This document shows positions 1 through 64,000 of a stretch of 64,000 nt of DNA, one piece after another (positions within the stretch are counted from its first letter, which is position 1; every line of letters starts with the position of its first letter). The position numbers were made by a program, and so were the translations under genes. Location: the IMG/VR virus record IMGVR_UViG_3300023179_000016, positions 32,001 to 96,000 of that record; one strand, written 5' to 3'. Below the pieces are notes generated by a model that was not told the origin of the DNA, made no database searches, and saw nothing but the letters and a program-made list of their open reading frames with translations. The stretch is from a virus.

Positions 1-43
1 GCTTATACCGCCATCGCGCGTGCACGCAGTCACGCGATGGTTT

Positions 44-1033
44 TTAGAAATGGAAACCCATCTTAGAACTCTTGTCGTCAAAATCTTTCGAAAAGAGTTC
101 TTTATGTTTTATTAGTTCGTCTATGACTTGCTCATATGTCTTATCATGAAGTTCTGCTCTTACCGCAATTTCTTCTAGATGGGCTATGCTAAAGCTTTCT
201 GTGCCCTTCTTGGATAGAGCAGATTTTTCTACTTCCGTCAAAGACCTTTTGCATATGAACTGCATTAATTCTATTTTTTCTTCGACAGACGGAGCCTGTA
301 ATTTCATCATCAAATCGAATCGGCCGGGGCGATCAGCAAGAGAAGAAAGCAGGTTTTCTGGGTGATTTGTGGTTGCAATGATGAATGTAGGTAATTTAAA
401 TACCTTACCTACTCCGTCTAATAAGTTCAATAGACCAGAATCGACTGCATTCGCGCCCCTGCTTGCCTGCCTTTCCCCGCCTCCTATATCTTCTATAACT
501 AGAACCAGTTTTGTGCACTCTGATGCATATTTCGATCTCACACTAAAAAATTTTACGATCTGGTCTGCGTCGACATCAGATGTGGGCCAAACGGCCACTA
601 CAGTGCCGGGATCTTGTTTTAGAAGATCTAAACATACTTTTTCTATCGCAGAGGTTTTTCCCATGCCGGGAGAAGAATACAATAGTACCCCTCTTTTTTT
701 AGGTCTATTGAGACGCTCATATACATGAAGTTTTTTAAAGAATGTATGCGCCTCATTTATGATTTTATTGGTGTTTGTAGCAGAATCCAATAAGTTTCTT
801 TCTTTAAAGAGAAGAGTCTTTAATTCTAGACCCGCTCTAGTTTCTAGAAACATGTAGGTTCCGGGTTTTATTTCGTAAAGATCTTCTTGTTCTATACTGT
901 GAAACTCAAATTGATATATGTTTTGAGTATCTTGAAAGCATAGATCTGATTCTGGCAATTCAGAGCATGCGCCATTTGCCATCTCAGTAAATGAGGTCTT
1001 CTTTTTTAGAATAAATTTACCTTGTTTGCTCAT
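44..1033 (-). CDS. AAA+ ATPase (single AAA module)
   Basis: RGVLLYSSPGMGKT Walker A, LVIEDI Walker B, LLNLLDG, TTNHPE and DRPGRFD second region of homology; ends KMGFHF. Confidence 0.9.
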   Translation of the reverse strand: MSKQGKFILKKKTSFTEMANGACSELPESDLCFQDTQNIYQFEFHSIEQEDLYEIKPGTYMFLETRAGLELKTLLFKERNLLDSATNTNKIINEAHTFFKKLHVYERLNRPKKRGVLLYSSPGMGKTSAIEKVCLDLLKQDPGTVVAVWPTSDVDADQIVKFFSVRSKYASECTKLVLVIEDIGGGERQASRGANAVDSGLLNLLDGVGKVFKLPTFIIATTNHPENLLSSLADRPGRFDLMMKLQAPSVEEKIELMQFICKRSLTEVEKSALSKKGTESFSIAHLEEIAVRAELHDKTYEQVIDELIKHKELFSKDFDDKSSKMGFHF

Positions 1034-1050
1034 TAAATTCTCGTTAAGAT

Positions 1051-1299
1051 TTAAAATGTCTTGCCAATTGCTGGACCATTATAGTCTACGTTGACTCCGC
1101 AAAATGAGACATTGTATATTTTTTTGTCGATACCGTATTCTACTTCTTCAAGTTCATCGATACCCCACGCAATTGTGGAATTACTAGAAAATTTCATCAG
1201 CCTATTTGACACACGGCCATTATCGTGTATGAACTTGTTGTTAGAAAATATCCCACTGTCTGGATCAGAAAGGCGCCATTTAATTTTAAAGTTTGACAT
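1051..1299 (-). CDS. hypothetical protein
   Basis: ATG ORF co-oriented with neighbours. Confidence 0.55.
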   Translation of the reverse strand: MSNFKIKWRLSDPDSGIFSNNKFIHDNGRVSNRLMKFSSNSTIAWGIDELEEVEYGIDKKIYNVSFCGVNVDYNGPAIGKTF

Positions 1300-1421
1300 T
1301 ATTCTGTGTTATCTTCTCTTATCTTTTTAAGATACCAGCACTTTATGCACACTAAATGCAGTGCATAATCTTTATTGGCTAACCAAACTTTATGCCAGGA
1401 GTGTTCACATTGATCAGTCAT

Positions 1422-1802
1422 TTATTTAACCAACGATACTGCGAGATCTACTAGATAATCTGGCAAAATATTAAGATCTATACCCTTGGGAAGAGGTTGG
1501 GACGCTGAACGGGGTACGTGTTTAGATGTTAAAGCTTTTTTTCTCATGCCGCCATTTAGCGAACTTGCTCTTTTTAGATGATTCATCACCATACTCTTCA
1601 CATAGATGCGAACATTGCGTTTTATAGTAGTAGGTTTACTGTAAGTAACATGTCCAGCACATATGCTGTCTGTAATCGAATCGCATATCCTATCGATGTC
1701 AAAAGTAGACAACAGTGACAATGCCACGTCTTTTCCAAAGACAAAACTGTTGCCCAAAGTTTTGGCAACTTCATCTACGACCGCTTGCTTTTGACTCTTC
1801 AT
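1422..1802 (-). CDS. divergent member of the QKEAV...NWLRKDxRLNGG paralogue family
   Basis: QKQAV, YVKSMVMNHLKRASSLNGG and C-terminal IDLNILP align by eye with the 16941/25851/30021/31085 proteins. Confidence 0.7.
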   Translation of the reverse strand: MKSQKQAVVDEVAKTLGNSFVFGKDVALSLLSTFDIDRICDSITDSICAGHVTYSKPTTIKRNVRIYVKSMVMNHLKRASSLNGGMRKKALTSKHVPRSASQPLPKGIDLNILPDYLVDLAVSLVK

Positions 1803-2105
1803 TTATTCACCAAAGGAAAATTGTTTTTGATTTTTATCTGTAACGATCAATAGTGTCAGTATTTCAACTGGCAAAATGTTCCATTTATATTCCAATAATT
1901 GGATTTTACCAATTGTATTTAATTTTTTGAGCAATGATTGTATTTCTTTAGGTCTATCAGAAGAATTCTTAATGGTCTTAATGGCGACCACATCTATCAG
2001 TCCCTCTTCTTTCAAGAAGAAGAGAACGTCTTCAAGTTGACCAGTCAAGTCATTTAATCGTTTAAGAGCTTCTATTTCAGATCTAATACTCACGGTGAGT
2101 TCCAC
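1803..2105 (-). CDS. hypothetical protein
   Basis: ORF tightly packed between ligase and 1422 gene. Confidence 0.65.
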   Translation of the reverse strand: MELTVSIRSEIEALKRLNDLTGQLEDVLFFLKEEGLIDVVAIKTIKNSSDRPKEIQSLLKKLNTIGKIQLLEYKWNILPVEILTLLIVTDKNQKQFSFGE

Positions 2106-2108
2106 ATA

Positions 2109-3041
2109 TTATGTCGACATGTCGATAGGATCTCTGAAACCTTGAAAAGAGGGTATTCTAGGTAAATCTTTTACCCCAACCTCTTGGTATCTGTATCGAA
2201 CTATCTTTCCCAAATACTCTTCTTTATTGTCCCAAATCCTTTTTCTGAGAGAATCATCTAGGCCTTTACCCGTGCCTATTCCGAACTCTCTACCGTCGTG
2301 AACATCTTTCACGAACATGGTGCCTAATGTATTGACACCCACCATACCCGCTTTCGCAGTGGATCGCTTGGTATGACCCAATTCATCCAGCGATGCTTCA
2401 TTGGTGTTATGCAGTCTTTCTTCTAGTTTAACTATGATTGCTTCTGAATCTACGAATCTTTTTATCTTGACTAGATATTGTTCTTTGAACGATGACCGAC
2501 CGCATTTATAGGGTCCAGTTAATTTTCTGGTCATTATGCCCTCATGACCTTGTCTTATCGCCTGTTCCTCGTATTCCAATAATTCTGCCTCGTTGTTGAC
2601 GATTGTGGGTAACACCAGGACGCAGAACTCCGGTTTATCATTTGCCCAGGCAACCAAGTCTTTGACTCTATCTATGTAAGGCTTATCTATGGAGTCTTTT
2701 ACGAAATCAAAGATTTGATATATAAAGTTAGGTTCGCCATCTTCTGACATCACCTCGCTTTGGATGTCAGAAAACTCCTTCAAAGAACCGTCTCGATTTA
2801 TAGTCATCAATTCGCCGTCGAGACCGTCCGGCAATACAGACATTTTGGCTTGAATATACCTATTAGGTATGTCCTTGAATGATCTAGACAGCGACTTAGA
2901 ATTAAGTCTTAAACACCTGATGCCATCTAGTTTAATAGATGCCGCTAATGGGTATTTTAAATCAACAAATGACATCTGCTGACCACGACTATTTTCCATA
3001 GAGGCGGCCAACATGGGTTTCTTAATCATAATTCTCTCCAT
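2109..3041 (-). CDS. ATP-dependent DNA ligase (phage type)
   Basis: motif I KLDGIR, DGEL, FDF, EGIMTR, LVKIKR, C-terminal OB fold PRIPSF; alternative start 3029 has GGAGAG RBS. Confidence 0.93.
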   Translation of the reverse strand: MERIMIKKPMLAASMENSRGQQMSFVDLKYPLAASIKLDGIRCLRLNSKSLSRSFKDIPNRYIQAKMSVLPDGLDGELMTINRDGSLKEFSDIQSEVMSEDGEPNFIYQIFDFVKDSIDKPYIDRVKDLVAWANDKPEFCVLVLPTIVNNEAELLEYEEQAIRQGHEGIMTRKLTGPYKCGRSSFKEQYLVKIKRFVDSEAIIVKLEERLHNTNEASLDELGHTKRSTAKAGMVGVNTLGTMFVKDVHDGREFGIGTGKGLDDSLRKRIWDNKEEYLGKIVRYRYQEVGVKDLPRIPSFQGFRDPIDMST

Positions 3042-3063
3042 CCGAAAATGGATAAATTCGGAT

Positions 3064-3984
3064 TTAGTACTTTTTCAAGAAATCTTGCATATCTTCTTGA
3101 GATACGAGCATTGACCAGCCAAATGAATCGCCGGCAAATAGAACACCGATTACTTGACCCCATCCATTTACCACAGCAGACCCGCTACTTCCAGGTTGCG
3201 CGAGAATTGTTGTAAAATATGCGTTTTTAGTAACATTCATGCACACCTTAACTACATATTCTAGACCTAAAAAATCCCTTTTTTGAACTAGGACTTTGTT
3301 TTTAGGCTTATCGCATTCGCTCTCAAGCATTCCACCCAGTTCTTGGGGAATTAATTCTTCTGGCGCGCTACCCATCTTAATGGAGATGTATCCTTCTGGA
3401 ATCTCTATGTCTTTAGACATGATGAGAGTACCTTTTGTCATCGTCGTCAAATATCCGGCAGGATGCCCAACCGCTGCCAGCGAGTCTCCCTTGTCTGGAG
3501 GCGAAGTACTGACCGTTAGACCTTCTACTCCTGGCATGCCCTCTAGTAGGCAAAGATCAGTTTTTTCAGATCTATGTAATATGGATCTAGGTATAAACTC
3601 GCCATTGTCATCCATCACAGATAAGTGGGCTCCGTCTGTTGACGCATCGCATACATGATCGTTTGTTAGCAAATATGATTTGCCACTCGGCGCCTTCACC
3701 ATGAATCCTGTGCCGCTACCGATTCCAGGTTCAAACATTATATAACTCTTTGATCCTACTTTATTTCTTAGCCAAGCGTCCCTAAGTTCCGGGGCTTTTA
3801 CAGCAATAGCTGCAATGGCTGCCGCAATAGCTGCAGCTAAAGTTGTTGCAGCAATAGCGTCTTTATGCTTCAGTACTGCCTTTTTAGCATTGGCAATTGC
3901 AGGTTTTAATTTTTTGTTGAGTTTAGTTTTAACTTTAGATTTTTTCATTTTGACTCCAATATTTGGATATTCTACCTCACTCAA
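3064..3984 (-). CDS. trypsin-like (S1) serine protease with N-terminal hydrophobic anchor
   Basis: GTGF, LTNDHVC (His), TDLCLL (Asp), PGSSGS (Ser); Ala/Ile-rich hydrophobic segment. Confidence 0.88.
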   Translation of the reverse strand: MSEVEYPNIGVKMKKSKVKTKLNKKLKPAIANAKKAVLKHKDAIAATTLAAAIAAAIAAIAVKAPELRDAWLRNKVGSKSYIMFEPGIGSGTGFMVKAPSGKSYLLTNDHVCDASTDGAHLSVMDDNGEFIPRSILHRSEKTDLCLLEGMPGVEGLTVSTSPPDKGDSLAAVGHPAGYLTTMTKGTLIMSKDIEIPEGYISIKMGSAPEELIPQELGGMLESECDKPKNKVLVQKRDFLGLEYVVKVCMNVTKNAYFTTILAQPGSSGSAVVNGWGQVIGVLFAGDSFGWSMLVSQEDMQDFLKKY

Positions 3985-4781
3985 CGAGAGTCTAACATAG
4001 ACTTCACGAGTTTTCCTGTTTTTACAGCAGTGGCCTGCGATGTACCAGTGCTCGACTCAGAAATCTTCTCTATGCCGTAAGAAATTCTAGATACGCCGTG
4101 TTCCCAACTATTGACATAATTACCATAGTTAGAGCTATAATAGCGATTATTGTTAACATCTAGGTTACCTACTACAATTAGGCGCTCATCGTACATCGCT
4201 GGGTAAAAACTGCAACCTGTAATAGTTGTTTTGTTATTGACTTTTTTATGTGTCGCGGATCCAAGTTCGCAACCATAGTTGCCAGCAGCAACTACAACTT
4301 TTATGCCCGTATCAAGAGCGCGCTTGATATACTTTTTTTCTTCATCGTTTGAGGATCCACCGCCAGCAGATATGTTTATGATGTCCACTTTGATGTTGAT
4401 CGCCCACCTGAGCGCATTCACCATGCTTCTGACAGTAGAACTAGATGTTGCTGTGCGGGGATCATAGAATTTGAGTATGACCTGACAATAATTGATCTTT
4501 TTATCTTTGAGGGACAAGAGCTCATCGTCGCTGCGGGCGACAGAATTTTTTGCATACTGATCTATGAGGCCACTAATGTGAGAACCATGACCAGAAGTAT
4601 CTATCAGAGATGTTTTTGTGAAATCTCGATGACCATGCTTACACATGGAAATAGAATTCTTAGCTAGATTGCCAATGCCGCTATCTATTACTGCCACTAT
4701 GATAGGCTTATCGGCATTAGCAGAAGAGGCAGAGATGAAACCGCAGACGATAAAAAAAGATATTTTATTTAGAATCTTCAT
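3981..4781 (-). CDS. subtilisin-like (S8) serine protease with signal peptide
   Basis: VAVIDSG, HGSHISG, VAAGN, GTSQAT; ANA-D signal-peptide-like N-terminus. Confidence 0.9.
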   Translation of the reverse strand: MKILNKISFFIVCGFISASSANADKPIIVAVIDSGIGNLAKNSISMCKHGHRDFTKTSLIDTSGHGSHISGLIDQYAKNSVARSDDELLSLKDKKINYCQVILKFYDPRTATSSSTVRSMVNALRWAINIKVDIINISAGGGSSNDEEKKYIKRALDTGIKVVVAAGNYGCELGSATHKKVNNKTTITGCSFYPAMYDERLIVVGNLDVNNNRYYSSNYGNYVNSWEHGVSRISYGIEKISESSTGTSQATAVKTGKLVKSMLDSR

Positions 4782-5046
4782 TGTTGACAGATACCATTAA
4801 ACGTTCTAAACACTTGTAGATATCGGATCGGTATTTGTCGTCAGTAAAATGAGAGCAATCTTTAATATGTTTCTTTATGTCCTGTTGGGATAAGCCCATG
4901 TCGATTAGCTTTTGATATACGGATAGCGCTTCTATCAGAAGACTAAAATTAAATGGTTTATTTTCTGATTTGTCGACAGAAGATTTATTCTGCCGTTCAA
5001 ACCGTTTATTTTTTGCTCTTATTCTGTCGTCTTCGTAGAATCCCAT
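4765..5046 (-). CDS. hypothetical protein
   Basis: ORF overlapping neighbours in the minus-strand operon. Confidence 0.6.
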   Translation of the reverse strand: MGFYEDDRIRAKNKRFERQNKSSVDKSENKPFNFSLLIEALSVYQKLIDMGLSQQDIKKHIKDCSHFTDDKYRSDIYKCLERLMVSVNNEDSK

Positions 5047-5423
5047 ATCTTTTCACCAAATAGTTCTTGTGTCTCTTCAAGAGAGTATACCGGATAATCT
5101 ATATCTAAGTTTTTAGACTTAGGCTGTTTTGCAGGCCTATTGCTTTCCAACAACAGCAATGCGCATTCTTCCGGGGTGAAACTGGCGTAACTGGCTTCTT
5201 TGGAGGAGAAGATTTTTGAGCTCACCTTGAATTCGATCTCTGGATCGAACTTTTCCGGTACACTCTTTTGTAATTCCATCTGCTCTCTTTGTCGATCGCT
5301 GATCGACTGTGACTGAATCACGGACAGCATCACGCGCTCTACCTCTTTATATGTGCAACCTAAAATTTGGTTGCAGATAGATTGCTTTGCATCTTTACTA
5401 TGAAGTATCTCGTTGGCTCTCAT
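5019..5423 (-). CDS. hypothetical protein
   Basis: ORF in operon. Confidence 0.6.
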   Translation of the reverse strand: MRANEILHSKDAKQSICNQILGCTYKEVERVMLSVIQSQSISDRQREQMELQKSVPEKFDPEIEFKVSSKIFSSKEASYASFTPEECALLLLESNRPAKQPKSKNLDIDYPVYSLEETQELFGEKIWDSTKTTE

Positions 5424-5567
5424 AAGTCTATCTTCTTTATTTAATAGACTTAATCCACTAATGTCTTTGATCTTCTGTTTGAGTCGCTTTGACAGAAATT
5501 AACTCCTACACCTAGATTATATCACTCGACTATATAAAGTCGAACGACATCTACGTTAGATTATAAG

Positions 5568-5885
5568 TTATTGTTCTGTCAGAGATTTTTCTAGATCTTG
5601 ATCAAATGTCATGCTGTAGGCAACAGCGGCGCACTCCTCGACTATCTTAACAAAGTACTCGTCTTTAAAGGCCGGATGGTCTGAAGTGGAAATGGCTTTG
5701 CACACTTCATATTTAACCCGCTCTTGGTTTGGAAAAGATGGCTCATCGGTGAACGATTCAACTGCCTTAAGCAGTTCTTCCGGGACAGGTATATTAAAGT
5801 GGCGCCAGAAATCTAGCGCGCTCTGACAATCTCTTGCCGAGATGACCACTTTACCTTCATTTGCAGCAGTAGTTTCTTTGCTCAT
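5568..5885 (-). CDS. hypothetical protein
   Basis: ATGA overlap with clpP. Confidence 0.7.
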   Translation of the reverse strand: MSKETTAANEGKVVISARDCQSALDFWRHFNIPVPEELLKAVESFTDEPSFPNQERVKYEVCKAISTSDHPAFKDEYFVKIVEECAAVAYSMTFDQDLEKSLTEQ

Positions 5886-6553
5886 TTTTCCACCCGTTGT
5901 TTTTTAATATCGGATTTTTGTTTCTTAGTCTTCTTTATTTTAGGACTTAGAGTGGTTTTATTGTGCTTATCTATCATTGGTTTTTCGGGTGTCTGAACTA
6001 TTTCATACATAAGATTGGATACTATCTTAGGCGTCCCTATTGCGTCTATGATACCAAATTTTAAAGCTGAGGGGGCATCCATATATCTATCCCTGCCATC
6101 TTGCTTTTTTATAAGCTCTCTAATCTCTTCATAATCTTTGAATCCGCAGTTCTTAGCTAGGAGGCCTAAAAAGTGCTCGTTTAATCTTTTGGTCTCAGTG
6201 ATGTCTGCATGCATATCGTGGACATCGCCTGCGGTCCCAGAGCTTGTCTCGTGCACCATAACCCTACTGTGCTTACCGCAGAACCTAATGTCTCCGTGGC
6301 TCAATAAGATGGCTCCGCAAGACATAGCCTTACCCATGCAGGTTGTAACTACCGTATTTGGTATTTCATCTATCGTCTCTATCATTTTAGCCAGGGCATC
6401 AACGGAGCCGCCATAGGAATCGATGTATACCATTATTGGTCTTCTTGGGTCCATTCTAGATTGATTTAAGATGGCATCTCTAAACTTTTGAGCAGATTCC
6501 TCGTCAAACTTAGTCACCCAAATCTCATGAGATCTCACGAAGTCATCTTCCAT
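5882..6553 (-). CDS. clpP: ClpP-family peptidase
   Basis: YIDSYGGSV, GKAMSCG (Ser), MVHE (His), RDRYM (Asp), FGIID; triad intact. Confidence 0.92.
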   Translation of the reverse strand: MEDDFVRSHEIWVTKFDEESAQKFRDAILNQSRMDPRRPIMVYIDSYGGSVDALAKMIETIDEIPNTVVTTCMGKAMSCGAILLSHGDIRFCGKHSRVMVHETSSGTAGDVHDMHADITETKRLNEHFLGLLAKNCGFKDYEEIRELIKKQDGRDRYMDAPSALKFGIIDAIGTPKIVSNLMYEIVQTPEKPMIDKHNKTTLSPKIKKTKKQKSDIKKQRVEK

Positions 6554-6648
6554 TTTGCACCACCTTTTATATATTGTACTAATTTCGTTTTTTAAATGGT
6601 AAATATGGTAAAATTAACTTATAATAACTAATCAACTGAAGCACTTAT

Positions 6649-7287
6649 ATGGGTCAACTAATTAAAAACGTGAACGAATCTTATGGCTCCGCAGCAAACA
6701 ACGGTGCGTCTGCGCAACCGATGGCTATGTCTGAAGATCATGTTTGTACCTCAAAGTGCGAAAAGACTGTAGTTAAGTCAAATGGTCAGTGGCAATTAGA
6801 GAAAAGATGCTGGGAAGGATATAAGCCAGTTCCTGGCAAGAAAGCGTATAGCAAGGGATCTTGCGAACCGATTAAAAAAGAAGAAGTTGCGCCTAAAAAT
6901 TCCAACAATAGAGAGACATACTTAGAGGCTTTTGGAAAATCAGATATAGAGATGTCTATGTATGACAACGAAGACATAGATATGTTATTTGGGTCTGATG
7001 TATCTAAAGAAACAGAAGATGCTCTAATAAAGGCCATATTAGCCAAAGGTTGGACACCTAAAAAAGAACATAAGTCAGAAAAAGGCGGCTTAACAGAAGC
7101 TGGTAGAAAGTCATACAATAAGGCGACTGGCGGCAATCTAAAAGCGCCACAGCCAGAAGGTGGACCTCGTAAAAGAAGTTTTTGTGCGCGCAACAAGGGA
7201 CAAATAGAGATGCACAACATAGATTGCAAAAAAGACCCAGAAAAAAGGGCTTGTAAAGCAAGACGTAGATGGAAATGTAGCAACTAA
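6649..7287 (+). CDS. modular charged protein with NGQW and CWxGY motifs and a DUF6321-like C-terminus
   Basis: VVKSNGQWQLEK, CWEGYKPVPGKK, GGLTEAGRKSYN...NLKAP...RSFCAR; DUF name recalled, not searched. Confidence 0.7.
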   Translation: MGQLIKNVNESYGSAANNGASAQPMAMSEDHVCTSKCEKTVVKSNGQWQLEKRCWEGYKPVPGKKAYSKGSCEPIKKEEVAPKNSNNRETYLEAFGKSDIEMSMYDNEDIDMLFGSDVSKETEDALIKAILAKGWTPKKEHKSEKGGLTEAGRKSYNKATGGNLKAPQPEGGPRKRSFCARNKGQIEMHNIDCKKDPEKRACKARRRWKCSN

Positions 7288-7302
7288 AAAGGGTATGAAA
7301 AT

Positions 7303-8145
7303 ATGTCTAACCGTCTAGATTGGTCTGAATGGATTTTACAAAAGAATAATGAATATAAAAAAGAACTAAACAAGATGGAGCCCAGCGTTGTTCCAGCGAT
7401 GCCTCCTGGCGATGGTTCGCAGAGAAGACCTAAGAAACCACCTATTGTTCAACCAGATCATAAAGAGCCCGTCAAGCCGAATAAGAAGGATGAAGTTGGC
7501 AAGCCAATCTTACCTAAACCAAAGAAGAATGTCACTAGCGTGGTAAAAAGTTTACCAGATTGGTCTGAATGGGTCTTAAATAAGAACCAGCAAGCTACAG
7601 AAGAATTAAATAAAGGGGTTGCCGTTGCAGTCCCACCCTCTTCAGATGATGATTCTAAATCTAAACCTAAAAAAGGTGAGTCTGTGTTTAACATAGGCCA
7701 CGTTAATGAAGTTGCCGCAATGAAAGATCACAGTGAAACTAAAAAACTAGCGCATTCACTGGTAGATAATTCTAATGCAAAACCAGAAAATAAAAAGAAA
7801 ATAAAGCTAATGATCGACAAATCTAAATCTTCTGCTCATTTAGCTCAAGGTATGGCTAATCATATACTCGCTCATCCAGGCGAGGGATTGAGGGTAATCA
7901 AGAATGAAGATGAAGATTCACAAGAATTGTCTTTAAATAAGGCCAAAGATATGGCCGGCGACGATGTAGATTCTAGCATGTTAATGTCCGAACTTGAATC
8001 AATGGATCATCACATAGAGGAAATAAGAGATCACTTAAAAGAATCTGAAGTTGCGCCTGACTGGGTTAAAGCTAAAGTTTCTAGAGCTGCATCTTCTATT
8101 TCTGATATAGCACATTATGTGATGGGTATCAAACAGCATAAATAA
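7303..8145 (+). CDS. modular charged protein with two DWSEW...ELNK repeats
   Basis: DWSEWILQKN..ELNK and DWSEWVLNKN..ELNK; C-terminal PDWVKAKVSRA module. Confidence 0.75.
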   Translation: MSNRLDWSEWILQKNNEYKKELNKMEPSVVPAMPPGDGSQRRPKKPPIVQPDHKEPVKPNKKDEVGKPILPKPKKNVTSVVKSLPDWSEWVLNKNQQATEELNKGVAVAVPPSSDDDSKSKPKKGESVFNIGHVNEVAAMKDHSETKKLAHSLVDNSNAKPENKKKIKLMIDKSKSSAHLAQGMANHILAHPGEGLRVIKNEDEDSQELSLNKAKDMAGDDVDSSMLMSELESMDHHIEEIRDHLKESEVAPDWVKAKVSRAASSISDIAHYVMGIKQHK

Positions 8146-8826
8146 TCACCACTCTACGGCTCTTGCTATTAGTGGTAATTCTGCCTTGAATATCTCTTTA
8201 CATTTTTCTGCTATGTCCATATGCTCTTTCTGAGTACCGTTGGCAGATCTTAATTCTATATAATGGATCCAGCTTCTAATAGAACCGCTCATATATAGTG
8301 TCGTTGCGGTTCCTAACGGAAGAATAAACCTGGCGCACTCCTTTGCAATACCGTTATTGAGTGCCCAAGTGTAATGCTCAAAAGAATTTTTCCAATTTTG
8401 TAATTGTCTATTTTCCCACTCGTTTTTTATGTGCTGAGGCACGTCATCGATTGAGTTTTGTCTATTCTTGTTGTCTTGTCTTCTGGCCGCTGTAAGTACT
8501 AAACCAGATTCATCTACAGAGGAATATCTCTGGCTAAATTCTTGAAATGTAAAAGATCTATGGCGCAATATTTGAGGCGCAATTGCCCTAGAAGTTTTTA
8601 TCTGTAGAGTCATACTGGCCATCTCAAATGGACTCCAGTGCTTATGCTTTATCAGATAATTGATTAGTTTTTCTGAATTACTAAAATTTAATTGATTATT
8701 CGGATTGCTTACCCTAGCGCAATACGAAATTATTTCCTCTGCGTTGGGAGTGCACGACACCAACTCCACGTCTTTATCGCTGTAAAAAATATTTTCTAAG
8801 TTATTTTTATTTTGCTCTATGCTCAT
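8146..8826 (-). CDS. thyX: FAD-dependent thymidylate synthase
   Basis: HWSPFE, RHRSFTFQEFSQRY signature, ECARFILP. Confidence 0.96.
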   Translation of the reverse strand: MSIEQNKNNLENIFYSDKDVELVSCTPNAEEIISYCARVSNPNNQLNFSNSEKLINYLIKHKHWSPFEMASMTLQIKTSRAIAPQILRHRSFTFQEFSQRYSSVDESGLVLTAARRQDNKNRQNSIDDVPQHIKNEWENRQLQNWKNSFEHYTWALNNGIAKECARFILPLGTATTLYMSGSIRSWIHYIELRSANGTQKEHMDIAEKCKEIFKAELPLIARAVEW

Positions 8827-8973
8827 ATTTGACCCTCATGTTCTGGTAATATATTTCTACCACGTATGATTTACATTTTCGATCGCGTAAATTTTAAACT
8901 CTCATACATATACACATCAACAGCTTCATTGCTGCAAGAACAACAACAAAAATAAATTAAAAGGGAGTCGACC

Positions 8974-10875
8974 GTGAAAACACCATGGGGCGAATTGGGC
9001 TATATTACATTCAAAAGAACATATGCAAGAAAGTTAGTAGAAGATGATGCTAGCTCAAACACTGAAGAATTTGAAGATACGATAGAGAGAGTAGTCGAAT
9101 CTTGCAGATCGCAGCTAAAGGTTGGTTTTTCGGCAGAAGAGGAAGATAGATTAAGAAAATATCTTCTAGGTCTAAAGGGAATGGTTGCCGGTAGATTTCT
9201 ATGGCAATTAGGATCAAAAACAGTCGATAGACACGGTCTCGCGTCTCTGCAGAATTGCGCCGTCACTGCTGTAGACCATCCAATCAGACCGTTTGTTTGG
9301 GCATTCGATATGCTAATGCTCGGTTCTGGGGTTGGATACAACATACAAAGAGAGTATGTGTACAAGATGCCGCCCACACTAAATAAAGACGTGAGTGTAA
9401 CGCGAAAAGACACTAAAGATGCAGATTTCATTGTGCCGGATTCCAGAGAGGGTTGGACAGAACTTTTAGATAGAGTACTGAGAGCATTTTTCTATACTGG
9501 TAAGAGCTTTACATACTCAACGATGTTAGTGAGAGGCAGAGGTGCATCGATCAAAGGTTTTGGCGGAGTTGCTTCTGGTCCAGAAGAATTGTGCTGGGGA
9601 ATAGAGAAAATTGCGGAGATAATTAAACTCAGAAGAGGAAAACAACTTAGGCCAATAGATTGTCTAGACATCATGAACATAATCGGATATATAGTGGTAT
9701 CCGGAAATGTCAGAAGATCTGCGCAGATAGCGATAGGCGACATGGACGATTTACAGTTCTTGAACGCAAAGAGATGGGATTTAGGAAATGTTCCTAACTG
9801 GAGAGCGATGTCCAATAACTCTATTGTCTGTAATGACATGAACCTTCTTCCTGAGCAATTTTGGCAGGGCTATATAGGCAATGGGGAACCATATGGTCTT
9901 ATAAATCTAAAGTTAGCTAGAAATTGCGGCAGACTTTTAGATGGAGAAAAATATCCAGATAAAAATATTGTTGGCTTCAATCCGTGCGCAGAGCAATCCC
10001 TGGAAGATAAGGAGACCTGCTGTCTTGCAGAGATATTCCTTCCAAATATTGCCAATAAGAGTGAACTAATGGACGTCGCATCAATGCTTTACAGAATAAA
10101 TAAGCACTCCCTTAGATTGAGGTGCCACCATGAAGATACAGAATCTGTGGTGCACAAAAACATGAGGATGGGTATTGGGGTCACTGGATATCTTCAAGCC
10201 ACAGAAGAACAACGTTCTTGGCTCTCTGAAACTTATGAATTTCTTAGAAAATTCGACGATGAATATTCTAGATCAAAAGGTTGGCCTAAGTCGATCAAAT
10301 TAACTACTACTAAGCCCAGTGGAACATTAAGTCTATTGGCTGGAGTTACTCCCGGTGTTCATCCAGGCATATATCAGTATTTTATAAGAAGAATACGTAT
10401 GTCGTCCGATTCTCCACTGGTTCAAGTATGTAAAGATCATGGATACAAGATAGAGTTTCAAAGAAACTTTGATAGGACAGAAGACAAGAATACCGTGGTA
10501 GTAGAGTTTCCATGCTCTTACCCTGTCGGAACAATTCTAGCAAAAGATGTATCCGCTATATCTCAACTTAATTGGGTCAAAAGACTTCAGACAGAATGGA
10601 GTGACAATGCTGTATCGTGTACGGTGTATTATCGCAAAGAAGAGCTACCAGAAATAAGGGAATGGCTTAAAACAAACTACAATGACAATATTAAAACTTG
10701 CAGTTTTTTATTACACAGCGATCACGGTTTTGATCAAGCCCCATATGAAGAAATTTCCAAAGAGCAATATGAATCGCTTAAGAATAAGACGATACCAATA
10801 TCTAGTATGCAACTTGGGTACGTTGAATTCTTAGATTCGATGGAGTGTGCTTCTGGGGTCTGCCCCGTAAAGTAA
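8974..10875 (+). CDS. nrdJ: class II (adenosylcobalamin) ribonucleotide reductase
   Basis: LQNC, VVSGNVRRSAQI, NPCAEQSL, CCLAE, KPSGTLS, C-terminal CASGVCP. Confidence 0.93.
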   Translation: MKTPWGELGYITFKRTYARKLVEDDASSNTEEFEDTIERVVESCRSQLKVGFSAEEEDRLRKYLLGLKGMVAGRFLWQLGSKTVDRHGLASLQNCAVTAVDHPIRPFVWAFDMLMLGSGVGYNIQREYVYKMPPTLNKDVSVTRKDTKDADFIVPDSREGWTELLDRVLRAFFYTGKSFTYSTMLVRGRGASIKGFGGVASGPEELCWGIEKIAEIIKLRRGKQLRPIDCLDIMNIIGYIVVSGNVRRSAQIAIGDMDDLQFLNAKRWDLGNVPNWRAMSNNSIVCNDMNLLPEQFWQGYIGNGEPYGLINLKLARNCGRLLDGEKYPDKNIVGFNPCAEQSLEDKETCCLAEIFLPNIANKSELMDVASMLYRINKHSLRLRCHHEDTESVVHKNMRMGIGVTGYLQATEEQRSWLSETYEFLRKFDDEYSRSKGWPKSIKLTTTKPSGTLSLLAGVTPGVHPGIYQYFIRRIRMSSDSPLVQVCKDHGYKIEFQRNFDRTEDKNTVVVEFPCSYPVGTILAKDVSAISQLNWVKRLQTEWSDNAVSCTVYYRKEELPEIREWLKTNYNDNIKTCSFLLHSDHGFDQAPYEEISKEQYESLKNKTIPISSMQLGYVEFLDSMECASGVCPVK

Positions 10876-10885
10876 TCATGCAACT

Positions 10886-10896
10886 GTAGCAGTGTC
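10886..10896 (-). repeat. partial GACACTGCTACGCC box at the RNase H stop
   Basis: gtagcagtgtc (11 contiguous nt of the 14-mer) next to a cccgcggg palindrome. Confidence 0.55.
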
Positions 10897-11323
10897 AGCC
10901 CGCGGGAACGTTCTTGCGGGCTGACTTTGCTAACTTATCACATGCCTCGTTATTCAAATCACCTGAGTGACTTTTGACCCATGTAGTCTGTAAATTTAAT
11001 TTAGAACTAAGCTCTTTCAATTCAAGATATAGAGTTATCAAATGTTGCGCCTTACACGAATAAGTGCCATCTGCGTAACCTAATACAAGTTTAGAATCAC
11101 TGATAAGTGAATATGTTTTCTTGTCAGAAAGATTCTTGCATATCTCTAATGCCTTTTTTAAACCTTCAATTGCGCCACGTAGTTCAGCAGAGTTATTTGT
11201 TGCATCTTTTATGTGCCCAGAATCTTCTGCAACTAATTTACCGTCTATTAATATTCTATATGCCCATCCGCCATTCTTAGTCTGCGTATTTCCAGATCCG
11301 TCAGAGTATATATCTACATCCAT
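10895..11323 (-). CDS. rnhA: ribonuclease HI
   Basis: YSDGSG, TNNSAEL, ISDS, WVKSHSG..NEACDKLA; start taken at MDVDIY. Confidence 0.92.
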   Translation of the reverse strand: MDVDIYSDGSGNTQTKNGGWAYRILIDGKLVAEDSGHIKDATNNSAELRGAIEGLKKALEICKNLSDKKTYSLISDSKLVLGYADGTYSCKAQHLITLYLELKELSSKLNLQTTWVKSHSGDLNNEACDKLAKSARKNVPAG

Positions 11324-11349
11324 AGTATAATTTATACGAGGTAAATAAA

Positions 11350-11652
11350 ATGCCAATGAGCCCAGGTGGACTAAAGTCCAAGATAAAAGAGACTATATAT
11401 AACGGATTAAAGACGCAATTTGGTCCGGCTGCTAGCAAGGGAGATGGTTATGATAGTGAGGCCAATGCCCAATGGCAAAAGATGGCAGAGGCCATATCTG
11501 GCATAGCTGCCGACATAATAGATGAGATCACTAGCAATGCCCAAGTTGAACCAGGAATATCCATTACCGGCATAGCTAATACCATTGGCGGTCCTTCATC
11601 TCAGACTGGACCAGTCTCAGGCTCTACCAGTTCACCTGGTAAGATTTCTTAG
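11350..11652 (+). CDS. small Gly-rich protein, possibly baseplate/spike associated
   Basis: TATAAT 11326-11331 and GAGG RBS; AEAISGIAADII...GKIS pattern resembles small phage tail-tip proteins (function weak). Confidence 0.55.
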   Translation: MPMSPGGLKSKIKETIYNGLKTQFGPAASKGDGYDSEANAQWQKMAEAISGIAADIIDEITSNAQVEPGISITGIANTIGGPSSQTGPVSGSTSSPGKIS

Positions 11653-11945
11653 CTTTTCGTTGAGACTTCGCTGACCTCTTGTCTGGAGAATCTTGGCACC
11701 CAAGTGGATTCAGCAGAATATACTTCTATAGTGCGCGTCACCTCGATGGCTTTACCCGTATATAGAGTTTTTGCCTGACTGACGGACGAGAGTCTAAGAC
11801 AGCCAACCATAACACCTTCGCCTGGATTTTCCTCTACGATTTCGACGGTAAGAACCGCTTTTTCAGCATCTTCGCCGCCAACTCTAGAATAATCATATTT
11901 CATCTCTTTCAGAGACTCCAGGAGCGAAAGAAAATCAATCTTCAT
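11649..11945 (-). CDS. hypothetical protein
   Basis: ORF in operon. Confidence 0.65.
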   Translation of the reverse strand: MKIDFLSLLESLKEMKYDYSRVGGEDAEKAVLTVEIVEENPGEGVMVGCLRLSSVSQAKTLYTGKAIEVTRTIEVYSAESTWVPRFSRQEVSEVSTKS

Positions 11946-11946
11946 A

Positions 11947-12150
11947 TCAACGAACCTTTCTCTCGAGGTTTGATCGACTTTTTTCTGCGTACTCTATGAA
12001 ATCTTCAATGTGTCTCATGAGAGAGGTCGCTTTCTTTTCTCCTAGAGATACCAGTGGATATTGGCCAATTTTATTGTCGCTATCATCCACTTCCCAGACT
12101 GAAAAAACATTTGAACCCTTAAAAGATTCAACAAATACTTTAGATTTCAT
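11947..12150 (-). CDS. hypothetical protein
   Basis: GGAGG RBS before MKSKV; TTGACG-N18-TATAAT upstream. Confidence 0.65.
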   Translation of the reverse strand: MKSKVFVESFKGSNVFSVWEVDDSDNKIGQYPLVSLGEKKATSLMRHIEDFIEYAEKSRSNLERKVR

Positions 12151-12514
12151 CTTGTCCTCCAATATTGGAGATATTATATTCGGGAGGTAGTTCGCCCGTC
12201 AAGAATCTTTTGTCGACAGAAACAATGACATCCATGGCGTGATCGCACGCCATGTTTGCGTAGTGCTTACTTCTTAATAGAAATTCACGAAAATTATTTG
12301 AGTAAAGTAGGTCAGATAGGGCTCTTTGTCTTTGAATTTTAGCCTTTACAGTCAAAATATTGTCACCTTTTACAGGTAGACATCTTAGCATTGTTGCTTT
12401 ATATAGTGCAGAACTGCGCTCCGCAGCTATGTTTGCGGAAACATATTTCAATGTGGAAAGCATCAATCTTTTAATTAGAGTTATTGCATCGATTGCTTGG
12501 TCTGAAGAGTTCAT
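12140..12514 (-). CDS. hypothetical protein
   Basis: ORF in operon. Confidence 0.5.
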   Translation of the reverse strand: MNSSDQAIDAITLIKRLMLSTLKYVSANIAAERSSALYKATMLRCLPVKGDNILTVKAKIQRQRALSDLLYSNNFREFLLRSKHYANMACDHAMDVIVSVDKRFLTGELPPEYNISNIGGQDEI

Positions 12515-12983
12515 CTAAATACTCTTTTCTCTTGTTCTTGTACTGTAGTGTAGTTAATATGCGCGGACTCATTATAGATATCGGCACATTTTCTTCTTCT
12601 ACCTCGCAATGATGCCTACCAAGAACGCAATGAGCAAGTTCGTGAAACACCAACATCTCTTTTTCTTCCGGCGACATTGGATACCACGTGTCTGTTTTTA
12701 TCCTGATGTAGGACTTGCGGAAGTTGGCATAGCAAGCACCGATAGTATCTGGATCATCATCAACCAGATCAAATATTAGTGTAATATTTTTGGTATCTAT
12801 CTTTAGACCTCTAATCTCTGCTTCCTCTTTAAAGAGAAGTACCAGCGGTCTAAATTGCGAATCAACATATGGATCTATATCGCTTTCTACGATAAAAGTA
12901 TTTACCATTGAGCAGCCGGCCAACAATATCGATAGAAAACTTAGCCTCTTTGTTAGGTCCAACTTATGAGATAATTTAGTCAT
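12471..12983 (-). CDS. putative lipoprotein zinc metallopeptidase
   Basis: lipobox LAGC; HELAHCVLGRHH; Met-turn-like SIMSP. Confidence 0.8.
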   Translation of the reverse strand: MTKLSHKLDLTKRLSFLSILLAGCSMVNTFIVESDIDPYVDSQFRPLVLLFKEEAEIRGLKIDTKNITLIFDLVDDDPDTIGACYANFRKSYIRIKTDTWYPMSPEEKEMLVFHELAHCVLGRHHCEVEEENVPISIMSPRILTTLQYKNKRKEYLDELFRPSNRCNNSN

Positions 12984-13179
12984 GGTAATCTGCTCCGAGT
13001 GTCATATTGCTGTTCTTAGACCGCACGAGGAGCTCGTCTGGTGGTTAAAATGCCCAACGTGTGGATTCTGCTGCTTTGCCATAGAGTCAATGCACCCGTC
13101 GCGAAGAGAATTTGCATTAAAAAATCCGTACATTAGATGGGACCATCACTTAACCAATAAGATTAAAATTGAAGAGTAA
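12982..13179 (+). CDS. small zinc-ribbon protein
   Basis: CSEC...CPTC; ATG 7 nt after TGAGATAAT. Confidence 0.6.
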   Translation: MVICSECHIAVLRPHEELVWWLKCPTCGFCCFAIESMHPSRREFALKNPYIRWDHHLTNKIKIEE

Positions 13180-13615
13180 TTCCGGTCTCTGCGACTTCTC
13201 TATTCCACTTTATGTAGTGATTTACAGATTTATTAAGTGGATTTTTAAAAGTACTTTGATAATGTTTTTTGATTGCTATGGTATACAATCCGCCTACAAC
13301 AATCAAGAAATGATCTTTATTGATGGGTGTATCATCTAGTAAAGAATAAGCCTTGTTCTCCAAAAAAGAGATCTTATTATTCACTGCACGCTTCAATGTT
13401 TCATAGCTGTGCTGAGCCCCTGTCTGTATAAAAAATGCTCTTTGCGCTGCAATAAAGGCGGTTCTATCTATAGAGCTAGATATCGGCAACATAGATTCAA
13501 GCGGCGGAACAACATCAAACGATAGAGCTTTAGTCGGAGACATTACGACTATCGCAATCAAGATAATGAATATGATTGTGTCAATAGTCGTCTTCAAACG
13601 AGGCACCATCATCAT
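13163..13615 (-). CDS. hypothetical secreted/membrane protein
   Basis: N-terminal hydrophobic stretch. Confidence 0.6.
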   Translation of the reverse strand: MMMVPRLKTTIDTIIFIILIAIVVMSPTKALSFDVVPPLESMLPISSSIDRTAFIAAQRAFFIQTGAQHSYETLKRAVNNKISFLENKAYSLLDDTPINKDHFLIVVGGLYTIAIKKHYQSTFKNPLNKSVNHYIKWNREVAETGITLQF

Positions 13616-13814
13616 ATTCTCTGTGAGATCTATAGTTTTCTATTTCGTGGCACACGCAAAGTTCATTGGACGCGCCGCAGTCATCACAAAAGCGAAGAGA
13701 TATTTCGTCTATGGTTTTCAAGTGCTGGTTGTCTATTATAGACAATGCGTTTAAAACCCATACAACTTCACCAACTAAACTAGTAGTGTATTGATCTTCA
13801 AATAGATCGGTCAC
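13581..13814 (-). CDS. small Cys-rich hypothetical protein
   Basis: CDDCG...CVC. Confidence 0.55.
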   Translation of the reverse strand: MTDLFEDQYTTSLVGEVVWVLNALSIIDNQHLKTIDEISLRFCDDCGASNELCVCHEIENYRSHREYDDGASFEDDY

Positions 13815-14134
13815 GTCATTTTACCTTTAGCGTTTGAACCATTTACAGTAAGGAGGCAGCGATCGCTGCCCTTAGTTTTATAAGTAACCTTACCATTGTT
13901 GCCAAGATTTGATGTCTTGCTTCTAAGTTTAGTGGCATTGATTATGTAATTGGTCAATCCCGGATCACTGTTGATCTGGATAGAGCAACCCGTCTTGTGA
14001 TCGTAAATCATATTGCCTGTAAATCTTACGGCGTCATCTTCTGCACAGTCTGAGCAATGCGTAAGTTTGCCGGGCTTGCCACGGCGCAAATCAATATTAT
14101 ATTCCATGTCGCACAGTTCACATTTTTTCTGCAT
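13811..14134 (-). CDS. zinc-finger hypothetical protein
   Basis: CELC...CSDC; GAGG RBS and CCGA-N3-TATA upstream. Confidence 0.7.
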   Translation of the reverse strand: MQKKCELCDMEYNIDLRRGKPGKLTHCSDCAEDDAVRFTGNMIYDHKTGCSIQINSDPGLTNYIINATKLRSKTSNLGNNGKVTYKTKGSDRCLLTVNGSNAKGKMT

Positions 14135-14150
14135 ACAACCTCGAGAGGTT

Positions 14151-14161
14151 TATATATTCGG
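14151..14161 (-). promoter_or_regulatory. CCGA-N3-TATA promoter-like motif
   Basis: CCGAATATATA; also TAAA-N15-ACCGAATA, the sigma28 spacing. Confidence 0.7.
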
Positions 14162-14165
14162 TATA

Positions 14166-14723
14166 TTATTTAAGCAATTTAGATATTTCTAGATCCAGAC
14201 GGTGCTGAACAGCTAACTCGTCTATTTTAGATCTATTTATGTCTTTGCTTATATCTCTATTTATGCCGCCTTTAGGCTTATCATCTAGTCTAAAGCAGAT
14301 ATAGTACGCGTATCCGTTATCCCAAACGATAAAGGCATTAATCTTTTTAAGTAAGAAAAGAATCCGATTGTGATACTTTTTTGTAAGTTTATATGTCTCT
14401 AGCTTACATTTGACATATTTTTTTTCTGCTCTAAGGGCCTTCTTAAGCAAGAATTGCACGCCTAGTTTCAGATGTTTTACAGGGACTTTGGAAGAAATAT
14501 TAGATCTATAATTGTCAGATTTAAGAATTGCAGTGAGTCTATCGATATCTTTCTTCGACAGGGAAGAACCAGTAGAATTATTTAGCTCTAAAAAAGCTTT
14601 TAAGTTATTTGCTGCAGTTTCGTAATAGTACATCGAATATCGGGCCTTCGAGCGCCGATTATTTATCTCGTTCCTAAGCGAAAGGATATAGCAAATTTCT
14701 TTTATTAGAGAAAAATCTTCCAT
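14166..14723 (-). CDS. basic hypothetical protein
   Basis: start taken at MEDFSL just after the upstream stop. Confidence 0.6.
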   Translation of the reverse strand: MEDFSLIKEICYILSLRNEINNRRSKARYSMYYYETAANNLKAFLELNNSTGSSLSKKDIDRLTAILKSDNYRSNISSKVPVKHLKLGVQFLLKKALRAEKKYVKCKLETYKLTKKYHNRILFLLKKINAFIVWDNGYAYYICFRLDDKPKGGINRDISKDINRSKIDELAVQHRLDLEISKLLK

Positions 14724-14727
14724 CGCA

Positions 14728-15093
14728 CTACTTGCGCTGTTGCTCCAGCAGTTGCTTGATTCTGGATAAGGAGTATTCGGTGTATGACATTGGGGCTTGT
14801 CGTCCGCCGTCAACTGCATTCAACAGCGGCTTGAACAAGCAGAACACGCCAATGTTAAAGGTGATAGCTGCTAAAAGAGCAGAAGTCTTTTCAGTGAACG
14901 GCAGAGTGATATTTGACGTAATGACCAATGAGCTCAACGCAACGAGACACACACCAAGTAGTACGTAGGGCATGGTGGATCTCTTACGTGGCTGAACAGC
15001 CTCTGTTCTTCTATCGTTATCTATCATGATGTTGGTCCTTACCTTTTTTCGTTTTTTTGTAGAGACAGTCTTCTTTTTAAGAGTTCGACGCAT
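14728..15093 (-). CDS. two-TM membrane protein
   Basis: GAGGAG RBS, basic N-terminus, two hydrophobic segments. Confidence 0.65.
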   Translation of the reverse strand: MRRTLKKKTVSTKKRKKVRTNIMIDNDRRTEAVQPRKRSTMPYVLLGVCLVALSSLVITSNITLPFTEKTSALLAAITFNIGVFCLFKPLLNAVDGGRQAPMSYTEYSLSRIKQLLEQQRK

Positions 15094-15338
15094 TATTTGC
15101 TCCTCACGAGTGCTTTGCACTTGACATATTCGACCACATCAAATTTGAGACTTCTATACGCGACTATGAACAGTGTTAATCCAGAGGTTACAGACATCAA
15201 CCAAGTGACAGGAAACAGTCTGGTCGCATTCATGGACATTAGCAGCATATATGTCAATACATTTAGTGACATCCAGGCGCCAAAGCCGCACATAGCTAGC
15301 CAGCAAAAAATAAAAAGTTTTAGCAGAACGCGCATCAA
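15093..15338 (-). CDS. small membrane protein
   Basis: hydrophobic, GGAAGG RBS. Confidence 0.6.
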   Translation of the reverse strand: MMRVLLKLFIFCWLAMCGFGAWMSLNVLTYMLLMSMNATRLFPVTWLMSVTSGLTLFIVAYRSLKFDVVEYVKCKALVRSK

Positions 15339-15829
15339 TCCACCTTCCTCAAGTCTGGAGAGATTAGCTCTGAAAAATAATAGTTCTCCAGAGGTTTATA
15401 GAAGTCACCATAAAAAATGCTCGGATACATGAAGCTTGAAGGTACCTTGTATGTTAGATTTTGTTTTTTGTACGACATCTTATCGGTCGTATGATCTCTA
15501 TTGAGGTGACAATGTCCAATTTCGTGGAAGATGGCGCTTACTTTTTGATCTTCCGTGACATTTGGATCGTTCCAATAAGTCGGATCTACGTAGATGTACT
15601 TGTCTTGGCCATTTCTATCTGACCAGATAACACAGAGACCAATTACGGGTTTCTGCATATCCTTGAATTCAAAGTCAATATCTGACACCTTGCTGCCGCT
15701 CATTGCCTCAAATTTGGCTACATATGGTACAAATTCTGGCTGTATCTTGCCTATCTTGACGGAATGGACTTCCGGGGCACAAGAGGTAGATAGCGCAGTA
15801 ATCATGATGGTGGCAATTTTATTCTTCAT
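15335..15829 (-). CDS. putative lipoprotein zinc metallopeptidase (paralogue of 12471..12983)
   Basis: STSC lipobox-like; IGLC; HEIGHCHLNRDH; SFMYP. Confidence 0.8.
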   Translation of the reverse strand: MKNKIATIMITALSTSCAPEVHSVKIGKIQPEFVPYVAKFEAMSGSKVSDIDFEFKDMQKPVIGLCVIWSDRNGQDKYIYVDPTYWNDPNVTEDQKVSAIFHEIGHCHLNRDHTTDKMSYKKQNLTYKVPSSFMYPSIFYGDFYKPLENYYFSELISPDLRKVD

Positions 15830-15968
15830 TTGAAGAGATCAACCGAAGTTTAGGTTTGACGACCACAGGCTCCGTATAATTACCAATATCTAGTGTGTCA
15901 AGAGACATGATGGCATAGATTTTACCATCGAGAACGACAAAATCAATATGTCCAAAAATGCACTCCAT
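15819..15968 (-). CDS. 49-aa hypothetical protein (not in ORF track)
   Basis: MECIFGHIDF...PKLRLISSNEE fills the gap; TAATG overlap with the upstream gene. Confidence 0.5.
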   Translation of the reverse strand: MECIFGHIDFVVLDGKIYAIMSLDTLDIGNYTEPVVVKPKLRLISSNEE

Positions 15969-16243
15969 TATGCGTTGCCCTTTATCTTGTCAGATGATTT
16001 AATATCGGATTCTAGCTCTTCTAGTTGCGAATCCAGCCTCAGCGCCTGCTCTAAAAACATGTCCTTTATGACGCCATTGGACCTTTTAGCTGCCCTCATT
16101 GAGACCTTGATCAACAACTTGACGAAGTCCATTTTTTTCTGTTTAGATTTCAACAGTTTTTTCTTAGAGATTTTTTTTGCCATCTTAGCACTGTTTGACA
16201 TCGCATTTCTTACAGAAGAGATAAATATCTGTAAAACCGACAT
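15968..16243 (-). CDS. basic hypothetical protein
   Basis: ORF in operon, start uncertain. Confidence 0.5.
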   Translation of the reverse strand: MSVLQIFISSVRNAMSNSAKMAKKISKKKLLKSKQKKMDFVKLLIKVSMRAAKRSNGVIKDMFLEQALRLDSQLEELESDIKSSDKIKGNA

Positions 16244-16340
16244 ACTCGGTCCAATCGTGGATACAAGACTTTATATCTAACTCCAACGACGACGATTCCA
16301 AATCTAACTCAAAAACATATTGATTTTGGTCGTTATCCAT
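16185..16340 (-). CDS. small Zn-finger-like protein
   Basis: CIHDW...FCKKC; CCGAATATACA motif variant at 16348-16358. Confidence 0.55.
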   Translation of the reverse strand: MDNDQNQYVFELDLESSSLELDIKSCIHDWTEYVGFTDIYLFCKKCDVKQC

Positions 16341-16359
16341 AGAGGTATGTATATTCGGA

Positions 16360-16722
16360 TTAAGCGACATCTATCGCTGTATAGCCGCCATCTACAGTGT
16401 AGAATATCGTGTTTATGCCTGCCTTCTTCAAGGCAAGCATGCAGGTAGAACATGGTCTTGCTAAGGCAAGTTTGCCATCTTTGTGCTCTCTAAAAATATA
16501 TGCATCACAGTCTTTAGTGAGATCAAAATCTAAGCCTATCAGGGCATCCACCTCGGCATGAAGGGTGTTATATGATGCATTAGATTTTGGATGAGTCTTA
16601 GTCATGTCGTTGAATCCGACATTTATGACTCTATTTTTTCTAACAATAACACACCCCAACTTGTATTTGGAGGTGCTCTTGCGAGCAATCTTTCTTGCTA
16701 GTTCAAAGTATTTGAGTTTCAT
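16360..16722 (-). CDS. cytidine/dCMP deaminase-fold protein
   Basis: LHAEV and ARPCSTC zinc motifs. Confidence 0.88.
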   Translation of the reverse strand: MKLKYFELARKIARKSTSKYKLGCVIVRKNRVINVGFNDMTKTHPKSNASYNTLHAEVDALIGLDFDLTKDCDAYIFREHKDGKLALARPCSTCMLALKKAGINTIFYTVDGGYTAIDVA

Positions 16723-16939
16723 TTTTGAAACTATGATTTTTGGCGCACCAAGCGCGCAGCTCTGGACCGTATATTAGAATAGACAAAGGTATGTCCCACG
16801 CCTCGAACCATGCCACCCCAGGCGTCAGCTTTAATTTACAAATAAAGTCTAATAGACCAAATTTTGTATTTGCGCTAATAGAGTCCACGCGGATAGGATC
16901 CGCAGTAGATGCGCATGGTTCGAGACGTGAATCACTCAT
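16703..16939 (-). CDS. hypothetical protein
   Basis: ORF in operon. Confidence 0.5.
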   Translation of the reverse strand: MSDSRLEPCASTADPIRVDSISANTKFGLLDFICKLKLTPGVAWFEAWDIPLSILIYGPELRAWCAKNHSFKNETQIL

Positions 16940-16940
16940 G

Positions 16941-17432
16941 TTAGCTAGCGATGAATTTAGCAGCGAGTTCTGGCGGGAGAACAGAGTAATCGATTGTAGT
17001 GTTCATCTTATTTGTCTGAGAAATCTCAGCAGTCCTGTTGTCGATGTGGCCCTGAACCTCAGCGATCTCGCTGGGATCGGTGAGAGTGGAAAGAAGGGCA
17101 CGAAGCGCTTTTAGCTGAGGGTCAGAAGAACCCTTACGAGAACCAGGATTCTTTGCTGCATAAGATACGCCGCCGTTCAAGCGAGTATCTTTGCGGAGCC
17201 AATTTGACTGAAGACCGGAGACATACGCCCGCAGCTCAGAAGCGTTAAAACTCTTATCAAGAGCGATGTTTCCAGCAGAAAAACCTTCTACCAGAATTTG
17301 GTTAACCTGCAACCGCAGTTCACGAGTCATCATCGAGCTGATATTGTCGCCCTCAGATACCGTGATATTGTTCTCAGCCAGAACGTTCATAACTGCTGAA
17401 TAGACTGCTTCTTTTTGAGTTTGCTTAGACAT
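16941..17432 (-). CDS. QKEAV...NWLRKDxRLNGG family protein
   Basis: long identical motifs shared with 25851, 30021 and 31085; AGGAG RBS. Confidence 0.85.
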   Translation of the reverse strand: MSKQTQKEAVYSAVMNVLAENNITVSEGDNISSMMTRELRLQVNQILVEGFSAGNIALDKSFNASELRAYVSGLQSNWLRKDTRLNGGVSYAAKNPGSRKGSSDPQLKALRALLSTLTDPSEIAEVQGHIDNRTAEISQTNKMNTTIDYSVLPPELAAKFIAS

Positions 17433-17466
17433 ATTCTATCTCCTAAAATGTTAACCCGCATAAATC

Positions 17467-17499
17467 TTGCACGTGATAGCGGGCCAATATCACGTGCAA
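17467..17499. other. perfect 12-bp inverted repeat upstream of the 16941 gene
   Basis: TTGCACGTGATA-N9-TATCACGTGCAA. Confidence 0.75.
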
Positions 17500-17756
17500 A
17501 TATGATTATTTTATACCCGATGATTCATTCAACGTTTTTGTTAGTTCCGCGAGAACATCATCAAGTTGTTCTTAAGAGTGAAGTCGTAAATATCTTTCAA
17601 AGTCTCTATAGATATCTTTCATGTCGTTGCCATAAACAAATTCAAACTTATTCAAGTCAGGTAGTTTGTCGAAAAGTTTTCTGGCCTCGTTTAATTTTGA
17701 ATTCATGGTAGCTGTTGTCAACAGCTTAAAAATATAGCCAACGTATATTTTTGGAA

Positions 17757-17897
17757 CTACGGTCTGTTGCAAGCGCGTGTCCTAATGCATCGACATTGTT
17801 CTTCGTTATTGGTTTCGGAACATTTTTTAGGAGGAGCGCTAGTGCAAGCAGAAATTATCGTTAATAACGCATAGACCGCAAATAGTTTAGTTTTCAT
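17757..17897 (-). CDS. 46-aa Cys-rich lipoprotein (not in ORF track)
   Basis: MKTKLFAVYALLTIISAC lipobox, then TSAPPKKCSETNNEEQCRCIRTRACNRP. Confidence 0.65.
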   Translation of the reverse strand: MKTKLFAVYALLTIISACTSAPPKKCSETNNEEQCRCIRTRACNRP

Positions 17898-17914
17898 GCT
17901 GTTCTCGTTTTAAA

Positions 17915-17990
17915 TGGTGGGAGTGGTGGGATTCGAACCCACACTGAACAGGGTTTAAGTCTGTTGTCTCTGCCGTTGGACTACACTCCC
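17915..17990 (-). tRNA. tRNA-Leu(UAA), short variable arm
   Basis: acceptor GGGAGTG/CACTCCC, anticodon loop CTTAAAC, TTCGAAT T-loop, A73, encoded CCA. Confidence 0.85.
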
Positions 17991-17997
17991 GTTTAAA

Positions 17998-18073
17998 TGG
18001 TGGGCGAGGTGGGAATTGAACCCACTACCAAAGGTTTATAAGACCCCTATGCAAACCGGTACACCTCTCGCCC
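17998..18073 (-). tRNA. tRNA-Ile(UAU)
   Basis: acceptor GGGCGAG/CTCGCCC, anticodon loop CTTATAA, TTCAATT T-loop, A73, encoded CCA; A at position 8. Confidence 0.82.
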
Positions 18074-18142
18074 ATACTAGATCTTTTCAGGTGTATGCAA
18101 TCGTCAGGGTCATCTCTTTGGCGTCTTAAATTTACTCCTCAT

Positions 18143-18153
18143 TATATTTTCGG
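18143..18153 (-). promoter_or_regulatory. CCGA-N3-TATA motif upstream of tRNA-Ile/Leu
   Basis: CCGAAAATATA. Confidence 0.6.
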
Positions 18154-18157
18154 AAAA

Positions 18158-18235
18158 TGGCGACCCCGGCAGGGCTCGAACCTGCGACCCACAGCTTAGA
18201 AGGCTGTTGCTCTGATCCTACTGAGCTACGGGGTC
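18158..18235 (-). tRNA. tRNA-Arg(UCU)
   Basis: acceptor GACCCCG/CGGGGTC, stem ACAGC/GCTGT around CTTCTAA, encoded CCA. Confidence 0.93.
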
Positions 18236-18247
18236 GTTTAAAGTTGA

Positions 18248-18400
18248 TCACAGAGTCTCTTCTTCGCCATCCGGGTGATACACGATAACTTCATATTCGC
18301 CAACTAATTCTTCTCCAAGTTCCAAAGCCTCGTCATGAGAGGGAACTTCTTTCTCGAAGACAAGATGACCGATTTCGTTATACGCAACCACCAGATACAT
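18248..18400 (-). CDS. small acidic protein (paralogue of 29243..29404)
   Basis: MYLVVAYNEIG...SHDEALELG. Confidence 0.6.
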   Translation of the reverse strand: MYLVVAYNEIGHLVFEKEVPSHDEALELGEELVGEYEVIVYHPDGEEETL

Positions 18401-18401
18401 A

Positions 18402-18647
18402 TTATTCGAGTTCCGAGTAGATGAAATTACCGAGGACACCGAAATGCGCCATCGAATGGCCGAGCGATGTCATCATGTCGACTGCCAGATTTACCTCTTC
18501 GCGGAAATTTTGTTTTTCATCGAGAGATTTGATTCTACCAATTTGAATCCAACCGATGTTGTAGACTTCTTGCATGTTCGAGCACCAGACAACGTAGTCT
18601 GAGTTTTTCCAGCCAATGAGACCGTCGTTGGTCTTGATAAGTCTCAT
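18402..18647 (-). CDS. hypothetical protein
   Basis: ORF in operon. Confidence 0.65.
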   Translation of the reverse strand: MRLIKTNDGLIGWKNSDYVVWCSNMQEVYNIGWIQIGRIKSLDEKQNFREEVNLAVDMMTSLGHSMAHFGVLGNFIYSELE

Positions 18648-18848
18648 TTACTTGATACCGAAGCGGATCTTGATGCTGGTCGGAAGAGCCGAGAAGTCTG
18701 CAGGTTTTTTATCTGCATTAGAAGTCGATCGTGACCTAGTTCCCCTAGGAACCCTCCTGGTGGGAAGCTTGGTGATTTTTCCACCAGCTTCCAGAAAACT
18801 TGCGATCTCAGAAGACATTTGAACGCGAACAACAGTTTTACTCCTCAT
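18648..18848 (-). CDS. SutA RNAP-binding-domain-like small protein
   Basis: EIASFLEAGGKITKLP matches the FLxxGGxI/V helix of SutA; GGAGG RBS. Confidence 0.65.
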   Translation of the reverse strand: MRSKTVVRVQMSSEIASFLEAGGKITKLPTRRVPRGTRSRSTSNADKKPADFSALPTSIKIRFGIK

Positions 18849-18864
18849 ATATCCTCCACGAATA

Positions 18865-18875
18865 TATATATTCGG
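18865..18875 (-). promoter_or_regulatory. CCGA-N3-TATA motif
   Basis: CCGAATATATA ending 17 nt before the ATG at 18848. Confidence 0.7.
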
Positions 18876-19061
18876 AATCAGTCGTTATGCCCTCGGCCAC
18901 TCTTCGTAGTCAGTGTTCCAGATCTTCTCCATTATTGTGCCCATGTAGACATCGTACATGGAGATAATACCTTCGTCCATCAGGTCTGACAGTTCGTCGT
19001 ATGAATAGTCTTTTATGTTCTCCATGATTTCTAATCTAGAGAGCTTATTCTTGTCGGTCAT

Positions 19062-19262
19062 TTAGTACTCAAATTCGGGTTCGTAGCTGAAATCTTTATC
19101 CAGATCTTCAATGTATTCTACTTCCTCTTCCGAGTACTCGGGCTCATATTCTTCAAAATCTTCAGAGGGACGGGGGAGATCTTCTTCGTCAAACGCGAAG
19201 TTTTCTTCTGCGAGCTCGATGCGCTCAAAATTCTCATCAAGAAATCTTTTGCGTCCGTACAT
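19062..19262 (-). CDS. very acidic small protein
   Basis: Glu/Asp/aromatic-rich, AGGAG RBS. Confidence 0.7.
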   Translation of the reverse strand: MYGRKRFLDENFERIELAEENFAFDEEDLPRPSEDFEEYEPEYSEEEVEYIEDLDKDFSYEPEFEY

Positions 19263-19299
19263 ATTAGGTCTCCTTAATGGTTGATTTTACTTGCAAATT

Positions 19300-19310
19300 T
19301 ATATATTCGG
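19300..19310 (-). promoter_or_regulatory. CCGA-N3-TATA motif
   Basis: CCGAATATATA. Confidence 0.7.
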
Positions 19311-19343
19311 AAATCCGTCGATATATGGTACTATATACATAAG

Positions 19344-19895
19344 ATGAAAGAGTTAATAAAGTACTTTCCGAATGGGCAGTGGAAAATAGAATCATTGAAC
19401 AAGGTCGGAGAAGGATACAAGAGACTGGTAGAAGATGGGATCGCTCTACTACACCCCGTTACCGTAGAAGGAAGGCCGCTTTCCGATGACGGAATACCAT
19501 ATCATGCGACAATAAAAGCATTCAATAAGGATAAAGACTCCATAGATGATGCGCACGGCATAGCAAACCAGTTAAAGATGGATAAACCAGATGCATCTAA
19601 GGTATTCATACAGCCGCATATATTCAAGGACAGATTTGGCGATGACGTGCACGTATTAACCATGCACGGCGAAGATGCAGATAAGATAATTCAAAACTAC
19701 CATCGGTTCACGGGCATGGGTTGGTTGCCAAGACCAGAAGGATATAGACCACACATCACTGTCGACGAGTCTACTTATAATAAGGCCTTACAATCCGGAG
19801 CAAAGACTGCGGCAGATTTGGGTATTCAGTTTGGTGATGCTGAACTGAGAAGAGGTTTTCAAACGGTATCGCGCTATCCAACCGATACAGGTTAA
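19344..19895 (+). CDS. 2H phosphoesterase (Acb1-like) with N-terminal NGQW leader
   Basis: two HxT motifs (YHATI, PHITV); start MKELIKYFPNGQW after TGGTACTAT. Confidence 0.75.
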   Translation: MKELIKYFPNGQWKIESLNKVGEGYKRLVEDGIALLHPVTVEGRPLSDDGIPYHATIKAFNKDKDSIDDAHGIANQLKMDKPDASKVFIQPHIFKDRFGDDVHVLTMHGEDADKIIQNYHRFTGMGWLPRPEGYRPHITVDESTYNKALQSGAKTAADLGIQFGDAELRRGFQTVSRYPTDTG

Positions 19896-20431
19896 CCGGT
19901 ATCTAATTGAGTAGTCCAATAAGCGATCGATTGGGCATCGATATATGGAGTCCATTCTTCCGGCATGGATGTTATCCTCACGATAACCTGTGCGGGTAGC
20001 CACTTAGGCTTGATTGGTTTTTTAACCAGTTTCATTCCGGCTTGTTCTGGAGTCATATATGCTTTTTTAGCATTGCACGGTTGACATGCGGCTACTATAT
20101 TTTGCCAATTTGTAAGTCCACCCTGCGCCCTAGGAATAACATGATCAAACGTTAATTCTTTAGTCTGTTTTCTCTCGGCGCAATACTGACACGTCCAGTT
20201 GTCTCTCAGATAAACATTTATGCGACTGAACTGTATCTCGCCTCTTTTTCTAAATTTAGACAACTGCCTAATAACACTAGGCATTTTGAAAATTCTGCTA
20301 GTGCTTCTAACAAACTCTTCCGTCTTTTCTTCAACGACCTCGGCATCGCCTGATATCACTAAAGTCATTGCCTTAGTCCAGCTTATTATCCTTAATGGCT
20401 CGTAGGTGCAATCCAACAACAGAACTGACAT
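19892..20431 (-). CDS. HNH endonuclease
   Basis: RDNWTCQYC, TFDHVIPRAQGG, WQNIVAACQPCNAKK. Confidence 0.92.
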   Translation of the reverse strand: MSVLLLDCTYEPLRIISWTKAMTLVISGDAEVVEEKTEEFVRSTSRIFKMPSVIRQLSKFRKRGEIQFSRINVYLRDNWTCQYCAERKQTKELTFDHVIPRAQGGLTNWQNIVAACQPCNAKKAYMTPEQAGMKLVKKPIKPKWLPAQVIVRITSMPEEWTPYIDAQSIAYWTTQLDTG

Positions 20432-20541
20432 AGAATGTATTTATTTTATCACGGGTCATTGCATTAAAAATATATATAAAAACATCATAAAAATCTGCTA
20501 CAAGCGTGATTATACTAAAATCAATGATTGTGTATCTTTTG

Positions 20542-20550
20542 TGGTAAAAT
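20542..20550 (+). promoter_or_regulatory. extended -10 element, probably leaderless transcript
   Basis: TGGTAAAAT with ATG exactly 7 nt downstream. Confidence 0.6.
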
Positions 20551-20556
20551 TAGCTT

Positions 20557-21078
20557 ATGGCTCTTGCAACTATATATTCATCCGCCGCTGTCTCTATAAA
20601 TAGTGCATTGACGACGGCAGGTATCACTACTCTTCTAGTGGCTCACGCTCAAAATCAGACAATAAATGCGGTCGTCCATAATAATCTTATAGATTACATA
20701 GGATACGTGTTAAACTCTGACCTGATGAAGGTTAACAACATAATAGAGACAGAGCTTGCAAGATACGGTAAATTTGCCACTCTCAAATCGCCCGCAAGAC
20801 CAGTGACCGTACCGTCTAATCCTGTCGATGATCACTATGTTACATTGAACGGCTATTACATAGAAAACTCCGATATAGACACAGACAAAGTATTATTCGA
20901 CGATTTTAAGGGAAAAATAGAGTCGGACGTACGATACTGCTCGTCTGTTGTTCAGAGCAGGGCCAAGACGATACAATGGAATACATCTGACGAGACCTCG
21001 ACAATAACCATAACCGACGTCTCTCCTACAGCGAAGACTATATCGGTTGCCATCACAATAGATTTGACTAAGAGCTAA
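20557..21078 (+). CDS. hypothetical protein
   Basis: ORF directly upstream of clpX-like gene. Confidence 0.7.
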   Translation: MALATIYSSAAVSINSALTTAGITTLLVAHAQNQTINAVVHNNLIDYIGYVLNSDLMKVNNIIETELARYGKFATLKSPARPVTVPSNPVDDHYVTLNGYYIENSDIDTDKVLFDDFKGKIESDVRYCSSVVQSRAKTIQWNTSDETSTITITDVSPTAKTISVAITIDLTKS

Positions 21079-21084
21079 TAACGT

Positions 21085-22020
21085 ATGCGAGTTACTCCTG
21101 AGCAAATAAAGAAGTATCTTGATATGTATGTTATTGGCCAAGATCAAGCAAAAAAAGCCTTATCTGTCGCTGCATATAATCACAATAAGAGAGTTAATTC
21201 TAGCGGCAACTTGAAGAAATCAAACGTGTTGTTAATCGGCCCTACTGGGTCAGGTAAGACTTATATGGTAACACTATTGGCGCATATGTTGAATGTAAAG
21301 TTCATATCAGTTGATGCCACGCAGTTTACTAGTTCAGGCTATGCTGGAAGAGATGTCGAAGAAATAGCGTTCGAGATAATGTCAGCATGTGACGGTGACG
21401 AGAGCGAAGCTGTAAAATCTATAGTGCACATAGATGAAATAGATAAGATAAGAAAAAAGACCACACACAATGGTGTTTCAGATATAAACGGCGTGGAAGT
21501 TCAACAGGCGCTATTAAAGATGATAGAGGGTACAGATCTAAGTTATGCATCCACCGGATCCAAAACGGACCCACATGATAGAAAACTAAACACAAACAAT
21601 ATCATGTTTATATGTTCCGGTGCATTTGTTGGTCTGGAAAATTCCACGTCGCAGTCTTTGGTGAAATTTGGGATAATACCTGAATTTTTGGGCAGATTTT
21701 CTACTATTGCTACGTTGAATTCCTTGAGCGCATCAGATTTAAAGTCGATAATATTAGACTCTAAAGGATCAATTCTTGAATCTTACAAGGAGTGGTTCTC
21801 GAGTGAGGGCATAGAATTATCTGTTTCTGAGGATGGTTTGGATTGTATTGTAGAGAGAGCACTACTAAAAAACGTGGGGGCGAGAGGTCTACACGGCACT
21901 ATAGATGAAGCTCTACTTAATGCTCAGTTTGAAGCTCCAGGTCTAGTAATAAAACCTAAAGCCTTAATCATAAACAGAAATATGGTAGAGACTGGCATAG
22001 CAAACTGGGTATATGCTTAA
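21085..22020 (+). CDS. clpX: ClpX-like AAA+ unfoldase lacking the zinc-binding domain and IGF loop
   Basis: YVIGQDQAKK, KSNVLLIGPTGSGKT, DAT, DEIDKI, VQQALLKMIEG, PEFLGRF, GARGL. Confidence 0.9.
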   Translation: MRVTPEQIKKYLDMYVIGQDQAKKALSVAAYNHNKRVNSSGNLKKSNVLLIGPTGSGKTYMVTLLAHMLNVKFISVDATQFTSSGYAGRDVEEIAFEIMSACDGDESEAVKSIVHIDEIDKIRKKTTHNGVSDINGVEVQQALLKMIEGTDLSYASTGSKTDPHDRKLNTNNIMFICSGAFVGLENSTSQSLVKFGIIPEFLGRFSTIATLNSLSASDLKSIILDSKGSILESYKEWFSSEGIELSVSEDGLDCIVERALLKNVGARGLHGTIDEALLNAQFEAPGLVIKPKALIINRNMVETGIANWVYA

Positions 22021-22037
22021 AATTATAGGTCAATTTG

Positions 22038-22046
22038 TGGTATAAT
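22038..22046 (+). promoter_or_regulatory. extended -10 element, probably leaderless transcript
   Basis: TGGTATAAT with ATG (22053) 7 nt downstream. Confidence 0.65.
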
Positions 22047-22052
22047 TTCTAT

Positions 22053-22757
22053 ATGGATAAATTTATAGATTGGTCCGAATGGATCCTGCAAAAAAACGAC
22101 GAATTCGCAAGCGAAGAGCTTAACAAGGCAAAAATATACGACATCAAGTCAAAGAAGAAGGTGGCAGATTTACCTTCTGACATTACACCAAAGCGCTCAC
22201 CAAAGTTAAAAGTCATTGACAAGCAAAAAGAAGAAGAAAAAAATAAAAAGTCAAAAGATGCAGACGACAAAGCCACACACAATACAACTCATTACAAATC
22301 TAGATTAAAACAATTACAAGAAAAGATAAAGCAGGTCGTAAAGCCTGCAAATGTACCAAATATATCACCGTCAAAGAAAGACAGTGATATGCTGAAAACT
22401 GAACGAGCAGAAAAGCAAAAAAAACAGTCTGATTTGCCAAGCGGACACTTGGACAGAAGAGATCAAGCAGCTAAGCCGCCAAGCGAGATAGCTAAGAAGC
22501 CAATAATCTCTAGAGTAAAACTACCAGAAGAAAAAAAGCTAGAGACCGAGTCTGTTGAAGAATTCAAGAGAAAGAGGATGGAAGATCTTAGAGCGGCTAG
22601 AAGTGTTCGAGATATCGGGGAAAGAGCCAAACAGTTGTCCGATAAAGAAACCATTATAAGAGATAGAGAAAAAGAAAAAAATAAAGTTGTAAAGACTGAA
22701 CTGTTAAAGACCTTACCGAACGGCCAGTGGGAATTACTCGAAAAAAAAATATGTTAA
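22053..22757 (+). CDS. Lys-rich protein with DWSEW and NGQW motifs; probably continues by frameshift to 23058
   Basis: DWSEWILQKN..ELNKA at start, ELLKTLPNGQWELLE just before the A9 run. Confidence 0.75.
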   Translation: MDKFIDWSEWILQKNDEFASEELNKAKIYDIKSKKKVADLPSDITPKRSPKLKVIDKQKEEEKNKKSKDADDKATHNTTHYKSRLKQLQEKIKQVVKPANVPNISPSKKDSDMLKTERAEKQKKQSDLPSGHLDRRDQAAKPPSEIAKKPIISRVKLPEEKKLETESVEEFKRKRMEDLRAARSVRDIGERAKQLSDKETIIRDREKEKNKVVKTELLKTLPNGQWELLEKKIC

Positions 22758-23058
22758 TAACTCAGATGTTTCTGAGGGCTCTTGCGATTGCGGAGCTCAT
22801 GCTACGGGCTCAGACATGCACTCTGAATGGTGTGGCGGGTTAAAGTCTCCGCAAGACAGAGCAAAGGATCTTCAAGATAGACTTAATTCTATACAAGGGA
22901 TGAAGGGCGTGAGGCCTCACGATGTCGATAAAAAGGATTACGAGAAATGGGCGGAGACGGGAGACGACGGCGCTATTCATCATTACATGGGCAAAGACAT
23001 GAGAGAGATCTCTAGAGATGGTATGTGCACAAAATGCAAGGCCAAAAATGAGAGCTAG
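22750..23058 (+). CDS. +1-frame continuation with CDCGAH...HSEWC zinc motif
   Basis: open frame from the A9 tract; the first ATG (22816) lies inside the Cys/His motif. Confidence 0.55.
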   Translation, partial: YVNNSDVSEGSCDCGAHATGSDMHSEWCGGLKSPQDRAKDLQDRLNSIQGMKGVRPHDVDKKDYEKWAETGDDGAIHHYMGKDMREISRDGMCTKCKAKNES

Positions 23059-23072
23059 CCGCTGCATTTGGC

Positions 23073-23103
23073 GGCGTAGCGGTGTCAGCCGCGCGGCTGA
23101 CAC
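23073..23103 (-). repeat. GACACTGCTACGCC box (1 mismatch) fused to a 22-bp palindrome
   Basis: ggcgtagcggtgtc; gtgtcagccgcgcggctgacac at a convergent junction. Confidence 0.7.
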
Positions 23104-23114
23104 ACTCGAGCAAG

Positions 23115-23333
23115 TTATTCCTCTTCAGTGTACGGGTTGGAGAAGTCCAGCGCGCCAATAAATCTGGTGGCTAGTACAACTTTAGGTCTTGGAATAACCT
23201 CAACCTCTTTCACGTTCACCCTAATTTTCTTGTGATTATACAGCTGCACCAGCAGATTTTCATCTCCAATAGAGTTTAGAACTTTTGCTTCGGACCCTGA
23301 CCAAATGCCGGACTTAATCTTGATCTTCACCAT
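23115..23333 (-). CDS. KOW/SH3-like small protein
   Basis: VKIKIKSGIWSGSEAKV resembles a KOW motif. Confidence 0.5.
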   Translation of the reverse strand: MVKIKIKSGIWSGSEAKVLNSIGDENLLVQLYNHKKIRVNVKEVEVIPRPKVVLATRFIGALDFSNPYTEEE

Positions 23334-23343
23334 TCGCTGACCC

Positions 23344-23592
23344 TCACTCGGTTGCTTCGCTGTTGTAATTGCGCTGCTGCAGCTCTTCCATGAATCTAGT
23401 ATATGACTTTACGTGTCTCTTGAAGAGAGGGATCGCTTCGTCCCACTTCTCGTCTCCGAGAGCGCACTCGGTCTCTATTACATCTGTCACGAAAGAGATT
23501 GCTTCCGCGTCTGACCCAACCTTCCAAGAAGAAGAAATACCCTTGTTGCTGAGAATGTCATTAACCTGTTCTGCTTTGTTGCTGTTGCTCAT
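23344..23592 (-). CDS. hypothetical protein
   Basis: GGAGG RBS; CCGAATCTATT motif variant at 23616-23626. Confidence 0.65.
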   Translation of the reverse strand: MSNSNKAEQVNDILSNKGISSSWKVGSDAEAISFVTDVIETECALGDEKWDEAIPLFKRHVKSYTRFMEELQQRNYNSEATE

Positions 23593-23755
23593 TAGAGCCT
23601 CCCGTTACTTGGAATAATAGATTCGGTTTTTAGAACTATTTATCTTCGTCGTTGTCGTCTGGGATGTTGGGCGCTAGACAGATAGTGATGATCAGCATGA
23701 TAGCCATCAAGATTAGTGGCGCTGCCTCTGATGCCTTGTCTTCCATGTTGATCCT

Positions 23756-24106
23756 TTAGGGAAGATAAGAGAAATGTATCTGCTCTTCTCTCACTTCGCG
23801 GCTGCACTCGCCGCATTTAGTTTCTCTGAGCAATACGGGATCTCGCTTGATTCCGGTGCCGCCGCAACTCTTGCAGACATTAGATTTTAAGCTGCTGATC
23901 TCCGCTCTCAGCGCTTCATTCTCGAGCTCCAATAGTCTCACATGCCACTCGCGGCACGCACATGCGTTGTGGTGGGAAGTGCACTTCGGAATTTGTCTCA
24001 GTTCTTGCGGTAGAGAATTGAGATCGCACTCGCAATCCAGCACTAGATTGCAACCTGGACACGCCTCATTATACATATAATCACTGTTGGACTTGTATGA
24101 CATCAT
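23756..24106 (-). CDS. Cys-rich protein with coiled coil and DnaJ-like CxxCxGxG
   Basis: CPGC, CTSHHNACAC, LENEALRAEI, CKSCGGTG. Confidence 0.65.
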   Translation of the reverse strand: MMSYKSNSDYMYNEACPGCNLVLDCECDLNSLPQELRQIPKCTSHHNACACREWHVRLLELENEALRAEISSLKSNVCKSCGGTGIKRDPVLLRETKCGECSREVREEQIHFSYLP

Positions 24107-24136
24107 TTTCTCCTGTTTGGTTGTTATATTCAGTTT

Positions 24137-24391
24137 TTAATCGGCGAGCTCGAACTTCATCGAGTTGATCCTCTTCACTGGAACCATATACCAGCTGGCG
24201 GACAAACCGGACAGGAAGAATGTTTTGCTGACAATACTCCAGTAGATGTAGGATTTAAAGTTCGGATTATCGTTAAACATGCCCATAAGATCATCACCGG
24301 ACTTCTCTTCGAGACCGATCATGCGAGCTGCTTCTCTGGGATCGACGGTGGTACCATCTTTGAAGATAACTTTCGTGAGTCTTGACTTCAT
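24137..24391 (-). CDS. hypothetical protein
   Basis: GAGGAG RBS; start probably MKSRLTK. Confidence 0.6.
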   Translation of the reverse strand: MKSRLTKVIFKDGTTVDPREAARMIGLEEKSGDDLMGMFNDNPNFKSYIYWSIVSKTFFLSGLSASWYMVPVKRINSMKFELAD

Positions 24392-24484
24392 TTTTCTCCT
24401 CGACTTAAGAGGTTCTCAATCACTATATTAACTCAAAATACACTACTATCCCACGTGTTTTTATCGTGTCGGTATAAATTACCC

Positions 24485-24640
24485 ATGGAATGGTTGAAAT
24501 GGTTCTTAGTGATACTGGCAGCAGATGTGTGCGCGAGCCTCTTAAAGGAAAGCAATTGGAAGAGATTATTCAAGAAGAAGCGCAAGCGCAGCAGGTCTCG
24601 CAAGGTCGCTCAGATTATACCCCTCAAAAAGGTGGATTAG
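24485..24640 (+). CDS. small single-TM basic protein
   Basis: MEWLKWFLVILAA; ATG 7 nt after TATAAA. Confidence 0.5.
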   Translation: MEWLKWFLVILAADVCASLLKESNWKRLFKKKRKRSRSRKVAQIIPLKKVD

Positions 24641-24849
24641 ATCTTCCTGTCCGCGCACTCGTCGCAGCCTTGAATCTCATTGGAGAACGAGTTGCACTCC
24701 TTGCACGACTCAGCCCAGTATAGGTCCACGATGTTCCCCAAGTCCTCGACCTGCACAGAGCACGCCACCGTCGCATTATTCATCTCGTTGTACGGGACGG
24801 CCTCATTCGACTCAAACTCCACGATGATTCTATACTTGGGCATGATCAC
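24637..24849 (-). CDS. small Cys-containing protein
   Basis: MPKYRIIV...CKEC...CDEC. Confidence 0.6.
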   Translation of the reverse strand: MIMPKYRIIVEFESNEAVPYNEMNNATVACSVQVEDLGNIVDLYWAESCKECNSFSNEIQGCDECADRKI

Positions 24850-25037
24850 TTCACCTTCTTGATGTTGAGAACTTCCTCGTTGAACTCAATATTTTTGTAG
24901 TCGTACTCCACTTCAGACATGGACTTGCGCTTTGAGACCCCGCCGTAGATCTCTGCCGCTCCCCTCTTGGATTTGGCCTTTATGTACCTCACGGAATAGA
25001 TGGTCTGCTTCACTCGGACAGCATACTTCGGCATCAC
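24846..25037 (-). CDS. hypothetical protein
   Basis: MPKYAVRV start similar to neighbour. Confidence 0.6.
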   Translation of the reverse strand: MMPKYAVRVKQTIYSVRYIKAKSKRGAAEIYGGVSKRKSMSEVEYDYKNIEFNEEVLNIKKVK

Positions 25038-25052
25038 TCGACTCTCGCCCCT

Positions 25053-25244
25053 TTATGAGTTGGTCTCTGCGCATGCCGCGATGTGCTGCGCTACGTCCTC
25101 ATCTACGCCCCTCTCTCGCTTCTCGGCCAAGGAGTCTGCGTCGCACCTGCCGCAGGTCTTGACATCGTAACCCTTGAGCCTCAGAAAGAGAGCTTCGCAC
25201 CTCTCGCACGTATGCTTCACGAACGTCATACCCAAGTACTCCAT
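25053..25244 (-). CDS. small zinc-ribbon protein
   Basis: GAGGAGGAG RBS, CERC...CGRC. Confidence 0.65.
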   Translation of the reverse strand: MEYLGMTFVKHTCERCEALFLRLKGYDVKTCGRCDADSLAEKRERGVDEDVAQHIAACAETNS

Positions 25245-25420
25245 ATCACTCCTCCTCGCAAGAGAGCTCAAACGTCTTCTTGTGCTTGACCCGGTCCTTC
25301 TTCAGGGGGTGGACCTTGCTGGGCAATGGTTCCACCCTGGGTCTAATCCTTGGGCGCTTAATCTTCAGGGTGATCTTCTTCATAGAAGACATAGTGCCAC
25401 CTCATCCTTTCGTTATAGGT

Positions 25421-25711
25421 TTACAGCTCGAACTCCCCAACCTTGGGATTCGAACTCGAATTATAGCGGATCCAGGAGCTGCAGGAGTTGCACCTGACAG
25501 TGACGGGGTCGTAGCGATGGACGTACACGTCGGGGGACCCGCAAGCGTAGCAGCTCCTAGAGCAGTAGATGATGTCGATCAGAGCCTCCATAGTGGTCTT
25601 CTCCTCGCTGTGCTTGCCGCAGGAGGTGCAGGTGAAGATGTACGGGTCGCCCACCGTGTACTCGTCGTCCATACCAATATAGACATTGCAGTGGCGGCAG
25701 TAGATCTTCAT
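25421..25711 (-). CDS. double zinc-ribbon protein
   Basis: GAGGAGG RBS before MKIYCRHC; four CxxC pairs. Confidence 0.7.
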   Translation of the reverse strand: MKIYCRHCNVYIGMDDEYTVGDPYIFTCTSCGKHSEEKTTMEALIDIIYCSRSCYACGSPDVYVHRYDPVTVRCNSCSSWIRYNSSSNPKVGEFEL

Positions 25712-25740
25712 AGGTCTAAATCCTCCTCGATTCCAGCGGA

Positions 25741-25751
25741 TATAATCTCGG
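25741..25751 (-). promoter_or_regulatory. CCGA-N3-TATA motif
   Basis: CCGAGATTATA. Confidence 0.7.
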
Positions 25752-25850
25752 GGAAAAGTCGACCGCGCAGAAAAGAGAAGTCCACGCACGTCCCTCATAG
25801 ACACACGTGGACCTCTCTATATCAGCCGGGCTCGCGACCCAACAACCAAC

Positions 25851-26333
25851 TCACTCGCCAGACGTTGCCGTCGGAGCAAACTTGGCAGCGAGCTCCGGGG
25901 GCAGAGCACTGAGGTCGATCGTCGGCTGCTTGGACCGAGCGATCTCGGCGACCCGGGCATCGATGTGGGCCTGGACCTCAGCCCGGTCAGTGACGTCGGT
26001 GAGCGTTCCGAGCAGGGCTCGAAGAGCCTTGAGCTGCGGATCACCAGAACCAGAGCGAGAGCCAGGGTTCTTAGCCACATATGCGACCCCACCGTTCAGC
26101 CGCTTGTCCTTTCGGAGCCAGTTGCTCTGCAGGCCAGAGACATAGGCCTTCAGCTGCTGGTCGGTGAACTCCGTATCGAGCTCGATAGCTCCACCGCGGA
26201 ACCCCTCGAACAGGATCTGGTTCACCATGGCCCGCTCCTCACGGGACATCTCGACTGCACTCGAGAACTCGGTAGTTCCCTTGACGTTGACGACTGCACC
26301 ATAGACTGCTTCTTTCTGACTCATCTTGCTCAT
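25851..26333 (-). CDS. QKEAV...NWLRKDxRLNGG family protein
   Basis: paralogue; GGAGG RBS. Confidence 0.88.
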   Translation of the reverse strand: MSKMSQKEAVYGAVVNVKGTTEFSSAVEMSREERAMVNQILFEGFRGGAIELDTEFTDQQLKAYVSGLQSNWLRKDKRLNGGVAYVAKNPGSRSGSGDPQLKALRALLGTLTDVTDRAEVQAHIDARVAEIARSKQPTIDLSALPPELAAKFAPTATSGE

Positions 26334-26358
26334 AACTAACGTTCCTCCGTTGTTGTTC

Positions 26359-26369
26359 TATAAGATCGG
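26359..26369 (-). promoter_or_regulatory. CCGA-N3-TATA motif
   Basis: CCGATCTTATA. Confidence 0.7.
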
Positions 26370-26534
26370 GATATCGGTCACCACGACCGGTATCTTCACC
26401 TATGGGGTGTTCGGTACTCACTCAAAACTGGCTACTTCCGCGTCTGCTGTGGCTACCTACTGCTTGCCGCCTGCCTCCACTGGGGAGAGCTCCACTCGCG
26501 CTACTCCCTGCTCTCTACATCATTACCACCTAGA

Positions 26535-26545
26535 TATATGTTCGG
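26535..26545 (-). promoter_or_regulatory. CCGA-N3-TATA motif
   Basis: CCGAACATATA; no convincing ORF follows. Confidence 0.6.
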
Positions 26546-26737
26546 GATAATGGGATGTCGTGTAAGTCGCTGATACTATTGGTGGGGAAGGTTGGTGTGG
26601 AAGGGGTGTAACGGTGCCCACCTGAGTCACACTGAGTCTGACCCGACCTGCACGTCGCACTCACCGAGACTCCCCGATACCCGTCCAGACAGCCGATCGG
26701 GCTCGTGAGGTCATAGGCTCGGCTGCACCCGACAGCC

Positions 26738-26751
26738 GGCGTAGCAGTGTC
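26738..26751 (-). repeat. GACACTGCTACGCC box
   Basis: exact copy. Confidence 0.8.
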
Positions 26752-27322
26752 GGCGCGCGCTGAAAAGCAGTGGGTAGGGCAAGCAGCCGCTATTATATAG
26801 CCCGGCCAGGGCCATGTGCTGCCAGATCCCTACCCACGGACGCTTGTTGATCCCTTACTGCCTGAGTCTAGCCGTCGTCAGACAGGTCACCAACCTGTTA
26901 CGACCTCTAGATCGTTTCGGCCTTGGAAAGACTCACGTATCCGGGTACGGTTTTGAGAGCCACCCATCATACATATTCAGCAGGAGACAGAACCGTACAA
27001 GATTCTCCTACCGGTTAGACAATACATCCCGGTACTTCCGTCTAACAAGAGTACCGGATTTACCCCTCACTTTACCCGGACTAGGGACCGGTCACCGATA
27101 AGTGTCCTGGCTAGGACCACCGGTGAGTGGAAAACTGACTTACTTTCTGAGGCAGATGATCGGGAGCAGCGCGCGTGTTTCTGCGCCGAGAAGAAAAGCT
27201 ACGAGCGCATGACAGAAAAGCGTCTAATCCTACCAAGGCGGGCGCCGGGAATTGACCCGCCCACCCAGCGACCGCCCGATAAACCGCTGTTTTTTGAGCC
27301 TAGCTAACCTCCGGGGCGTGGC

Positions 27323-27592
27323 TCATTTCCCCTCCAGCGCGGCGCGGGCAATACTTGGCAATGCACAATCACAGGACTTCCCAAATTGAATGTCGCACCG
27401 TTCATGGTGAATGGTCAGATATTGCTTCAGCGCCTCCCGAAGCCTGGCGTTTTCAGCGCTGACTTCCTCGATTGCGACACGATACCCAGCCAAAAACACT
27501 TCTATGTCAATGTGCATTACAGATGCGTCTTTCTGATAGGCTGGGAATCGCTGCTTTAGATATTCTTCTGCCAGTTTTTCGGCTCTAGTCAT
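27323..27592 (-). CDS. ENARLREAL...ARAALEGK array protein
   Basis: start MTRAEK via ATGA overlap; HHERC...CDC insert. Confidence 0.75.
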   Translation of the reverse strand: MTRAEKLAEEYLKQRFPAYQKDASVMHIDIEVFLAGYRVAIEEVSAENARLREALKQYLTIHHERCDIQFGKSCDCALPSIARAALEGK

Positions 27593-27792
27593 TTCCCCTC
27601 CAGCGCGGCGCGGGCGATCGATGCGCCACAAAGACAACCAGCGGTATAGTCACAACCTTCATCATGGGCGGCAAATCTTTCCAGCGCCTCCCGAAGCCGG
27701 GCGTTCTCGGCTTCCATTTCGGCTCGTCCGGATTCGTAACCCTGTTGCCATCCTGAGCACGTTCCCTTGCATGGGTGATTCAGCTTGTTCAT
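27589..27792 (-). CDS. ENARLREAL array protein
   Basis: HPCKGTCSGWQQGY head; HDEGC...CLC insert. Confidence 0.78.
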   Translation of the reverse strand: MNKLNHPCKGTCSGWQQGYESGRAEMEAENARLREALERFAAHDEGCDYTAGCLCGASIARAALEGK

Positions 27793-28019
27793 TACTTCCC
27801 CTCCAGCGCGGCGCGGGCTTCAATTACTTCCTGTCTAAGTTCATCCCAAGCCTGACCTAGCTCTTCGTCCAGCAGAAGAGCCTCATCCACTTTATTGGTG
27901 ATCTTGCGAAGCGCCTCCCGAAGCCGGGTGTTTTCGGCTAAGAATCGATTCCTGGCCTCTTCAAATCCCCGCAACCACACCAATTCATCCGGACTTCCCG
28001 CCTCAGGTCTTGTGCTCAT
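27792..28019 (-). CDS. ENARLREAL array protein
   Basis: ENTRLREAL...ARAALEGK with a Cys-free insert. Confidence 0.78.
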   Translation of the reverse strand: MSTRPEAGSPDELVWLRGFEEARNRFLAENTRLREALRKITNKVDEALLLDEELGQAWDELRQEVIEARAALEGK

Positions 28020-28233
28020 TTAGTTTCTCCATAACATTGGCAGGGAGCATCTTTTCGTCTTCTAAAAAGACGTAATCGTACCCATCCGCGTGTTTCATCA
28101 GGTCTTCTTTTAACGAGCGAATGTCGGAGCTTATCCACTGTCCTAGAACCTGACCGTCTTCAGTGACACACACACCAACCACGTCCCAACCCGGGCTGGA
28201 CCCAAAGATCGGAAATCCATAAGCCTTCTTCAT
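28003..28233 (-). CDS. hypothetical protein inside the array (no repeat tail)
   Basis: start MKKAYG with GGAGGG RBS supplied by the upstream repeat. Confidence 0.65.
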   Translation of the reverse strand: MKKAYGFPIFGSSPGWDVVGVCVTEDGQVLGQWISSDIRSLKEDLMKHADGYDYVFLEDEKMLPANVMEKLNEHKT

Positions 28234-28565
28234 GCTTCCCTCCCCTCCAGCGCGGCACGGGCTGCACACTGCAGGCACCCCTGGTCGGAATAGCTGCACC
28301 GCTCATCGTGCCCACGGACCATTTCTTTCAGCGCCTCTCGCAGTCGTGCATTCTCAGACCGAAGCATAATTACCTCGTTAAGCCACTGCGGTGGCTCAAT
28401 AATGAGGTAAGACATACCCGCCCTTGTCCCCGGTGGATCGGACAAATGAATTTGTAAAGGCTCTGATGAGGCCAGTACGCAAGCATGGTCCTGAAGCGTG
28501 TTCAGTGAAACTTCTGCACCGCAGCGGGAGCATTTCCCAATTTTGTCGTTTGTAAAAAGGCTCAT
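28230..28565 (-). CDS. ENARLREAL array protein
   Basis: start MSLFTN; CSRC..HAC head; HDERC...CLQC insert. Confidence 0.75.
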   Translation of the reverse strand: MSLFTNDKIGKCSRCGAEVSLNTLQDHACVLASSEPLQIHLSDPPGTRAGMSYLIIEPPQWLNEVIMLRSENARLREALKEMVRGHDERCSYSDQGCLQCAARAALEGREA

Positions 28566-28804
28566 TTCCCCTCCAGCGCGGCGCGGGCGATATTTCCGAG
28601 CGTGCAATCGCAGAATCGAGCAGCGTCCAGCGGTGGGTTATCCCGCGAGGCGCAATCGTGGAAATGCGTGTAAGCGTACTCCTCCAGCGCCTCCCGAAGC
28701 CGGGCATTTTCAGCTTCAAGCTCTTTCATTTTTGTAGTGACTTCTTGGTTATACCGATCGGCAGAATCCAGCATGTCCTTTGTGAGATCCAATTCATCCT
28801 TCAC
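28562..28804 (-). CDS. ENARLREAL array protein (first gene)
   Basis: AGGAG RBS, GTG start; HFHDC...CDC insert. Confidence 0.78.
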   Translation of the reverse strand: MKDELDLTKDMLDSADRYNQEVTTKMKELEAENARLREALEEYAYTHFHDCASRDNPPLDAARFCDCTLGNIARAALEGK

Positions 28805-28993
28805 ACAAACGCTCCTTTCCGAAACTGGGGACTGGCCGCCTTATCCTTTTCCGGAGAGAGTTATGTGTGACACTACTACTCTTCGATGAAGTTTCACGAT
28901 CTTACGCGGCACCGCAGGCACTTCAAGCCTTCTGGGCCATTATATCACACTGTGCGAGATCTGTGGAGCTCTACGTAGGTGAGACTCATGGTA

Positions 28994-29206
28994 TCAACCC
29001 TTGTCTTTGCCGAGGCTGATGGGCAGCAGAGCCATCATCTCGGCGATGACCTGCTCGTCGGTCATCGGAGTGAGCTCGGGATTGGGCGTGAGCTCGGCTG
29101 GCACGTTCGGCCAGGGATACGAGGTCATCTTGAAGGGCTTGCCGGCCGCGACGCCGTACACGGTCTGTGTCTCTGTCTCAGAGTTGTAGCACGAGAGGTA
29201 TCTCAT
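28994..29206 (-). CDS. hypothetical protein
   Basis: AGGAG RBS; CCGATCCTAAA motif variant at 29225-29235. Confidence 0.65.
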   Translation of the reverse strand: MRYLSCYNSETETQTVYGVAAGKPFKMTSYPWPNVPAELTPNPELTPMTDEQVIAEMMALLPISLGKDKG

Positions 29207-29242
29207 ATCTTTCTCCTGTTGAGATTTAGGATCGGGATGGGT

Positions 29243-29404
29243 TCAGAGGTCCTCGACCAGATACTCGCCCTCGATCTCCAGCTCGACTGCGTAGCCCTGC
29301 TCGAGGTACTTATCTCCCACCTCGAGTGCCTGGTCGTAGGAGTCAAACCTGATGCTGGCGAACCTGGAGCACTGACCGATCTCGCGGACGTGGATGGTGT
29401 ACAT
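29243..29404 (-). CDS. 53-aa protein (not in ORF track), paralogue of 18248..18400
   Basis: MYTIHVREIG...DSYDQALEVG; GGAGG RBS. Confidence 0.65.
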   Translation of the reverse strand: MYTIHVREIGQCSRFASIRFDSYDQALEVGDKYLEQGYAVELEIEGEYLVEDL

Positions 29405-29426
29405 TCATATCCTCCATACATGGAAT

Positions 29427-29516
29427 TATATGATCGGGATCGGGTGGGATTCGGTTATATAGTCGGCGTGGCGGTGTCGGTCGGCGAGCAGCCGGGCGGA
29501 GCTTCCTTGCTCCGCC
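29427..29516 (-). promoter_or_regulatory. regulatory cassette: hairpin + box variant + two CCGA-N3-TATA
   Basis: GGCGGAGC-N6-GCTCCGCC 29495-29516; GACACCGCCACGCC 29465-29478; motifs 29456-29466 and 29427-29437. Confidence 0.8.
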
Positions 29517-29528
29517 TGCTCACTCAGG

Positions 29529-29879
29529 TTACTTGGAGTAGGCGACCACACCGTACAGTAGTCCGTTACCGGAACCATCGACTGGTTCGTCGACCATCTT
29601 GTATCCGAAAAGCTCCATGTTGTAGTTGAGTGCGTCGAGCATGTGGTCGATCCACTCGTTGAGTTCATGAGCATCGTCGGGTTTCAAGCCGTCGTCTGCG
29701 TAGTCATAGTGGACGACTATATCGCCCAACTTTATTGAAGGAAGAACTCCGTAGTTAGAGATGTTGGTCGGATCGATCGCTTCGACATACATGCTGCCAG
29801 GCATGTCACACTTGGCCTGGTGCGGAGCAGTTGACTCGAGATTGCTCACCAGTTTCACTACGGTGTTCATGTTAGCCAT
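29529..29879 (-). CDS. hypothetical protein
   Basis: single ORF between two cassettes, GAGG RBS. Confidence 0.7.
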   Translation of the reverse strand: MANMNTVVKLVSNLESTAPHQAKCDMPGSMYVEAIDPTNISNYGVLPSIKLGDIVVHYDYADDGLKPDDAHELNEWIDHMLDALNYNMELFGYKMVDEPVDGSGNGLLYGVVAYSK

Positions 29880-30006
29880 CAGGCAGACCTCTGGGTTATG
29901 AGTTAATTATTTAACCCATCGACAATTATATATAATGTCGGTAATGAGTTTACGGGTGGCGTAGCAGTGTCAGCGAGCAGCTGGGCGGAGCTTCCTTGCT
30001 CCGCCC
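29876..30006 (-). promoter_or_regulatory. regulatory cassette with duplicated leader
   Basis: hairpin 29983-30006, box 29958-29971, CCGACATTATA 29931-29941, leader hairpin 29898-29919. Confidence 0.82.
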
Positions 30007-30020
30007 AACCGCAGGTCAGC

Positions 30021-30488
30021 TCAGGCCTTGAACTTCGCGGCCAGCTCTGCAGGCAGCTGGCTGAAGTCGATGGCGGGCTTCGCGGGCTTGGCGATCTCGG
30101 CACTCCTGAGGTCGATGAAGTGCTGGATCTCAGCCCTGTCGGCCGGGTCAGTCACCGTGCTGAGCAGGGCCTTGAGAGCCTTGATCTGCGGGTCGCCAGA
30201 GCCAGAGCGAGCACCAGGGTTCTTGGTGACCCAGGTAGTCCCGCCGTTGAGTCGCTGGTCCTTGCGGAGCCAGTTGTTCACGAGGCCGACCACGTACTTC
30301 TTGAGCTCCGGCTCAGAGAAGTTGGCCTTGAGGGTGATCTTACCCTCCTTGAACATGGTGACCAGCTCCGAGTGGATCTGGGCCAGCTCAGACTTGCTGG
30401 GCGTGTGAGCTCCGTTAGGAGCGAACTGAGTGCAGAAGCAGCTGACGACATTGAAGACCGCTTCCTTCTGGTTCATTGCTGCGATCAT
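30021..30488 (-). CDS. QKEAV...NWLRKDxRLNGG family protein
   Basis: GGAGG RBS before MIAAMNQKEAV. Confidence 0.85.
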   Translation of the reverse strand: MIAAMNQKEAVFNVVSCFCTQFAPNGAHTPSKSELAQIHSELVTMFKEGKITLKANFSEPELKKYVVGLVNNWLRKDQRLNGGTTWVTKNPGARSGSGDPQIKALKALLSTVTDPADRAEIQHFIDLRSAEIAKPAKPAIDFSQLPAELAAKFKA

Positions 30489-30570
30489 GCGGGTTTCCTC
30501 CGTTGGTTGGTTGTAGGTTCGGGCGCGAGCTGTAAACTCGAGCATCATGCGCTCGACATTTACAATTAGA

Positions 30571-30656
30571 TATAAGATCGGGGGAAGTCGGTATGCGGCC
30601 GGCGTAGCAGTGTCACGGCGCGCGGACCAAAGGGTGGGGTCGTCCATGACCCCACC
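30571..30656 (-). promoter_or_regulatory. regulatory cassette
   Basis: hairpin GGTGGGGTC/GACCCCACC 30633-30656, box 30601-30614, CCGATCTTATA 30571-30581. Confidence 0.8.
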
Positions 30657-30667
30657 GTATCAGCGAC

Positions 30668-30925
30668 TCAACCGGTCAGCAGGTCGTTCCAGTCGACTGG
30701 TACGTAGCACTCGCCGGTCTCGCGGGCGAACTCGGATGGAGTGGGTTCGCGGCCGACTCGCACGTGCTGGTCGAGCTCCTCGATGTAGACGACCGACGGT
30801 TCGGAGTCAGTGACCTCATAGAAGTACTGATCAGCGTCCGCATCCAGCATCTCCCGCTGGATTCCCTCGTGGGTGACGAGGACGGTATAGTCGGTGCACG
30901 GCACAATAGAGATGAGTTTCACCAT
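30668..30925 (-). CDS. hypothetical acidic protein
   Basis: single ORF between cassettes, GGAGG RBS. Confidence 0.7.
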   Translation of the reverse strand: MVKLISIVPCTDYTVLVTHEGIQREMLDADADQYFYEVTDSEPSVVYIEELDQHVRVGREPTPSEFARETGECYVPVDWNDLLTG

Positions 30926-31071
30926 CAGGCAGACCTCCAGGTTATGAGTTAATTATTTAACTCATCATTCACTTTTATATATAATGTCGGTAATAGGACA
31001 CCAGGCGTAGCAGTGTCGGTGGCTCGAGCTACCGAGCCCGCTGCGGGGCGGAGCTTCCGTGCTCCGCCCCG
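30922..31071 (-). promoter_or_regulatory. regulatory cassette with duplicated leader
   Basis: hairpin 31044-31071, box 31004-31017, CCGACATTATA 30980-30990, palindrome 30944-30965; leader near-identical to 29876-29945. Confidence 0.82.
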
Positions 31072-31084
31072 ACCCGCTCTTCGC

Positions 31085-31522
31085 TCAGCGCTTGCCGAAC
31101 TTGGCTGCGATCTCTGCAGGCAGCTTGCTGAAGTCGACCTTGGGTCGGTTCAGCTCGGCGATCCGAGAGTCGATGTGTCGCTGGATCTCAGCTCGATCCG
31201 TCGGGTCGGTGATGGTGCTGAGCAGAGCCCTGAGCGCAGTCAGCTGGGGATCATCGACTCGGGAGGACTTGGGTTGGTGATCGACCCCACCGTTCAGCCG
31301 CTTGTCCTTTCGGAGCCAGTTGTTGAGCAACCCTGAGACATAGTTGCTCAGCTCCTTGTCGGTGTACTCCTTCCTGAGCTCGATGCTCCCGTTCCTGAAC
31401 CCCTCGAACAAGACCTGACGGATGGTTCGGGTCTGCTCAGAAGTCGGCTCGCAGACGCCGACTCCATCGAACCCGGTGATCGCGACCACTGCCTGGTAGA
31501 CTGCTTCCTTCTGGTTCATCAT
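31085..31522 (-). CDS. QKEAV...NWLRKDxRLNGG family protein
   Basis: GAGGAG RBS before MMNQKEAV. Confidence 0.85.
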   Translation of the reverse strand: MMNQKEAVYQAVVAITGFDGVGVCEPTSEQTRTIRQVLFEGFRNGSIELRKEYTDKELSNYVSGLLNNWLRKDKRLNGGVDHQPKSSRVDDPQLTALRALLSTITDPTDRAEIQRHIDSRIAELNRPKVDFSKLPAEIAAKFGKR

Positions 31523-31660
31523 GCGATGCTCCTCATGATCCATTGTAGGATCAGTTGACACATCCATGCGTCGGGTTGATTGATATGTAATGTCAGTACA
31601 ACATCACACATCAACATGTAAGATCAGTATTTAATTAAATACCAATCATTTACATATAGA

Positions 31661-31671
31661 TATAAGATCGG
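31661..31671 (-). promoter_or_regulatory. CCGA-N3-TATA motif
   Basis: CCGATCTTATA; CTGA-N3-TACA variants near 31586 and 31617. Confidence 0.7.
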
Positions 31672-31695
31672 AAATCGTCGGGAAGAGATCATCCG

Positions 31696-31802
31696 AAAAT
31701 AGGGCCCGCCGACCTCGACTTACAAGGGATCCCTAGAGTCGGGACCGGTACACGCTGCGCGAACGCTCTCTACATGCAACTTTTTATAAAATAGGGCCCG
31801 CC
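31696..31802. repeat. 15-bp direct repeat at the strand-divergence point
   Basis: AAAATAGGGCCCGCC at 31696-31710 and 31788-31802. Confidence 0.75.
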
Positions 31803-31868
31803 ACCCTTGCTCCCTAATAGGTACAATTTAACCGGTACCTCTTTTGCCTATTATATAAAAATAAACTC

Positions 31869-33692
31869 ATGAAGACCTATCATTTTAAGAAAGACAACGA
31901 GATACACTCTAGCATACCGAGAATAAAATTAACCGCTCTGCTTCTTCTCCTGAAGATAACGACGATCAAGGACCTAAACCTAGAACACATATGACACGCG
32001 CACTACAAGCCAGCATCGTACGCCTATTGCTCACCCAAGACGGATATATCACTCCCAGCGACCCATCGGACGAGCCATGCACCCACACCGCAGACCTCTT
32101 GCTCCTGCTATATAAGATGGGCCTAGGGAGACTCCGCGCATGAGGCTCCACGACACCAGGGACCTGCTCAAGGTACTCGAGAAGCTCAATATCGCCTCCG
32201 CCAGCGAAAAGATAATGAGCGAGCTCACCGAGCACATGAAGCTGTGGTTTGGCCATTTTGATCAGGCTCACCCGGGCGCATACGCACCTATAGTCGACAA
32301 AAATGAAGAAAACTGAGTTTGACGAGCATATGTATAGGCGCCTGGCTGGCTTCTTGGGCTGCATGGGCATAGAGATAGACGATTCTATGCTCGACCTGAT
32401 AAGGCGACACCACTGGCTCGACATGCGACAGGCGCGGCGCCCGTTCAAGCGCTACGGCGAGGACGACGATCTAGGCGACGAAGACGGCACCCTGTATCTC
32501 GCCGCAGCCGCGAGCGACGCACGGGACATAAAGCCGTGCGGATGCGAGTGGAATATAGTGAGACGTGTTCTCTATAAGGGGCAATGGTGTGTAGGCTGCT
32601 CGATGCACTTGATAGAGTTGCTAGAGATGCTCGGCGTCATCAGGGGTGAGGGAAGCGTCGAGGCCACCGTCATGTCGGCGCAAAAAGATGAGTGCGGCGC
32701 CTGGTAAGACCGTACACGTCAGGCTCAGATGTGAGGGCGAGGAGTCGCTCGTCAGGTTGTTGAGCCGTCTAGAGGTGATACAATTATTAGCTATGCTGTA
32801 CGAGTACGGCTCTTCGAGAAGCATGTCGAGCCGCGCGTACGATGCAGTGATAATTGTCTCTAGGGGTGACGAGGCAGATGAAAATCGATGACGTGCTTAG
32901 ATATATCATGGCTTTTGCGGAGCAGGACCGGTGGAATACCAGGATGAATGGGTTGCCGCAGGATGCAGTGGTGCGCTTGCTCATGAAGCTGAGAGTTGTG
33001 GATGGGGTGGGGGCCCTAAGAAGCGTTGATGGAGAAAGATGCGGGGCGTGCGGATCAAGCAATAGACAAGAAGACAAGTATGTCGCTTTTATGGAGAGTA
33101 AGTAGAAGATAATCTCTTACTTTGTTTTTGTGAAGTTTATAGTGGATTTTGAGAGATCTAACGACATGCCGGTTACCAAGGATTTTCTATGTCTTATAGA
33201 GAAGCTTGGTATATTAAAATTTAAGCAGCTTTACAGTCTCGAGCACTGGTTTTCTGACATAATGATAATAGAGTATGACTAGCAACAGGCAGTTCAGTGA
33301 CTGGTATCAGCACGCGCAGAGATTGGCCAAGAAGATATCGTTTAGAAGATTCATATATCGATTGTTAAAAGTGTAATGAGCGACACAGAAGATAGCGATA
33401 CGATAAGAGACACTAAAAAATTCTTTGACTACCTGTCTTGCGCGTTCGCCAAGAAGATGGTCCTCATAGAGTTTCTGCGCAGATTGATGAAGATGCCATG
33501 AGCCACGTCAGCGATAACAATCTCATAAGGGTAAGGGAATATCAGGTGAAGCGCAGACTTGTCAGATTCATATACAAGATGATAGATAAGCCCATCGCGA
33601 CTAGCATGATCGATGCCCTTATGGAGTCGTTTAATATAAGTCTAAATGAAAACTACGAACTGATAGTGAAAGATATAGACGACATCAGCTAG
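31869..33692 (+). other. operon of about ten overlapping micro-ORFs
   Basis: 31869-31994, 31991-32143, 32140-32316, 32303-32707, 32688-32891, 32878-33105, 33166-33282, 33275-33376, 33376-33501, 33498-33692; mostly overlapping start/stop regions, several ATGA or TAATG. Confidence 0.6.
32303..32707 (+). CDS. hypothetical protein with Cys pairs
   Basis: PCGC...WCVGC; part of the micro-ORF operon. Confidence 0.6.
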   Translation: MKKTEFDEHMYRRLAGFLGCMGIEIDDSMLDLIRRHHWLDMRQARRPFKRYGEDDDLGDEDGTLYLAAAASDARDIKPCGCEWNIVRRVLYKGQWCVGCSMHLIELLEMLGVIRGEGSVEATVMSAQKDECGAW

Positions 33693-34249
33693 TGGCAATC
33701 TCACTCGCCAGCTTTGTCATATAATCTACCCATAGATCATCTGGGTTTGCATTCTTGATGCCTAGAAATCTCAATAGAGATAACATCGACATTGCCGCAT
33801 CTATCTCTCTATATGTTGAGTTCTTGTTCACGGTGGCCGGCATTTCTGGAATGAGAGAATAGTAGTTTATACATGAAAAATTTAAGCTCTAATGCGTAAT
33901 AGACATTGACCTTGCCATGTCTACTGCCTATATTGAAATTTAATTCTCTGTCAAATATCTTTTCCATGTGTATTCCCTCGCGTGTTGGCAGAGGAAACAT
34001 TCATAAATTTGTGTTAGCCTCTGCGTTCAAAAGCTATCACTTAATTATATCAGTGAACAACACTAGAGTTAAGATGTTGACTTAAATTAATAATTATTTA
34101 AGTTCAATATGGAAATGCGTTTGCAGAAGAGGATGCAACTTCGCCGGATTGGTATTTCTTATATATTTCTTCGCCGACGAGCTTCATCATGAACATGTAT
34201 AGTGAAAATTTTATATTTTCTTCTATATGTCTGTTGAAAAGCAGATTGT

Positions 34250-34489
34250 TTATTTTCGATCCCATTTATATTCTTGTACCTCGACGTCTCCTCCCATCAA
34301 GGTGTGATGCATTAAAACATCTACTGCCATTCTGGATCGCTGCTGTGTGGTTGGAGGGACTGTATTCAAGAATTCAGGTAAGCATATGCCTCTAAACGGA
34401 CACTTTGAACAGCGCTGCGATTCCATGCACTTGCCGTCTAATTCAATTATCTGCTCTAATATTTCTACATCTTCTGAATTAAGAGCCAT
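34250..34489 (-). CDS. small Cys-cluster protein
   Basis: ILEQIIELDGKC-x5-CSKCP-x4-C. Confidence 0.7.
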   Translation of the reverse strand: MALNSEDVEILEQIIELDGKCMESQRCSKCPFRGICLPEFLNTVPPTTQQRSRMAVDVLMHHTLMGGDVEVQEYKWDRK

Positions 34490-34736
34490 TGTTTCCTAAA
34501 AGATCGTCTACGGCTTCATCTAATAGCAACTTAGTTGCTATCTCGAGATATTTTGCATCGGCCTGTTCCTCAGTAAGATCTTCGATTCCTACAGCCTCGA
34601 CGCAAGACATCCAGGTGCCATCTGGTTTTTGCTTTAACTTACTCATAGGGCATGTTGCACATATGTTGGGTTTTGCCCAGCAACAGTTGCCTTCCTCTTC
34701 TATTATTTTTTTTAAGATGTTCTTCTTCTGGTCCAT
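34479..34736 (-). CDS. small Cys-cluster protein (paralogue of 34250..34489)
   Basis: ILKKIIEEEGNCC-x6-CATCP...SC. Confidence 0.7.
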   Translation of the reverse strand: MDQKKNILKKIIEEEGNCCWAKPNICATCPMSKLKQKPDGTWMSCVEAVGIEDLTEEQADAKYLEIATKLLLDEAVDDLLGNNGS

Positions 34737-34740
34737 TTTA

Positions 34741-34751
34741 TATATATTCGG
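34741..34751 (-). promoter_or_regulatory. CCGA-N3-TATA motif
   Basis: CCGAATATATA immediately before ATG 34736. Confidence 0.65.
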
Positions 34752-34807
34752 ATAAGGTTAATTATACAATCATATTGTATCGTGTTTAAAGGTATAATTT
34801 AAGTCTA

Positions 34808-35131
34808 ATGATATCAATTACTAAAAATGCTGCACAAGAGTTACTAAGGCTTCTTGAAGGCAAAGACAAGGATACATATATAAGAATTAGAGTTATAGGA
34901 GGCGGCTGCTCTGGCTTAAATTACAAGTTAGATTTTGACAATGAATCTACAGTTTCGTCTGACAAGATAGTCATATTTGATGCTGTCAAGGTGGCCATAG
35001 ATAGTAAGTCAGCACTATTTTTAGACAAGACTGAGTTAGATTATAGTGGAGGTTTAAATGGCAAAGGTTTCACGTTTAATAATCCAAACGCTAAAAGAAC
35101 ATGCGGATGTGGTTCTAGTTTTAGCGTATAA
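34808..35131 (+). CDS. iscA: A-type Fe-S carrier (IscA/HesB/ErpA family)
   Basis: GGGCSG and NPNAKRTCGCGSSF. Confidence 0.93.
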   Translation: MISITKNAAQELLRLLEGKDKDTYIRIRVIGGGCSGLNYKLDFDNESTVSSDKIVIFDAVKVAIDSKSALFLDKTELDYSGGLNGKGFTFNNPNAKRTCGCGSSFSV

Positions 35132-35156
35132 GCGCTTTATAGGGTAAAATTACAAT

Positions 35157-35978
35157 ATGAGCATGGATCGTCCAGATAAACCGTATCCCATACCTCCGCC
35201 AGCTTCACCGCTGTCGACTCCTTCTCCAATGCCCTTGTATATTCCCGATCCCAGCATAAAAGGGGTTAGTTTTGATCAATTATTAAATCAACGCGGCATT
35301 AGGATGATACATAAAAAGGCAATACCATGCATGAATATAGGATCTGTCAACTATCAAGCGCATGAGCCAGATTGTTCATTTTGCGACGATTCTGGCATTC
35401 TGTATTACGACAGTAAAGAAACATGGGGAGTATTTACTGGCAACTCAATAGAAAAAACTTTTGAAGCCCACGGTGTATGGGAAATTGGCACTGCTGTTGT
35501 CACTCTGCCGACAGAATATAAAGACGGCACACAAGCCGATTTTAATACATACGATAAATTGGTGATACCAGATTACACGGTGAGATTATGGGAATTAAAA
35601 GAATACGAACCTACAACTGACAATAAGCAGCGTCTTAGATACGATGTAACTAATGTAGAGTATGCCTCTTCTATATCCAATGGAATACAAAAACTGTACT
35701 ATCCTGGCTCAGATTTTAATATTAGCGAAGAAGGTTATATAGAATGGATACCAGGTCAAGAACCATCATATGATTCTGTAAATCAAAGAGGCGAAGTCAT
35801 AGGATGGGCTTACTTTGCTAATCCGGTATACATAGTTCTGCAATCTCTTAGAGAATTAAGAATAACTCAAGAATTAATAGGTGGAGTCAAACAGGCTAGA
35901 AGATTACCGCAGCAAGTTCTAGTAAGAAGAGACTTCATGGCCGATAACTCAGAAAAGATAAACACTTCTCAACCTTAA
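35157..35978 (+). CDS. putative neck/head-completion protein
   Basis: AIPC...CSFCDDSG motif; position upstream of sheath; ATG 7 nt after TAAAAT. Confidence 0.6.
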   Translation: MSMDRPDKPYPIPPPASPLSTPSPMPLYIPDPSIKGVSFDQLLNQRGIRMIHKKAIPCMNIGSVNYQAHEPDCSFCDDSGILYYDSKETWGVFTGNSIEKTFEAHGVWEIGTAVVTLPTEYKDGTQADFNTYDKLVIPDYTVRLWELKEYEPTTDNKQRLRYDVTNVEYASSISNGIQKLYYPGSDFNISEEGYIEWIPGQEPSYDSVNQRGEVIGWAYFANPVYIVLQSLRELRITQELIGGVKQARRLPQQVLVRRDFMADNSEKINTSQP

Positions 35979-36031
35979 ATTAAGTACAAATATGAGTTAT
36001 AATTACACTATTAATAGGTTTATATCGTAAT

Positions 36032-37618
36032 ATGCCAAAGGTAGTCAGCAAAGCACAATATAGGATGATGCAGGGAATTCTGCATGGTAAACACAAGGGC
36101 ACCAAAAGAGGCGATCATGGTCCACCTAAATGGGCTATCGAGCATTATGATTTTCCAGATTATAAATCTCTTCCAGAATCTAAGGGAAAAGAGTTGGAAG
36201 GTGGTCATTGGGGACATGGGGATGGCAACAGCGAATACCATAAGCACAAAACTAGAAAAGAATATAATAAGCACCATCCGCATCACGGTCATGGAAGAAA
36301 TAAAAAAAATAAAGATGAATCTAAAAAGTCGCATGAAAAGAAGAAAAAATCTTTAAAGAAGACAGATTCTGGCTATGAGTGGGCCGCGATGATACTGATG
36401 GATGACAACAATAGGGTTCTATTGGGTCAGCATACTGACGGTAGTTTAGCATTTCCAGGTGGACATGTTGACTCTACTGATCCAGATACAGAAGTCACTG
36501 CTATCAGAGAAACCAAAGAAGAGACAGGCATTGAAGTACAGACTGCAACTAAAATTTGGAGCTCTAAGGGCAAAAATAAAGGCGATCTGTATATAGCAGA
36601 AAAGTTCACAGGTTCTCCTAAAAACAGCAATGAGCTTAAAAATTTAAAGTGGCATGAGCCTCATGAAATACAGTGGGAAGATGTTAGAGATTGCTGTGTC
36701 AAACCGCTAAAATATTTTATTAAATATAAGCTCGGCAAATCTTTGAAGGGCATGATGGCCCTAGAATCTTTAAATAAAAATATAGTTAGACAGAAGTCAG
36801 GTGTAACACACGAGATAACTCACGGCGATGCACTAAGATTGATTGGCACAGGTTTATTTAAAAAAATTAAAAAAGAAGTCGAGGACATGCAGGATGAGGA
36901 CTTTAGAGATTTTAAATTAGACACTTGCACAGTTAAGATAAGAAAACACATGAACGATGTCTATTCAGGTAACGTTGTAGATGGCCATAAAACCATATAT
37001 CAATTTACTAATAAATCTCTGCCAGAAGTTACTGCTGCACTCATGAGTGTTTTTGAGTGGTACTTGCCAGAAGATGAGGATATTCTAAACACGATCGATG
37101 AGAAGAACATATCTGATGACGATATACATGGTGGCCTATCTGCTCTAATAGATCATTATAAAAAGCACAACATAAGCAACATCTATGCTGAGATGGAAAA
37201 TATTCGCGAAGAGATAAGAAATGGTGTCGCAGTAGATGTTCAGCAGATAGAAGCCAGAATAATGAAGTTATTTGACAAGCTAGAAGATGTAGTGCACACG
37301 ATAGTAGATAAGCACAACACTCTAAAAGATTTAACAGAAAAAGAGTTAGAAGAGATCGATAAAAAATTACGCGAACTACAGTCGAAGATCGACGACATGA
37401 ATAAGAAATCAGAAACTGTAGAGGCTATTTCTGTACATAAAAAGAACCCAGAAAAAATTCTTAGAGAAGAATACTCTTACCTGCCAAGACCCTCTATAGA
37501 GATTTCGCCAGAAGGCAAAATCAAGATAACGTTTGACTCCGAATGGACATCGCTTGAAAAAGAAAATTTCTTGCATGATCTCCGTGCCAAAGTACTTAAA
37601 AAAGAGAAAAGCAAATAA
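36032..37618 (+). CDS. Nudix hydrolase fusion with His/Lys-rich N-terminus and coiled-coil C-terminus
   Basis: FPGGHVD...AIRETKEETGI Nudix box. Confidence 0.82.
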   Translation: MPKVVSKAQYRMMQGILHGKHKGTKRGDHGPPKWAIEHYDFPDYKSLPESKGKELEGGHWGHGDGNSEYHKHKTRKEYNKHHPHHGHGRNKKNKDESKKSHEKKKKSLKKTDSGYEWAAMILMDDNNRVLLGQHTDGSLAFPGGHVDSTDPDTEVTAIRETKEETGIEVQTATKIWSSKGKNKGDLYIAEKFTGSPKNSNELKNLKWHEPHEIQWEDVRDCCVKPLKYFIKYKLGKSLKGMMALESLNKNIVRQKSGVTHEITHGDALRLIGTGLFKKIKKEVEDMQDEDFRDFKLDTCTVKIRKHMNDVYSGNVVDGHKTIYQFTNKSLPEVTAALMSVFEWYLPEDEDILNTIDEKNISDDDIHGGLSALIDHYKKHNISNIYAEMENIREEIRNGVAVDVQQIEARIMKLFDKLEDVVHTIVDKHNTLKDLTEKELEEIDKKLRELQSKIDDMNKKSETVEAISVHKKNPEKILREEYSYLPRPSIEISPEGKIKITFDSEWTSLEKENFLHDLRAKVLKKEKSK

Positions 37619-38262
37619 TGAGATCTATTTTTTTAGAATTAGAATCATTGAGAGCTTATTTAAACTCTAGAGAGATGGATGCAGACAGCATAGAAGAAAT
37701 TATATCTGCTGCAGAAAAAGAGATCTCTTCTGCACTTCAAGATAAATTAGATGAAGGTTTAGAATTAGCGGTTCAATCCGGTGTTCAAAAAGATTCATCA
37801 GATTTTATTAATGATTTAAGACCTAGATTTGATGCGTTCATAGTAGATACAAGATCTGGATCCACCGACTTCTCAGATCCTCCTTTTCCAATGCTCGATA
37901 GACTTTTAACTGGCAATGTAAAACCTATGAAAGATGGTTCCGGTGTATATAAAGTGATACCAGTTGGAGCCCCTAGTAAATCAACAAGATCACCTATTCA
38001 CACAAATATATTTGACGCTCAAAAGGCTATCATGGCAGAAAGAAATCAGGCCTCTAGGGAGCGTCTTCGCGGTACGGCGTCAAGAGGGACGGGGGCACAA
38101 TTTAGAACCGCCACCAGCAAACAAGATAGAAATTCGCAGTGGGTTATGCCGGCCAAAGACAAAGACTTTACTGAAGATTTAGATCAAATAAACGAAATGC
38201 TTAGAGAAGAGCGCGAAAAGATAATAAACGATGTTATTCGTTCCTATATGGAGAACTACTAA
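37618..38262 (+). CDS. putative neck/tail-completion protein
   Basis: position; YKVIP...QFRTATS...WVMP pattern. Confidence 0.5.
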   Translation: MRSIFLELESLRAYLNSREMDADSIEEIISAAEKEISSALQDKLDEGLELAVQSGVQKDSSDFINDLRPRFDAFIVDTRSGSTDFSDPPFPMLDRLLTGNVKPMKDGSGVYKVIPVGAPSKSTRSPIHTNIFDAQKAIMAERNQASRERLRGTASRGTGAQFRTATSKQDRNSQWVMPAKDKDFTEDLDQINEMLREEREKIINDVIRSYMENY

Positions 38263-38987
38263 TGTCTTTCGTAATGCCAGAAATAGTGATGCAGAAGATA
38301 TTAGACTATGGCATAAAACAACTTCGTCAAAATAAAGTCGAATTTTATGATCTATTCAGTCAATTCACTCAAGAAGAGCTTAACAGCGACTATGGTGAAA
38401 AATATCTAGAAGAGATATGGAATTGGTTTACTACCACCAAAATACCAGTTGTTAAAGCTTGGACCTTTAATAGGCAAAACATACCCAGTATAAGTGTACA
38501 TCTTGCAAATGAGACCGAAGATGAAAGCAAAGCCAGTCTTCAGGACATTGGTGGATTGACCGATGACGGTGAGACCGGCATGGGCGTATTCACAGTAATG
38601 ATAGATATAGGAATACATGCCAATAAAGCCGGCGATCATGTGTTGTGGCTGTATTACATAGTTGCATACATACTGTTTAAACACAAGAGAATGGCAGAAA
38701 GATTTGGTCTTTCTTTACATACATTTAGTGCTTCCGATTACAATAAAGACGCTAATAAGATGACAGAAAATATATGGACTAGATGGGTAAGATATAGATG
38801 CACTACTCAGAACTTCTGGCCATCGATTAAGTATCTAGAAATTAACGGAATAAATACGGATGTTAGCATCTTAGAAGATCCATCTGGAGACTATGCAACA
38901 GACGATATAGAAAATATGGATACTGAGTATAATGGGGGAATAATGGTGAGCAGTACGGAAAAAGACAACGAAGATGTGCTTATTTAG
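38262..38987 (+). CDS. putative tail terminator/completion protein
   Basis: position before sheath; PSISVHLANETE. Confidence 0.55.
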   Translation: MSFVMPEIVMQKILDYGIKQLRQNKVEFYDLFSQFTQEELNSDYGEKYLEEIWNWFTTTKIPVVKAWTFNRQNIPSISVHLANETEDESKASLQDIGGLTDDGETGMGVFTVMIDIGIHANKAGDHVLWLYYIVAYILFKHKRMAERFGLSLHTFSASDYNKDANKMTENIWTRWVRYRCTTQNFWPSIKYLEINGINTDVSILEDPSGDYATDDIENMDTEYNGGIMVSSTEKDNEDVLI

Positions 38988-39023
38988 GCCCAATTAACGG
39001 TTAAAATGTATTTAAGGTGCAAT

Positions 39024-39329
39024 ATGAGAAAAAGAAATAATCACATGGTTCTAGAAAAGAATAACGCTGTTGAACTTAAAACCGCTGACGACACTGTTGA
39101 TGAGGCCGTAAAGACAGAGTCAACTATAGTTGAAGAAGTAGCCGTAGTAGAAGAACCAGTTCAAAAAGTTGACTTTGATACGTGGTATACAGTCCGTAGG
39201 GGTGCAATACCGCTACATCATCACAAAGAAATAATAAAGGCGGACTTTACGGCTAGAAAAGTACCGCAAGTCTGCACTATGTCAGAATTTGACAGTGCAT
39301 TAGAAAAATATGGCCTAAAAGTTAATTAA
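39024..39329 (+). CDS. hypothetical protein
   Basis: start MRKRN with AAGG RBS. Confidence 0.65.
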   Translation: MRKRNNHMVLEKNNAVELKTADDTVDEAVKTESTIVEEVAVVEEPVQKVDFDTWYTVRRGAIPLHHHKEIIKADFTARKVPQVCTMSEFDSALEKYGLKVN

Positions 39330-39389
39330 ACTAACTAAATAGATATGTTATAATTTACAAGAAACTTGTAGAGATCAGGAGATACAGAC

Positions 39390-41630
39390 ATGGCAATCAA
39401 TGTGAGCTTTAACGGCGCGACAATTTACAAACCAGGCGCTTACTCCAAAACCACGATAGATCTAGGCGGTGGATTTCCACTAAGCCCAACCGGTCTAGTG
39501 GCGATTTTTGGCGAAGCAGATGCTGGAGCACCAGGATCCGCAGAAATAAACATAGCTGATAATTACTTTAGCCCAGATCAACTACCACAGATTAGAGCAA
39601 AATATGGCAGAGGCAGTATAGTAGATGCATGCAATCTACTCTTCTCTCCAGGTGCCGATGGAGCTATTCCTGGAGGCGCTCAAGCTGTATACATCTACAA
39701 GACCAATGCTTCTGTGCGCGCTACTCTAGACCCTGTCGCAGCCGGCGGCGGATCAAATGATTACGGAAGATTGCGCGCTAGAGAATGGGGCGCTGGAGGT
39801 AATCAAGTCACCTTCAAAAATACACTCATAGCTGAATCTCCAGCAAATATCACAAGTGCCACAATTACCTTTCCGGTAGTTGTCGTTCTCGGCGCCAACG
39901 ATGAATTAAAATACAGTCTCAATGGAAATCCAGAAGCTACTGCTACAGTAGCTGCCGGCAGCTATGCAAACGTTGCCGCATTAGTTGCAGCGCTTAACTC
40001 TGCATTGGGCGCAGGTACGCTAGTTGCCTCTGCAGGTGCTGCCGCAAACACAGTCAAATTGACTCAGGCAGCTGGTACCAATATACATAGAACTGGTGCC
40101 GGAAGATCTATGCAGATTACCTCTGGCAATATCAATGCAAGTATTGGCATGACAAATAATGAATGGGCTGCAGCAGAATCTGAGACTATGGCTGTGCTCA
40201 CCGTTAAAAATCCAGTATCTACTCTAGAAGAAACAAGCAGTGTCGGTGGAGATATAGTTATATCTATGGGTCGCGATACTAGCGGCAGCTGCACTGCTGC
40301 TAGCGTATCTATATCTGCGACACAGGTAACACTCACTCAAACTGGTGCTTCCCCTGCCTCTATAGCGCTAAACAAATCTGATTTTCCAACTATTCAATCT
40401 CTTGTTGATTATGTTAACACTTTGTCTGGTTGGAGCGCGGCTGCAGCTAGTGTTAGAACCGGACAATTATCTCTTTCTATTCTAGATAGAGTTTCCAGTG
40501 CCGGCGCTCTTCATTACGGAGCATCTGCACTAAAGCCCGCTAGAATAAAACAAGATGCAACAAAAGTCGCTGAATTCTTCGATCTTTCTTCTCAGGTCGA
40601 ACTTGTTCCTCTGACTTCTGCATCTGAAGTTAAAAAAGTTGGCTTACCAGATCAGCAAGGCGTGCCAAGTGCACTCTATCTAACCGGTGGAGTTAAAGGC
40701 GGAACTTCCTCTTCTGAGATCACAAATGCTCTCAGTAAGTTTGAAAAATTCCGCGTCAATTCTGTTGTTCCTCTCTTCTCTAGAGATGCAACAGACGATA
40801 TAAATGATGCTCTTACTGATGGATCTTCTACATACACCATTGATGCGATTCATCAGGCAGTTAAGACACATCTTAGCTTGATGTCAACTACCAAAAAGAA
40901 GTCTGAGCGTCAAGGATATCTGTCGTGTAAGGCCAGCTACTCTGATTGTAAGTCTAAAATTGCAAGCATGTCTAGCGCTAGAATACAGATGACAATTCAA
41001 GACGTAAGACAGGCCGATGCCGATGGCAATATCAAGTGGTTCCAGCCTTGGGCTGGTGCTGCACTACTTGCCGGCGCACGCGGTGGATCTCCTATCGGCA
41101 ATCCAATGACATTTAAATATTTCAATATGTCTGGTGTCAGACAGACTGGACAGCCAATATCAACCGCAGAACAAGATATCGCAACAGACTTCGACCCAGA
41201 TACTCAGTATGATGATGCAATTCAGTCTGGCGTAACCTTCTGGGAAGCTCCTCAGACTGGTGGATTCCGTCTAGTTGTAGATAACACTACATACGGAAAA
41301 GACGGTAATTGGGTCTACAACAGAGCCAACGTTCTTTATGCTGCCGATGTACTCGCATATGATTTTAGAAATCAACTAGAAAATATCTATGTTGGTCTAA
41401 AAAATACTGTGTCTGCATCAGAGATTAAATCTACCTGCGAATCTATACTTTCAACGTATCTTTCTCAAGGTATTACCGTAAACACTGCTGACGCACCAAA
41501 CGGATTCAAGCAGCTTGTCGTTCAAATTAATGGCAACACTGTCAATGTATCTGTTGTGGTCAAGCTAGTTGAGGGAATCGACTTTGTACTTGCAGATATC
41601 ACGCTACAGAGAGCGCAACAGAGCGCTTAA
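39390..41630 (+). CDS. contractile tail sheath protein
   Basis: IYKPGAYS start, GEADAG, AREWGAGGN, LTGG, VVDNTTY C-terminal domain. Confidence 0.9.
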   Translation: MAINVSFNGATIYKPGAYSKTTIDLGGGFPLSPTGLVAIFGEADAGAPGSAEINIADNYFSPDQLPQIRAKYGRGSIVDACNLLFSPGADGAIPGGAQAVYIYKTNASVRATLDPVAAGGGSNDYGRLRAREWGAGGNQVTFKNTLIAESPANITSATITFPVVVVLGANDELKYSLNGNPEATATVAAGSYANVAALVAALNSALGAGTLVASAGAAANTVKLTQAAGTNIHRTGAGRSMQITSGNINASIGMTNNEWAAAESETMAVLTVKNPVSTLEETSSVGGDIVISMGRDTSGSCTAASVSISATQVTLTQTGASPASIALNKSDFPTIQSLVDYVNTLSGWSAAAASVRTGQLSLSILDRVSSAGALHYGASALKPARIKQDATKVAEFFDLSSQVELVPLTSASEVKKVGLPDQQGVPSALYLTGGVKGGTSSSEITNALSKFEKFRVNSVVPLFSRDATDDINDALTDGSSTYTIDAIHQAVKTHLSLMSTTKKKSERQGYLSCKASYSDCKSKIASMSSARIQMTIQDVRQADADGNIKWFQPWAGAALLAGARGGSPIGNPMTFKYFNMSGVRQTGQPISTAEQDIATDFDPDTQYDDAIQSGVTFWEAPQTGGFRLVVDNTTYGKDGNWVYNRANVLYAADVLAYDFRNQLENIYVGLKNTVSASEIKSTCESILSTYLSQGITVNTADAPNGFKQLVVQINGNTVNVSVVVKLVEGIDFVLADITLQRAQQSA

Positions 41631-41638
41631 CAATAAAC

Positions 41639-41668
41639 GGGAGGGGATGGTTCCCCTCCCATTTATTT
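41639..41668 (+). terminator. intrinsic terminator after sheath
   Basis: GGGAGGGGA/TCCCCTCCC stem and AT-rich tail. Confidence 0.65.
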
Positions 41669-41673
41669 AAAAT

Positions 41674-42192
41674 ATGTATACTAACTTAATTAAAAAATTA
41701 AATAGTTTGTTAAGTCTAATTAAAGCCGAAAATAAAAAGGGTTTTAATATAGATATTGCTCCTACACCAGGCGTAATAGATCCAGAAAAAGATAACAGAA
41801 TAATAGCTCTTAGAGCTGCATGGTCTCAGGCTCATGCGCAGGGCAAACATGATTTAAAGCAGGAAGTAGATAAGCACATAAACTTAAGACTTTCTGAAAT
41901 AGCTGAGCAAAATAAAAAACTCAACGAAGCAATGGGTAAACCAGAGCAAACCATACAGAGGTCTAAGATTAAATCTCCTTTTACCATGGAGGATGCCCAT
42001 AGCGTTTTATTAATGCCGCACGAAGATGCAAGAAAATTCGCTGAGTCTAAAGTTCACAAGCATGTCGGAATTTCATCAGCCCATAAGGGCGAAATATTAT
42101 ATAAAATATTAAGGGCTAAAAATCCCACAGAATTATCTAGATTCATAGCGTATCATGTATCAAACCCTAGAAGAACTATGGGAAAAGATTAG
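41674..42192 (+). CDS. hypothetical protein sharing a helical module with 7303..8145
   Basis: SPFTMEDAHSVLLMPHEDARKFAE vs SVFNIGHVNEVAAMKDHSETKKLAH; SLIKA motif. Confidence 0.6.
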   Translation: MYTNLIKKLNSLLSLIKAENKKGFNIDIAPTPGVIDPEKDNRIIALRAAWSQAHAQGKHDLKQEVDKHINLRLSEIAEQNKKLNEAMGKPEQTIQRSKIKSPFTMEDAHSVLLMPHEDARKFAESKVHKHVGISSAHKGEILYKILRAKNPTELSRFIAYHVSNPRRTMGKD

Positions 42193-42271
42193 TTTAACTT
42201 CATGTGTGATATATTATATTAATTACTTAAAATGAATGGTATAGGTCAACCTCAAGACCAGAAGGAACTTT

Positions 42272-42829
42272 ATGGCTAAAAAACCGATTTTTATAACAGG
42301 CGCAAATGCTAAACTTAAAATAGACGGTAAAACATTTGCATATGCACAAGATGTCAGCTATAGTGTCGCAGTAGATACTATCCCGATTGAAACAATGGGT
42401 CGCTATGAAGCTGTAACCAATGAACCAGTAAATTATTCTGTCGCTGGCGAGTTTGCTATTGTTCGGTACACTTCTGCTGCTGTTGCCGCACAGGCAGGAA
42501 TAGATGCTGCGGCATCTGGCGGTAACGGATTAGGTAACGTCAAGGGTAACAATAACAGCACCAACGGTTTATCTTCCCATGTTAATCCAGGTAAACTATT
42601 GGACTCTGTGACATGGGATTTAGAAGTTTTTCAAAAGGGTGCAGGAGCGGGTACCAATGCTCCGGTAATAAAGGTCTTAGATTGTCGCATCACTAGAAAG
42701 AGTGGTGGCCTCAATAAAAGAGGTATTTTAGTCGAGAGAGTTTCATTTGTTGGTCTACTACATGCCGACGAATCTATGACAGGTCAGCAGGCAGTTTCCA
42801 ATTCTGGTGACACTGATCTTAGCGGCTAA
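42272..42829 (+). CDS. tail tube protein (probable major)
   Basis: ITGANAKLKIDG..FAYAQDVSY, IETMGRYE; downstream of sheath, own terminator. Confidence 0.8.
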   Translation: MAKKPIFITGANAKLKIDGKTFAYAQDVSYSVAVDTIPIETMGRYEAVTNEPVNYSVAGEFAIVRYTSAAVAAQAGIDAAASGGNGLGNVKGNNNSTNGLSSHVNPGKLLDSVTWDLEVFQKGAGAGTNAPVIKVLDCRITRKSGGLNKRGILVERVSFVGLLHADESMTGQQAVSNSGDTDLSG

Positions 42830-42858
42830 ATTAACAATAACAATAGTTTGAATATAAG

Positions 42859-42889
42859 AAGGACGTCCTCAAGGCGTCCTTTTTATTTT
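42859..42889 (+). terminator. intrinsic terminator
   Basis: AAGGACGTC/GGCGTCCTT stem followed by T tract. Confidence 0.75.
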
Positions 42890-42905
42890 ATGATACAATA
42901 TATTT

Positions 42906-43460
42906 ATGGGCAATAAACCATTTTTTTTAACGGGCGCAAATGCCAAAATTAAAGTCAATGACATGACCGTTGCTTTCTGCACCGATGTATCTTATTCTGT
43001 TCAAATAATGCATCAGACACCTAAAATTTTAGGTATGTATGAAGGCACATCTGTAGAACCTATTGGTTATAATGTTTCTGGCTCATTTAGAGTTGTTAGA
43101 TATGTTAGAAACGCTGTAGATAATTTAGGTGCCCCATCTGGATCTAAGGCTAAAAATAGTGGCAATGGTATAGGTAATATGTCGTCTAGTGGACCTTGGC
43201 TCACTAACGATGCGCAAACACATCTATCTCTTGTTCCTGCTGATTTAGAAAACGCTATGGGTTTTGATCTAGAGATACATCAAAAATTATCAACTGGCGA
43301 ATTTTTAGGCGTCGCTAAGATAAGAAATTGTAGAATAGTTCAAACAGATTTTTCTTTGTCTAAGAGAGCAGCAGCAATACAAACTTATAATTTTGTTGCT
43401 CTATATGCAGACGAAGATAGCTTTATCGCAGATTTTAGTGGCAGAGGGCAGCACTTCTAA
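42906..43460 (+). CDS. tail tube paralogue 2
   Basis: LTGANAKIKVN..AFCTDVSYSV. Confidence 0.75.
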   Translation: MGNKPFFLTGANAKIKVNDMTVAFCTDVSYSVQIMHQTPKILGMYEGTSVEPIGYNVSGSFRVVRYVRNAVDNLGAPSGSKAKNSGNGIGNMSSSGPWLTNDAQTHLSLVPADLENAMGFDLEIHQKLSTGEFLGVAKIRNCRIVQTDFSLSKRAAAIQTYNFVALYADEDSFIADFSGRGQHF

Positions 43461-43462
43461 TT

Positions 43463-44044
43463 ATGGCTAAAACAGGCTTTGATAACGGCAGCGGATTTAA
43501 AAATGTTGGAGAAAATCTAACTAGTTCTTTTGGTAGTTTATTGTCTGCTAGACCTACAGCCAAATATGCTTCTGGTGCTCGATGTTTATTAAAAATAAAC
43601 AATAAATTGTGTGGTTTTGCGTTTGCTATTTCTTGGAGAATAACTACACAATCTACCGAAATTAACACAATAGATGATCCATTCGCATATGAACTTGCTC
43701 CTCAAAGAATTACAGTAGATGGCACTATATCTGCCTTACATATACCGGGTGAAGGTATTGGAGTTAAGTTATGGCAACCAGATTCATTAAATTTTTTATT
43801 TCAACAGTATATAACGATAGAGGTTAGAGATTCTGCCACTGATAACTTATTGTTTTTTACTGATAGAGCTATGATAGTTAGTAGACAAGAAGATATAAAA
43901 GTAGATTCTTTGGCCAATGTTCAATTAAGTTGGAGAGCAATAGGATTCAAGGATGAAAGAGAACCTAAATTGCCGGATGGACTCGACAACGGTACGCCTT
44001 TAGAAAACGCCTCTAAATTCCTTAAAAAATTAACATCATTTTAA
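43463..44044 (+). CDS. tail tube paralogue 3
   Basis: SGARCLLKINN..GFAFAISW; ELAP..ITVDGTI. Confidence 0.65.
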   Translation: MAKTGFDNGSGFKNVGENLTSSFGSLLSARPTAKYASGARCLLKINNKLCGFAFAISWRITTQSTEINTIDDPFAYELAPQRITVDGTISALHIPGEGIGVKLWQPDSLNFLFQQYITIEVRDSATDNLLFFTDRAMIVSRQEDIKVDSLANVQLSWRAIGFKDEREPKLPDGLDNGTPLENASKFLKKLTSF

Positions 44045-44083
44045 TATATAGTGATTTAGTTATTTTGGTATAATTATATTGAG

Positions 44084-44470
44084 GTGTTTATGGATTTATT
44101 GACTAAAGAACGCACAGTAGATATAAGTTGCACAGGTGAGGTAACTGGCAAAAAATATGAAGGTAGTTTTACCGTTCTGTGCTCTCTCAATATAGGTCAG
44201 AGACACGCTTTAGCGTTAGAAAAGACTAGACTTTTAGGCAATCATTCTAATCCTACAGATGACCTTATAGGTTTATCTGTTATCCTGGCTAATTTAAGAA
44301 TTAAAGTAGTCGATGGACCAGAATGGTGGAAACAAAGTAAGGGTGGATCTACATTAGAAGATGAAGAGGTCATAGTGACTCTTTTTGAAAAAATTCAAGA
44401 GGCAGAACGCTTGTGGAAAGATTCTTTGAAGCAGAAAGCACAGAAGCTACCAGAGCAAATTTCTCAATAG
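44084..44470 (+). CDS. tail assembly chaperone (DUF6915/gpG-like position)
   Basis: YEGSFTV...VDGPEWW; between tube and tape measure; assignment positional. Confidence 0.6.
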   Translation: MFMDLLTKERTVDISCTGEVTGKKYEGSFTVLCSLNIGQRHALALEKTRLLGNHSNPTDDLIGLSVILANLRIKVVDGPEWWKQSKGGSTLEDEEVIVTLFEKIQEAERLWKDSLKQKAQKLPEQISQ

Positions 44471-44907
44471 CAGAAGCAGTACAAAAGATAGCAGCCTATA
44501 ACGCAAGAGCTGATCTCGACAACGAGCATCAGCTTTTGCTTTTTTTACAGAGTTGGTGGTCAAATTTATATAATAAACCATTAAAAGACCCAATATTGGC
44601 CTCATATACATTAGAAGAGCTATTATATGAATTTTATGACAGATTAGAGCGGCAAAGAGCCAGAGAAGAGAACATTCAGACAGAAAATGATAGAATAGAA
44701 GAGGCCAAAGATAAAGCGGTTGAGGATTGGATCAGAGAAGAAGAGAATAAAGAATTATTAAAAGATGATCAAAAAAACACAGACGACAAACAATCAGATC
44801 CAACCAAAGACCCAGAAAATATAAAATGGATGCAAGAGCAGATAGATAAAGCCAAAAATGAGTATGGTGAAACTTTTGGTGAAGATATAATAGAAAATTT
44901 TGAATAG
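44413..44907 (+). CDS. second tail assembly chaperone (gpT-like position)
   Basis: SWWSNLYNKPLKDP; overlaps the upstream gene in the -1 frame; start uncertain. Confidence 0.6.
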   Translation: MERFFEAESTEATRANFSIAEAVQKIAAYNARADLDNEHQLLLFLQSWWSNLYNKPLKDPILASYTLEELLYEFYDRLERQRAREENIQTENDRIEEAKDKAVEDWIREEENKELLKDDQKNTDDKQSDPTKDPENIKWMQEQIDKAKNEYGETFGEDIIENFE

Positions 44908-44909
44908 TT

Positions 44910-47870
44910 ATGGCAAATAAAAAAGACGACGATTTAAGAAAAAGAATACAAGAGGCTAAAAAACCTACTCTTGGTGAGGAAGAACTCTCTAGAAGAATAG
45001 AGCAAAGTATAGAGCTTCGTGAAGCTTTAACTGCTGGTCTAGAATCTGGTCTAGGATCTGGGGATCCTAAACTTTTAAATCAAACGCTTTCTGCGATAAA
45101 CAAATCTGCTAAGGCTATTGCTAGAGATGAGCCGAGATTAGAGCTAAAACAAGCAGCCAGATTAGAGCGTCAAGGTTCTTTGATAGCATCTACAGTTCAA
45201 AGTATGTTTTCAGCAGAATCATCTAGTACACGCGGACGAATTTCGCAGATGGCTAGAAGCTCCGATATCATAAATGGTTCATTATCACTAACAGATGCTC
45301 CGTATGAAGAACTTGAAGAAAGACAAAGACAACAAGAAATTAGATTGGGTAAATTGGGTCAAAGAGCAGGTAGCGCCGCATCTGCCTTAATATTAGACCC
45401 CAACAATCCTAAATCAACTAAAATAGAACAAAAATTACAACGAACCCTACAAGAAAGAGAAGAAGTTCTTTCTAGTATGGCAGTCAATGAAGTGACATTA
45501 AAGAGAAAAAAGTCTTTAGGCTTAGACCCAGAATCTAAAATAGAAGATTTATACAAAACATCTTTTTTTGCTCAATCTTTGTTGAATGAAAATAAAATAG
45601 CGCAGAACTACGGATCAGATCAGATAAAAATTAAGGGTGAAAAACCTGGAGAAGAAATTTCTGTTAAAAAAACAGAAATAGATTCTAAATTAGTTGAAGA
45701 ATCAAAAAACTTATTAGAATCTATGAAAAAATTAGCAAAAGAAACTGATCACACTTCTGAAAGTTTTAAAAAACAAAGAGCTATAGCAGAACAACACAAA
45801 GAAAACATTGAGACACTTAGAGGAGCACAAAAAGCTAAAAGAGATTATGATGAGCAGACATACACCGATGCTGTCAGTAAAGCTCAAAAATATGCCGCTT
45901 ATGGTTCTTTTGCTAATATAGCCGGCGGAGCAGCACAAGAATTGTTTGTAAACCAAAGAAAACAAACAATGGCGAATCAGCGCGGATTTGCTCAATTTGA
46001 AAATATGAAATATGATACATATAGGGCTGCACTTTCTGGCGATGTGCAATCTATGATGATGTTGGGTCAATTTTCGGGAGCTGAAGATTTTGGTGGACAA
46101 TTGAAAGCTGGACAAACAGCTGCATTAGGACTTAAAGGAGTCGGGGCTGGGTTTGATATCAAGGCGGGAAGCGCATTAATTGGTGCTGGTGCAGCTGGTT
46201 CAGTTGGGGGTACTTTTACTGGAGCTGTTGGTCAAAGTGTCAATGTCGCGCGAGAAGGCGCGCAGATGGTCGCGGGCGGTACAGCAAATCTTATAACAAT
46301 AGGTGAAGATATAAGAAAGTCACAGTTCGGTCCTGGAGGCTCTGCCAATACCGAAAAACTTCAAGGTGCCTTCGCCAATGTAGAAACAATGAAAGCGATA
46401 ACAAAAATACCTGCTTTTCAGCAACAACAGTTACTAGATTTTTCTAGGGGAATGGGAGAAGTTGCTAGAGGTATGGGTGGTCAAGGGGAGGCATTTCTAA
46501 ACGAGTCGCTTGGGTCCAATAAGATGTTAGATAGAATGCAAAGTTTACGCATGTCTCCGGAAGAAATGACTAAAATGATGTCCTTTGGTGTAAACGAGGT
46601 CGGTAGTACATTTACAGCACAATCTGCATTTGCCGCTAGAGGCCTTGAAAAATCTGGTATAGGGACTAAAGAACAAAATCTACAGAGAATGGCCATGCTG
46701 TCTCAAGCTGGTGCCAACAATCCAGAAACTGCACTTTCAAATGTCTTAGAGGCCGCAGTGGGTAGAGGTTTTGATAATTCTAAATCTATGTCAGTTTTAG
46801 TTCAAAATACCGCAGAAATGGCAAAACAAAGTGCTACTTCTATGGCTGCAGGTTTAGATGTTACCGGCAGTATTTCTACTATATTGGCTGCCGGCGCAGA
46901 CAAAAATATGCCCAATAGAGAATTTGCACTTGAAAGATCTAGAACAGTTCAAGAAGCAATACAAGGAACTACGGCCAACACGGGGACCGATTTATTGGGT
47001 TTGATGAACACATCTACCATATCGTCGTTAACAGGACTTAGCGGCAAATCTGCGACATTTGCAGCTAAAATATCAATGTCTGAATTGAGGTCTCTAAAAG
47101 GGAAATCTAAGGGAGAAATAGAAGACTATTTTGCAGAAAGAGGCGTCGATCCAAACGAATTTGGATCTGGTGCAGTTGAAGGCATCAATCAATTGATGAA
47201 ATCTAAAGCAGAAGCATTGCTTCGCGGCAAAACTGGAATGGGTTTAGTTGCAGATTTAAGTGAAAAAGATAAAGATAAAATATTAAGTGCCTTTACAACC
47301 GGCGATCCTTCTAAGTTGGGTGGAGATAAAAGACTACAAGCGATTGTAAGTCAATTACAAGAAGGCATAGGCAGTAAAGAATTAATTAGGGGCGTTGGTG
47401 CTGGATTTATAGGAGAAAATGAACCTAATTCTAAAGCTAAAGTTGAAGGACTTAAAAAGGGCGAAGGTGGAGGAGAACTTCAAAAAGCCTTTGATGCAAT
47501 GTCTACAAGCGGCGCTGCTCAATTAACCGATGCCGCGAAAAGAGCTACTGATTCTTTAGGCAGTGCAGCAAAAGCGTTAAAAGGTTTTGCACAAATAGCT
47601 GTAAATCTTAGAGCCTCTGATTATGAAAAAATTGCAACAGACGCGGCAGCTAAAGCAGCAGGTACAGGTGAATTTTCTAAAGCAGCAAATGAGATGTTTA
47701 GTAATTCTGTTGGTAAATTTGGTGATTTTGTTCAAGAATTAACAGATTTATTAAAAACAGCAGATATATCTGGTAGAAATAGTGTTGCACCTGCAGGCGC
47801 TATAAGACAGCTAAAGAGCGCCACAGAAAAACAAAGATTTATGAAGACCTCACCGGGAGGCAAAAAATAA
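44910..47870 (+). CDS. tape measure protein
   Basis: 986 aa, Ala/Gly/Gln/Met-rich helical, canonical position. Confidence 0.78.
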   Translation: MANKKDDDLRKRIQEAKKPTLGEEELSRRIEQSIELREALTAGLESGLGSGDPKLLNQTLSAINKSAKAIARDEPRLELKQAARLERQGSLIASTVQSMFSAESSSTRGRISQMARSSDIINGSLSLTDAPYEELEERQRQQEIRLGKLGQRAGSAASALILDPNNPKSTKIEQKLQRTLQEREEVLSSMAVNEVTLKRKKSLGLDPESKIEDLYKTSFFAQSLLNENKIAQNYGSDQIKIKGEKPGEEISVKKTEIDSKLVEESKNLLESMKKLAKETDHTSESFKKQRAIAEQHKENIETLRGAQKAKRDYDEQTYTDAVSKAQKYAAYGSFANIAGGAAQELFVNQRKQTMANQRGFAQFENMKYDTYRAALSGDVQSMMMLGQFSGAEDFGGQLKAGQTAALGLKGVGAGFDIKAGSALIGAGAAGSVGGTFTGAVGQSVNVAREGAQMVAGGTANLITIGEDIRKSQFGPGGSANTEKLQGAFANVETMKAITKIPAFQQQQLLDFSRGMGEVARGMGGQGEAFLNESLGSNKMLDRMQSLRMSPEEMTKMMSFGVNEVGSTFTAQSAFAARGLEKSGIGTKEQNLQRMAMLSQAGANNPETALSNVLEAAVGRGFDNSKSMSVLVQNTAEMAKQSATSMAAGLDVTGSISTILAAGADKNMPNREFALERSRTVQEAIQGTTANTGTDLLGLMNTSTISSLTGLSGKSATFAAKISMSELRSLKGKSKGEIEDYFAERGVDPNEFGSGAVEGINQLMKSKAEALLRGKTGMGLVADLSEKDKDKILSAFTTGDPSKLGGDKRLQAIVSQLQEGIGSKELIRGVGAGFIGENEPNSKAKVEGLKKGEGGGELQKAFDAMSTSGAAQLTDAAKRATDSLGSAAKALKGFAQIAVNLRASDYEKIATDAAAKAAGTGEFSKAANEMFSNSVGKFGDFVQELTDLLKTADISGRNSVAPAGAIRQLKSATEKQRFMKTSPGGKK

Positions 47871-49658
47871 ATGGAAAACAATTTTCATGTGGATACTCCG
47901 CATGCCGCCGTCGTTATATGGAACTATAAAGATAGACTAGGCGCCGATGGTAGCAATATATCTACAGTAGACGACACAGAGAAAGAGATAATAATAAATA
48001 CATCTGATTGTATTTCCATTGAGACGACAAAAGCAAAAGGGAATCCTCAGGGGTCTTTTAGATTTGTTTTGGCACCGTCGACAAATTGGGTCTCAGCAAT
48101 AACAGCTGGAAGTTGGTGCTGCATCTTCATGTCTACGAAAGAAATAAAACCTTGGGACTTAACTACTGCAAACGATACTCGTGAATTTAAAAAAAATAGT
48201 CTGAAGATGATAGGAAAGATAGAGTCGGTGAGAATTGAGACTCAAGTAGATCAGTCTGGCGCTAGAAGAAGTTTATACTATGTTAGTGGTGTCGATTGGG
48301 GTTGTGTTTTTAATACTAATATTTATATCGATCCAGCAATACCTGCTTCTGGTGATCCTAGTACTCAGGGGAACATTCTATTTGTAGCGTTAAGAAAACT
48401 ATTTGAAGATAAAAATAATCACATGCAGTACATATCAACTGACGATGTCATAACAGGTTTAAAAGATATTTGTGGCGTAAATCTTACAGATATAAATAAA
48501 GGCGCACAGAGTGTGGGTAAATTAGGTAAATCCGTATATGAGTTTAAGTTCCCGCAGGGACTAAAGAATTATTTGGGTTTGTCCTCTGACAAAATAATGT
48601 CTAACATAAACCTAAAGTCTGGCTCTTTACAAAAACTTCAAAATAAATATGAACCTGTAGTAGAGGCAGTGAGTGTACCCTCTGTATTAACTCTTCAGGG
48701 TCAATTTAGTCTATGGCAAGTAATGATGGAAAATTCAAATCCATCGTTAAACGAAATGTTTTGCGAAATAGATTGGGACGATGAGATGAGCGATGCGCCT
48801 AATTTTATCTTATATAAAAGAATAAAGCCTTTTTCATTTAAGGAAGGAAAGAAGTCTAATACTATATCGTCGAATATTAGATCATATTTTCAACTCGTAA
48901 AACGACACGAAATACATAATATAAATGTCGTATCTATAAATGCAGGCACAAACTCTAGAGATAAATTTAATTATGCGCAAATAAGATTTGATACTCAGCA
49001 ATTGCAGGCCCTAGACAATATAATAAGAAGAGGTCTAGAGACATTTGACGAAGTTGCATTTCAGCGAGAAGGTTTCAAAGCATTCATCGAATCGACTAAA
49101 CAACTACCGATCGTCCCTAAAAAAGATAAAAATATAACACATAAGGAGATTGGGGTTACAAAAGAAGTTGCAGCTGGATGGGTAGGTCTTCTTAGAGAAT
49201 GGTATTTTGACACACACAGAATGTTAAATGGCACCATTAATATGGTTGGTGTTTCTGAATATATGGCAGTAGGAAACAATATACAGTTTGATCTAAGTCT
49301 AATAAATCCAACCCTTAACATGACAGAAACAACCTTAAAAGGTAAAAATAAATATTATGTATTAGCTCATATAGAGTCAATATCGCATAAATTCTCTATA
49401 GAGGGGGATGGAGCTAGATCTTACATGACAAACATACAATTCTCCAGAGGTGTAATAATAGAAGGCGGAAAAGAAAACAAAAAAGGTCACGACGATAAAA
49501 ACAAATCTGAACAAAAAACCTTTATCTTAGATCAAGATGCGACTCTTATTCCGCGAGTCTATGACATAAACAGTATCAATACTGTATTGACCCAACATGA
49601 AAAAGATCCAGGTCCACCACAAACTACCATTGAAAAAGATTTAAAGGGTCAGTTGTAG
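47871..49658 (+). CDS. baseplate hub-like protein
   Basis: KGNPQGSFRF, VSGVDWG, NGTINMVG, HIESISHKF; after tape measure. Confidence 0.65.
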   Translation: MENNFHVDTPHAAVVIWNYKDRLGADGSNISTVDDTEKEIIINTSDCISIETTKAKGNPQGSFRFVLAPSTNWVSAITAGSWCCIFMSTKEIKPWDLTTANDTREFKKNSLKMIGKIESVRIETQVDQSGARRSLYYVSGVDWGCVFNTNIYIDPAIPASGDPSTQGNILFVALRKLFEDKNNHMQYISTDDVITGLKDICGVNLTDINKGAQSVGKLGKSVYEFKFPQGLKNYLGLSSDKIMSNINLKSGSLQKLQNKYEPVVEAVSVPSVLTLQGQFSLWQVMMENSNPSLNEMFCEIDWDDEMSDAPNFILYKRIKPFSFKEGKKSNTISSNIRSYFQLVKRHEIHNINVVSINAGTNSRDKFNYAQIRFDTQQLQALDNIIRRGLETFDEVAFQREGFKAFIESTKQLPIVPKKDKNITHKEIGVTKEVAAGWVGLLREWYFDTHRMLNGTINMVGVSEYMAVGNNIQFDLSLINPTLNMTETTLKGKNKYYVLAHIESISHKFSIEGDGARSYMTNIQFSRGVIIEGGKENKKGHDDKNKSEQKTFILDQDATLIPRVYDINSINTVLTQHEKDPGPPQTTIEKDLKGQL

Positions 49659-49662
49659 TTTT

Positions 49663-50676
49663 ATGTTATTTGATGATCCATTTGATATCGTAGATGATAG
49701 CTCTATCTGGAGAGATAGCGGCAGTTTTGTGGCCGTAGAGGATAAAGATCCGTATTTGAGAAGGGGCATCATTAAAAAAGTAATCAAAGACAACTCAACT
49801 AATAAATTAAAATTTCTTGTCGAGGTTTATCATTTAGGTCGTCAATTAGAAACTATATGCGATCTAATGTTGAGAAGCGGTGGGGTTTTTAACTATGAAG
49901 AAATAGTACCTAGGGGATACAAAATAGAAGACAAGCTAGATGAATTTGCTTCTTATAACGCAAAACCAGGGGACATGGTGATAGTTGCATCACTCAATGG
50001 GCAATTTAGAGAGGGCATCATTTTAGGTTTTATGATGCACACCTCTAGAAAAGCCACTTTAGATTATGAAAAGGGTCCACAACACATACAAGAATTTAAT
50101 GGTGTTGAGACACATATAAACGAAAATGGTGAATATAAATTAACTTTTAAAGGTCTTCAAAAAAACATAGATAAGCTAAAAGAAAAACCTACTAGTGAAG
50201 CACCTAAACCACAATATGATGATTCTATAGGCGGTTCGTATCTTAAATTTGACAAGACTGGTAGTTTTTTATTAACCGACTCTGCCAAAGAGAATCCTCA
50301 ATCTATTAATATAGATAAAACTAATGGATCATTGGTGATTACATCTGGAAAAATAGTTTTAACTATGAGCAAAAACGATGAAAAAATATCTATAAAAAAT
50401 AAAATAACAAACATTGACTCAGAGACCAGTATATCTCAAAATACAAAAGAGTTTAGCGTGTCTGCAACCGGCTCTACAAAACTAAAAAGCCCTAAAATAG
50501 CGATAGGTAACGATGGAACAGAGTTATTAGATCAGTTAGCTAAATTAATCGATGGATTAGGAAAAGTTCAACCAATATCGCCGCTTGGCCCTTGTACACC
50601 GTTACAGGCTACGCCCCAATGGGCAGAAGTAATGTCTATAAAATCTAAAATAAAAGACATAACAGGCGCTTTGTAA
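49663..50676 (+). CDS. baseplate spike (gpV/gp5-like)
   Basis: OB-like PGDMVIVASLNG..GIILG followed by beta-strand repeats. Confidence 0.65.
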   Translation: MLFDDPFDIVDDSSIWRDSGSFVAVEDKDPYLRRGIIKKVIKDNSTNKLKFLVEVYHLGRQLETICDLMLRSGGVFNYEEIVPRGYKIEDKLDEFASYNAKPGDMVIVASLNGQFREGIILGFMMHTSRKATLDYEKGPQHIQEFNGVETHINENGEYKLTFKGLQKNIDKLKEKPTSEAPKPQYDDSIGGSYLKFDKTGSFLLTDSAKENPQSINIDKTNGSLVITSGKIVLTMSKNDEKISIKNKITNIDSETSISQNTKEFSVSATGSTKLKSPKIAIGNDGTELLDQLAKLIDGLGKVQPISPLGPCTPLQATPQWAEVMSIKSKIKDITGAL

Positions 50677-50714
50677 GATAAATGGACTAACGCAATATAG
50701 TTTATAATAAGTTT

Positions 50715-51662
50715 ATGTCTATACAGAATCTTGCCAACATATTAGATAACTCAGTTAAATCACTATTAAATAAATCTTCAAATACTGCTAAAGGGCCAGA
50801 TGTTGCCCAAGAAGATGTTAAAAAGACTTTAGATGATATATATTCAATTTCATCAGATGACTGGTATTCTGCTAAACCATATGGTTTTAAATTTCAATAT
50901 AAACAAAAAAATAGATATATGGTCATGTTTTTGCCAATAGGGCCTAGCAACATCAATATAAATACAAATTTTGCTACTAATATCATACCTACATTATATG
51001 GAACTGTAGAGGAACACTCGCCTGTTAGGTATTACGATATATCTATAGAAGGCACCACCGGAATGGCGCCAAAATACATTAGCCCAAAACATGTAAGCGA
51101 TCCGGCAGAGGCCAGTAAGATATCAAAAGATAGAACGACAGGTAGATCCTCCTTTACAGTAAGTAAAAATGCACTAGGCATTTTTCCTAAAACGCTCAAT
51201 CTAGTTCAACAAACCATTGATAAAGCCGCAGATATTTTAAGTTCACCTAAAACTGAACTTGGCGTCAATAACGACAATAGCGGGTATGTTGCATTTCACA
51301 ATCTATATAGATTTTTATTACTTTACAAGAAAAACATACTTGAGGAATCCGAGGAGAAAGAACCGCTAATATTCTTCAATTATAAAGATAATAATGAATA
51401 TTATGTAACTATTAAAAATTTCTCATTAAGAAGATCTGCCGAAAACCCAATGTTATATTATTACAGCATACAAATGCGTGCGTATAATCTTAGGTCAATA
51501 GGCGGCAACAAAATAGAATACGACTTAAAGAACAGAATTAAAGAATTAGGTTTAGATGGCGTCACTTCATCGTCGTTGTTTGGCGAATTTAAATCTGTAA
51601 GCAATAAGGCTAAATCTGGCATGGCTTTAATTAAAGGTGTTGGTAGATCGGTAGGTAGATAA
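50715..51662 (+). CDS. baseplate/tube-initiator-like protein
   Basis: IPTLYGTVEEH, ISIEGTTG, FSLRRSAENPMLYYYSI; ATG 7 nt after TATAAT. Confidence 0.55.
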   Translation: MSIQNLANILDNSVKSLLNKSSNTAKGPDVAQEDVKKTLDDIYSISSDDWYSAKPYGFKFQYKQKNRYMVMFLPIGPSNININTNFATNIIPTLYGTVEEHSPVRYYDISIEGTTGMAPKYISPKHVSDPAEASKISKDRTTGRSSFTVSKNALGIFPKTLNLVQQTIDKAADILSSPKTELGVNNDNSGYVAFHNLYRFLLLYKKNILEESEEKEPLIFFNYKDNNEYYVTIKNFSLRRSAENPMLYYYSIQMRAYNLRSIGGNKIEYDLKNRIKELGLDGVTSSSLFGEFKSVSNKAKSGMALIKGVGRSVGR

Positions 51663-51665
51663 ATA

Positions 51666-53267
51666 ATGTCTACTATAAATAAAGCATATTCTGCCATTGC
51701 AGACATTAACTTATGGTATAAAAATAAGTCTAATGACGATTTAGTTTTAGCAGATATACCTAGTTTAATACCATTGAGATGGGCGTATTTTAGAGATAAT
51801 TGGGAGTTTATCAAGCAAACATTGGTAAATTCTATTAGTAGCAATGACGATCCAGATTTTTTTAATAGTCAAATAAAAGATTTTTCTAATTTTATTTATT
51901 ATCAAAGAACAATTACAGCTAAAATCAATCCGTTTTCAGATTCAAATAATTTTTATAGGTTTTACTACATATTTAATCAAATATCTGTACAGTCTATTAA
52001 CTTAAACAATGAAGAAATAAAAATAATAGAAAATGAAAAATTAAGAGTTAGCGCTTTTTCTAGAAATAATTTCATAAGTGCAAAAAACGATATAATAGAG
52101 TATAGAGATAGATTAGCAGATACATGCGGTTTAAGCGATGATGCCTACAATACTGCATTTAATAAAAGCTCTATACCTGCGCAAACAACAGCCACAATAG
52201 ACGACATAAATTTAATAAACACGCTACAGCAAAGTGTGAAAACAATAGATTTTATATTAGCAAATCTATTTGCTGTAGATGTGGCAGTAGATCCATTTGC
52301 TATTGCTAGAGCCAACGCAAATAACCCTAATATAAATATTGGTCAATATAGTTCTGGTACACTTGTTAAAATTAACTATGGTGAAAGCTTGCAATCTTTA
52401 GCTAATAGATATCTAGGCAATCCAGATAAATGGTTGGATATAGCTATAGCCAATGGCTTAAAGCCTCCATATATAGACGAAGTGGGTGAAAAATTACCGT
52501 TACTATCTAACGGAAGAGAGAATCAAATAAATCTTTCTGAAACTGATCTTAATGGTTTATTAAACATAGATAAGCTCTACATAAATCAACCCGTGTTTTT
52601 GCAGTCCTCAACTCAAGTAACTATAGATCAAAGAACTATAGTTAACATAAGACAGATACCGATATCCGGAGAGATAATATTAGAGTTAGACGGTGCTAGA
52701 GATTTAGATAAATATCAAGTAGCTGATAATGCCAGAATCAGGGTATTTAAGCCAAACACTATAAATAGTTCTTTTTATGTACTGATACCATCCAATGCAC
52801 CATTGGACACCAATAGAAAGGAAGAAGTGCCATGGTTTTTGGCAAAAAAAGCAGAAGATGAGAAAAAAGCAAGAATAGACTTCTATATCGACGACAACAA
52901 TGACCTATCCTTCGATACCAACGGTGATTTAAAACTTAATTTTGGCATAGATAACGCAATACAGGCTATAAAACTTAAACTATCTACCGAATTAGGCACA
53001 TTAAATCGCCATCCAAATTTTGGTTTAGTAAATGTCATAGGTGAAAACAGTAATAATATAAGCGGCATAAAAAAGACGTTGACTCAATCAATAGTTGATC
53101 AAATAGCTCAAGATGCCAGATTTGATAGGGTAGAACAGTTATCTGTCAGTTATTTAGTAAATAAACTTACTAATGAGGGGGTAGCTGGCTTTATCATAAA
53201 CCTTTCGGTACGCCTAGCAGGCAGTAAACAAGTAATTCCTATAAGTTTTACTATAAATAACACTTAA
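51666..53267 (+). CDS. LysM-like + gp25-like baseplate wedge protein
   Basis: GESLQSLANRYLGNPDKWLDIAIANGL; GDL...NAIQAI...GTL.RHPNFG...QDARF. Confidence 0.75.
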   Translation: MSTINKAYSAIADINLWYKNKSNDDLVLADIPSLIPLRWAYFRDNWEFIKQTLVNSISSNDDPDFFNSQIKDFSNFIYYQRTITAKINPFSDSNNFYRFYYIFNQISVQSINLNNEEIKIIENEKLRVSAFSRNNFISAKNDIIEYRDRLADTCGLSDDAYNTAFNKSSIPAQTTATIDDINLINTLQQSVKTIDFILANLFAVDVAVDPFAIARANANNPNINIGQYSSGTLVKINYGESLQSLANRYLGNPDKWLDIAIANGLKPPYIDEVGEKLPLLSNGRENQINLSETDLNGLLNIDKLYINQPVFLQSSTQVTIDQRTIVNIRQIPISGEIILELDGARDLDKYQVADNARIRVFKPNTINSSFYVLIPSNAPLDTNRKEEVPWFLAKKAEDEKKARIDFYIDDNNDLSFDTNGDLKLNFGIDNAIQAIKLKLSTELGTLNRHPNFGLVNVIGENSNNISGIKKTLTQSIVDQIAQDARFDRVEQLSVSYLVNKLTNEGVAGFIINLSVRLAGSKQVIPISFTINNT

Positions 53268-53305
53268 TATGTTAAAATCATAGTATAAACTAATAAAGGG
53301 CGTTT

Positions 53306-56300
53306 ATGGCTATAGAGATTAGAAGTTATAATCAAATATTAGGTGACATGATAAGAAAGGTAATCGCTGAGACTGCCTTAAACGATATCAATACTGGTTC
53401 AGTTCTTCTAACTCTGTTAGAGGCAGTAGCCTCTAATGACTTTGAAAATAATGCTGCAGTATTAAATATATTAGATTTATTAAACATAGATGCAGTAATA
53501 AATAATGACTTAGATGCTAGAGCGGCTGATTATAGTTTAGTAAGAAGAACAGCAATAAAGGCATCTGGTTTAGTAAACATATACAACAGCAATATAGTAA
53601 AGCGCAGCACTGGTTTGTATGTTATTAAACCACCACCAATAGCTGGACAAACAAAATTATACGTAAATGACACAGACGGCTGGTCTTCTACTGGATCTCT
53701 TTATATAGGTAGAGGGACTCAAAGCTTTGAGGGACCAATATCATATACCAATATAACTGTCTATTCAACGTATTCAGAGATAACATTAGCATCAGCATTG
53801 CAAAAAGATCATTTGATATCAGATGTAGTAATAGATTCTCAGGGAGAACCAGATAGAACTATTGCTGCTGGCACTATTGTAAAGATACCAGCTAACAATC
53901 AAAATCCAGAGACAAAGTACGCTACTCTTAGAGATGCGGTAATTCCATCAGGAGAAGATTCTATCGATGGCGTAGAAGTTATTGCGCTGGTTGCCGGCTC
54001 TTCTGCCAATGCTGGAATAAATACAATCACTGAATTTGACTCTATTCCATTTTCTGGCGCAAAGGTTACAAATACGACTGCATTTTCCAGCGGCAAAGAT
54101 ATAGAAACAGATACCGAATTAAGAAACAGGATAAAATCCTATACTGTAACGCTAGCGAGAGGTACTGCCCCAAGTATCGTATCATCCATAATAGGTGTAT
54201 CTGATCCGGACGAGAGCAAGCAGATTGCCTCTGCAGTGTTGACAGAGCCGATTGATGTAGGCGAACCGTCCATATTGTATGTTGACGATGGATCTGGATT
54301 CCAGCCATCTTATGCTGGACAATCGGTGGACATATTGCTAAGTGAAGCCAATGGCAGTGAAGAGTTTCTTCAACTGGCAAACTATCCGGTTCCAAGACCA
54401 CAAGTAGTTAACGTTGCGGATGGACCGTTTAATATTCAAGATGGTTCGTTCTTGCGCGTAAATATCGACGGAACAGAAGAGACTGTATATTTTAGCTCTA
54501 GTCAATTTTTAAATATGTCTGCCGCAACTGTTGCAGAAATTGTTGTCGCTATCAATACATCATCCACATTATTTAAGGCCAGATTTACCAACAATTCTAA
54601 AAATATACTTATATATCCTGTCGCGCACAATGCAGAAATAATACAGGTTGCGGCCCTTAGAGCCACAGATGATTCCTCCTTATATATTAATACTCTATTA
54701 AAATTCCCAACAGATGAATTTAGTTATATATCGCTATATCAAAATAGCACTCGTCTAAGGGAAAAATCGAAGACTGCAGAACTGACAACGACTCCATATG
54801 CTCAATGGAATATCGCGGTAGAGAGCAATATAATAATATCTGTAGATGGCACTCCAGCTCAAGATAGAAGTTTTGCGCTCAGCGATTTTCCCGGCTCTCC
54901 GTCTTTTTCCTCGTTAACGTTAGAAAATTGGATAACCGCATTCAATAATAAGTTTGCAGGTCTTACAGCGATATCTACGCCAAGCCAAACAATGTTGATC
55001 AGATCAAACAAGGAGGGTGCTTCTTCGAGTATACAAATAGTAGGAGGCACTCTATTGAATAAGTGGTTTGCAAATCTAGATAAAGAATCTGTCGGACAGA
55101 CCGCTCAATTTCAATTAAATAGACAGACCGGCAATCTTAGAATATTGACAGACATCGAGCAGGGCGATATAATCTCTGCCGGTGTAGAAGATGCTAAAGG
55201 TTTTGTAATTTCTAGCGTTACTACTTCAGGCACATATAATTTCGGCACTGATTCTTTTGGTAGGCCTGCCAACATGGTAGTAGTTGTAGATTCCACATAT
55301 TGCAATCAGATTTCTGTTCCATTGTTGATAGGAAGCACTTTGGTGATTTCTTCTGCCGGTGCCTCGACAATGAGAATTATGTCTAGTTCTTCAGATTCTT
55401 TTGCTGCCTTAAAACCATCAGATTATGTATATCTCACACCAAGAAATTCTTGGTTAGATCCTGCTAATACTGGTCTATTTAAAATAAAGGCAAAAGGTAG
55501 TCATACATTAGCTGGGAGCGATACATTTATTGACGTTGAAAACCCTGGGATGATCGCGGAGGGGGTATCGCCTCCAATAACTATAGCAGACTCTTTAGAT
55601 ATAAAAGGTTTTGAGACGGATGGGTATCCTCAGGTCTGGCGTGGATCTTATTTAGATAACCCCCCTGCTGAACCGATCAGTGGCGTAATAGATTCTCTTA
55701 ATAGCGATCTTGCTGGTGTGCTGGCCACATTATATAAATCAAACTCAATCAAGATAACATCGACAAGCGAAAAAAATGGCAATATAGCTATACCTGTATC
55801 TATAAGCAATGCGTCAGTTATATTTGAAGAAACTTCGACAGCACAAACAGGAAACCCCGCACATGTAGCTACAAGAGTCTCCGATAAATCATTGGTTGGC
55901 ATGTTTAAAAGAACAAATCCGACAACTACTAATGTATTTCTTGATAGACATGTATATAGCGATATTAAGGGTTCTTTAACCTCTATCAGCTATCCAGATT
56001 CTCCACCCTTTTCTGGCCCATATAGCGAAAATATAGAATCTACGGGTGTACTAACTGATGCTAACGTCTCGTATGACGATTACGTCTCGTTTACAAGAGG
56101 CAACAATAGAGGCCAGATTAGAGAAATAAACACTAAAATTTCTGGCGATATGGTTGGCACTCAACAAGGGGTTGCAAGAACAGAGAGAGATCATGTAGTC
56201 GGAGACGAGATTCAGCTTATGAGACCTCTTTCTCTATCGACAGATGATAGCATTGTCGTCGTCATGGACAAAGATCCGACTACTAAGACTGTTGATATAA

Positions 56301-59300
56301 AAATGGCCAGAACCGCAAGAACAAATTCTGGCTCTATTGGTTCATTCTTACCTACAACTACAGAATTTTCAGCAGATGACGAAGATAATGAACCTGGAAT
56401 AAATTTTGGTAATACAAACGTTTGGGGAACAACGATCAATGGCACCAATTTTAATGATTACGCTATCTGGATGCGCGCTAGGAATTGGTATTCCACGGGT
56501 GGAGTAAGCGGATCCGGCGGCAAAATGCTGGTTAGATCTGCTCAATATGGACCCAATGGCGAAAAATTAAGATTTAGCATAGAGTATCCTACCGCAGCTA
56601 ATCAGTCACCCACTACAACATATACGAATACGCCCTCGTATAGCTTAAATTCTTATTTCTTTGGCTCAGGCCCACAAAAGGCTAGTGCCTTATCTGCCGG
56701 CGATGTTGTCACTATATATGGACCATATCCAGATGATAGCACTAATTTTCCAAGCGGAGCTGCCTCTTCTGGTAATTTCTATGACTATGAATTTTCTGCT
56801 GGCTCTCTAGCAAGTATCGCTGTAGGTGATGTGGTCTCTATAGGAAGCGATTCTGGCTTGCAATCTTCTAATTGCGGTCAATTTAGCGTATTTAATAAAA
56901 GTGGACTAACTATCAGAGTATTTAATCCTAGTGCTGTAGCGTCTTTTGCTGGTGCTCAAGAAATCACTAATATAACATGCGTGGCTGATATCGTAGGTAG
57001 TCCTACTATATATGAGATAAGTGCATCCGGCGACTCAATGATGACACCAATCAATCAAAAATATTTTGTTATTTATGACAGTGCTGGTTCAGTTGGAGTA
57101 TGGTATGACGTAAATAATACCGGTTCTATGCCACCACCAATGTTTGGAATAAATAGGACTATAAAAGTTGCCTCTGTTATAAGCGGTGATCTTGCTGACG
57201 ATGTTGCATCAAAGACTGCCGCAGTCTTAAATCTAGATGGTGCCTTTACTGTAACTAACTTAGGTGGAATTTTTTATGTTACTAATGTAGTCAATGGGGC
57301 TTTCACGAGCGGTAACGGTGGCACATTAATATGGCCAGTTACCACTACAGTAGGATCGCCGGATATCACTGTAGATGGTAAGTATTTTACATTAAATGAC
57401 TCTTCTGGCTCTGTGGCATTCTGGTATGATGTCGGTAATGATGGAACACCAGAGCCGTTTCACGGAGCAGATAGATCGGTAAAAATAGATTCTGTTGCTT
57501 ATGGTGACAGCGCTGCAAATGTTGCAGCTGCAACTGCAGCTGCAATTAATTCCGATCCTCAATTCAACGCAATTAACGTTGGCGATGTTGTCACTGCAAC
57601 CAATGTCTCTATAATGGACGTCAATGATGCGTCTGCTGGGACATCTGGTTTTGCGATTAATGTGGTCGATGGTTCCTCTCCTATCAATGAAACTATATCA
57701 AATCCAGGCGATATAGTGTTTTTCTCGCTCACTGGAACTGACGTGTCTACGATACAATCTACTGTAAACGATAAAGAAATATTAGAGATTGCCGCGGCAG
57801 GAAGCACTTCGTCAACCATAACTAAAGCAACAAAAGAAGATGTATATGCGTATTCTGGTAATTCTAGTGCTCTAGCATATAATCATAACCCTAATTCTAA
57901 CTCTTTAAGAGGTTTTATTAGTCTATATGATGGCGTAAATTGGGTAAAAGAATTTAAAAATACTGATCCTAATTTTACAGTAAAAAAGACTTTCACTCTA
58001 AATAACGTCGCTCCCAGCGTATATCAAATGAACACCGCGCCTAATTATAATTCTAGTTCTTTAGGTGAACTATTTAAACTTATACCAGTTACAGTAACAA
58101 ATATACACCATCATTTAACACAAAAAGCTCTATCACAGCTGCCTATTATCTCCAATATTAGAATATGCAATGATAGAAAAAATGTACAAATAACATCTAA
58201 AAATCTAGGTTCTTCTGGCGCTATAGAGATAATAGGCGGCAATGCCAATAAATCTCAAGCATATCTCGAGAGTGAATCTGAAGTTGCCACAGATACGAGT
58301 GGTCAGTATCTATTAGCTAAAATACCCGCATACCCAGATACATTTAATATAGGTGATTATGTAAAATTAGAGAACGATTCTGGTGTTAAAAGATATTCTA
58401 GATTAATATCTAGCGACACCATCACGGTTACAAATACTACAACCGGCATAGTCGAATATAATTTTAATCCTAAAACAACCAATATATCTAGCTCTACTGC
58501 TTTTACTATTACTGATGTATCTTCTTCATATGGAAGACCTTCTGGATTTATATGGCGCTGGACACATGATGGTTCTGCTACACTCGCACAAGTGAAAGCA
58601 GGCGACCTAGTATACGCATTTGGCGCTACATTAAGTTGGGATCAAGGTAACAAGGTTAGAGTTACCGGCGATGACAATGTATCTGGTCTTCCAATAATAA
58701 ACGTGAATGATGCCTTAAATTATTTTGATGTTGTTAATTCTTACGGCAAAAGTATGTCCTCTACTGTAGTCGGCGTAAACAATGTAGTGCAAATATGTCC
58801 AACTCCAGTAATTAAATGGAATCTAAGCCACAGAACAAGAACCAATATATTATCTATTGTTGGTAATGGCACTACTGCAACTATAACCTGCGTAAATGCC
58901 CATATGCTGAACACTGGGGACGTTGTAGATATAATAGACAGCGACAACATACCGGATGGTATCTATGGGCCCATAGTTGCAATAGCAGAAAATAAATTGA
59001 CAATAGCTTATGTATCTTCTCCTTTTATCGAGACCAGTTCCGGCGCAACTGTAATTAAAGATGGCATAACACCTACCAGATACAGAGTAGAAAAATTAGG
59101 CTATAACGGCATGACTAGAATATCTAGGCAAGACGGGCAGTCACCGCGTTTTGCCGATAACGGTGTTGCCGTGGATGATTATGTTGTGGTGGGCGGTAAT
59201 ACTTTTGCATCTAATAATAATGGTAGATTTAGAGTAGTTTCTGTCGACAATGATTCAATAATCATCATTAATGACACTGCTACAGATGAACTAAATACCG

Positions 59301-60436
59301 TAACACCGTTTAATAATAAAAATAAATATGCTGTTTGGACTTCCAATACAAATATAGTGACAGGGGATCCAGGGACCTTTAAGAACGTGTTTGTTGGTAC
59401 TTGGGTTAAAAAACCAGAAGACCCAGACTCGTACTATAGACAAGTTGTATCTATGTCTCCTATTACACCATCATTAGCCACTACTATAACCTTAGGTGCA
59501 AACTATAGTGGTTCTAGTGCTACAGCATCTGGCGTTAAATATGACATGTTAAATGATTATGATAAAGGGGTGATATTGCAGAGCATAGACGATATAAAAA
59601 TATATGAGGGCGATTCTGCTGTAGTTGGAGACACACTGTACGTTCAGAATATAGTTAATTCTAATTGGTTCAGTGTTGGCAATGTGGGCAGTTTTGCTGT
59701 AACTGGCATTGGAACTAATGAAGTTAGACTTAATCCTCTTTCTGATGTAATTGCACACAAACCGTTTTTGAGAGTCAATAATGCTGCTGGTTCATCGCAA
59801 TCAAACAGATTGATGTCTGTAAACACGTCTGGTTTCTATCTTATAGAGAGTAACGCTAATAAATTTAGCACTATCAGACAACTATCGCATGTCGCAATAG
59901 ATGATTTAAATAGCTTAAGAAGATCGCTATATATATCGCCACACAATAGGTCGTATAAATTCAGTAATTCAAATAATACAAGTGTGACCCATATGGGTAA
60001 ATTAGGTTATAGCACAGACGTCACTACCGGCATAGATGGATATCTATACTATACTGGTCTTCTTAGAAGAGCACAAAGGATAGTCGACGGGTATGAACCA
60101 GATCCCGATAATTATCCCGGCAGAAGAGCAGTAGGTGGTTTAATAGAGATATTACCGCCACTGAATCGTAAGATTTCTGTGTCTGTAAACATAACTACAA
60201 ATGAGGGTGTAAATCTTGGCGACATATCTAACAATATAAAATCTGTAGTGATTAATTATGTCTCTACACTGGGAGTCGGAGAAGACGTAATATTGTCAGA
60301 AATAATAGCGTCGATAATGCAAATAAAGGGAGTGGGGGCAGTAACGTTCTCATATCCATCGCCATCTACGGAAAGAATCACTATTGCGGACAACGAAAAA
60401 GCAACTGTCGATCCTAACGATATTGGTATTTCATAA
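53306..60436 (+). CDS. baseplate J/gp6-like protein with very large internal insertion
   Basis: N-terminal DINTGSVLLTLLEA, GSSANAG, GKDIETDTELRNR; C-terminal LGVGEDVILSEII..IKGV; 2376 aa. Confidence 0.85.
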   Translation: MAIEIRSYNQILGDMIRKVIAETALNDINTGSVLLTLLEAVASNDFENNAAVLNILDLLNIDAVINNDLDARAADYSLVRRTAIKASGLVNIYNSNIVKRSTGLYVIKPPPIAGQTKLYVNDTDGWSSTGSLYIGRGTQSFEGPISYTNITVYSTYSEITLASALQKDHLISDVVIDSQGEPDRTIAAGTIVKIPANNQNPETKYATLRDAVIPSGEDSIDGVEVIALVAGSSANAGINTITEFDSIPFSGAKVTNTTAFSSGKDIETDTELRNRIKSYTVTLARGTAPSIVSSIIGVSDPDESKQIASAVLTEPIDVGEPSILYVDDGSGFQPSYAGQSVDILLSEANGSEEFLQLANYPVPRPQVVNVADGPFNIQDGSFLRVNIDGTEETVYFSSSQFLNMSAATVAEIVVAINTSSTLFKARFTNNSKNILIYPVAHNAEIIQVAALRATDDSSLYINTLLKFPTDEFSYISLYQNSTRLREKSKTAELTTTPYAQWNIAVESNIIISVDGTPAQDRSFALSDFPGSPSFSSLTLENWITAFNNKFAGLTAISTPSQTMLIRSNKEGASSSIQIVGGTLLNKWFANLDKESVGQTAQFQLNRQTGNLRILTDIEQGDIISAGVEDAKGFVISSVTTSGTYNFGTDSFGRPANMVVVVDSTYCNQISVPLLIGSTLVISSAGASTMRIMSSSSDSFAALKPSDYVYLTPRNSWLDPANTGLFKIKAKGSHTLAGSDTFIDVENPGMIAEGVSPPITIADSLDIKGFETDGYPQVWRGSYLDNPPAEPISGVIDSLNSDLAGVLATLYKSNSIKITSTSEKNGNIAIPVSISNASVIFEETSTAQTGNPAHVATRVSDKSLVGMFKRTNPTTTNVFLDRHVYSDIKGSLTSISYPDSPPFSGPYSENIESTGVLTDANVSYDDYVSFTRGNNRGQIREINTKISGDMVGTQQGVARTERDHVVGDEIQLMRPLSLSTDDSIVVVMDKDPTTKTVDIKMARTARTNSGSIGSFLPTTTEFSADDEDNEPGINFGNTNVWGTTINGTNFNDYAIWMRARNWYSTGGVSGSGGKMLVRSAQYGPNGEKLRFSIEYPTAANQSPTTTYTNTPSYSLNSYFFGSGPQKASALSAGDVVTIYGPYPDDSTNFPSGAASSGNFYDYEFSAGSLASIAVGDVVSIGSDSGLQSSNCGQFSVFNKSGLTIRVFNPSAVASFAGAQEITNITCVADIVGSPTIYEISASGDSMMTPINQKYFVIYDSAGSVGVWYDVNNTGSMPPPMFGINRTIKVASVISGDLADDVASKTAAVLNLDGAFTVTNLGGIFYVTNVVNGAFTSGNGGTLIWPVTTTVGSPDITVDGKYFTLNDSSGSVAFWYDVGNDGTPEPFHGADRSVKIDSVAYGDSAANVAAATAAAINSDPQFNAINVGDVVTATNVSIMDVNDASAGTSGFAINVVDGSSPINETISNPGDIVFFSLTGTDVSTIQSTVNDKEILEIAAAGSTSSTITKATKEDVYAYSGNSSALAYNHNPNSNSLRGFISLYDGVNWVKEFKNTDPNFTVKKTFTLNNVAPSVYQMNTAPNYNSSSLGELFKLIPVTVTNIHHHLTQKALSQLPIISNIRICNDRKNVQITSKNLGSSGAIEIIGGNANKSQAYLESESEVATDTSGQYLLAKIPAYPDTFNIGDYVKLENDSGVKRYSRLISSDTITVTNTTTGIVEYNFNPKTTNISSSTAFTITDVSSSYGRPSGFIWRWTHDGSATLAQVKAGDLVYAFGATLSWDQGNKVRVTGDDNVSGLPIINVNDALNYFDVVNSYGKSMSSTVVGVNNVVQICPTPVIKWNLSHRTRTNILSIVGNGTTATITCVNAHMLNTGDVVDIIDSDNIPDGIYGPIVAIAENKLTIAYVSSPFIETSSGATVIKDGITPTRYRVEKLGYNGMTRISRQDGQSPRFADNGVAVDDYVVVGGNTFASNNNGRFRVVSVDNDSIIIINDTATDELNTVTPFNNKNKYAVWTSNTNIVTGDPGTFKNVFVGTWVKKPEDPDSYYRQVVSMSPITPSLATTITLGANYSGSSATASGVKYDMLNDYDKGVILQSIDDIKIYEGDSAVVGDTLYVQNIVNSNWFSVGNVGSFAVTGIGTNEVRLNPLSDVIAHKPFLRVNNAAGSSQSNRLMSVNTSGFYLIESNANKFSTIRQLSHVAIDDLNSLRRSLYISPHNRSYKFSNSNNTSVTHMGKLGYSTDVTTGIDGYLYYTGLLRRAQRIVDGYEPDPDNYPGRRAVGGLIEILPPLNRKISVSVNITTNEGVNLGDISNNIKSVVINYVSTLGVGEDVILSEIIASIMQIKGVGAVTFSYPSPSTERITIADNEKATVDPNDIGIS

Positions 60437-62967
60437 TGGCAGATAATAAAGGCAAAATAGATCAACTACATGATCTTCTACCTAGAGGCTTTAATAGCCG
60501 CAACAATGCCAATTGGAAGGCAATGGTAGAGGCCTTTGGCGAACAAGATCAAAAGATATTCGATCTGATATCGGAAGTTAGAAAACAATTCTTTGTTAAG
60601 ACAGCGTCTCGTCCATATCTTGATAGGTTAGGTGCAAATAATAAGATTGCTAGACCTAAATTAGTCGGCATGGATGATCCGTCTTTTAGACAGTATATAC
60701 CGATACTTTCTTATCAACCTAAGCAAGTAAAACTGATAATAGATAAATTACTAGACGTATTCTTCTTCAAAGAATCAACCACTGCATTTATCACTACTCA
60801 GAACTTTGGACCATTTAATTTCGACGACGGATGGGAATTAGAGTTATTTATCGATGAGCAATATACAGATCGAGTCGTTTTTACTAATGCAGACTTTACA
60901 GATATACATGCTGCAACAGCAAATGAAACAGTGGCGGCAATTAATAGACAAACAAAGCACTGTTATGCCACATCGTATTATGATAGTATCACTAAAAACA
61001 CATATATAAGAATCTTTACTAATACTATAGGTTCTAAAGGTTCACTACGTATTAAGGGCGGAAGAATAAATACTGCAATTAGATTAAACGGTTTTATCGA
61101 TGCTGCAGGTGTCGGATCAAATACGCAGTGGAGTGTCACAAAAGTTGGAGATGAGGTTGTTTTTCAATATGTTGGAGGCACATCGCCTGCGATAGATCAG
61201 TTGCAAGTCGGCGACATAGCCATAATCAATATTCCGGGAAACGTTGGATCGTTTGAGATTAAAAGCATAGATCTAGTCAATAATAATATAAGTTTTAAAA
61301 ATCTTTTTGCCACAGTTGGTCTATATACTCAGACATCTGAATATGATATAAAGTTTATAAGACCTAAAAAATATGTCGCATACACGAATGTGCGTAGAGC
61401 AATGACTTGGGAAACCACTTCTGGAGAAGTAGTGGTAGAGATACCTACCTCTCCACCGGTCGTTAAGAGATCATTAAGGGGATCGTTCCACACTAATGGT
61501 GTATTTAGTCAAATGTCTAATAGAGACTCAGATAACTCTATGACATTAGTAGATGCATATCTATTCCCAGAATCTGGTTCTTTTGTAATGGAAGAATCTA
61601 GAGAAATGTTGACTAGAATGCTAACAAGTTCTGAAAACGAGATAGTTTCTAAAAAGAATCAATATAGATTACAGCATCCAGTTACTGTATATGAATTTTC
61701 TAGCAGAACTGTTTTAAATACCACTGGAGATATTCTAGCTGGAACAACGCAGATTACGAATCTTGCTAGTACTGTCGGAATTCAAATAGGGCAACAAGTA
61801 TCGATGGATGGTGTTCCGGGTTATTCTCGTGTCGTAAGCATATCTGGTTCCACCGTCAATATTTCTTTCCCCGCAAGCTCTACAATATTAGGCGGACAAA
61901 TAAAATTTTTAGGTAACACGCTAAACGGAATAACCCCAAGTTTACCAAAATTAGCGTCATTAAACGAATATTCGCTATCTTCAATAACTAGGGTATCAGA
62001 TGTCGTAACAGCTACTACATCTATGCCTAATGATTATGTAGTGGGCGAATATACTGTAATATATGGGTGCGATGGGATCTTAGTTGCATCTGAAACAGGT
62101 GACACAACAAATCTATCGAACACTATACTTAATTTAAGTAGCACATCTGGAATAGTTCCGGGCATGCTAGTAGCAGGTCCTGGAATTCCAATTGGCACAA
62201 CCGTAGTATCTGTAGGCATATCTTCTATAATTATAAGTGATTTTGCCACTGCAACATCGATAGGTGTTAATTTAACTTTTAGTGAGAATTTAAACGGAGC
62301 ATATAAGATAGAATCGGTATCTGGTTCTACTTTTAGTTTTACTGCACCTGGGTCCAATGGAACACCCTTGATCCCTGGTTCAGTTAGAGTAGAAAGAATG
62401 GGTTTATCAAACTCTGGTTCCAAAATAATAGTCCTTGACGCGATACATAGTGAAGTCAGTAGAATATCTGGCTCATATGTTTGGGATAAAACGGCGCCCT
62501 ATGTATTATCTTCTAGTGCTTCAGAAATAACAGATGAGATTAAGGCTGGAAAAATAGTTAGATTGCTAAATACAACTGCCAACACTATGCCAGATTCTGG
62601 CGGATATGTCATATTTGACTATGGGAGAGAGAATCAAGAGGGTCCTGTAAGATATTTATATAAGCCAACCGATAATACTTTGGCCATAGATCCATCTTAC
62701 ACATTTCAACATGGTCATTCGGTAGGGTCACCGGTTATAGCTATTAGTAAAAAGGGCCCTCATGCAGTCAGTACTAGCGGCAAGGAGTATTCACCATATA
62801 TCACAGATCCATCTGAGGCCAGATTCATATTGCAGGACCTAGTTAAGTCTATAAAGAGTGCTGGCATATTCGTGAATTTCTTAGTTAGATATCCAGAACA
62901 GCTATACGGCGTACTAGATGTATATAATGAGCAAAATCTAGGGGCTGGAGCTCCATTTAGTGACTAA
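60436..62967 (+). CDS. baseplate wedge (gpI/gp7-like) protein with insertions
   Basis: TASRPYLDRLG...MDDPSFR; C-terminal IKSAGI; follows J-like gene. Confidence 0.7.
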   Translation: MADNKGKIDQLHDLLPRGFNSRNNANWKAMVEAFGEQDQKIFDLISEVRKQFFVKTASRPYLDRLGANNKIARPKLVGMDDPSFRQYIPILSYQPKQVKLIIDKLLDVFFFKESTTAFITTQNFGPFNFDDGWELELFIDEQYTDRVVFTNADFTDIHAATANETVAAINRQTKHCYATSYYDSITKNTYIRIFTNTIGSKGSLRIKGGRINTAIRLNGFIDAAGVGSNTQWSVTKVGDEVVFQYVGGTSPAIDQLQVGDIAIINIPGNVGSFEIKSIDLVNNNISFKNLFATVGLYTQTSEYDIKFIRPKKYVAYTNVRRAMTWETTSGEVVVEIPTSPPVVKRSLRGSFHTNGVFSQMSNRDSDNSMTLVDAYLFPESGSFVMEESREMLTRMLTSSENEIVSKKNQYRLQHPVTVYEFSSRTVLNTTGDILAGTTQITNLASTVGIQIGQQVSMDGVPGYSRVVSISGSTVNISFPASSTILGGQIKFLGNTLNGITPSLPKLASLNEYSLSSITRVSDVVTATTSMPNDYVVGEYTVIYGCDGILVASETGDTTNLSNTILNLSSTSGIVPGMLVAGPGIPIGTTVVSVGISSIIISDFATATSIGVNLTFSENLNGAYKIESVSGSTFSFTAPGSNGTPLIPGSVRVERMGLSNSGSKIIVLDAIHSEVSRISGSYVWDKTAPYVLSSSASEITDEIKAGKIVRLLNTTANTMPDSGGYVIFDYGRENQEGPVRYLYKPTDNTLAIDPSYTFQHGHSVGSPVIAISKKGPHAVSTSGKEYSPYITDPSEARFILQDLVKSIKSAGIFVNFLVRYPEQLYGVLDVYNEQNLGAGAPFSD

Positions 62968-63034
62968 TAAATATAAATATTGATATTTAAACTAACATCT
63001 AACGCAGTATAATTTAATCACATAGGAGCTAAAC

Positions 63035-64000
63035 GTGGCTGTATTAGGAAGAGTTCTAATTAGTTCTGGTGAGCGCTTAGATTTACCAGATTTACTCAGT
63101 GTTGATTCATATACTGCAGGTGATTTTAAATTTCTATTAAAGGGTCTAGTAGGCGAAGATACGCCCTATATCTTAAAAGGCTTTGACATAATAGATCCTG
63201 AAAATGCTATCGGTACTCAAAGCTGCTCTATTAGAGTGGCAGATTCCGTCGTATTTTATCCTGGTTCTGGTGCTGGATCTTTTTATCACGGTCTAGAAGA
63301 AGGAAATACGCTTTCTGCACCGCTAGTTCCAGAACTTAGAAAAAATGCAGTCAACTATATATATTTAACTTTTTCTACCACAAATACTTCCATAGATACT
63401 AGGGCATTCTGGGATCCAGACAAGGACGGCGGCAACGGTGGAGAGTTTACACAAGACGTTAATACAGAGTCTGTCTTAAAAGTAGAAGTAAACGTATCGG
63501 TAGGATCGTTCCCACAAAATACTATACCGATTGCAAAAGTTACAGTTGGCGCTGTCGTAATATCCTCAATAGAGGATGCCAGAACCATGCTGTTCCGTTT
63601 AGGGACTGGTGGTATAAATCCAAATCCGTTTAATACGTATGCTTGGAGATCTCTTCCTGCCACTGCGTATCAAAGAACAGAACCACCTACAAAAACAACA
63701 GCGGGTGGAGTTAATCCATTTCAAGGTGCAGATAAAAACATCTATACTCTAAAAGAATGGATGGACGTAATAATGTCTAAACTCCGAGAAATCGGAGGCA
63801 CAACATATTGGTATGAAGACATATCTACGTATAGTTTAATATCTAGCTTTGTAGACGCAACAAGCACCGCCTTTAAATCAAAGGGTAAATGGCTACACGA
63901 TTCTTCGACTCCTGGTTTATTAACCTGGACAGAAGATGTTCACATTAAAACCACATCTGATTTAAGAACATACATCGTTAGAAGTGGCAGTAAAACATTA
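63035..64000 (+). CDS. baseplate/tail-fibre-associated protein, 3-prime truncated (not in ORF track)
   Basis: TATAAT 63008-63013, GGAG RBS, GTG start MAVLGRVLISSGERLDLPD; frame appears open to the window end. Confidence 0.75.
   Translation, partial: MAVLGRVLISSGERLDLPDLLSVDSYTAGDFKFLLKGLVGEDTPYILKGFDIIDPENAIGTQSCSIRVADSVVFYPGSGAGSFYHGLEEGNTLSAPLVPELRKNAVNYIYLTFSTTNTSIDTRAFWDPDKDGGNGGEFTQDVNTESVLKVEVNVSVGSFPQNTIPIAKVTVGAVVISSIEDARTMLFRLGTGGINPNPFNTYAWRSLPATAYQRTEPPTKTTAGGVNPFQGADKNIYTLKEWMDVIMSKLREIGGTTYWYEDISTYSLISSFVDATSTAFKSKGKWLHDSSTPGLLTWTEDVHIKTTSDLRTYIVRSGSKTL

Follow-up and report, generated by a model that had tools for sequence, protein, structure and literature searches.

Phage T4 encodes two small myovirus transcription proteins, gp33 and gp55, that share a C-terminal peptide for the gp45 sliding clamp (PMC7892883, PMC2988020). 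For SutA of Pseudomonas aeruginosa (PF20661), the interface residues have been listed as M71, F74, L75, G78, G79, V81, and I84 (PMC9300723). In SspB-type ClpXP adaptors, a flexible linker connects the binding domain to a short, movable terminal docking peptide, the XB peptide, which recruits ClpX (PMC12373786). The window analyzed here is a 64,000-nucleotide stretch from the 153-kb genome of an uncultured tailed phage (G000). It carries five minus-strand genes (copies 1 to 5: 1422-1802, 16941-17432, 25851-26333, 30021-30488, and 31085-31522) that belong to one family. The first-pass annotation had placed a five-copy family at these positions, and the open reading frames (ORFs) and a single alignment bear this out. 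The proteins, of approximately 150 residues, are made of three modules: a three-helix head, a helical hairpin, and a C-terminal peptide. The terminal module recurs on SutA-like proteins of the same phages.

An N-terminal QKEAV helix, a third helix ending in Y..GL..N[WH]L[RK][RK]...LNGG, and a C-terminal tail of the form [IV]D..[AL][LI]P..L are present in all five copies. The KNPGSRxG loop and the DPQL helical hairpin are both found in copies 2 to 5 (the loop is shortened in copy 5), and neither is found in copy 1. This copy (126 aa, pI 9.8), whose ATG comes immediately after the stop of an upstream ORF (1803-2105), keeps the head and LNGG core (NHLKRASSLNGG, 1548-1583) as well as the tail (IDLNILPDYL, 1437-1481). 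Copy 1 is too diverged from the core copies for BLASTP and scores 16 bits with a profile built on the core copies only, while it matches its orthologues in relatives with E-values of 1e-24 to 8e-17. A clade-A profile, built on the copy-1 orthologues alone, recovers every core copy (E 1e-10 to 1e-18). The divergence of copy 1 and its missing hairpin, both remarked on at first pass, are thus seen in the alignment and the clade-A profile, and its membership in the family is firm on these sequence matches despite the divergence. Orthologues of copy 1 in four close relatives likewise lack the loop and the hairpin, and the hairpin is kept in two orthologues among more distant clade-A members. By this pattern, copy 1 is a member of an old sister clade (clade A) that lost the hairpin. 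No sixth true member was found in the 153-kb genome; the ORF 41674-42192, which comes after the tail sheath gene, reached 15 bits in the hairpin region only and was taken as a chance match.

Pairwise identity among the four core copies is 48-62%, whereas each of them is 72-84% identical to genes of other genomes. All ten related phage genomes examined (146-177 kb) hold four to five family copies, which answers the question of copy number in related phages raised by the first-pass annotation. The tree combines old orthologue groups with repeated lineage-specific duplications, the latter in five relatives. Copy 2 falls in an old orthologue group to which four close relatives contribute one member each, and copy 5 is the sister of copy 4. 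Because ten of ten relatives have four to five copies and copy 1 lies in an old sister clade, the copies are, on identity pattern and tree, long-kept old paralogues. The dosage amplification put forward at first pass is not supported, and a recent one was rejected on the age of the copies.

Each core copy has a GGAGG-type ribosome site 6-9 nt 5′ of its start, in line with the strong sites first noticed there. The site is AGGAG, 7 nt upstream, for copy 2 (163 aa; the leader contains a 10-bp hairpin), GGAGGA, 6 nt upstream, for copy 4, and GAGGAG, 6 nt upstream, for copy 5 (145 aa, start at 31522). Copies 3 (160 aa), 4, and 5 form the GC-rich set, with GC3 values of 0.71, 0.84, and 0.79, respectively. 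For copy 4, the likely start is at 30488 (MIAAMNQ...), which gives 155 aa. We rejected the longer ORF (30021-30647) as the gene because a promoter-like motif falls within it. This motif belongs to a CCGA-N3-TATA class with 16 occurrences (1.9 expected), all of them on the minus strand. As the first-pass annotation had it, the three GC-rich copies each have their own: the sequence CCGATCTTATA stands identically, on the minus strand, in front of copy 3 (26359-26369), copy 4 (30571-30581, inside the spurious long ORF), and copy 5 (31661-31671). On the same strand, a terminator-like GC hairpin and T-run, read from the sequence, follow copy 3 (25771-25813), and GC hairpins follow copy 4 (GGGCGGAGC-AAGGAA-GCTCCGCCC, 29983-30006) and copy 5 (GGGGCGGAGC-ACGGAA-GCTCCGCCCC, 31045-31070). 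The family genes thus carry a phage-specific CCGA-N3-TATA class, whereas structural genes carry TATAAT-like boxes (GTTATAATT-type) instead. Early expression of the family genes is uncertain.

The invariant core of the family is formed by head helix 3 and the Lys/Arg/Gly-rich loop that comes next (Y..GL..NWLRKD.RLNGG..Y..KNPGSR.G..D); in copy 3 its central part is NWLRKDKRLNGG (26088-26123) and the tail is IDLSALPPELAAKF (25875-25919), both on the minus strand. The near invariance of the central motif noted at first pass is reflected in a column entropy of 1.27, compared with 2-3 elsewhere. The loop (residues 76-98) is the most conserved segment and has a net charge of about +3.5, while the head loops and helices 1-2 beside the core are variable. 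Overall, the proteins are mildly basic, and two of the five copies have a pI of about 6.6 and a net charge of about 0. Two candidate readings of short motifs were rejected. LNGG does not fit an LxGG protease site, given that it lies at a helix cap and its second Gly is not fully conserved, and KNPGSRxG lacks the RGR core of an AT-hook. A few homologues, of 200-300 residues, bear Gly-rich or acidic disordered extensions, and no fused forms longer than 309 residues were found among the homologues. Copy 3 was chosen for modeling with AlphaFold, which gave a pLDDT of 85 for the full length and a pLDDT of 97 with a pTM of 0.86 for the head alone. In the model, the conserved N-terminus belongs to helix 1, within a domain that is well packed (pLDDT 94-98), and the only beta structure in the head consists of two single-residue bridges. 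A wide VIA-align search with both models returned weak matches for the head (Z 4-5.2), mostly winged-helix or RNA-binding three-helix domains; the best (Z 5.2, rmsd 2.4 Å, 63 residues) is below the noise limit stated for the tool (Z under 8). The suggestion at first pass of a nucleic-acid binder is therefore weakly backed, by winged-helix-like matches at Z of about 5 and by a basic conserved loop.

Neither Pfam nor PHROGs gave an informative match for the five proteins, and among 132 diverse homologues Pfam returned only scattered weak matches, most commonly TetR_C_2 (11 of 132 members, best E 0.017), with the PKMT winged-helix domain matched weakly in four. Profiles of PDB sequences yielded no significant match, and Foldseek against the PDB gave no informative match for the whole model or for the head alone (E-values for the head all above 0.4). 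The sole return from BFVD was A0A6J5KXM4 of an uncultured Caudovirales phage (Foldseek E 3.8e-9, 37% identity over the full length), a true family member that is uncharacterized and unannotated and so adds no functional information. Returns from the ESM Atlas were limited to unnamed viral clusters, a tblastn search of 50,697 isolate phages found no family match, and a literature search on the motif found nothing. Myxococcus phage Mx1, the nearest isolate by tail sheath (32% identity), does not have the family. Clues to the host are weak and conflicting, as one relative was binned with Cytophagales, and others with Saccharibacteria or archaea. We collected 1,906 metagenomic homologues in 858 clusters at 50% identity. 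Judged from these searches, the family is confined to phages and has no existing name, which agrees with the initial failure to recognize one.

To look at the tail by itself, we counted hits of at least 7 bits to a tail-only profile in five genomes, with reversed and shuffled sequences as controls. There were 27 hits, whereas the reversed control gave 1 and the shuffled control 0.8. Of the 27, 11 were in non-family ORFs, and these 11 all lay at most 48 residues from the C-terminus. One non-family carrier is a 66-aa SutA-like protein encoded in the window (18648-18848, minus strand), in which a SutA-RBD-like motif is followed by the tail (ADFSALPTSIKIRFG, 18657-18701). Its gene has a GGAGGA ribosome site and a promoter-like motif (CCGAATATATA, 18865-18875, minus strand) of the same class as copies 3 to 5. 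The protein scores 26.5 bits against PF20661 (SutA-RBD), under the cut-off of 29.3. Among 15 carriers or orthologues scanned, SutA-RBD is the best Pfam match for 13, and for most the sole one (E 4e-6 to 0.2), with every match below the Pfam gathering score. The carriers keep the spacing of the SutA interface residues. PF20661 had no match at E up to 1 in the five copies or in the 132 homologues of the family. In each lineage, the tail takes the same form on family and SutA-like proteins alike: LP..L..K[FY] in G000-G004 ([IV]D.SALP..L..KF for the family in the G000 lineage), IP.EL+..LG[IL] in G007, IP..L.[HY][IL]L in G008 and G009, and SALP..L...V in G010. In G006, a natural chimera of 72 residues combines a SutA-like motif with the hairpin of the family, the latter matched at 21 bits (E 5e-5). 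From these matches, the tail is a portable module, which is a new result of the analysis, and the same holds for the hairpin in one relative. However, tail sharing and co-variation could instead reflect module recombination, without a common partner.

We tentatively propose that the family comprises adaptor or regulator proteins that dock on a hub common to RNA-polymerase binders, a reading that we consider quite possible though short of probable. The tail would dock the family and the SutA-like proteins onto a single co-evolving hub, and the head would use helix 3 and the basic loop to bind a conserved ligand, which would most likely be nucleic acid. Different specificities of the four to five paralogues may come from their variable head surfaces; the specificity diversification suggested at first pass fits a variable head with a constant core and tail, and stays at the level of a proposal. 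From the proposed docking, ligand binding, and diversified heads, all of them inferred, it would follow that the family acts as adaptors or regulators in phage takeover of host gene expression. SutA-like proteins of RNA-polymerase-binding type have the tail and hairpin in common with the family, which gives indirect backing to the host takeover suggested at first pass, but no significant homology ties the family to any function. The transcription-takeover reading thus draws on guilt by association. The leading candidates for the hub would be the complex of RNA polymerase with phage sigma and a protease of ClpP type whose gene neighbors the SutA-like gene.

This neighboring ClpP-like gene points equally well to proteolysis, and the tail might be a protease-docking peptide or degron, with the family and the SutA-like proteins being either adaptors that bring their bound targets to a Clp-type protease or early proteins tagged so that they are removed at a set time. 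We regard this as rather unlikely, although several observations would suit it. A ClpP-family gene (275-300 residues) lies approximately 0.2-1.1 kb from the SutA-like tail gene, mostly divergent, in 10 of 11 genomes, and every genome has one to three ClpP-like genes. The family layout of head, basic/Pro linker, and terminal peptide parallels SspB, and tails in distant relatives end in ...LRHLVK or ...LRALVK, which we take to resemble the ending of the SspB XB peptide. However, the G000-lineage tail ends in ...LAAKF, and gene neighborhood is the only direct link to a protease. None of the ten relatives has the ClpX-like ATPase gene of G000 (21085-22020), so it was discarded as a conserved hub, and no conserved phage unfoldase is known. 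The tail is also not a strictly terminal degron, since 18-32 acidic residues follow the motif in the larger SutA-like protein. A broader version that joins both hubs, and that we hold to be decidedly unlikely, is a plug-in network in which one co-evolving C-terminal peptide recruits varied heads, namely SutA-like RNA-polymerase binders and the four to five winged-helix-like paralogues, to a ClpP-type protease or to polymerase/sigma; the paralogues would be targeting adaptors that hand over host polymerase, or host proteins bound to nucleic acid, to be destroyed or reprogrammed.

The variable head loops and helices 1-2 beside an invariant core would also be expected if the family were counter-defense effectors, as the first-pass annotation had suggested among other roles, with head variation driven by an arms race with host immunity and the constant parts serving folding or a common inhibition. 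The repeated duplications in five relatives and the position of the genes among small accessory genes, where one relative has an Acb5-like gene, are consistent with this. Yet no match to known anti-defense proteins was found in the Pfam, PHROG, and PDB searches, the sharing of tail and hairpin with SutA-like proteins is left unexplained, and the basic flexible loop, as the most conserved element, is easier to reconcile with a conserved ligand than with a target that changes fast, so that we think counter-defense unlikely. The recurrence of one short terminal peptide on unrelated proteins recalls cargo loading, as in the T4 internal proteins and encapsulin cargo, and the tail could target both protein types to the capsid, to be packed and injected with the DNA and then to act on host DNA and polymerase. 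In two relatives, a protein of approximately 380 residues with two tail copies adjoins an acidic scaffold-like gene, although its G000 orthologue is without the tail motif. Co-expression with heads is not indicated, because the family has its own promoter-like class instead of the structural-gene boxes, and a protease-site pattern was not found. T4-type internal proteins have an N-terminal capsid-targeting sequence that is cut by the prohead protease, while the predicted placement of the family N-terminus inside packed helix 1 would argue against a removable leader. Capsid targeting therefore seems to us improbable. Strong ribosome sites, and the fact that copies 3 to 5 are single-gene units, each having a promoter motif and a hairpin of its own, suggest high expression, as might be expected of general DNA-coating, histone-like nucleoid proteins whose paralogues co-assemble and whose tail is purely structural. 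The basic core loop, the winged-helix-like head, and the disordered extensions on some homologues would agree, but the copies with a net charge of about 0, the lack of any AT-hook or HU/H-NS-like feature, and the tail on unrelated proteins, for which nothing in it accounts, make a nucleoid role very improbable.

Multi-copy orphan families are common in phage accessory regions, mostly without a way in, and this family offers one. With a shared, co-varying tail and a natural chimera, the question of function under the proposed hub docking becomes concrete: what does the peptide bind? A polymerase/sigma complex as the partner would make the family a new class of phage transcription factors, and a Clp protease would make its members targeting adaptors encoded by the phage. 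As it is virus-confined, spans approximately 860 clusters at 50% identity, and is absent from Pfam and PHROGs, the family deserves a database entry.

Compared with known systems, the head is like the winged-helix and three-helix domains that it matches best in structure (E2F-DP, 1cf7; PKMT2 C-terminal, 5doo; ribosomal L11 C-terminal, 1aci; Z 4.8-5.2, rmsd 2.4-3.5 Å, 62-63 residues) in that the third helix is the most conserved; however, identity is 6-16%, scores are in the noise range, and no wing beta-hairpin is predicted. The resemblance to SspB lies in the arrangement of the parts and in the ClpP-family genes conserved beside one class of tail carriers, whereas no sequence or fold similarity was detected, SspB is not among the head fold matches, and the relatives do not keep the phage ClpX-like gene. 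With T4 gp33 and gp55, the family has in common that one C-terminal peptide is found on several small proteins, but it has four to five copies rather than one and no similarity to gp33. A clamp-binding tail was considered by way of the phage polymerase and set aside, as G000, a genome that is 91% complete, has no Pfam match to beta-clamp, PolA, or PolB, though a clamp of the host might serve instead. SutA itself is without such a tail, the phage SutA-like motif scores under the Pfam cut-off, and the family has no SutA-RBD, with only the tail and hairpin modules in common with the phage SutA-like proteins. Nevertheless, those small proteins carry the [VI]xx[FY][LM]xxGGx[IV]xx[VL]P spacing and resemble proteins that bind the beta protrusion of RNA polymerase, they end in the same tail as the family, and one relative fuses their motif to the family hairpin.

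The five-copy family reported in the first-pass annotation was confirmed as a whole: all five open reading frames are present on the minus strand and align as a single family of small proteins with a three-helix head, a basic loop, a helical hairpin, and a C-terminal tail peptide. The core copies, 2 to 5 (16941–17432, 25851–26333, 30021–30488, and 31085–31522), share 48–62% pairwise identity. Copy 1 (1422–1802) is much more diverged and scores 16 bits against a profile built without it, a level comparable to that of a seemingly random match in the open reading frame after the tail sheath. It matches one gene per relative in six relatives (1e-24 to 8e-17), and two of these six genes retain the hairpin. 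A profile of only the six counterparts recovered every core copy in five genomes (1e-10 to 1e-18). The membership of copy 1 rests on these orthologue matches and the six-gene profile rather than on its 16-bit score.

The expression signals described for these genes also held up. The CCGA-N3-TATA motif occurs 16 times, against 1.9 expected, and on the minus strand only; copies 3 to 5, the three in GC-rich DNA, are each preceded by an identical CCGATCTTATA and have GC hairpins downstream. Strong ribosome sites (GGAGG-type, 6–9 nt ahead of the starts) precede all four core copies. Copy 5 starts at 31522, and since the motif at 30571–30581 sits within the long open reading frame 30021–30647, copy 4 most likely begins at 30488 instead. 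Distinct from this minus-strand class are the GTTATAATT-type −10-like boxes that recur upstream of plus-strand structural genes (34640–63037), for example before 34808, 36032, 39390, 44084, and 63035. The GC-rich island spans 24000–33000 (51–56% GC vs. approximately 39% elsewhere). GC3 is 0.71–0.84 in copies 3 to 5, which lie within it, vs. 0.35 and 0.47 in copies 1 and 2, and the closest relative has no comparable island around its family copies. This GC3 contrast and the missing island suggest import from a GC-richer relative. The same island holds a second multi-copy family (27323–28804), consisting of five small minus-strand genes with repeats conserved at the DNA level, whose proteins end in ENARLREAL-type and ARAALEG-type sequences.

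The family is real, large, unnamed, and virus-only, with a fold that is confidently predicted but unmatched. Profile searches found 1,906 family proteins in a word-indexed collection and, when 1.84 billion representatives were searched, 858 clusters at 50% identity; nearly all are 145–175 residues long, and neither set included a named member or a Pfam domain. Neighbours in the ESM Atlas are unnamed clusters, 92–100% viral, and the family is present at 69 IMG/VR loci. The suggested copy-number search in related phages returned 4–5 copies, on a single strand, in 10 of 10 genomes (146–177 kb, four with terminal repeats). By tblastn, no member was found in 50,697 isolate phages, nor in Myxococcus phage Mx1, the sole isolate with a detectable relative of the tail sheath (32% identity). 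Maximum-likelihood analysis of 45 copies, drawn from 11 genomes, split them into two deep clades. Clade A, represented once per genome, includes copy 1; this phage and its four closest relatives form a lineage in which the clade A gene has lost the loop and hairpin. In clade B, the core copies fall into old orthologue groups (e.g., copy 2 together with a single gene apiece from four relatives). Clade B also includes triplets, each restricted to one of five more distant genomes, that arose through repeated duplication or gene conversion. The window copies are 72–84% identical to genes elsewhere, above their identity to their own neighbours. Given this and the deep clades, recent amplification was rejected, and several diverged copies have been retained long-term. 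The earlier interpretation was partly supported: the absence of a known family stood, and dosage amplification was not supported.

An AlphaFold model of copy 3, built with 121 homologues, reached pLDDT 85, and the head by itself (residues 1–82) reached pLDDT 97 and pTM 0.86. Predicted helices at 6–18, 31–46, and 58–75 are followed by a poorly ordered loop (76–98), the hairpin (99–110 and 114–134), and a short helix (146–152). Neither the whole model nor the head had a significant PDB match by Foldseek (E-values above 0.4), in keeping with the statement that no family was recognised, and the best VIA-align Z of 5.2 lies within the stated noise range. Many entries at the top of the head's VIA-align list, whose scores are within noise, are winged-helix or three-helix RNA-binding domains, including the C-terminal domains of PKMT2 and L11, E2F-DP, E2F8, DpnI and MCM winged helices, and forkhead domains; 4 of 132 homologues match the Pfam PKMT winged-helix domain weakly. 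The modelled resemblance to winged helices may serve as a lead only. Among 129 diverse members, the most variable stretch is the loop joining helices 1 and 2, and the best conserved is the end of helix 3 with the “disordered” loop (entropy 1.27, net charge approximately +3.5). A conserved, flexible, basic loop beside the best-kept helix looks like a ligand-induced binding site, for which nucleic acid would be the obvious candidate.

The source record (153,399 bp, estimated 91% complete) belongs to a contractile-tailed phage. Its plus strand bears the tail sheath (39390–41630), baseplate genes, and a 2,376-residue protein, while a minus-strand block from 1 to approximately 34,700 encodes ribonucleotide reductase, ThyX, DNA ligase, RNase H, dCMP deaminase, three proteases, and numerous small genes. 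The proteases cluster at 3064–6553 (trypsin-like, 3064–3984; subtilase, 3981–4781; ClpP, 5882–6553), which is unusual for a phage replication and nucleotide-metabolism block. A plus-strand insert (19892–22757) interrupts this block with an HNH endonuclease (19892–20431) adjoining a ClpX-like AAA+ ATPase (21085–22020) that lacks the zinc-binding N-domain and is flanked by two unknown genes. The closest relative (L114/L115, LNEN01000305.1; 146,658 bp) is filed as a contig in a genome bin assigned to Cytophagales. As further family-bearing contigs fall in Saccharibacteria and Promethearchaeota bins, binning is unreliable for host assignment.

The tail peptide is not confined to the family. A genome-wide scan for this C-terminal pattern revealed a 103-residue SutA-like protein 2 kb before the window (locus L118, genome positions 29985–30293, minus strand), with the family tail, an acidic end, and orthologues in 10 of 10 relatives. 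Across five complete genomes, a 17-position tail profile was compared with all frames 50 residues or longer. Matches scoring 7 bits or more numbered 27, whereas reversed sequence yielded 1 and shuffled sequence 0.8; 11 of the 27 were in non-family open reading frames, each at most 48 residues from the C-terminus. One is a 66-residue protein (18648–18848, minus strand) with a basic linker, its own CCGAATATATA motif, a GGAGGA ribosome site, and a 69-residue counterpart in one relative; it shares the CCGA promoter-like class with copies 3 to 5. Between its gene and copy 2 lie three tRNA genes (Leu-TAA, Ile-TAT, and Arg-TCT; 17915–18235), and tRNA-Arg is the only site of DNA similarity to isolate phages. 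A carrier of approximately 380 residues in close relative G001 (L125:470–1609, G001 38869–40008, plus strand), with a counterpart in G002, has two terminal tail motifs split by a Pro/Ala-rich linker and neighbours an acidic, scaffold-like gene; its orthologue in the source phage (genome positions 146406–147653) is without the motif. Three further carriers had no database match.

The tail varies by lineage, with the family and SutA-like proteins of one genome showing the same variant: ...SALP..L..K[FY] in the source phage and the four relatives nearest to it, ...IP.EL+..LG[IL] in relative G007, ...IP..L.[HY][IL]L in G008 and G009, and ...SALP..L...V in G010. In G006, a 72-residue chimera (L173:1381–1614, G006 131980–132213, minus strand) has a SutA-like motif followed directly by a segment matching the family hairpin (21 bits, E 5e-5). 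This agreement and the chimera imply that modules of the two groups have been exchanged and kept in step, and the simplest reading would be that both serve one partner.

The likeliest role, which we put forward tentatively, is that family proteins are modular adaptors or regulators whose shared tail peptide would dock them on a hub also used by the phage's SutA-like polymerase binders. The tail could instead be a capsid-targeting peptide, which is possible but less likely, as structural genes carry the different, GTTATAATT-type boxes. A sliding-clamp hub, by analogy with T4 gp33/gp55, would be a weaker candidate; Pfam matched neither a clamp gene nor a family A/B polymerase gene in the 91% complete genome. 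A Clp-type protease stands out more. In 10 of 11 genomes, the 103-residue SutA-like gene has a ClpP-family gene of 275–300 residues as its neighbour, usually in divergent orientation (278 residues in the source phage, L118, genome positions 30995–31453, plus strand), and in its build the family resembles SspB, in which a terminal peptide serves to recruit ClpX (PMC12373786). However, the phage's ClpX-like ATPase is missing in 10 of 10 relatives. The polymerase/sigma complex also stands out as the docking hub, because the co-carriers resemble polymerase binders and the CCGA class is common to copies 3 to 5 and the 66-residue gene. The identity of the hub, and of the head's ligand, is now directly testable.

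SutA is reported mainly from Pseudomonadales and Alteromonadales (PMC9300723). Its RNA-polymerase-binding domain (Pfam SutA-RBD) is the best match in 13 of 15 scanned small carriers, and for most the only one, at E-values of 4e-6 to 0.2; the top score, 26.5 bits, falls short of the 29.3-bit cut-off, and the 66-residue protein matches near-threshold at that score. The carriers' motif, [VI]xx[FY][LM]xxGGx[IV]xx[VL]P, preserves the spacing of the SutA residues shown by cryo-EM to bind the beta protrusion of the polymerase, namely M71, F74, L75, G78, G79, V81, and I84 (PMC9300723).

Follow-up and report, generated by a model that had tools for sequence, protein, structure and literature searches.

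The box CCGA-N3-TATA marks the starts of most leftward gene units in an uncultured 153-kb phage and its relatives

Promoters recognized by sigma28-type factors (FliA, WhiG, SigD) have the form TAAA-N15-GCCGATAA, with transcription starting about 8 nt after GCCGATAA, and the FliA holoenzyme needs the TAAA -35 element; the -10 element of sigma28/sigmaD reads CCGATAT. Late transcription in T4 involves the sigma2-like gp55 and gp33, acting at promoters which consist of a -10 element only (TATAAATA), and T4 middle promoters combine a MotA box at about -30 with a -10 element. In the sigma28 register the core bases are C-14, C-13, G-12 and A-11, of which A-11 is flipped out, and residues R80 and D87 of sigma28 read G-12 and C-13 (PMC12784957). 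T4-type phages also carry promoter-early stem-loops (PeSLs), modules made up of a terminator hairpin and a promoter (PMC2839356, PMC4122927).

The stretch of phage DNA analyzed here (the window, 64 kb) contains 16 exact copies of CCGA-N3-TATA, all on the minus strand, against an expectation of 1.94 copies per window and a maximum of 6 in 100 dinucleotide-preserving shuffles. The whole phage record (153,399 bp) has 19 copies in reverse and none in forward orientation. All 14 minus-strand copies given in the preliminary description were recovered, as were its variants at 12173, 16348, 23616 and 29225, every one of them ahead of a Shine-Dalgarno (SD) site and an ATG; further variants were identified at 3051, 5903 and 30512. 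Its remark that the structural region has no copies was slightly wrong, two antisense copies (36725 and 55235) having been missed; this is about the chance number for that region, and both are probably chance copies. In the leftward block, 12 of the 16 copies had, within 100 nt downstream, an SD core and the start codon of an ORF with 50 aa or more, a combination found at 13% of positions in the same block (binomial p 2.7e-8). With one more copy in a tRNA cluster and another 4 nt before an ATG, the proposed placement upstream of starts or tRNAs held up well. Start codons lie between 4 and over 80 nt away from the box, and at four sites the box lies 16-17 nt before the ATG. The exact and variant boxes, and one neighboring element, are as follows.

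14151..14161, minus strand: box CCGAATATATA; ATG of a 107-aa ORF 16 nt downstream; the sole site with TAAA at the sigma28 spacing (N15)
18143..18153, minus strand: box within the tRNA cluster (17915-18235), tRNA-Arg on one side and tRNA-Ile/Leu on the other; candidate internal promoter
18865..18875, minus strand: box; ATG of a 66-aa ORF 16 nt on; GGAGG begins 7 nt past TATA
19300..19310, minus strand: box; SD and ATG of a 66-aa ORF 37 nt on
25741..25751, minus strand: box in a GC-rich island; SD and ATG of a 96-aa ORF 29 nt on
26359..26369, minus strand: box; SD and ATG of a 160-aa ORF 25 nt on
26535..26545, minus strand: box; no clear ORF inside 100 nt
29427..29466, minus strand: tandem pair of boxes (29456-29466 and 29427-29437) upstream of SD and ATG of a 53-aa ORF
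29931..29941, minus strand: box; 14-mer 16 nt upstream; followed by a hairpin leader, SD and ATG of a 116-aa ORF
30571..30581, minus strand: box; 14-mer 19 nt upstream; SD and ATG of a 155-aa ORF 82 nt downstream
30980..30990, minus strand: box; 14-mer 13 nt upstream; leader identical to that at 29931, followed by an unrelated 85-aa ORF
31661..31671, minus strand: box; AT-rich hairpin leader next; tentative ORF start
34741..34751, minus strand: box; 4 nt to the ATG (34736) of a conserved 85-aa ORF without SD; divergent junction with the tail operon
34761..34767, minus strand: GTATAAT preceded by TTTAAA-N18; the 34741 box lies 9 nt downstream
3051..3061, minus strand: variant box CCGAATTTATC; SD and ATG downstream
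5903..5913, minus strand: variant box CCGATATTAAA; SD and ATG downstream
12173..12183, minus strand: variant box CCGAATATAAT; SD and ATG downstream
16348..16358, minus strand: variant box CCGAATATACA; ATG 7 nt on
23616..23626, minus strand: variant box CCGAATCTATT; SD and ATG downstream
29225..29235, minus strand: variant box CCGATCCTAAA; SD and ATG downstream
30512..30522, minus strand: variant box CCGAACCTACA inside the 30571 leader; SD and ATG downstream; second candidate promoter there
36725..36735, minus strand: exact box, antisense within a rightward structural gene
55235..55245, minus strand: exact box, antisense within the gene for a 2376-aa baseplate protein

Based on a position count over 17 sites, CCGA and TATA with the next base W are conserved and nothing else is; the count gave no -35-like column, and TAAA at N15 was confirmed at 14151 alone, as had been noted before. 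The box resembles sigma28 promoters in its CCGA core with an invariant G-A, equivalent to G-12 and the flipped A-11 (PMC12784957). Unlike those promoters it lacks the TAAA -35 element, is preceded mostly by T, C or A and not by G, and carries an invariant TATA 3 nt downstream which has no sigma28 counterpart. The three bases after CCGA are not TAA in genome G000 and come nearer to it in G001 and G004 (CCGATAC, CGATAT). In the sigma28 register, transcription would start about 3 nt past TATA, which is compatible with the leaderless ATG at 34736 and with the four leaders of 16-17 nt.

The preliminary description had called for a sigma factor to be sought in the rest of the genome, and a region-2 domain of FliA/WhiG type was found there in P0001, a protein of 641 aa (genome 147656-149581, outside the window). 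Residues ~470-565 pass the Pfam cut-off for Sigma70_r2. Among sigma families FliA/WhiG ranks first (TIGR02479, E 5.9e-11), with the remaining groups at E ~3e-6 or worse, the FliA chain 6pmi_F is matched with E 1.1e-5, and a profile of 33 homologues searched against PDB matched WhiG and FliA chains only (E 3e-7 to 2e-6). The AF2 model can be superposed on the sigma2 domains of sigB (Z 7.8, rmsd 2.4 Å over 90 residues), RpoS, sigK, WhiG and sigma28. In contrast to sigma28, regions 3 (including 3.2) and 4 are absent from P0001: matches to the family model (224 positions) are confined to positions 19-91 and reach 42.5 bits versus a cut-off of 189.6, and the protein turns low-complexity past the region 2.4/3.0 helix. 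A factor without region 4 fits promoters which lack a -35 element. The residues with which sigma28 reads bases are altered as well (R80->V, D87->T and R97->Q in a pairwise alignment).

At least 159 homologues of P0001 were found, all from uncultured phage contigs, and proteins of the P0001 type are present in G001, G002, G003 and G005. G004 encodes instead a stand-alone, sigma2-only protein of 159 aa, which has its best match in FliA/WhiG and retains residues equivalent to R80 and D87 of sigma28; the boxes of G004 read ACTCGATAT(A), the 14-mer described below being unchanged. A more FliA-like domain accompanied by a box near the sigma28/sigmaD -10 element suggests co-variation, in what is one contrast only. 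The gene for P0001 lies in the head module, in a late-looking operon behind class-B promoters, an odd location for a factor activating an early-looking block.

Many units contain a second element, the 14-mer GACACTGCTACGCC, which is invariant and strand-specific and has the box 12-19 or 22-27 nt downstream. It adjoins the 3' side of the hairpin of the preceding gene, and in four consecutive spacers a GC hairpin (dG -26 to -43 kcal/mol) stands directly before 14-mer and box.

31004..31017, minus strand: 14-mer GACACTGCTACGCC
30601..30614, minus strand: 14-mer GACACTGCTACGCC
29958..29971, minus strand: 14-mer GACACTGCTACGCC
29465..29478, minus strand: variant 14-mer GACACCGCCACGCC, overlapping the 29456 box
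26738..26751, minus strand: 14-mer, with a weak box CCGAGCCTATG at 15 nt
23073..23086, minus strand: variant 14-mer GACACCGCTACGCC; its GACAC makes up the 3' arm of a hairpin; no good box after it
29977..30012, minus strand: GC-rich hairpin closing the preceding gene and adjoining the 14-mer (dG -33.9 kcal/mol, z -5.0)
31009..31071, minus strand: GC-rich hairpin pair before the 14-mer (dG -43.1 kcal/mol, z -3.5)

From hairpin to gene, conservation is limited to the 14-mer and the box. Hairpin, 14-mer and box together form a predicted terminator-promoter cassette. As with PeSLs, composite modules recur in a hyperplastic region, between genes that are small and variable, and identical modules stand beside unrelated genes (29931 and 30980), a hint of gene exchange. 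The cassette differs from PeSLs in a promoter part that is unlike sigma70 early promoters, in the extra invariant 14-mer, and in being common to much more divergent phages. As in T4 middle promoters, a phage-specific upstream box would take the place of the -35 element and is paired with a -10-type element; however, the 14-mer is longer than the MotA box, does not vary across distant relatives, and accompanies only some of the boxes, with two alternative spacings that differ by about one helical turn. In G000, 13 of 17 boxes have no 14-mer, and weaker boxes tend to come with one.

The relatives retain the box as C-Y-G-A-N3-T-A-Y-A, CCGATAC or CCGATAT being found in some lineages. In 57 related loci all 43 occurrences of the 14-mer (up to one mismatch) lay on the minus strand, and it was likewise strand-specific in three further genomes. 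About 30 of the 43 distinct sites were followed by C-Y-G-A-N3-T-A-Y-A with differing flanks, although these counts overstate independence, copies within a lineage being partly duplicates. In the L044/G004 lineage the 14-mer comes immediately after a canonical intrinsic terminator (a GC hairpin with a T-run), and a promoter must therefore lie downstream of this terminator. At the position orthologous to 34741, most relatives keep GTATAAT without the full box; CYGA lies a few bases before the ATG and TATA is missing. Among cultured phages the nearest is Myxococcus phage Mx1, with 32% identity in the sheath, and a pair of related contigs was binned in Bacteroidota MAGs, which leaves the suggested link to the attack phase of Bdellovibrio without support.

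Rightward genes have, as was first proposed, a distinct class of sigma70-like extended -10 elements, tGG-TAnAAT, with TGn, A-11 and T-7 in place.

34791..34798, plus strand: TGG-TAnAAT element GGTATAAT, heading the rightward tail operon

Further elements of this class were located at 6607, 20543, 22039, 35143 and 44067. It is also found upstream of replication genes and of some leftward genes, so that a division of early from late genes by promoter class finds no support. The box itself, at 17 sites, has no TG at the place required of an extended -10 element, and sigma70-type -35/-10 matches between 15100 and 35000 (35, versus 28.6 +/- 5.7 in shuffles) are at chance level.

The explanation which we prefer, and to which we give an even chance, is that the box is the core (-10-type) element of -35-less, clade-specific promoters read by way of the phage's FliA/WhiG-type sigma fragment. 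Host core RNA polymerase carrying this fragment, the region-2-only C-terminal part of P0001, would read the box and start the units of the leftward accessory block, namely small ORFs, the gene cassettes of the GC-rich island, and tRNAs. A cassette unit would run from the GC hairpin ending the previous gene through GACACTGCTACGCC, the box (12-19 or 22-27 nt further on) and a leader to SD and ATG. The 14-mer, in the place of the -35 element or about one helical turn further upstream, would be bound by a separate, highly conserved DNA-binding factor. Such a system would be like that of T4 gp55, in which a truncated phage sigma without region 4 guides host core polymerase to a single -10-type box, and the phage also encodes small, separate proteins, P0002 among them, whose HTH matches are weak and region-4-like. 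The differences from T4 lie in the sequence of the box, in a sigma2 domain which belongs to the FliA/WhiG type and is usually fused to an N-terminal part of ~450 aa in the head module, and in the genes served, which look accessory or early and not late; sliding-clamp coupling is not known for this phage. By the same analogy, the sigma2 domain of P0001 might serve the TGG-TAnAAT class instead. Other points that speak against the preferred explanation are the altered base-reading residues of P0001 and its place in the head module, the TATA foreign to sigma28, and the junction at 34741, where most relatives lack the full box.

It is possible, though rather unlikely, that the host primary sigma factor reads the box, TATA(W) being a weak -10 element, CCGA a spacer or upstream element, and an activator of phage or host origin at the 14-mer replacing the -35 contact as MotA does; the FliA-like fragment would then be used elsewhere (TGG-TAnAAT class, host shut-off). 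The second-position A of TATA is invariant, and the eighth base past TATA is G in 12 of 17 sites, which would fit a sigma70-like distance from -10 element to start with TATA at -12 to -9. The 14-mer is placed like an activator box and tends to accompany the weaker boxes, and the late-looking operon of P0001 also agrees. For primary sigma factors, however, T-7 belongs to the two bases with the strongest conservation, and here the -7 position is A7 C6 T4. Most G000 boxes do without the 14-mer, the invariant CCGA would sit at -19 to -16, where we know of no base-specific contacts by the sigma70 holoenzyme, and the genome already has a good extended -10 class.

We regard as improbable that the box is an element of the RNA 5' leader (a processing site, or an operator for a translational repressor like T4 RegA/RegB) or another strand-specific DNA site. 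The sigma70-like promoter just upstream of the 34741 box would place that box at an RNA 5' end, relatives keep CYGA near the ATG of this gene but not TATA, and the 16-17 nt to the ATG is fixed at four sites; on the other hand, the distance to the start codon varies widely overall, one copy precedes tRNAs, the cassettes have no other promoter candidate between terminator hairpin and box, and a TATA- and AT-rich makeup suits DNA melting.

Initiation by an unrecognised phage-encoded or virion RNA polymerase right after TATA is still less probable. CYGA-N3-TATA does resemble the -11 to -1 core of SP6/T7 promoters (GTGA-CAC-TATA-G), its copies are highly uniform, such short leaders as those of 4 and 16 nt would easily be accommodated, and several very large proteins without annotated function are encoded. 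Against this, PF00940 was not found in this genome and four relatives (three complete) in a search run without a positive control, the giant proteins match baseplate or fibre families or nothing, and the base past TATA is A or T, not G.

The likeness to sigma28 was thus partly right, with the phage's own domain matching FliA/WhiG, but it probably does not operate via host FliA: a host sigma28 holoenzyme tying the leftward genes to the motility or attack-phase program is most improbable, for although CCGA is the core of GCCGATAA, TAAA stands at exactly N15 at one site and some lineages have CCGATAC or CCGATAT, the conserved -35 and the G before CCGA are missing, the TATA is foreign to sigma28 promoters, the phage's own FliA-like domain makes such dependence unnecessary, and a flagellar sigma would, from general knowledge, probably be absent if the Bacteroidota bins represent the host.

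An improbable extension of the preferred explanation is a virion-borne split sigma factor. The FliA/WhiG-like sigma2 domain would be synthesized late, at the C-terminal end of a head-module protein whose N-terminal part is acidic as in internal head proteins, and would be packed in the capsid and injected with the DNA. It would at once switch host core polymerase to CCGA-TATA promoters, and the 14-mer would serve as docking site for a second conserved factor, perhaps P0002 (a small HTH protein, sigma4-like). If true, this would be a third route of phage start-up beside injected polymerases (N4, phiKZ) and the unmodified host holoenzyme.

The window contains 16 copies of the CCGA-N3-TATA box, CCGANNNTATA, each of them on the minus strand (1.94 in shuffled sequences, maximum 6), and in the whole genome 19 copies were found on the reverse strand and 0 on the forward strand. 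All 14 exact copies listed in the preliminary description are correct. Its statement that the structural region has none is slightly off, since exact copies at 36725 and 55235 lie antisense in structural genes; their number is as by chance. When the 17 non-genic copies were aligned, only CCGA, TATA and an A/T immediately behind it carried information; as the upstream columns are not conserved, the box is without a -35 element. The eighth base after TATA was enriched for G (12 of the 17). The one-mismatch form CTGA-N3-TATA (9 reverse and 0 forward copies at genome 91954-115873) was rejected as a promoter class: most copies are antisense in rightward genes, and only that at genome 29682 is promoter-like. 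Over-representation of gapped dyads in the whole genome was uninformative, coding repeats of collagen-like fibre genes being dominant.

Bases 32001-96000 of a linear IMG/VR virus record of 153,399 bp (completeness estimate 91%) make up the window. This phage, a myovirus, has identified genes for tail sheath, baseplate, major head protein, portal and terminase. Its genes are arranged as follows:

Genome 0-11.7 kb, plus strand: fibre block, rightward genes
Genome 11.9-66.7 kb, minus strand: leftward block, with many small ORFs, 3 tRNAs, ligase, nucleases and ClpP-like proteases
Genome 66.8-109.7 kb, plus strand: tail block, rightward genes
Genome 113-133 kb, plus strand: replication block, rightward genes
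Genome 133-153 kb, plus strand: head block, rightward genes
Window 24000-33000: GC-rich island (GC 0.51-0.56 versus about 0.38 elsewhere), single-gene cassettes

Of the 16 boxes in the leftward block, 12 have downstream of them, no more than 100 nt away, a Shine-Dalgarno (SD) core with a start codon and an ORF of 50 aa or longer; the same holds for 13% of background positions in the block (p 2.7e-8). This test replaced a greedy gene model in which spurious long ORFs made several boxes of the island look coding. The four remaining copies are one in the tRNA cluster and the following:

Window 34741, minus strand: box 4 nt before an ATG, no SD
Window 26535 and 31661, minus strand: boxes with unclear targets

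TATA and ATG are 16-17 nt apart at four sites and, the 4-nt case aside, 22-93 nt apart elsewhere. Each of the four variant boxes reported previously precedes an SD and ATG, as do three further variants; candidate sites including variants number roughly 25, leftward without exception. The box at 18143, inside the tRNA cluster, runs directly into ATGAGGAGTAAA (window 18140-18153), the same 12 bases that open a 66-aa ORF behind the 18865 box (window 18836-18875), as if a promoter-gene unit had been duplicated here and only part of the copy remained.

Full sigma70-type promoters and intrinsic terminators are no more frequent in window 15100-35000 than in shuffled sequence, so the leftward units need another start signal. 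It is likely that the box is a promoter, and the strongest argument for this comes from the 14-mer and boxes of related phages. In the sigma28 open complex, GCCGATAA occupies -15 to -8 with A-11 flipped out; the bases are read by R80 (G-12), D87 (C-13/G-12) and R97 (the GC upstream) (PMC12784957). In the sigma28 register the box would present C-14, C-13, G-12 and A-11, TATA would span -7 to -4, and transcription would begin about 3 nt beyond it; the 4-nt case would thus give a leaderless mRNA, and few bases would precede the SD at the 16-17-nt sites. The G at +8 after TATA would be equally consistent with a sigma70-like register. At the conserved divergent junction (34736-34808), most relatives have GTATAAT and not the full box before an 85-aa gene; the genome under study has both, 9 nt apart, and the box there may lie at the transcript 5' end.

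The promoter reading of the box was examined in 57 loci around sheath homologues (48-83% identity) and in two whole genomes, G001 and G005. Part of the boxes follow an invariant 14-mer:

Window 23073-31017: six copies of the 14-mer GACACTGCTACGCC, found also in loci L027, L044 and L052, in G001 and G005, and in others

In the genome under study, an exact 14-mer precedes three boxes at a distance of 13-19 nt. In the related loci the 14-mer (at most one mismatch) was found 43 times on the minus strand and 0 times on the plus strand, and it is likewise strand-specific in the related genomes G002-G004; it is absent from Myxococcus phage Mx1 and was not found in the literature searched. Its conservation exceeds that of every protein in the clade. 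Downstream of it, C-Y-G-A-N3-T-A-Y-A recurs in nearly every lineage with differing intervening and flanking sequence. The spacings fall mainly into two groups, 12-19 and 22-27 nt, which differ by about one helical turn; this phasing is no more than suggestive, since copies within a lineage are partly duplicates. The 14-mer always stands behind a hairpin, here a strong GC hairpin ending the preceding gene; in the L044/G004 lineage the hairpin has a T-run and is a canonical terminator abutting the 14-mer, which places the start signal of the next unit within the 14-mer-to-box interval. The 14-mer points to a putative second recognition partner besides the reader of the box, for which the small HTH protein P0002 and a 154-aa HTH protein (genome 132102-132566) are the first candidates. 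The original observation is confirmed and is extended to a conserved composite promoter-cassette grammar.

Hairpins of the cassette genes at window 29494-31572 (minus strand) carry A-N-GGA-N hexaloops; U-tracts are missing in this genome and T-runs are present in the L044 lineage. The leaders at 29931 and 30980 are identical over about 70 nt and precede unrelated genes, which suggests cassette shuffling. The cassettes resemble the PeSLs of T4-type phages in their repeated combination of terminator hairpin, promoter and variable small gene, but the promoter is of another type (PMC2839356, PMC4122927).

A second promoter class, tGG-TAnAAT, is a textbook extended -10 with no -35. It is enriched in intergenic DNA of this genome, G001 and G005, and lies before rightward genes for replication and structure as well as before some leftward genes:

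Window 6607, 20543, 22039, 31820, 34791, 35143 and 44067, plus strand: tGG-TAnAAT sites
Genome 127898-144403: tGG-TAnAAT sites

The earlier proposal that late genes use sigma70 is therefore divided: plausible for recognition, unproven for timing.

The rest of the genome was searched for a sigma factor, as the preliminary description had advised, and one sigma-like domain was identified. It belongs to P0001, a 641-aa protein (genome 147656-149581, plus strand; L014:9656-11581) with a Sigma70_r2 match above cut-off at residues 508-544. For residues ~470-565, FliA/WhiG models were far ahead of other sigma groups (TIGR02479, E 5.9e-11); the best PDB sequence match was E. coli FliA, aligned through the VPRSVRR segment, and in the PDB a profile from 33 homologues matched no chains other than those of WhiG and FliA. 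At least 159 homologues (44-63% identity) were found, all on uncultured phage contigs of up to about 180-200 kb, and none in cultured phages among 50,697 phage records. An AF2 model of residues 250-641 (pLDDT 76) superposes on the sigma2 domains of sigB (Z 7.8, rmsd 2.4 A over 90 residues), RpoS, pro-sigmaK, WhiG, sigma70 and sigma28, with an N-terminal helix predicted to pack at the place of region 1.2. VIA-align gave better domain-level matches than Foldseek, whose top PDB matches were all sigma factors with weak E-values (at least 0.03). Because such Z values are moderate for helical proteins, it is the sequence evidence that carries weight. A complex prediction of residues 455-575 with the E. 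coli beta' clamp helices scored 0.00, which speaks neither for nor against binding. P0001 has no region 4, in keeping with promoters that lack a -35. Its N-terminal part has the motif MPGFVRSKKDE...LEKAR and a long low-complexity stretch of acidic character; ahead of the sigma2 domain lies a helical domain, residues 250-460, which is conserved.

The gene for P0001 has the major head protein gene on one side and neck/tail genes on the other, in the order protease, major head protein, P0001 and phrog_772 protein, a synteny kept in G001 and G005. P0001 is possibly capsid cargo. Its position among head genes implies that it is packaged and injected, or that the leftward block is not early, or that its purpose is a different one; the analogy of T4 gp55 suggests that it could serve the second, -10-only class.

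Homologues of P0001 occur wherever the box and 14-mer are seen, in G001, G002, G003 and G005. The most distant genome, G004, has instead a stand-alone 159-aa sigma2-only protein (L093:1534-2013, minus strand), again best matched by FliA/WhiG; it is not fused into a protein of the head module, and its gene adjoins a ClpP-like gene. This protein keeps residues equivalent to R80 and D87, which are V and T in P0001 and K and T in the family consensus. The boxes of G004 read ACTCGATAT(A), near the sigma28/sigmaD -10; its 14-mer is unchanged and P0002, a small HTH protein, is better conserved (48% identity). The sequence ACYCGATAT has only four copies genome-wide in G004, next to 14-mers and not above control. 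In its direction, as expected, this contrast would fit a sigma2 domain reading the box and something else reading the 14-mer, the co-variation being one contrast with no statistic.

P0002 has a weak Sigma70_r4-like HTH (20.9 bits, below cut-off); its identity in relatives is 48-62%. The protein encoded upstream of it matches the GreA/GreB C-terminal family weakly (17.9 bits). Both genes are co-oriented with the portal gene:

L014:492-890, plus strand: P0002, 132 aa
L013:14917-15492, plus strand: 191-aa protein

The best single explanation is that a phage FliA/WhiG-like sigma2-only protein recognises the box; its chance of being right is about even once the promoter step is included. Against it, P0001 has lost the base-reading residues of sigma28, and the invariant TATA of the box is without a sigma28 counterpart. 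Host FliA, the other reader envisaged at the outset, is unlikely. A T7-like polymerase was not detected in this genome or four relatives in a search run without a positive control, and giant tail-region proteins, considered as hidden polymerases, were rejected with matches to baseplate or fibre proteins only, or none.

As to the host, the nearest cultured relative is Mx1, with a sheath identity of only 32%, and a DNA search of cultured relatives gave a tRNA as the sole match. Two related contigs (L095 and L096) are in MAG bins named Saprospiraceae and Cytophagales, and the 146,658-bp G001 contig is among the clade contigs deposited in such bins; this membership may hint at the host or be an artefact of binning. 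Among long ORFs, 32-56% have an SD-like motif before them (about 10% in controls), a frequency unusual for Bacteroidota and in conflict with the binning. Nothing was found in support of Bdellovibrio, suggested earlier.

The nearest known kinds are phage truncated-sigma promoters and PeSL-like cassettes. To our knowledge, only a few cultured phages have phage-specific promoter classes and readers that are understood in detail. The clade, large and widespread uncultured myoviruses of about 150-180 kb with dozens of contigs carrying the 14-mer, shows a clear two-class promoter grammar, for which the candidate reader is a truncated flagellar-type sigma domain. If confirmed, the sigma28 mode of -10 recognition would have been captured and re-tuned by phages, a compact orthogonal promoter/sigma pair would be available, and transcription units would become annotatable from sequence in these metagenomic genomes.

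Follow-up and report, generated by a model that had tools for sequence, protein, structure and literature searches.

The modular theory of phage evolution proposes that short conserved border sequences guide homologous exchange between modules; in the mycobacteriophage case of Island3, the adjacent genes for gp67 and gp68 share their C-terminal 18 residues together with the encoding DNA, from which recombination across ~50 bp was inferred, and at most mosaic junctions boundary sequences were reported as not identifiable (PMC3029335). Because conserved boundary sequences are seldom found, mosaicism is usually credited to illegitimate recombination combined with selection. Another short repeat, the start-associated sequence (SAS) of Cluster K mycobacteriophages, is asymmetric and occurs in one orientation 3-7 bp upstream of non-structural gene starts with a preference for ATG; it combines a Shine-Dalgarno core with positions unexplained by rRNA pairing and stands on genes of different families (PMC3203893).

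The gene array described here is built around two constant segments, M1 (ENARLREAL) and M2 (ARAALEG, with K as an optional further residue), and its M2 DNA also contains the Shine-Dalgarno sequence and the overlapping stop/start of the next gene. With the boundaries of the modular theory and Island3 it shares short conserved sequences at module borders. It differs in that the joints lie inside coding sequence with two slots per gene, are found thousands of times among widely differing phages, and in the case of M2 also bear the translation signals of the next gene. M2 matches the SAS in its single orientation, start-proximal position and ATG preference, which is a resemblance of position and likely role rather than membership. 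The 13-bp SAS consensus GGGATAGGAGCCC has only the GGAG core in common with M2 (GCCCGCGCCGCGCTGGAGGGGAA). Translation of M2 yields the conserved helix at the C-terminus of the upstream protein. M2 also marks exchange breakpoints, something not reported for the SAS.

The array occupies positions 27323-28804 of the window (the whole 64,000-nucleotide stretch of viral DNA that was analyzed). It forms an operon of six genes within a high-GC block of an uncultured 153-kb myovirus, a block called non-structural because the island genes searched gave no structural-protein matches. All six genes lie on the minus strand and are translationally coupled. Five of them (g1, g2, g4, g5 and g6) share the plan head, M1, insert, M2, and g3 is without the module. 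The features are as follows.

28939..28967, minus strand: sigma-70-like promoter candidate, TCCACA, 17 nt, TG-n-TATAAT; ~135 nt upstream of g1
28562..28804, minus strand: g1, 80 aa; GTG start after AAGGAG; head, M1, HCCC insert (32 aa), M2
28230..28565, minus strand: g2, 111 aa; head with CxxC...HxC, diverged M1 DNA, HCCC insert (22 aa), M2 ending EGREA
28003..28233, minus strand: g3, 76 aa; without module; coupled to g2 by ATGA; 17-nt overlap with g4
27792..28019, minus strand: g4, 75 aa; head MSTRPEAGSPDELVWLRGFEEARN, M1 (ENTRLREAL), Cys-free insert (30 aa), M2
27589..27792, minus strand: g5, 67 aa; head, M1, HCCC insert (22 aa), M2
27323..27592, minus strand: g6, 89 aa; head, M1, HCCC insert (26 aa), M2
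27300..27326, minus strand: mini-ORF (MSHAPEVS), 8 codons; opened by the ATGA of the last M2, in g6

The sequence-only reading had described five small coupled genes of this plan, and both repeats are indeed present in five copies each. It overlooked, however, the sixth coupled gene, the module-free g3 (28003-28233) between g2 and g4. The inserts measure 22-32 aa rather than the 18-31 aa it gave, and the H-x3-C...C-x1-2-C pattern it reported in four of five inserts occurs in g1, g2, g5 and g6 but not in g4. No head and no insert is common to any two genes within the array. In other phages g3 co-travels with the g4-type head. The promoter candidate has 10/12 hexamer matches plus an extended -10 in a consensus scan; it is a consensus match only, in a region without an excess of such sites.

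The copies of the two constant segments are located as follows.

28685..28711, minus strand: M1 copy in g1, ENARLREAL codons; 1 mismatch to consensus
28329..28355, minus strand: M1 copy in g2, identical peptide with diverged synonymous sites
27909..27935, minus strand: M1 copy in g4, 2 mismatches
27682..27708, minus strand: M1 copy in g5, 1 mismatch
27428..27454, minus strand: M1 copy in g6, 1 mismatch
28568..28588, minus strand: M2 copy at the g1/g2 joint, 0 mismatches; ARAALEG codons including the Shine-Dalgarno sequence for g2
28242..28262, minus strand: M2 copy at the g2/g3 joint, 1 mismatch (CGT)
27798..27818, minus strand: M2 copy at the g4/g5 joint, 0 mismatches
27595..27615, minus strand: M2 copy at the g5/g6 joint, 0 mismatches
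27329..27349, minus strand: M2 copy at the end of g6; its coupling signal leads only into the 8-codon mini-ORF

Repeat finding returned M1 as a 38-nt family (68-87% identity) and M2 as a 31-nt family (81-87% identity). At no more than 3 mismatches, the 21-nt M2 core gave 5 matches and the 27-nt M1 core gave 4, with 0 in every shuffle for either, and neither motif was found in the 153-kb genome outside the array. Successive M2 copies are spaced 203-444 nt apart. Identical-codon pairs within the array exceed the expectation from local codon usage for both M1 (52/86 observed, 31.7±5.1 expected) and M2 (66/70 observed, 21.4±4.3 expected), in statistics that count the copies as independent though the M2 copies share ancestry. 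The earlier claim that both constant parts are conserved at the DNA level, synonymous sites included, therefore holds within the array except for the clearly diverged M1 of g2; between phages it holds for M2 alone.

Here and in relatives, the 3' ends of the family genes supply the next gene with a Shine-Dalgarno sequence and with a start that overlaps or abuts. At g1/g2, g2/g3, g4/g5 and g5/g6 the overlap is ATGA or TAATG, with GGAGGGG 5-7 nt upstream, and the final 3-4 residues of M2 are dictated by these signals (Shine-Dalgarno plus ATGA). The proposal that the 3' repeat carries the C-terminus and, in most copies, the ribosome-binding site of the next gene and a stop/start overlap is thus borne out at these four joints; the last M2 opens only a mini-ORF, possibly the vestige of a lost downstream cassette. 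The ORF-poor stretch downstream of the array gave nothing near threshold with Rfam and has no counterpart adjoining the arrays of other loci. In the array of locus L044 all genes, module-bearing or not, end in ...VKP, encoded by GGAGGTGAAGCCATGA, so the ribosome-binding site by itself accounts for part of the M2 conservation. The RNA around M2 does not fold more stably than shuffles and tends to fold less stably (z +0.3 to +2.2), which rules out RNA structure at M2 occluding the ribosome-binding site. Conserved antisense or alternative-frame ORFs over M2 were likewise ruled out, since the frames differ among copies. A Chi-like reading of GCTGGAGG, 6 of whose 11 genome copies fall in the array, was rejected as well: the octamer shows no genome-wide pattern and is not the conserved core in relatives.

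The array belongs to a very large viral family that is almost absent from reference prokaryote genomes. We defined the family by a profile (A3) of [AS]EN[AT]RLREAL, a variable stretch and then [IV]A[RK]xAL close to or at the C-terminus; the proteins measure ~55-190 aa. The profile search returned 11,470 cluster representatives at E<=1e-3, 109 of them at <=1e-10, and most of the matches end at the protein C-terminus; a word-indexed search gave 555 matches. The stretch from M1 to the C-terminal motif is ~17-45 aa in the relatives inspected. The proteins of g1, g2, g4, g5 and g6 carry both motifs and relatives align over both, a membership that is partly circular because these five genes seeded the profile; g3 carries neither. 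Among 185,579 reference prokaryote species, one short MAG contig matched. None of the Pfam, PHROG, NCBIfam and PADLOC models matches the six proteins, with merely sub-threshold coiled-coil noise; megablast and tblastn against the INPHARED phage collection gave no match. The nearest ESM Atlas clusters are unnamed, and the one with recorded taxa is viral. A literature search for the motifs found no paper, and no literature basis was located for the earlier statement that LREAL...ARAAL coiled-coil tails are known in small phage proteins. Automatic annotation labels some relatives "regulator of replication initiation timing". Other viral contigs contain tandem runs of 2-4 family genes whose joints overlap in the same way.

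The two constant segments behave differently between phages. An exact 23-mer of M2 is present in 11 other viral contigs, and M2 keeps GCC CGC GCC GCG CTG GAG GGG in phages of 36-62% GC, its codons being retained even in a 36% GC contig. Among 15 distinct genes found with a fully degenerate ARAALEGK-TGA pattern, the codons are GCC in 15/15, CGC in 13/15, GCC in 13/15, CTG in 13/15, GAG in 15/15 and GGG in 13/15, against background codon shares of 0.19-0.49. In contigs of 36-48% GC, genes keep GCC CGC GCC while their own M1 has drifted towards AT-rich codons. The synonymous sites of M1 vary freely between phages, so M1 is mainly a protein-level constant, and an exact search of IMG/VR with the 27-mer of M1 matched no other contig. 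Crossover in M1 must therefore use short or patchy identity, unless selection for intact proteins keeps the breakpoints there.

Heads and inserts are combined almost freely in the relatives. In a census of pairs among 176 relatives, 156 pairs are related by head only (inserts unrelated), 54 by insert only (heads unrelated) and 4 by both; the g4-type head is paired with at least 10 unrelated inserts, and identical inserts are found on unrelated heads. At the DNA level, g3 and g4 of the window align with locus L042 at ~75-87% identity up to M1, the insert is unalignable, and M2 is identical again, while the RNR identity between the two phages is 26%. L042 and L045 have unrelated heads, ~93% identity from M1 to M2 and unrelated downstream sequence, and the breakpoints of L022 against L027 and of L024 against L027 likewise lie at M1/M2. 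In all four nucleotide alignments, then, identity breaks within the 3' portion of M1 and within M2; pairs with P0008, P0011 and P0042 were compared at the protein level. Heads and inserts being almost unlinked, with breakpoints in M1 and M2, they are not the invariably co-inherited pairs that simple duplication would leave. Among six independent assemblies of the window phage, the array is 99.99-100% identical with constant order and copy number; the variation in order or copy number looked for is absent there, and exchange is thus not frequent on the strain time-scale. The suggestion that the repeats serve as in-frame exchange joints is accordingly upheld at the family level, but it is qualified by the protein-level constancy of M1 between phages and by the invariance of the six assemblies.

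The explanation that we favor, and regard as probable though well short of secure when taken as a whole, is that the five genes belong to a large unnamed phage family that diversifies by in-frame exchange at M1 and M2 on a helix-loop-helix scaffold, with dimeric display as a less likely, conjectural function. The scaffold would consist of a long helix with the leucine-zipper-like ENARLREAL, a variable loop, here usually closed by a putative His/Cys3 metal site, and a short C-terminal helix IARAALEGK. Homologous, in-frame exchange at M1 and M2 would diversify the family, with M1 as the border between head slot and insert slot and M2 as the border between successive gene cassettes. As M2 encodes the Shine-Dalgarno sequence and the overlapping stop/start, translation follows automatically for any cassette joined there. 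General recombination in co-infection is the probable route of exchange; the genome encodes a RecA/UvsX-type recombinase and lacks integrase, resolvase and reverse transcriptase. The large unannotated family shows conserved boundaries as the rule and inside the reading frame, and one joint, M2, unites synonymous-site conservation across divergent base composition with a plug-in translation signal for the next gene. Whether short conserved linkers guide modular exchange thereby becomes directly testable.

A different account, which we judge unlikely but serious, is that M2 is kept as a translational-coupling element and M1 as a protein motif, and that recombination there is a passive by-product in which only exchanges preserving frame and coupling survive. 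GGAGGGG with ATGA or TAATG stands at nearly every joint in the window and in other phages; the folds around M2 are those expected of an open ribosome-binding site, non-module genes of L044 also end in a tail encoded by the Shine-Dalgarno sequence, M1 varies synonymously between phages, and the Cluster K mycobacteriophages have an analogous gene-start repeat with positions that rRNA pairing does not explain (PMC3203893). However, the strictest codons, GCC CGC GCC, lie upstream of the Shine-Dalgarno sequence, where no initiation role is known, and they persist in the 36-48% GC contigs whose M1 drifted AT-rich; M2 is also an exchange boundary in every DNA comparison made. Old tandem duplication, with paralogues diverged in place and the constant parts held by functional constraint without shuffling, would agree with adjacent genes of a common plan, with six assemblies free of variation and with heads and inserts that are all distinct within the array. 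This account is very unlikely and is already contradicted at the family level, where near-identical inserts sit on unrelated heads and vice versa in a reticulate pattern and sharp nucleotide breakpoints adjoin segments of 93-100% identity. The unit of g3 and the g4 head is ~80% identical in the phage with 26% RNR identity, and in-array M1 and M2 DNA is 93-100% identical while the remainder is unalignable.

We hold it highly improbable that a dedicated site-specific system, integron-like or DGR-like, recognizes M2, or M1 and M2, and captures or rewrites the cassettes. As in integron arrays, the cassettes are small, apparently promoterless, in one orientation, each with a conserved 3' site behind apparently one upstream promoter (here a candidate) and variable between elements, and the M2 nucleotides are conserved beyond coding need. 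In contrast to integrons, the joints are in frame and coding, exchange is also intragenic, at M1, and an IntI-type tyrosine recombinase is absent: searches of the 153-kb, 91%-complete genome found no tyrosine integrase (PF00589), serine recombinase/resolvase or reverse transcriptase (RVT_1). Nor does M2 resemble attC, as its mRNA strand, folded as RNA, does no better than shuffles and repeat finding gave no inverted pair there, leaving it without inverted-repeat or hairpin character. Against a DGR, together with the missing RVT_1 match, the inserts differ by whole-segment replacement and in length, not by adenine-directed substitutions. That the mosaicism is a metagenome assembly artefact, with assemblers switching phages at shared short repeats, is scarcely credible. 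An exact 21-27-mer of M2 is common to different phages and many relatives lie on short contigs, but the identical window array appears in at least six assemblies from different pipelines, and P0014 is likewise found on three contigs, as is P0011. Commonly used assemblers finish with a k that exceeds the length of these repeats, and the shared segments, at 93% rather than 100% identity, diverged after exchange; both points count against an artefact.

The AlphaFold2 models run from a long helix through a Cys loop to a short C-terminal helix (P0006, pLDDT 84.5, helices 23-69 and 77-86; P0005, helices 12-45 and 55-64), and they place H-x3-C where the long helix ends and CxC within the loop preceding the last helix, which makes the HCCC zinc site topologically plausible in these models. 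The constant helices may, rather tentatively, form a dimeric scaffold that presents head and loop to host targets, as in host take-over or counter-defence. An extended version of this idea, a recombination-driven display system, is likewise possible but doubtful: M2 would be under nucleotide-level selection as crossover site and expression adaptor, and unrelated phages would recombine libraries of heads and loops on a dimeric scaffold, aimed at host proteins such as defence systems. On such readings, thousands of small phage proteins would be marked as a combinatorial set of probable host-binding modules.

Similarity to structures in the PDB is confined to the coiled coil. Foldseek found no PDB match at E<=0.001, and the PDB sequence profile search returned GCN4-type coiled coils only (GCN4 chains weakly, E 0.005). 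M1, in a heptad register assigned by eye from the consensus, places Leu at d and one single Asn at a, a pattern also seen in GCN4, but unlike in GCN4-type bZIP proteins the conserved heptads number only ~two. Pfam bZIP_1 and bZIP_2 (PF00170, PF07716) score below the gathering threshold (E ~0.03; 15.1 bits against a cut-off of 27.6 and 14.8 against 22.3). The residues preceding M1 are acidic or neutral (KELEAEN, IEEVSAEN, AEMEAEN) and the basic DNA-contact region is absent, so no DNA binding of the bZIP type is to be expected. YabA has a coiled coil followed by a small C-terminal zinc site. Like YabA, the family has a coiled-coil helix with a short Cys/His metal motif after it, putative here; the sequence match to YabA in the PDB is not significant (E 0.59, coiled coil only), and the metal motif, in contrast to that of YabA, is optional, g4 and many relatives being without it.

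The array consists of six short genes (g1–g6) on the minus strand at window 27323–28804. Except in g3, each gene joins a variable head, a constant ENARLREAL segment (M1), a variable insert, and a constant ARAALEG[K] segment (M2) that also carries the next gene's Shine-Dalgarno sequence and an overlapping stop/start.

g1, minus strand, 80 aa, GTG start after AAGGAG
g2, minus strand, 111 aa
g3, minus strand, 76 aa, no module
g4, minus strand, 75 aa
g5, minus strand, 67 aa
g6, minus strand, 89 aa
sigma-70-like promoter candidate, about 135 nt upstream of g1

The genes are connected by ATGA or TAATG stop/start overlaps with GGAGGGG ahead, except for g3 and g4, which overlap by 17 nt. The coupling signal at the end of g6 opens only an 8-codon mini-ORF, and the approximately 900 nt 3′ of the array (window 26400–27322) lack any convincing ORF. 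A search for an intrinsic terminator between g6 and this region was negative, Rfam gave nothing near threshold for it (best, Cupriavidus-1, 28.7 bits vs 45.5), and nothing resembling it was found beside arrays in other loci. The ends of three independent short contigs fall at window 27078–27103.

Two repeat families of five copies each were identified by repeat finding. With up to 3 mismatches, the M2 core matched five times and the M1 core four times, every shuffle gave 0, and neither motif was found elsewhere in the genome. The array of five coupled small genes with two constant parts, as described in a sequence-only reading, is thus real, although that reading missed g3 and did not note the strand or the divergence of the M1 DNA in g2. 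Its claim that both repeats are conserved at synonymous sites holds within the array, where identical-codon pairs exceed the expectation from local codon usage for M1 (52/86 vs 31.7±5.1) and M2 (66/70 vs 21.4±4.3), but not for the M1 DNA of g2. The probable zinc-type motif it noted, H-x3-C...C-x1-2-C, is indeed present as a pattern in 4/5 inserts, that of g4 being Cys-free.

Comparison among 176 family proteins revealed reticulate relations between heads and inserts. The head was shared with a clearly unrelated insert in 156 pairs, the insert was shared with a clearly unrelated head in 54, and both were shared in 4, a count lowered because cluster-representative sets exclude near-duplicates. 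A dozen proteins carry the g4-type head (MSTRPEAGSPDELVWLRGFEEARN), paired with at least 10 unrelated inserts, and near-identical inserts follow unrelated heads in the relatives P0008/P0119, P0011/P0095, P0009/P0032, P0042/P0048, P0014/P0083, P0026/P0071, and P0061/P0101. At the DNA level, g3 and g4 align with the contig L042 at 75–87% identity over g3 and the g4 head, falling off within M1; insert identity is nil, and M2 matches again at 17/18. The two phages are otherwise distant, with 26% identity for RNR, 67.5% for g3, and 86% for the g4 head. The few relatives of g3 are located on contigs with g4-type heads. Furthermore, the g4 counterpart of L042 and its relative in locus L045 have unalignable heads, about 93% identity from the 3′ half of M1 to M2, and unrelated downstream genes; loci L022 and L027 show the same breakpoint pattern. 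Between L024 and L027 the whole gene is 97–100% identical, and the right-hand break lies directly after M2/ATGA. The sub-100% identities of these shared segments argue against assembly artefacts.

Between phages, the M1 peptide is kept while its synonymous sites vary freely, and its 27-mer was present in no other viral contig; the exact M2 23-mer was found in 11 other viral contigs. Based on a fully degenerate ARAALEGK-TGA pattern, the codons of 15 distinct genes whose heads and inserts are unrelated were GCC (15/15), CGC (13/15), GCC (13/15), GCG (10/15), CTG (13/15), GAG (15/15), and GGG (13/15), against background shares of 0.19–0.49 in the same loci, although the binomial significance of these counts is overstated because the copies share ancestry. 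In L042, a 36% GC contig, M1 has shifted to the codons AGA, TTT, and GCA, whereas M2 still reads GCC CGC GCC GCA CTG GAG.

These observations support, at the family level and with qualifications, the proposal of the sequence-only reading that the repeats serve as in-frame recombination joints: reassortment and DNA breakpoints speak for it, but M1 synonymous sites are free between phages. M2 would combine a cassette boundary with an expression adaptor, and M1 would be a protein-level constant that is also an in-frame border separating the head slot from the insert slot. The joints are either maintained for exchange or merely tolerant of it. A reading in which M2 does nothing more than couple translation, like the start-associated sequences (SAS) of Cluster K mycobacteriophages (PMC3203893), is less likely but keeps some plausibility. 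The GAG GGG AAA TGA part is kept because of the Shine-Dalgarno sequence and overlapping start, and locus L044 (1404–2372), from another phage, shows clearly how the ribosome-binding site of the following gene can dictate a shared C-terminal peptide, with four successive overlapped genes, module-bearing or not, ending in ...(G)VKP or IKP (tail DNA GGAGGTGAAGCCATGA); these signals do not account for the conservation of GCC CGC GCC. RNA folding around M2 gave no structure.

As for the agent of exchange, the only recombinase family found in the genome, among those searched, is of the RecA/UvsX type:

G000:C1:129466-130233 (the window's own genome, outside the window; locus L053), RecA/UvsX-type recombinase, 387-aa open frame, 105 bits to PF00154

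Searches of this 91% complete genome for RecT, ERF, AAA_24, tyrosine integrases, serine recombinases, and reverse transcriptases found none, which leaves a mechanism of the integron or DGR type without support. The exchange is most likely the work of general homologous recombination when phages co-infect a cell, and phages are documented to recombine in a relaxed manner on short homologies in other systems (PMC3945230). Conserved boundary sequences, with the Island3 gp67/gp68 case (PMC3029335), and the SAS repeats come closest as precedents; the array family represents a new version of that idea, intragenic, with two slots, and very widespread.

The family itself is unnamed: the array genes matched no model in Pfam, PHROG, NCBIfam, or PADLOC, and the motifs were not found in any paper. 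The five-gene profile recovered 555 small proteins in a word-indexed database, and an exhaustive search of 1.84 billion cluster representatives gave 11,470 matches at E≤1e-3 (the weak ones including some generic coiled coils) and 109 at E≤1e-10, mostly extending to the protein C-terminus. Members occur in viral and metagenome contigs of 36–67% GC, commonly in tandem runs of 2–4 with the same overlapped joints, the window's five being the longest run observed. Across 185,579 reference prokaryote genomes the family is all but missing, the single match being one 6.9-kb MAG contig.

AlphaFold2 with family alignments (P0006, pLDDT 84.5, pTM 0.60; P0005, pLDDT 75.1) predicts the same topology for both proteins, namely a long helix through M1, H-x3-C at its end, a short Cys loop, and a short C-terminal helix, which would be M2-encoded. 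By eye, the consensus L-xxx-N-xx-L-xxx-L-xx-I can be read as a putative d-a-d-a-d heptad pattern in which Asn occupies an a position, as it does in GCN4; GCN4 chains show weak profile similarity, and a PDB fold search gave no match. A dimeric scaffold showing variable binding surfaces to host targets is the favoured, though rather uncertain, reading of the cellular function.

The IMG/VR virus record holding the window is linear (153,399 bp, estimated 91% complete; window, bases 32001–96000), encodes a tail sheath, ribonucleotide reductase, a ClpX-like AAA+ protein, and three tRNAs, and is unmatched in the INPHARED phage collection. The array lies inside a block of 51–65% GC (window about 22900–33100), the rest of the genome having 33–42%. 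Contigs across this block from at least six samples and three pipelines are 99.99–100% identical, so the block is not an assembly chimera; variants of gene order or copy number, raised by the sequence-only reading, do not appear among them at strain level. Four promoter-like and three hairpin repeats in the block suggest several small independent transcription units. Three paralogues are also present:

25851–26333, minus strand, paralogue of about 150–160 aa, no Pfam or PHROG match
30021–30476, minus strand, the same
31085–31519, minus strand, the same

They belong to an abundant family with strong conservation (1,407 clusters, 65–77% identity), which has several copies per contig on contigs of 50–170 kb. 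A Cys-rich 116-aa protein (window 23756–24106, minus strand) has a coiled-coil stretch, LLELENEALRAEISSLK, loosely like M1; it has no M2 and was not recovered by the family profile. One assembly (L003, DAMP20-1 scaffold_408, 6957–6961) contains window 23007–23326 twice in tandem, which may be a true 320-bp duplication or a product of assembly. The ClpX-like AAA+ protein (window 21085–22020, plus strand, 311 aa), which lacks the N-terminal zinc domain, borders the GC-rich island, and a 310-aa AAA protein also comes after the array on the contig of P0011.

Follow-up and report, generated by a model that had tools for sequence, protein, structure and literature searches.

What a repeated module between short phage genes is for is the question raised by four consecutive spacers in the window, the 64,000-nucleotide stretch of the virus record IMGVR_UViG_3300023179_000016 analyzed here (positions 32,001 to 96,000 of that record).

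Anatomy of the repeated spacers

An earlier note had described the same order of elements in these spacers, and reading of the sequence confirmed it for all four of them on the minus strand: a hairpin, a 14-nt box, the promoter motif CCGA-N3-TATA and a ribosome-binding site (RBS), the box being present in three exact copies and one with 2 mismatches (Table 1). The identical hairpin-box-promoter order was also found in related phages. Three of the hairpins are near-identical, where shuffled sequences gave an expectation of 0, and the box, with up to 3 mismatches allowed, has 11 matches in the window compared with 2.5 expected. The array contains the four modules but is larger than originally proposed, with further boxes at 26738 and 23073. 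For box 26738, the closest promoter motif lies 190 nt downstream and precedes the gene A3 (25851–26333). Some junctions of the array region combine a terminator and a promoter without a box (e.g., at 25741).

Table 1. Features of the module array and its surroundings (positions in the window)
Feature	Position	Strand	Remarks
A1 own promoter, CCGA-N3-TATA	31661–31671	−	without box
A1 gene	31085–31567	−	160 aa, A family; paralogous to A2
Module 1 hairpin	31047–31068	−	8-bp stem, 6-nt loop; 3' of A1 stop codon
Module 1 box	31004–31017	−	exact copy
Module 1 promoter and shared leader with RBS	30926–30990	−	CCGA-N3-TATA at 30980–30990; reaches B1 ATG
B1 gene	30668–30925	−	85 aa, no known family
Module 2 hairpin	30633–30656	−	9-bp stem; sequence unlike the other three
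Module 2 box	30601–30614	−	exact copy
Module 2 promoter motif	30571–30581	−	19 nt downstream of box
A2 gene	30021–30488	−	155 aa; 50% identity to A1
Module 3 hairpin	29984–30005	−	near-identical type, 8-bp stem, 6-nt loop
Module 3 box	29958–29971	−	exact copy
Module 3 promoter and leader	29880–29941	−	motif at 29931–29941; leader as in module 1; reaches B2 ATG
B2 gene	29529–29879	−	116 aa, unrelated to B1; family F10
Module 4 hairpin	29495–29516	−	near-identical type, 8-bp stem, 6-nt loop
Module 4 box	29465–29478	−	degenerate, 2 mismatches
Module 4 tandem promoter motifs (two)	29456–29466 and 29427–29437	−	precede gene C (29243–29404)
Extra box	26738–26751	−	exact; within a ~900-nt stretch without convincing gene
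Last box and abutting hairpin	23073–23099	−	1 mismatch (box 23073–23086), no promoter; end of minus-strand array
GC-rich island	24700–32900		~52–62% G+C vs 39% in the genome; contains most of the array

The spacers of the A1-B1 and A2-B2 loci share 77–93% identity from the hairpin through the ATG, and immediately past the start codon the identity drops to background. B1 and B2 show no relationship at the protein level (E = 0.85), so that in the window, as the note had observed, the same promoter-plus-leader precedes two unrelated genes. One explanation would be that a local tandem duplication of an A gene together with its spacer left these repeats behind and that they have no function of their own. 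A1 and A2 are indeed paralogous, and the spacers downstream of them are the most similar pair. However, these spacers are better conserved than the duplicated A genes themselves (about 55–75%), and more than 35 other phage contigs retain the box, with unrelated genes next to it and with different hairpins, which contradicts this explanation and makes it extremely improbable. As ~130 non-redundant copies were found across contigs of related uncultured phages, the box is not a mere remnant of duplication.

Distribution and conservation of the box

The box comprises 14–17 nt with the consensus R-C-Y followed by GACACTGCTACGCC; it is asymmetric and has no inverted-repeat symmetry. Among 99 and later 214 distinct copies, 13 of the 14 positions are nearly invariant, while the upstream hairpins vary in sequence. 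The box is intergenic, always co-oriented with transcription, and constant across phages whose neighbouring proteins share only 35–50% identity. Box and promoter occur together in 43 IMG/VR stretches, and the box, counted irrespective of the promoter, in more than 118. In the 153-kb genome to which the window belongs, all copies, including those at 26738 and 23073, are limited to the array region, with none elsewhere. Five complete relatives (167–177 kb, 35–50% G+C) each carry 4–7 exact boxes on one strand of a single 10–20-kb region, and the reversed-pattern control gave 0 matches in these genomes. Across six genomes, the 4–7 copies are restricted to one region of 8–20 kb and are not dispersed over the genome. 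The box is also a marker by which the region of variable accessory genes can be located in phage contigs from metagenomes.

No occurrence of the box sequence was found in the literature searched, and in Myxococcus phage Mx1, the nearest cultured relative, box matches were at chance level only. Mx1 also provided the best cultured match to the tail sheath, at 32% identity; no nucleotide match was obtained among the INPHARED phages. The phage is apparently a virulent myovirus. Host assignment from genome contigs was attempted and rejected: the eight matches were phage contigs binned in metagenome-assembled genomes (MAGs) of mixed phyla, three of them Bacteroidota, and hence no host is assignable.

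Promoter, phasing and a putative reader of the box

A promoter motif lies within 45 nt downstream of 96 of the 129 box copies of the clade, compared with 3 of 129 in the upstream control. About one quarter of the clade boxes, including two of the six window copies (26738 and 23073), have no recognisable promoter within this distance, and the box is therefore not strictly promoter-bound. Conversely, the promoter that had been described as part of the module is present in all four modules but is not specific to them. CCGA-N3-TATA is spread genome-wide on the early/replication strand, with copies outside the modules at 34741, 19300, 18865, 18143 and 14151, besides others farther upstream in the genome.

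In a set from which copies with flanks at least 70% identical were excluded, the distances between box and promoter form clusters of 4–7, 13–17, 22–28 and 35–37 nt that are ~10.5 bp apart. The Rayleigh maximum of the spacings is found at 10.5–11 bp (z = 15), and none of 5000 smoothed-null resamples reached the observed periodicity, although the spacing classes could, despite the flank filter, partly stem from the descent of a few ancestral module types. Extra CCGA repeats were rejected as a source of the classes, as they are present in only 20 of 89 spacers and show no period. The phased spacing points to the box as a double-stranded-DNA site for a putative factor working with RNA polymerase. 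Since the box is both invariant throughout the clade and helically phased with the promoter, a transcription-factor site is the leading reading.

No −35 hexamer was found at 16–18 bp from CCGA-N3-TATA, and the region has no excess of sigma-70-like sites (11 found, 9.0 expected). CCGA is part of the −10 element in sigma-28 promoters, and a 595-aa protein of the phage has a FliA/WhiG-type sigma region 2 only, without region 4. CCGA-N3-TATA is probably read by the host RNA polymerase with the phage FliA-type sigma domain, which lacks the −35-reading region. A different possibility is that the box itself is a second promoter, which forms a tandem with CCGA-N3-TATA and serves another sigma factor or polymerase. 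Promoters of phage-specific polymerases typically show such near-invariance over ~16 nt, and the box begins with bases similar to a −35 hexamer. This possibility appears highly improbable on evidence that covers sigma factors: the −35-like bases lie at a variable distance of at least 20 bp from the TATA element, the GG-N10-GC geometry of sigma-54 promoters is not found on reading the sequence, and sigma-70-like sites are scarcely above expectation.

With moderate confidence, we propose that the spacers are terminator/promoter cassettes of the type known as promoter-early stem-loops (PeSLs), in a new phage lineage and with an added invariant, helically phased box. Each cassette would make the following gene or short gene block an insulated transcription unit: the hairpin would terminate the upstream transcript, and the box, read by a factor, would most likely act as double-stranded DNA, as the docking site of a clade-conserved sequence-specific protein. 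This putative protein, whether an activator or a repressor, would bind at about −31, −40, −51 or −61, touch RNA polymerase from one and the same side of the helix and define a separately regulated subclass of CCGA-N3-TATA promoters. The modules would also serve passively as crossover points.

The hairpins allow other readings of the box. In 41 of 99 copies the 3' end of the hairpin directly abuts the box (0 nt), and in ~89 of 99 it lies at most 8 nt away; functionally, the box could just as well be part of the terminator. The window hairpins have no U-tracts, and none of them scored as a terminator. We also considered a roadblock or insulator, in which a protein bound just past the hairpin halts read-through polymerase and reinforces the U-tract-less hairpins, any effect on the next promoter being secondary. 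The asymmetry of the box, its intergenic position and its constant co-orientation with transcription agree with such a role, as does the terminal copy at 23073, a hairpin without a promoter. A roadblock would not need helical phasing with the downstream promoter, however, and the hairpins of a 35%-GC relative already have good T-runs. Moreover, 43 of 129 copies have a promoter but no simple hairpin of at least 6 bp in a strict perfect-stem search, which 21% of shuffled controls also passed. Taken together, we regard a roadblock as unlikely. Perfect-stem hairpin counts were discarded as a discriminator between the rival readings, as they are too permissive in GC-rich sequence.

The roadblock has its model in stoperators, the 13-bp asymmetric repressor sites of mycobacteriophage L5 and other cluster A phages, which are temperate. 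Dozens of stoperators are dispersed over the whole of such a genome, and the immunity repressor that binds them blocks elongation. The box is likewise ~13–14 bp long, asymmetric, nearly invariant, multicopy, placed in short intergenic spaces and oriented with transcription. Unlike stoperators, however, the 4–7 boxes are confined to one region, the myovirus that carries them is apparently virulent, and they stand beside a promoter with phased spacing.

It is very unlikely that the box acts in the RNA of read-through transcripts, whether in processing, as a signal for the 3' end or in antitermination. A hairpin beside a conserved single-stranded box does resemble nut-like or processing signals, and an RNA element would be strictly strand-specific, as the box is. 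However, the hairpins of the 35%-GC relative carry T-runs that stop just upstream of the box, which would therefore lie outside a terminated RNA, and phasing with a downstream DNA promoter would be unexpected. The Rfam search of the array region gave no match at the gathering score or at E values up to 1, except for one sub-threshold sRNA, and accordingly no ribozyme or known RNA motif was assigned to the region. Sequences complementary to the box showed no excess over a reversed control, and pairing with a trans-acting guide RNA or ribozyme arms was rejected.

The favoured transcription-factor site has parallels in activator-dependent promoters, where an upstream site replaces or supplements −35 recognition, as it may do here. 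The class I and class II promoters of CRP have phased upstream activator sites, and the positions of the box (about −31, −41, −51 and −61) are similarly one helical turn apart on one helical face. In contrast to the T4 MotA box, which is located at −30, acts with AsiA-remodelled sigma (PMC2988021) and has a single fixed distance, there are four spacing classes here. The box is also far less degenerate than typical activator sites, and its activator is putative.

The sole candidate for the reader of the box, possibly, is a 132-aa protein with a helix-turn-helix (HTH) resembling sigma region 4, which remained below the Pfam cut-off (20.9 vs 24.1 bits). It is conserved at 53–56% in all four box-bearing complete genomes tested, with no link to the box seen, and was not found in Mx1, which itself lacks the box. 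A doubtful extension of the favoured reading is split promoter recognition, in which the box would be a DNA half-site: the phage sigma would read the −10 element only, and a separate clade-conserved small protein, possibly this one, would read the box from four positions one turn apart, the whole being portable with each cassette. If a separate sigma-4-like protein does read the box, this would be a new way to build a promoter. Being invariant across genomes of 35–50% G+C and placed on one helix face relative to a −10-only promoter, the box offers a ready bait for such a regulator.

Cassette differences between relatives and relation to known systems

Close relatives differ by entire cassettes, and homology between them breaks at the modules; the contig L018, for instance, carries two cassettes more than L022. 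This is the variation that the earlier note had predicted for related genomes: 13 of 38 internal homology end-points fall within −60 to +80 nt of a box, compared with 1.7 expected, a count that represents ~6–8 independent events, none of them from the genome of the window. The gene content between boxes is highly variable, with 243 singleton ORFs and recurring families whose neighbours change. The family of B2 (F10) follows directly behind a box in four phages, the window and three others, with different neighbours each time. No function was assigned to any gene product, and the idea that the array consists of host-takeover genes found no support.

Since the modules repeat identical stretches of sequence, they probably act as passive crossover points, where entire cassettes would be duplicated, lost or swapped from phage to phage. 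Alternatively, the box could be the core site of a dedicated cassette-mobility system, comparable to integron attC or Xer sites, where a specific recombinase excises and inserts cassettes. Besides the concentration of homology breaks at the modules and the variable content between boxes, the invariance of the box beside diverged proteins and a G+C content of the array that is foreign to its genome would be in line with this. Yet no tyrosine or serine recombinase (Phage_integrase or Resolvase domains) was detected in the 91%-complete genome, and none of the 38 end-points lies within the box, all being located in the hairpin or the promoter/leader. In addition, a recombination core does not require phased promoter spacing, and the box lacks inverted-repeat symmetry. 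We thus give a mobility system very little probability. The breaks at the modules bear out part of the proposed recombination module, but with no recombinase, and with intergenic breakpoints expected for any whole-gene insertion or deletion, a purpose in recombination is not distinguished from a by-product of short homology, and any active role of the module would be putative.

The resemblance to integron attC cassettes lies in single-gene cassettes with a hairpin-forming element, a conserved short core and diverse cargo. Integron cassettes, however, are promoterless, whereas those of the array carry their own promoters; the conserved box sits outside the hairpin, and the tyrosine recombinase IntI of integrons has no counterpart here, where no integrase is encoded.

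The closer parallel is with the PeSLs of the T4-type phages RB49/phi1, PST/T4 and nt-1/KVP40, whose promoters are of a strong sigma-70-like early type with a −35 element, a −10 element and an AT-rich upstream region, and whose neighbouring units recombine to excise mini-circles (PMC2839356, PMC4122927). As the earlier note had suggested, the modules appear to be self-contained terminator-plus-promoter units of this kind with a different motif set. Like PeSLs, they are small composite units that separate the non-essential small genes of a hyperplastic region and are predicted to insulate each cassette transcriptionally. As with PeSLs, too, the junctions of insertions, deletions and replacements in relatives fall within the units, some of them between the −10 element and the RBS. 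Unlike PeSLs, they belong to a lineage other than the T4-type myoviruses, with Mx1 as the nearest cultured phage, and CCGA-N3-TATA takes the place of the sigma-70-like promoter. What appears to be new relative to PeSLs is the additional, nearly invariant 14–17-nt box between stem-loop and promoter, constant across the whole phage clade and helically phased. PeSL-type cassettes are not known to have been demonstrated by experiment outside T4-like coliphages and vibriophages; the array suggests that the same design of insulated, self-expressing, exchangeable gene units exists in an unrelated uncultured clade of 150–177-kb myoviruses.

A genes are equally frequent before and after boxes. Their product has no Pfam, PHROG or PDB-sequence match, and its confident model is all-helical (pLDDT 90.7). 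It was rejected as the box binder, since structural comparison gave neither a convincing neighbour (Foldseek E > 1; VIA Z ≤ 5.4) nor a DNA-binding match. In the A-family tree, built with regard to a donor of the GC-rich island, the base did not resolve, and clear orthologues were obtained only for the non-island copy at 16941. The array of the window is ~16 G+C points above its genome, which could reflect recent import or selection on early genes.

Modular spacers on the minus strand

The source record (153,399 bp, linear, estimated 91% complete), of which the window covers bases 32001-96000, belongs to a contractile-tailed phage. Its tail sheath and baseplate are encoded on the plus strand from ~35 kb; genes for ribonucleotide reductase, ligase and three tRNAs lie upstream. 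Cultured phages gave no nucleotide match, and among them Myxococcus phage Mx1 comes closest by its tail sheath, at 32% identity over 88% of that protein.

All four spacers described in the earlier note have the reported minus-strand order of hairpin, box, CCGA-N3-TATA promoter motif and RBS. Three hairpins are indeed nearly identical, while the fourth differs in sequence. The array described was incomplete, since two further box copies lie in the window; beyond this array, none was found elsewhere in the 153,399-bp genome. The promoter motif belongs to the modules but is not specific to them, as it forms a genome-wide minus-strand class also found outside the GC-rich island that holds most of the array. 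Some island junctions, e.g., at 25741, consist of a terminator and a promoter without a box.

The leader said to be common to two spacers up to the ATG of unrelated genes was recovered. From the hairpin through the ATG, the spacers between the A-family paralogues A1 and A2 and the small genes behind them (B1 and B2, respectively) are 77-93% identical, and the similarity ends at the start codon. B1 and B2 are unrelated to each other (E=0.85); the point of fusion between one promoter-plus-leader and these two genes is exactly the ATG. A1 and A2 are 50% identical; when compared alongside the spacers, the A genes (~55-75%) are the less conserved part.

Features of the module array and associated genes (window positions)
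Feature	Position	Strand	Remark
Hairpins, three near-identical	29495-29516, 29984-30005, 31047-31068	minus	none expected by chance
Hairpin, fourth, different sequence	30633-30656	minus	read from sequence
Box, exact copies	29958, 30601, 31004	minus
Box, degenerate copy	29465	minus	2 mismatches
Box, further copies	26738, 23073	minus	exact; 1 mismatch
CCGA-N3-TATA motif	29427, 29456, 29931, 30571, 30980	minus
Gene A1	31085-31567	minus
Gene A2	30021-30488	minus
A-family genes	25851-26333, 30021-30488, 31085-31567, 16941-17432		also at many other loci
tRNAs Leu-TAA, Ile-TAT, Arg-TCT	17915-18235

Between 26390 and 27320 lie ~900 nt in which no minus-strand gene is convincing. This stretch holds the exact box at 26738 and, at ~26800, a TATAAT-like element; it has no conserved counterpart in the relatives compared and matched no Rfam family above threshold.

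Conservation of the box and its phasing with the promoter

A homologue search with A1 located related contigs of 166-172 kb, in one of which six boxes each follow a different hairpin and precede a CCGA-type promoter. By pattern search, box and promoter occur within 30 nt of each other in 43 IMG/VR stretches, and the box alone in at least 118. Of the 14 box positions, 13 are 95-100% invariant over the 99 distinct copies compared, and conservation extends to the three positions just before the box (R, C, Y). Five complete relatives (167-177 kb, 35% to 50% G+C, terminal repeats in three) carry 4-7 exact boxes each, on a single strand and within one 10-20-kb region, while the reversed pattern, used as a control, had no matches in these genomes. 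No box was found in Mx1. This conservation contradicts the explanation of the modules as a pure duplication remnant: the box is a clade-wide functional element and not debris of local A-gene duplication. A recurrent one-mismatch variant, in which position 10 is T instead of A, turns up at several positions away from the box region, on both strands, in three complete relatives (G001, G002 and G004), where it may sit in conserved coding sequence.

Hairpin sequences vary freely between copies, and the hairpin 3' end directly abuts the box (0 nt) in 41/99 copies and lies within 8 nt in ~90%. In the relative with 35% G+C, the hairpins are textbook intrinsic terminators whose T-runs end immediately before the box. 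Since the hairpins of the window have no T-run, we only infer termination there.

The promoter motif follows within 45 nt downstream of the box in 96 of 129 non-redundant clade copies, compared with 3 of 129 in a same-length upstream control. The distance from box end to CCGA is discontinuous, with clusters at 4-7, 13-17, 22-28 and 35-37 nt. In 79, then 111 non-redundant copies, the Rayleigh z has its maximum, about 15, for a period of 10.5-11 bp, a value reached by none of 5000 smoothed-distribution resamples. The clustering is not accounted for by additional CCGA motifs in the spacer, nor is it a search artefact, as distances from 1 to 30 were all permitted. With the -10 hexamer set to start at -12, the box centre falls near -31, -40, -51 and -61, which is the behaviour expected of a dsDNA-bound protein that must face RNA polymerase. 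Given this phasing and the T-run terminators that end before the box, the box is best read as a DNA-level site, tied to the promoter, for a putative transcription factor.

A roadblock or insulator placed after the hairpin would agree with the tight hairpin-box coupling and with the existence of box copies without a promoter, but leaves the helical phasing unexplained. For the box as an RNA element, neither an Rfam match nor an excess of sequences complementary to it was found; as a second promoter, its geometry fits neither sigma-70 nor sigma-54. In geometry the box is similar to activator sites of class I/II or MotA type. Its form is like that of L5 stoperators, but its distribution is not.

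A candidate for the box-binding factor is a 132-aa protein (genome 138492-138890, outside the window) with a sub-threshold sigma-region-4 helix-turn-helix, which is conserved at 53-56% in each of the four complete genomes with boxes that were tested; no homologue was found in Mx1. The A family, though abundant, finds no support as box binder: family and fold searches gave no match, and its genes have no preferred position around boxes. A 595-aa phage protein (genome 147794-149581, outside the window) has a C-terminal FliA/WhiG-type sigma region 2 as its sole recognisable domain; sigma region 4 was not found in it. As sigma-28-type -10 elements contain CCGA, this protein plausibly reads the CCGA-N3-TATA class.

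Cassette differences between relatives

Close relatives differ in gene content by whole cassettes, as the earlier note had predicted: the related contigs L018 and L022 have four and two boxes, respectively, and a segment is replaced between L023 and L034. In alignments with at least 80% identity among closely related contigs, 13 of 38 internal end-points fall within -60 to +80 nt of a box (1.7 ± 1.3 expected), none of the 38 inside the box itself. Cassette maps of 38 loci comprise 243 singleton ORFs and 138 families, and the same family recurs beside different neighbours, with the B2 family directly behind a box in four phages.

The clustering of breakpoints at the modules agrees with the proposed recombination module. 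Against a dedicated recombination site, the genome (91% complete) has neither a tyrosine nor a serine recombinase, and the box has neither symmetry nor junctions within it. The number of events is small, and any whole-gene indel that leaves the phage viable would be expected to break between genes. On these grounds, cassette exchange is treated as a passive, homology-driven consequence of the repeated modules.

In PeSLs, the promoter-early stem-loop cassettes of T4-type phages, crossovers, including between the -10 element and the Shine-Dalgarno, were shown experimentally (PMC2839356, PMC4122927), and the whole-cassette differences and promoter-leader fusion at the ATG match that pattern. The suggested analogy holds for cassette function but not for membership: as judged from sequence, the system would work like PeSL cassettes without being one in the strict sense, given its different phage lineage and promoter type and its extra invariant, phased box. 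What is distinctive here is this invariant box common to the whole clade and its helical phasing with the promoter.

The GC-rich island and its genes

The array lies within an island of 52-62% G+C (24.7-32.9 kb) in a genome of ~39%, a difference of ~16 points; in relatives, the box region exceeds the backbone by at most 4-8 points. Island genes are small, on the minus strand and without Pfam or PHROG family. Conserved genes flanking the array also adjoin the box regions of relatives, which argues for an orthologous position and against an assembly chimera. The island may derive either from import of the array from a GC-richer relative or from different compositional selection on early genes; the A-family tree resolved no donor. 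The phage tRNAs read A/U-ending codons. As an alternative to import, the early genes may be tuned to a GC-richer host, at a stage when phage tRNAs have yet to be made.

Members of the A family (150-180 aa) carry a basic central motif that hardly varies. In the box regions of all relatives no other gene is as common, and each genome has several paralogues. Its AlphaFold model is confident and all-helical (pLDDT 90.7), with no convincing structural neighbour. Just upstream of the first A-family gene, a non-coding minus-strand element of ~170 nt (31690-31870) is 70-88% identical at the nucleotide level in at least 13 related contigs, and in each case an A gene separates it from the first box, 550-760 nt further on. 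A hairpin and T-run close the element, which has a weak consensus fold with one covarying pair and no Rfam match, and could be a small RNA or regulatory region at the array head. Five small genes in tandem (27323-28804) have in common two constant peptide joints, a coiled-coil-like motif and a C-terminal motif, and are preceded by an extended -10 sigma-70-like site (28939-28967).
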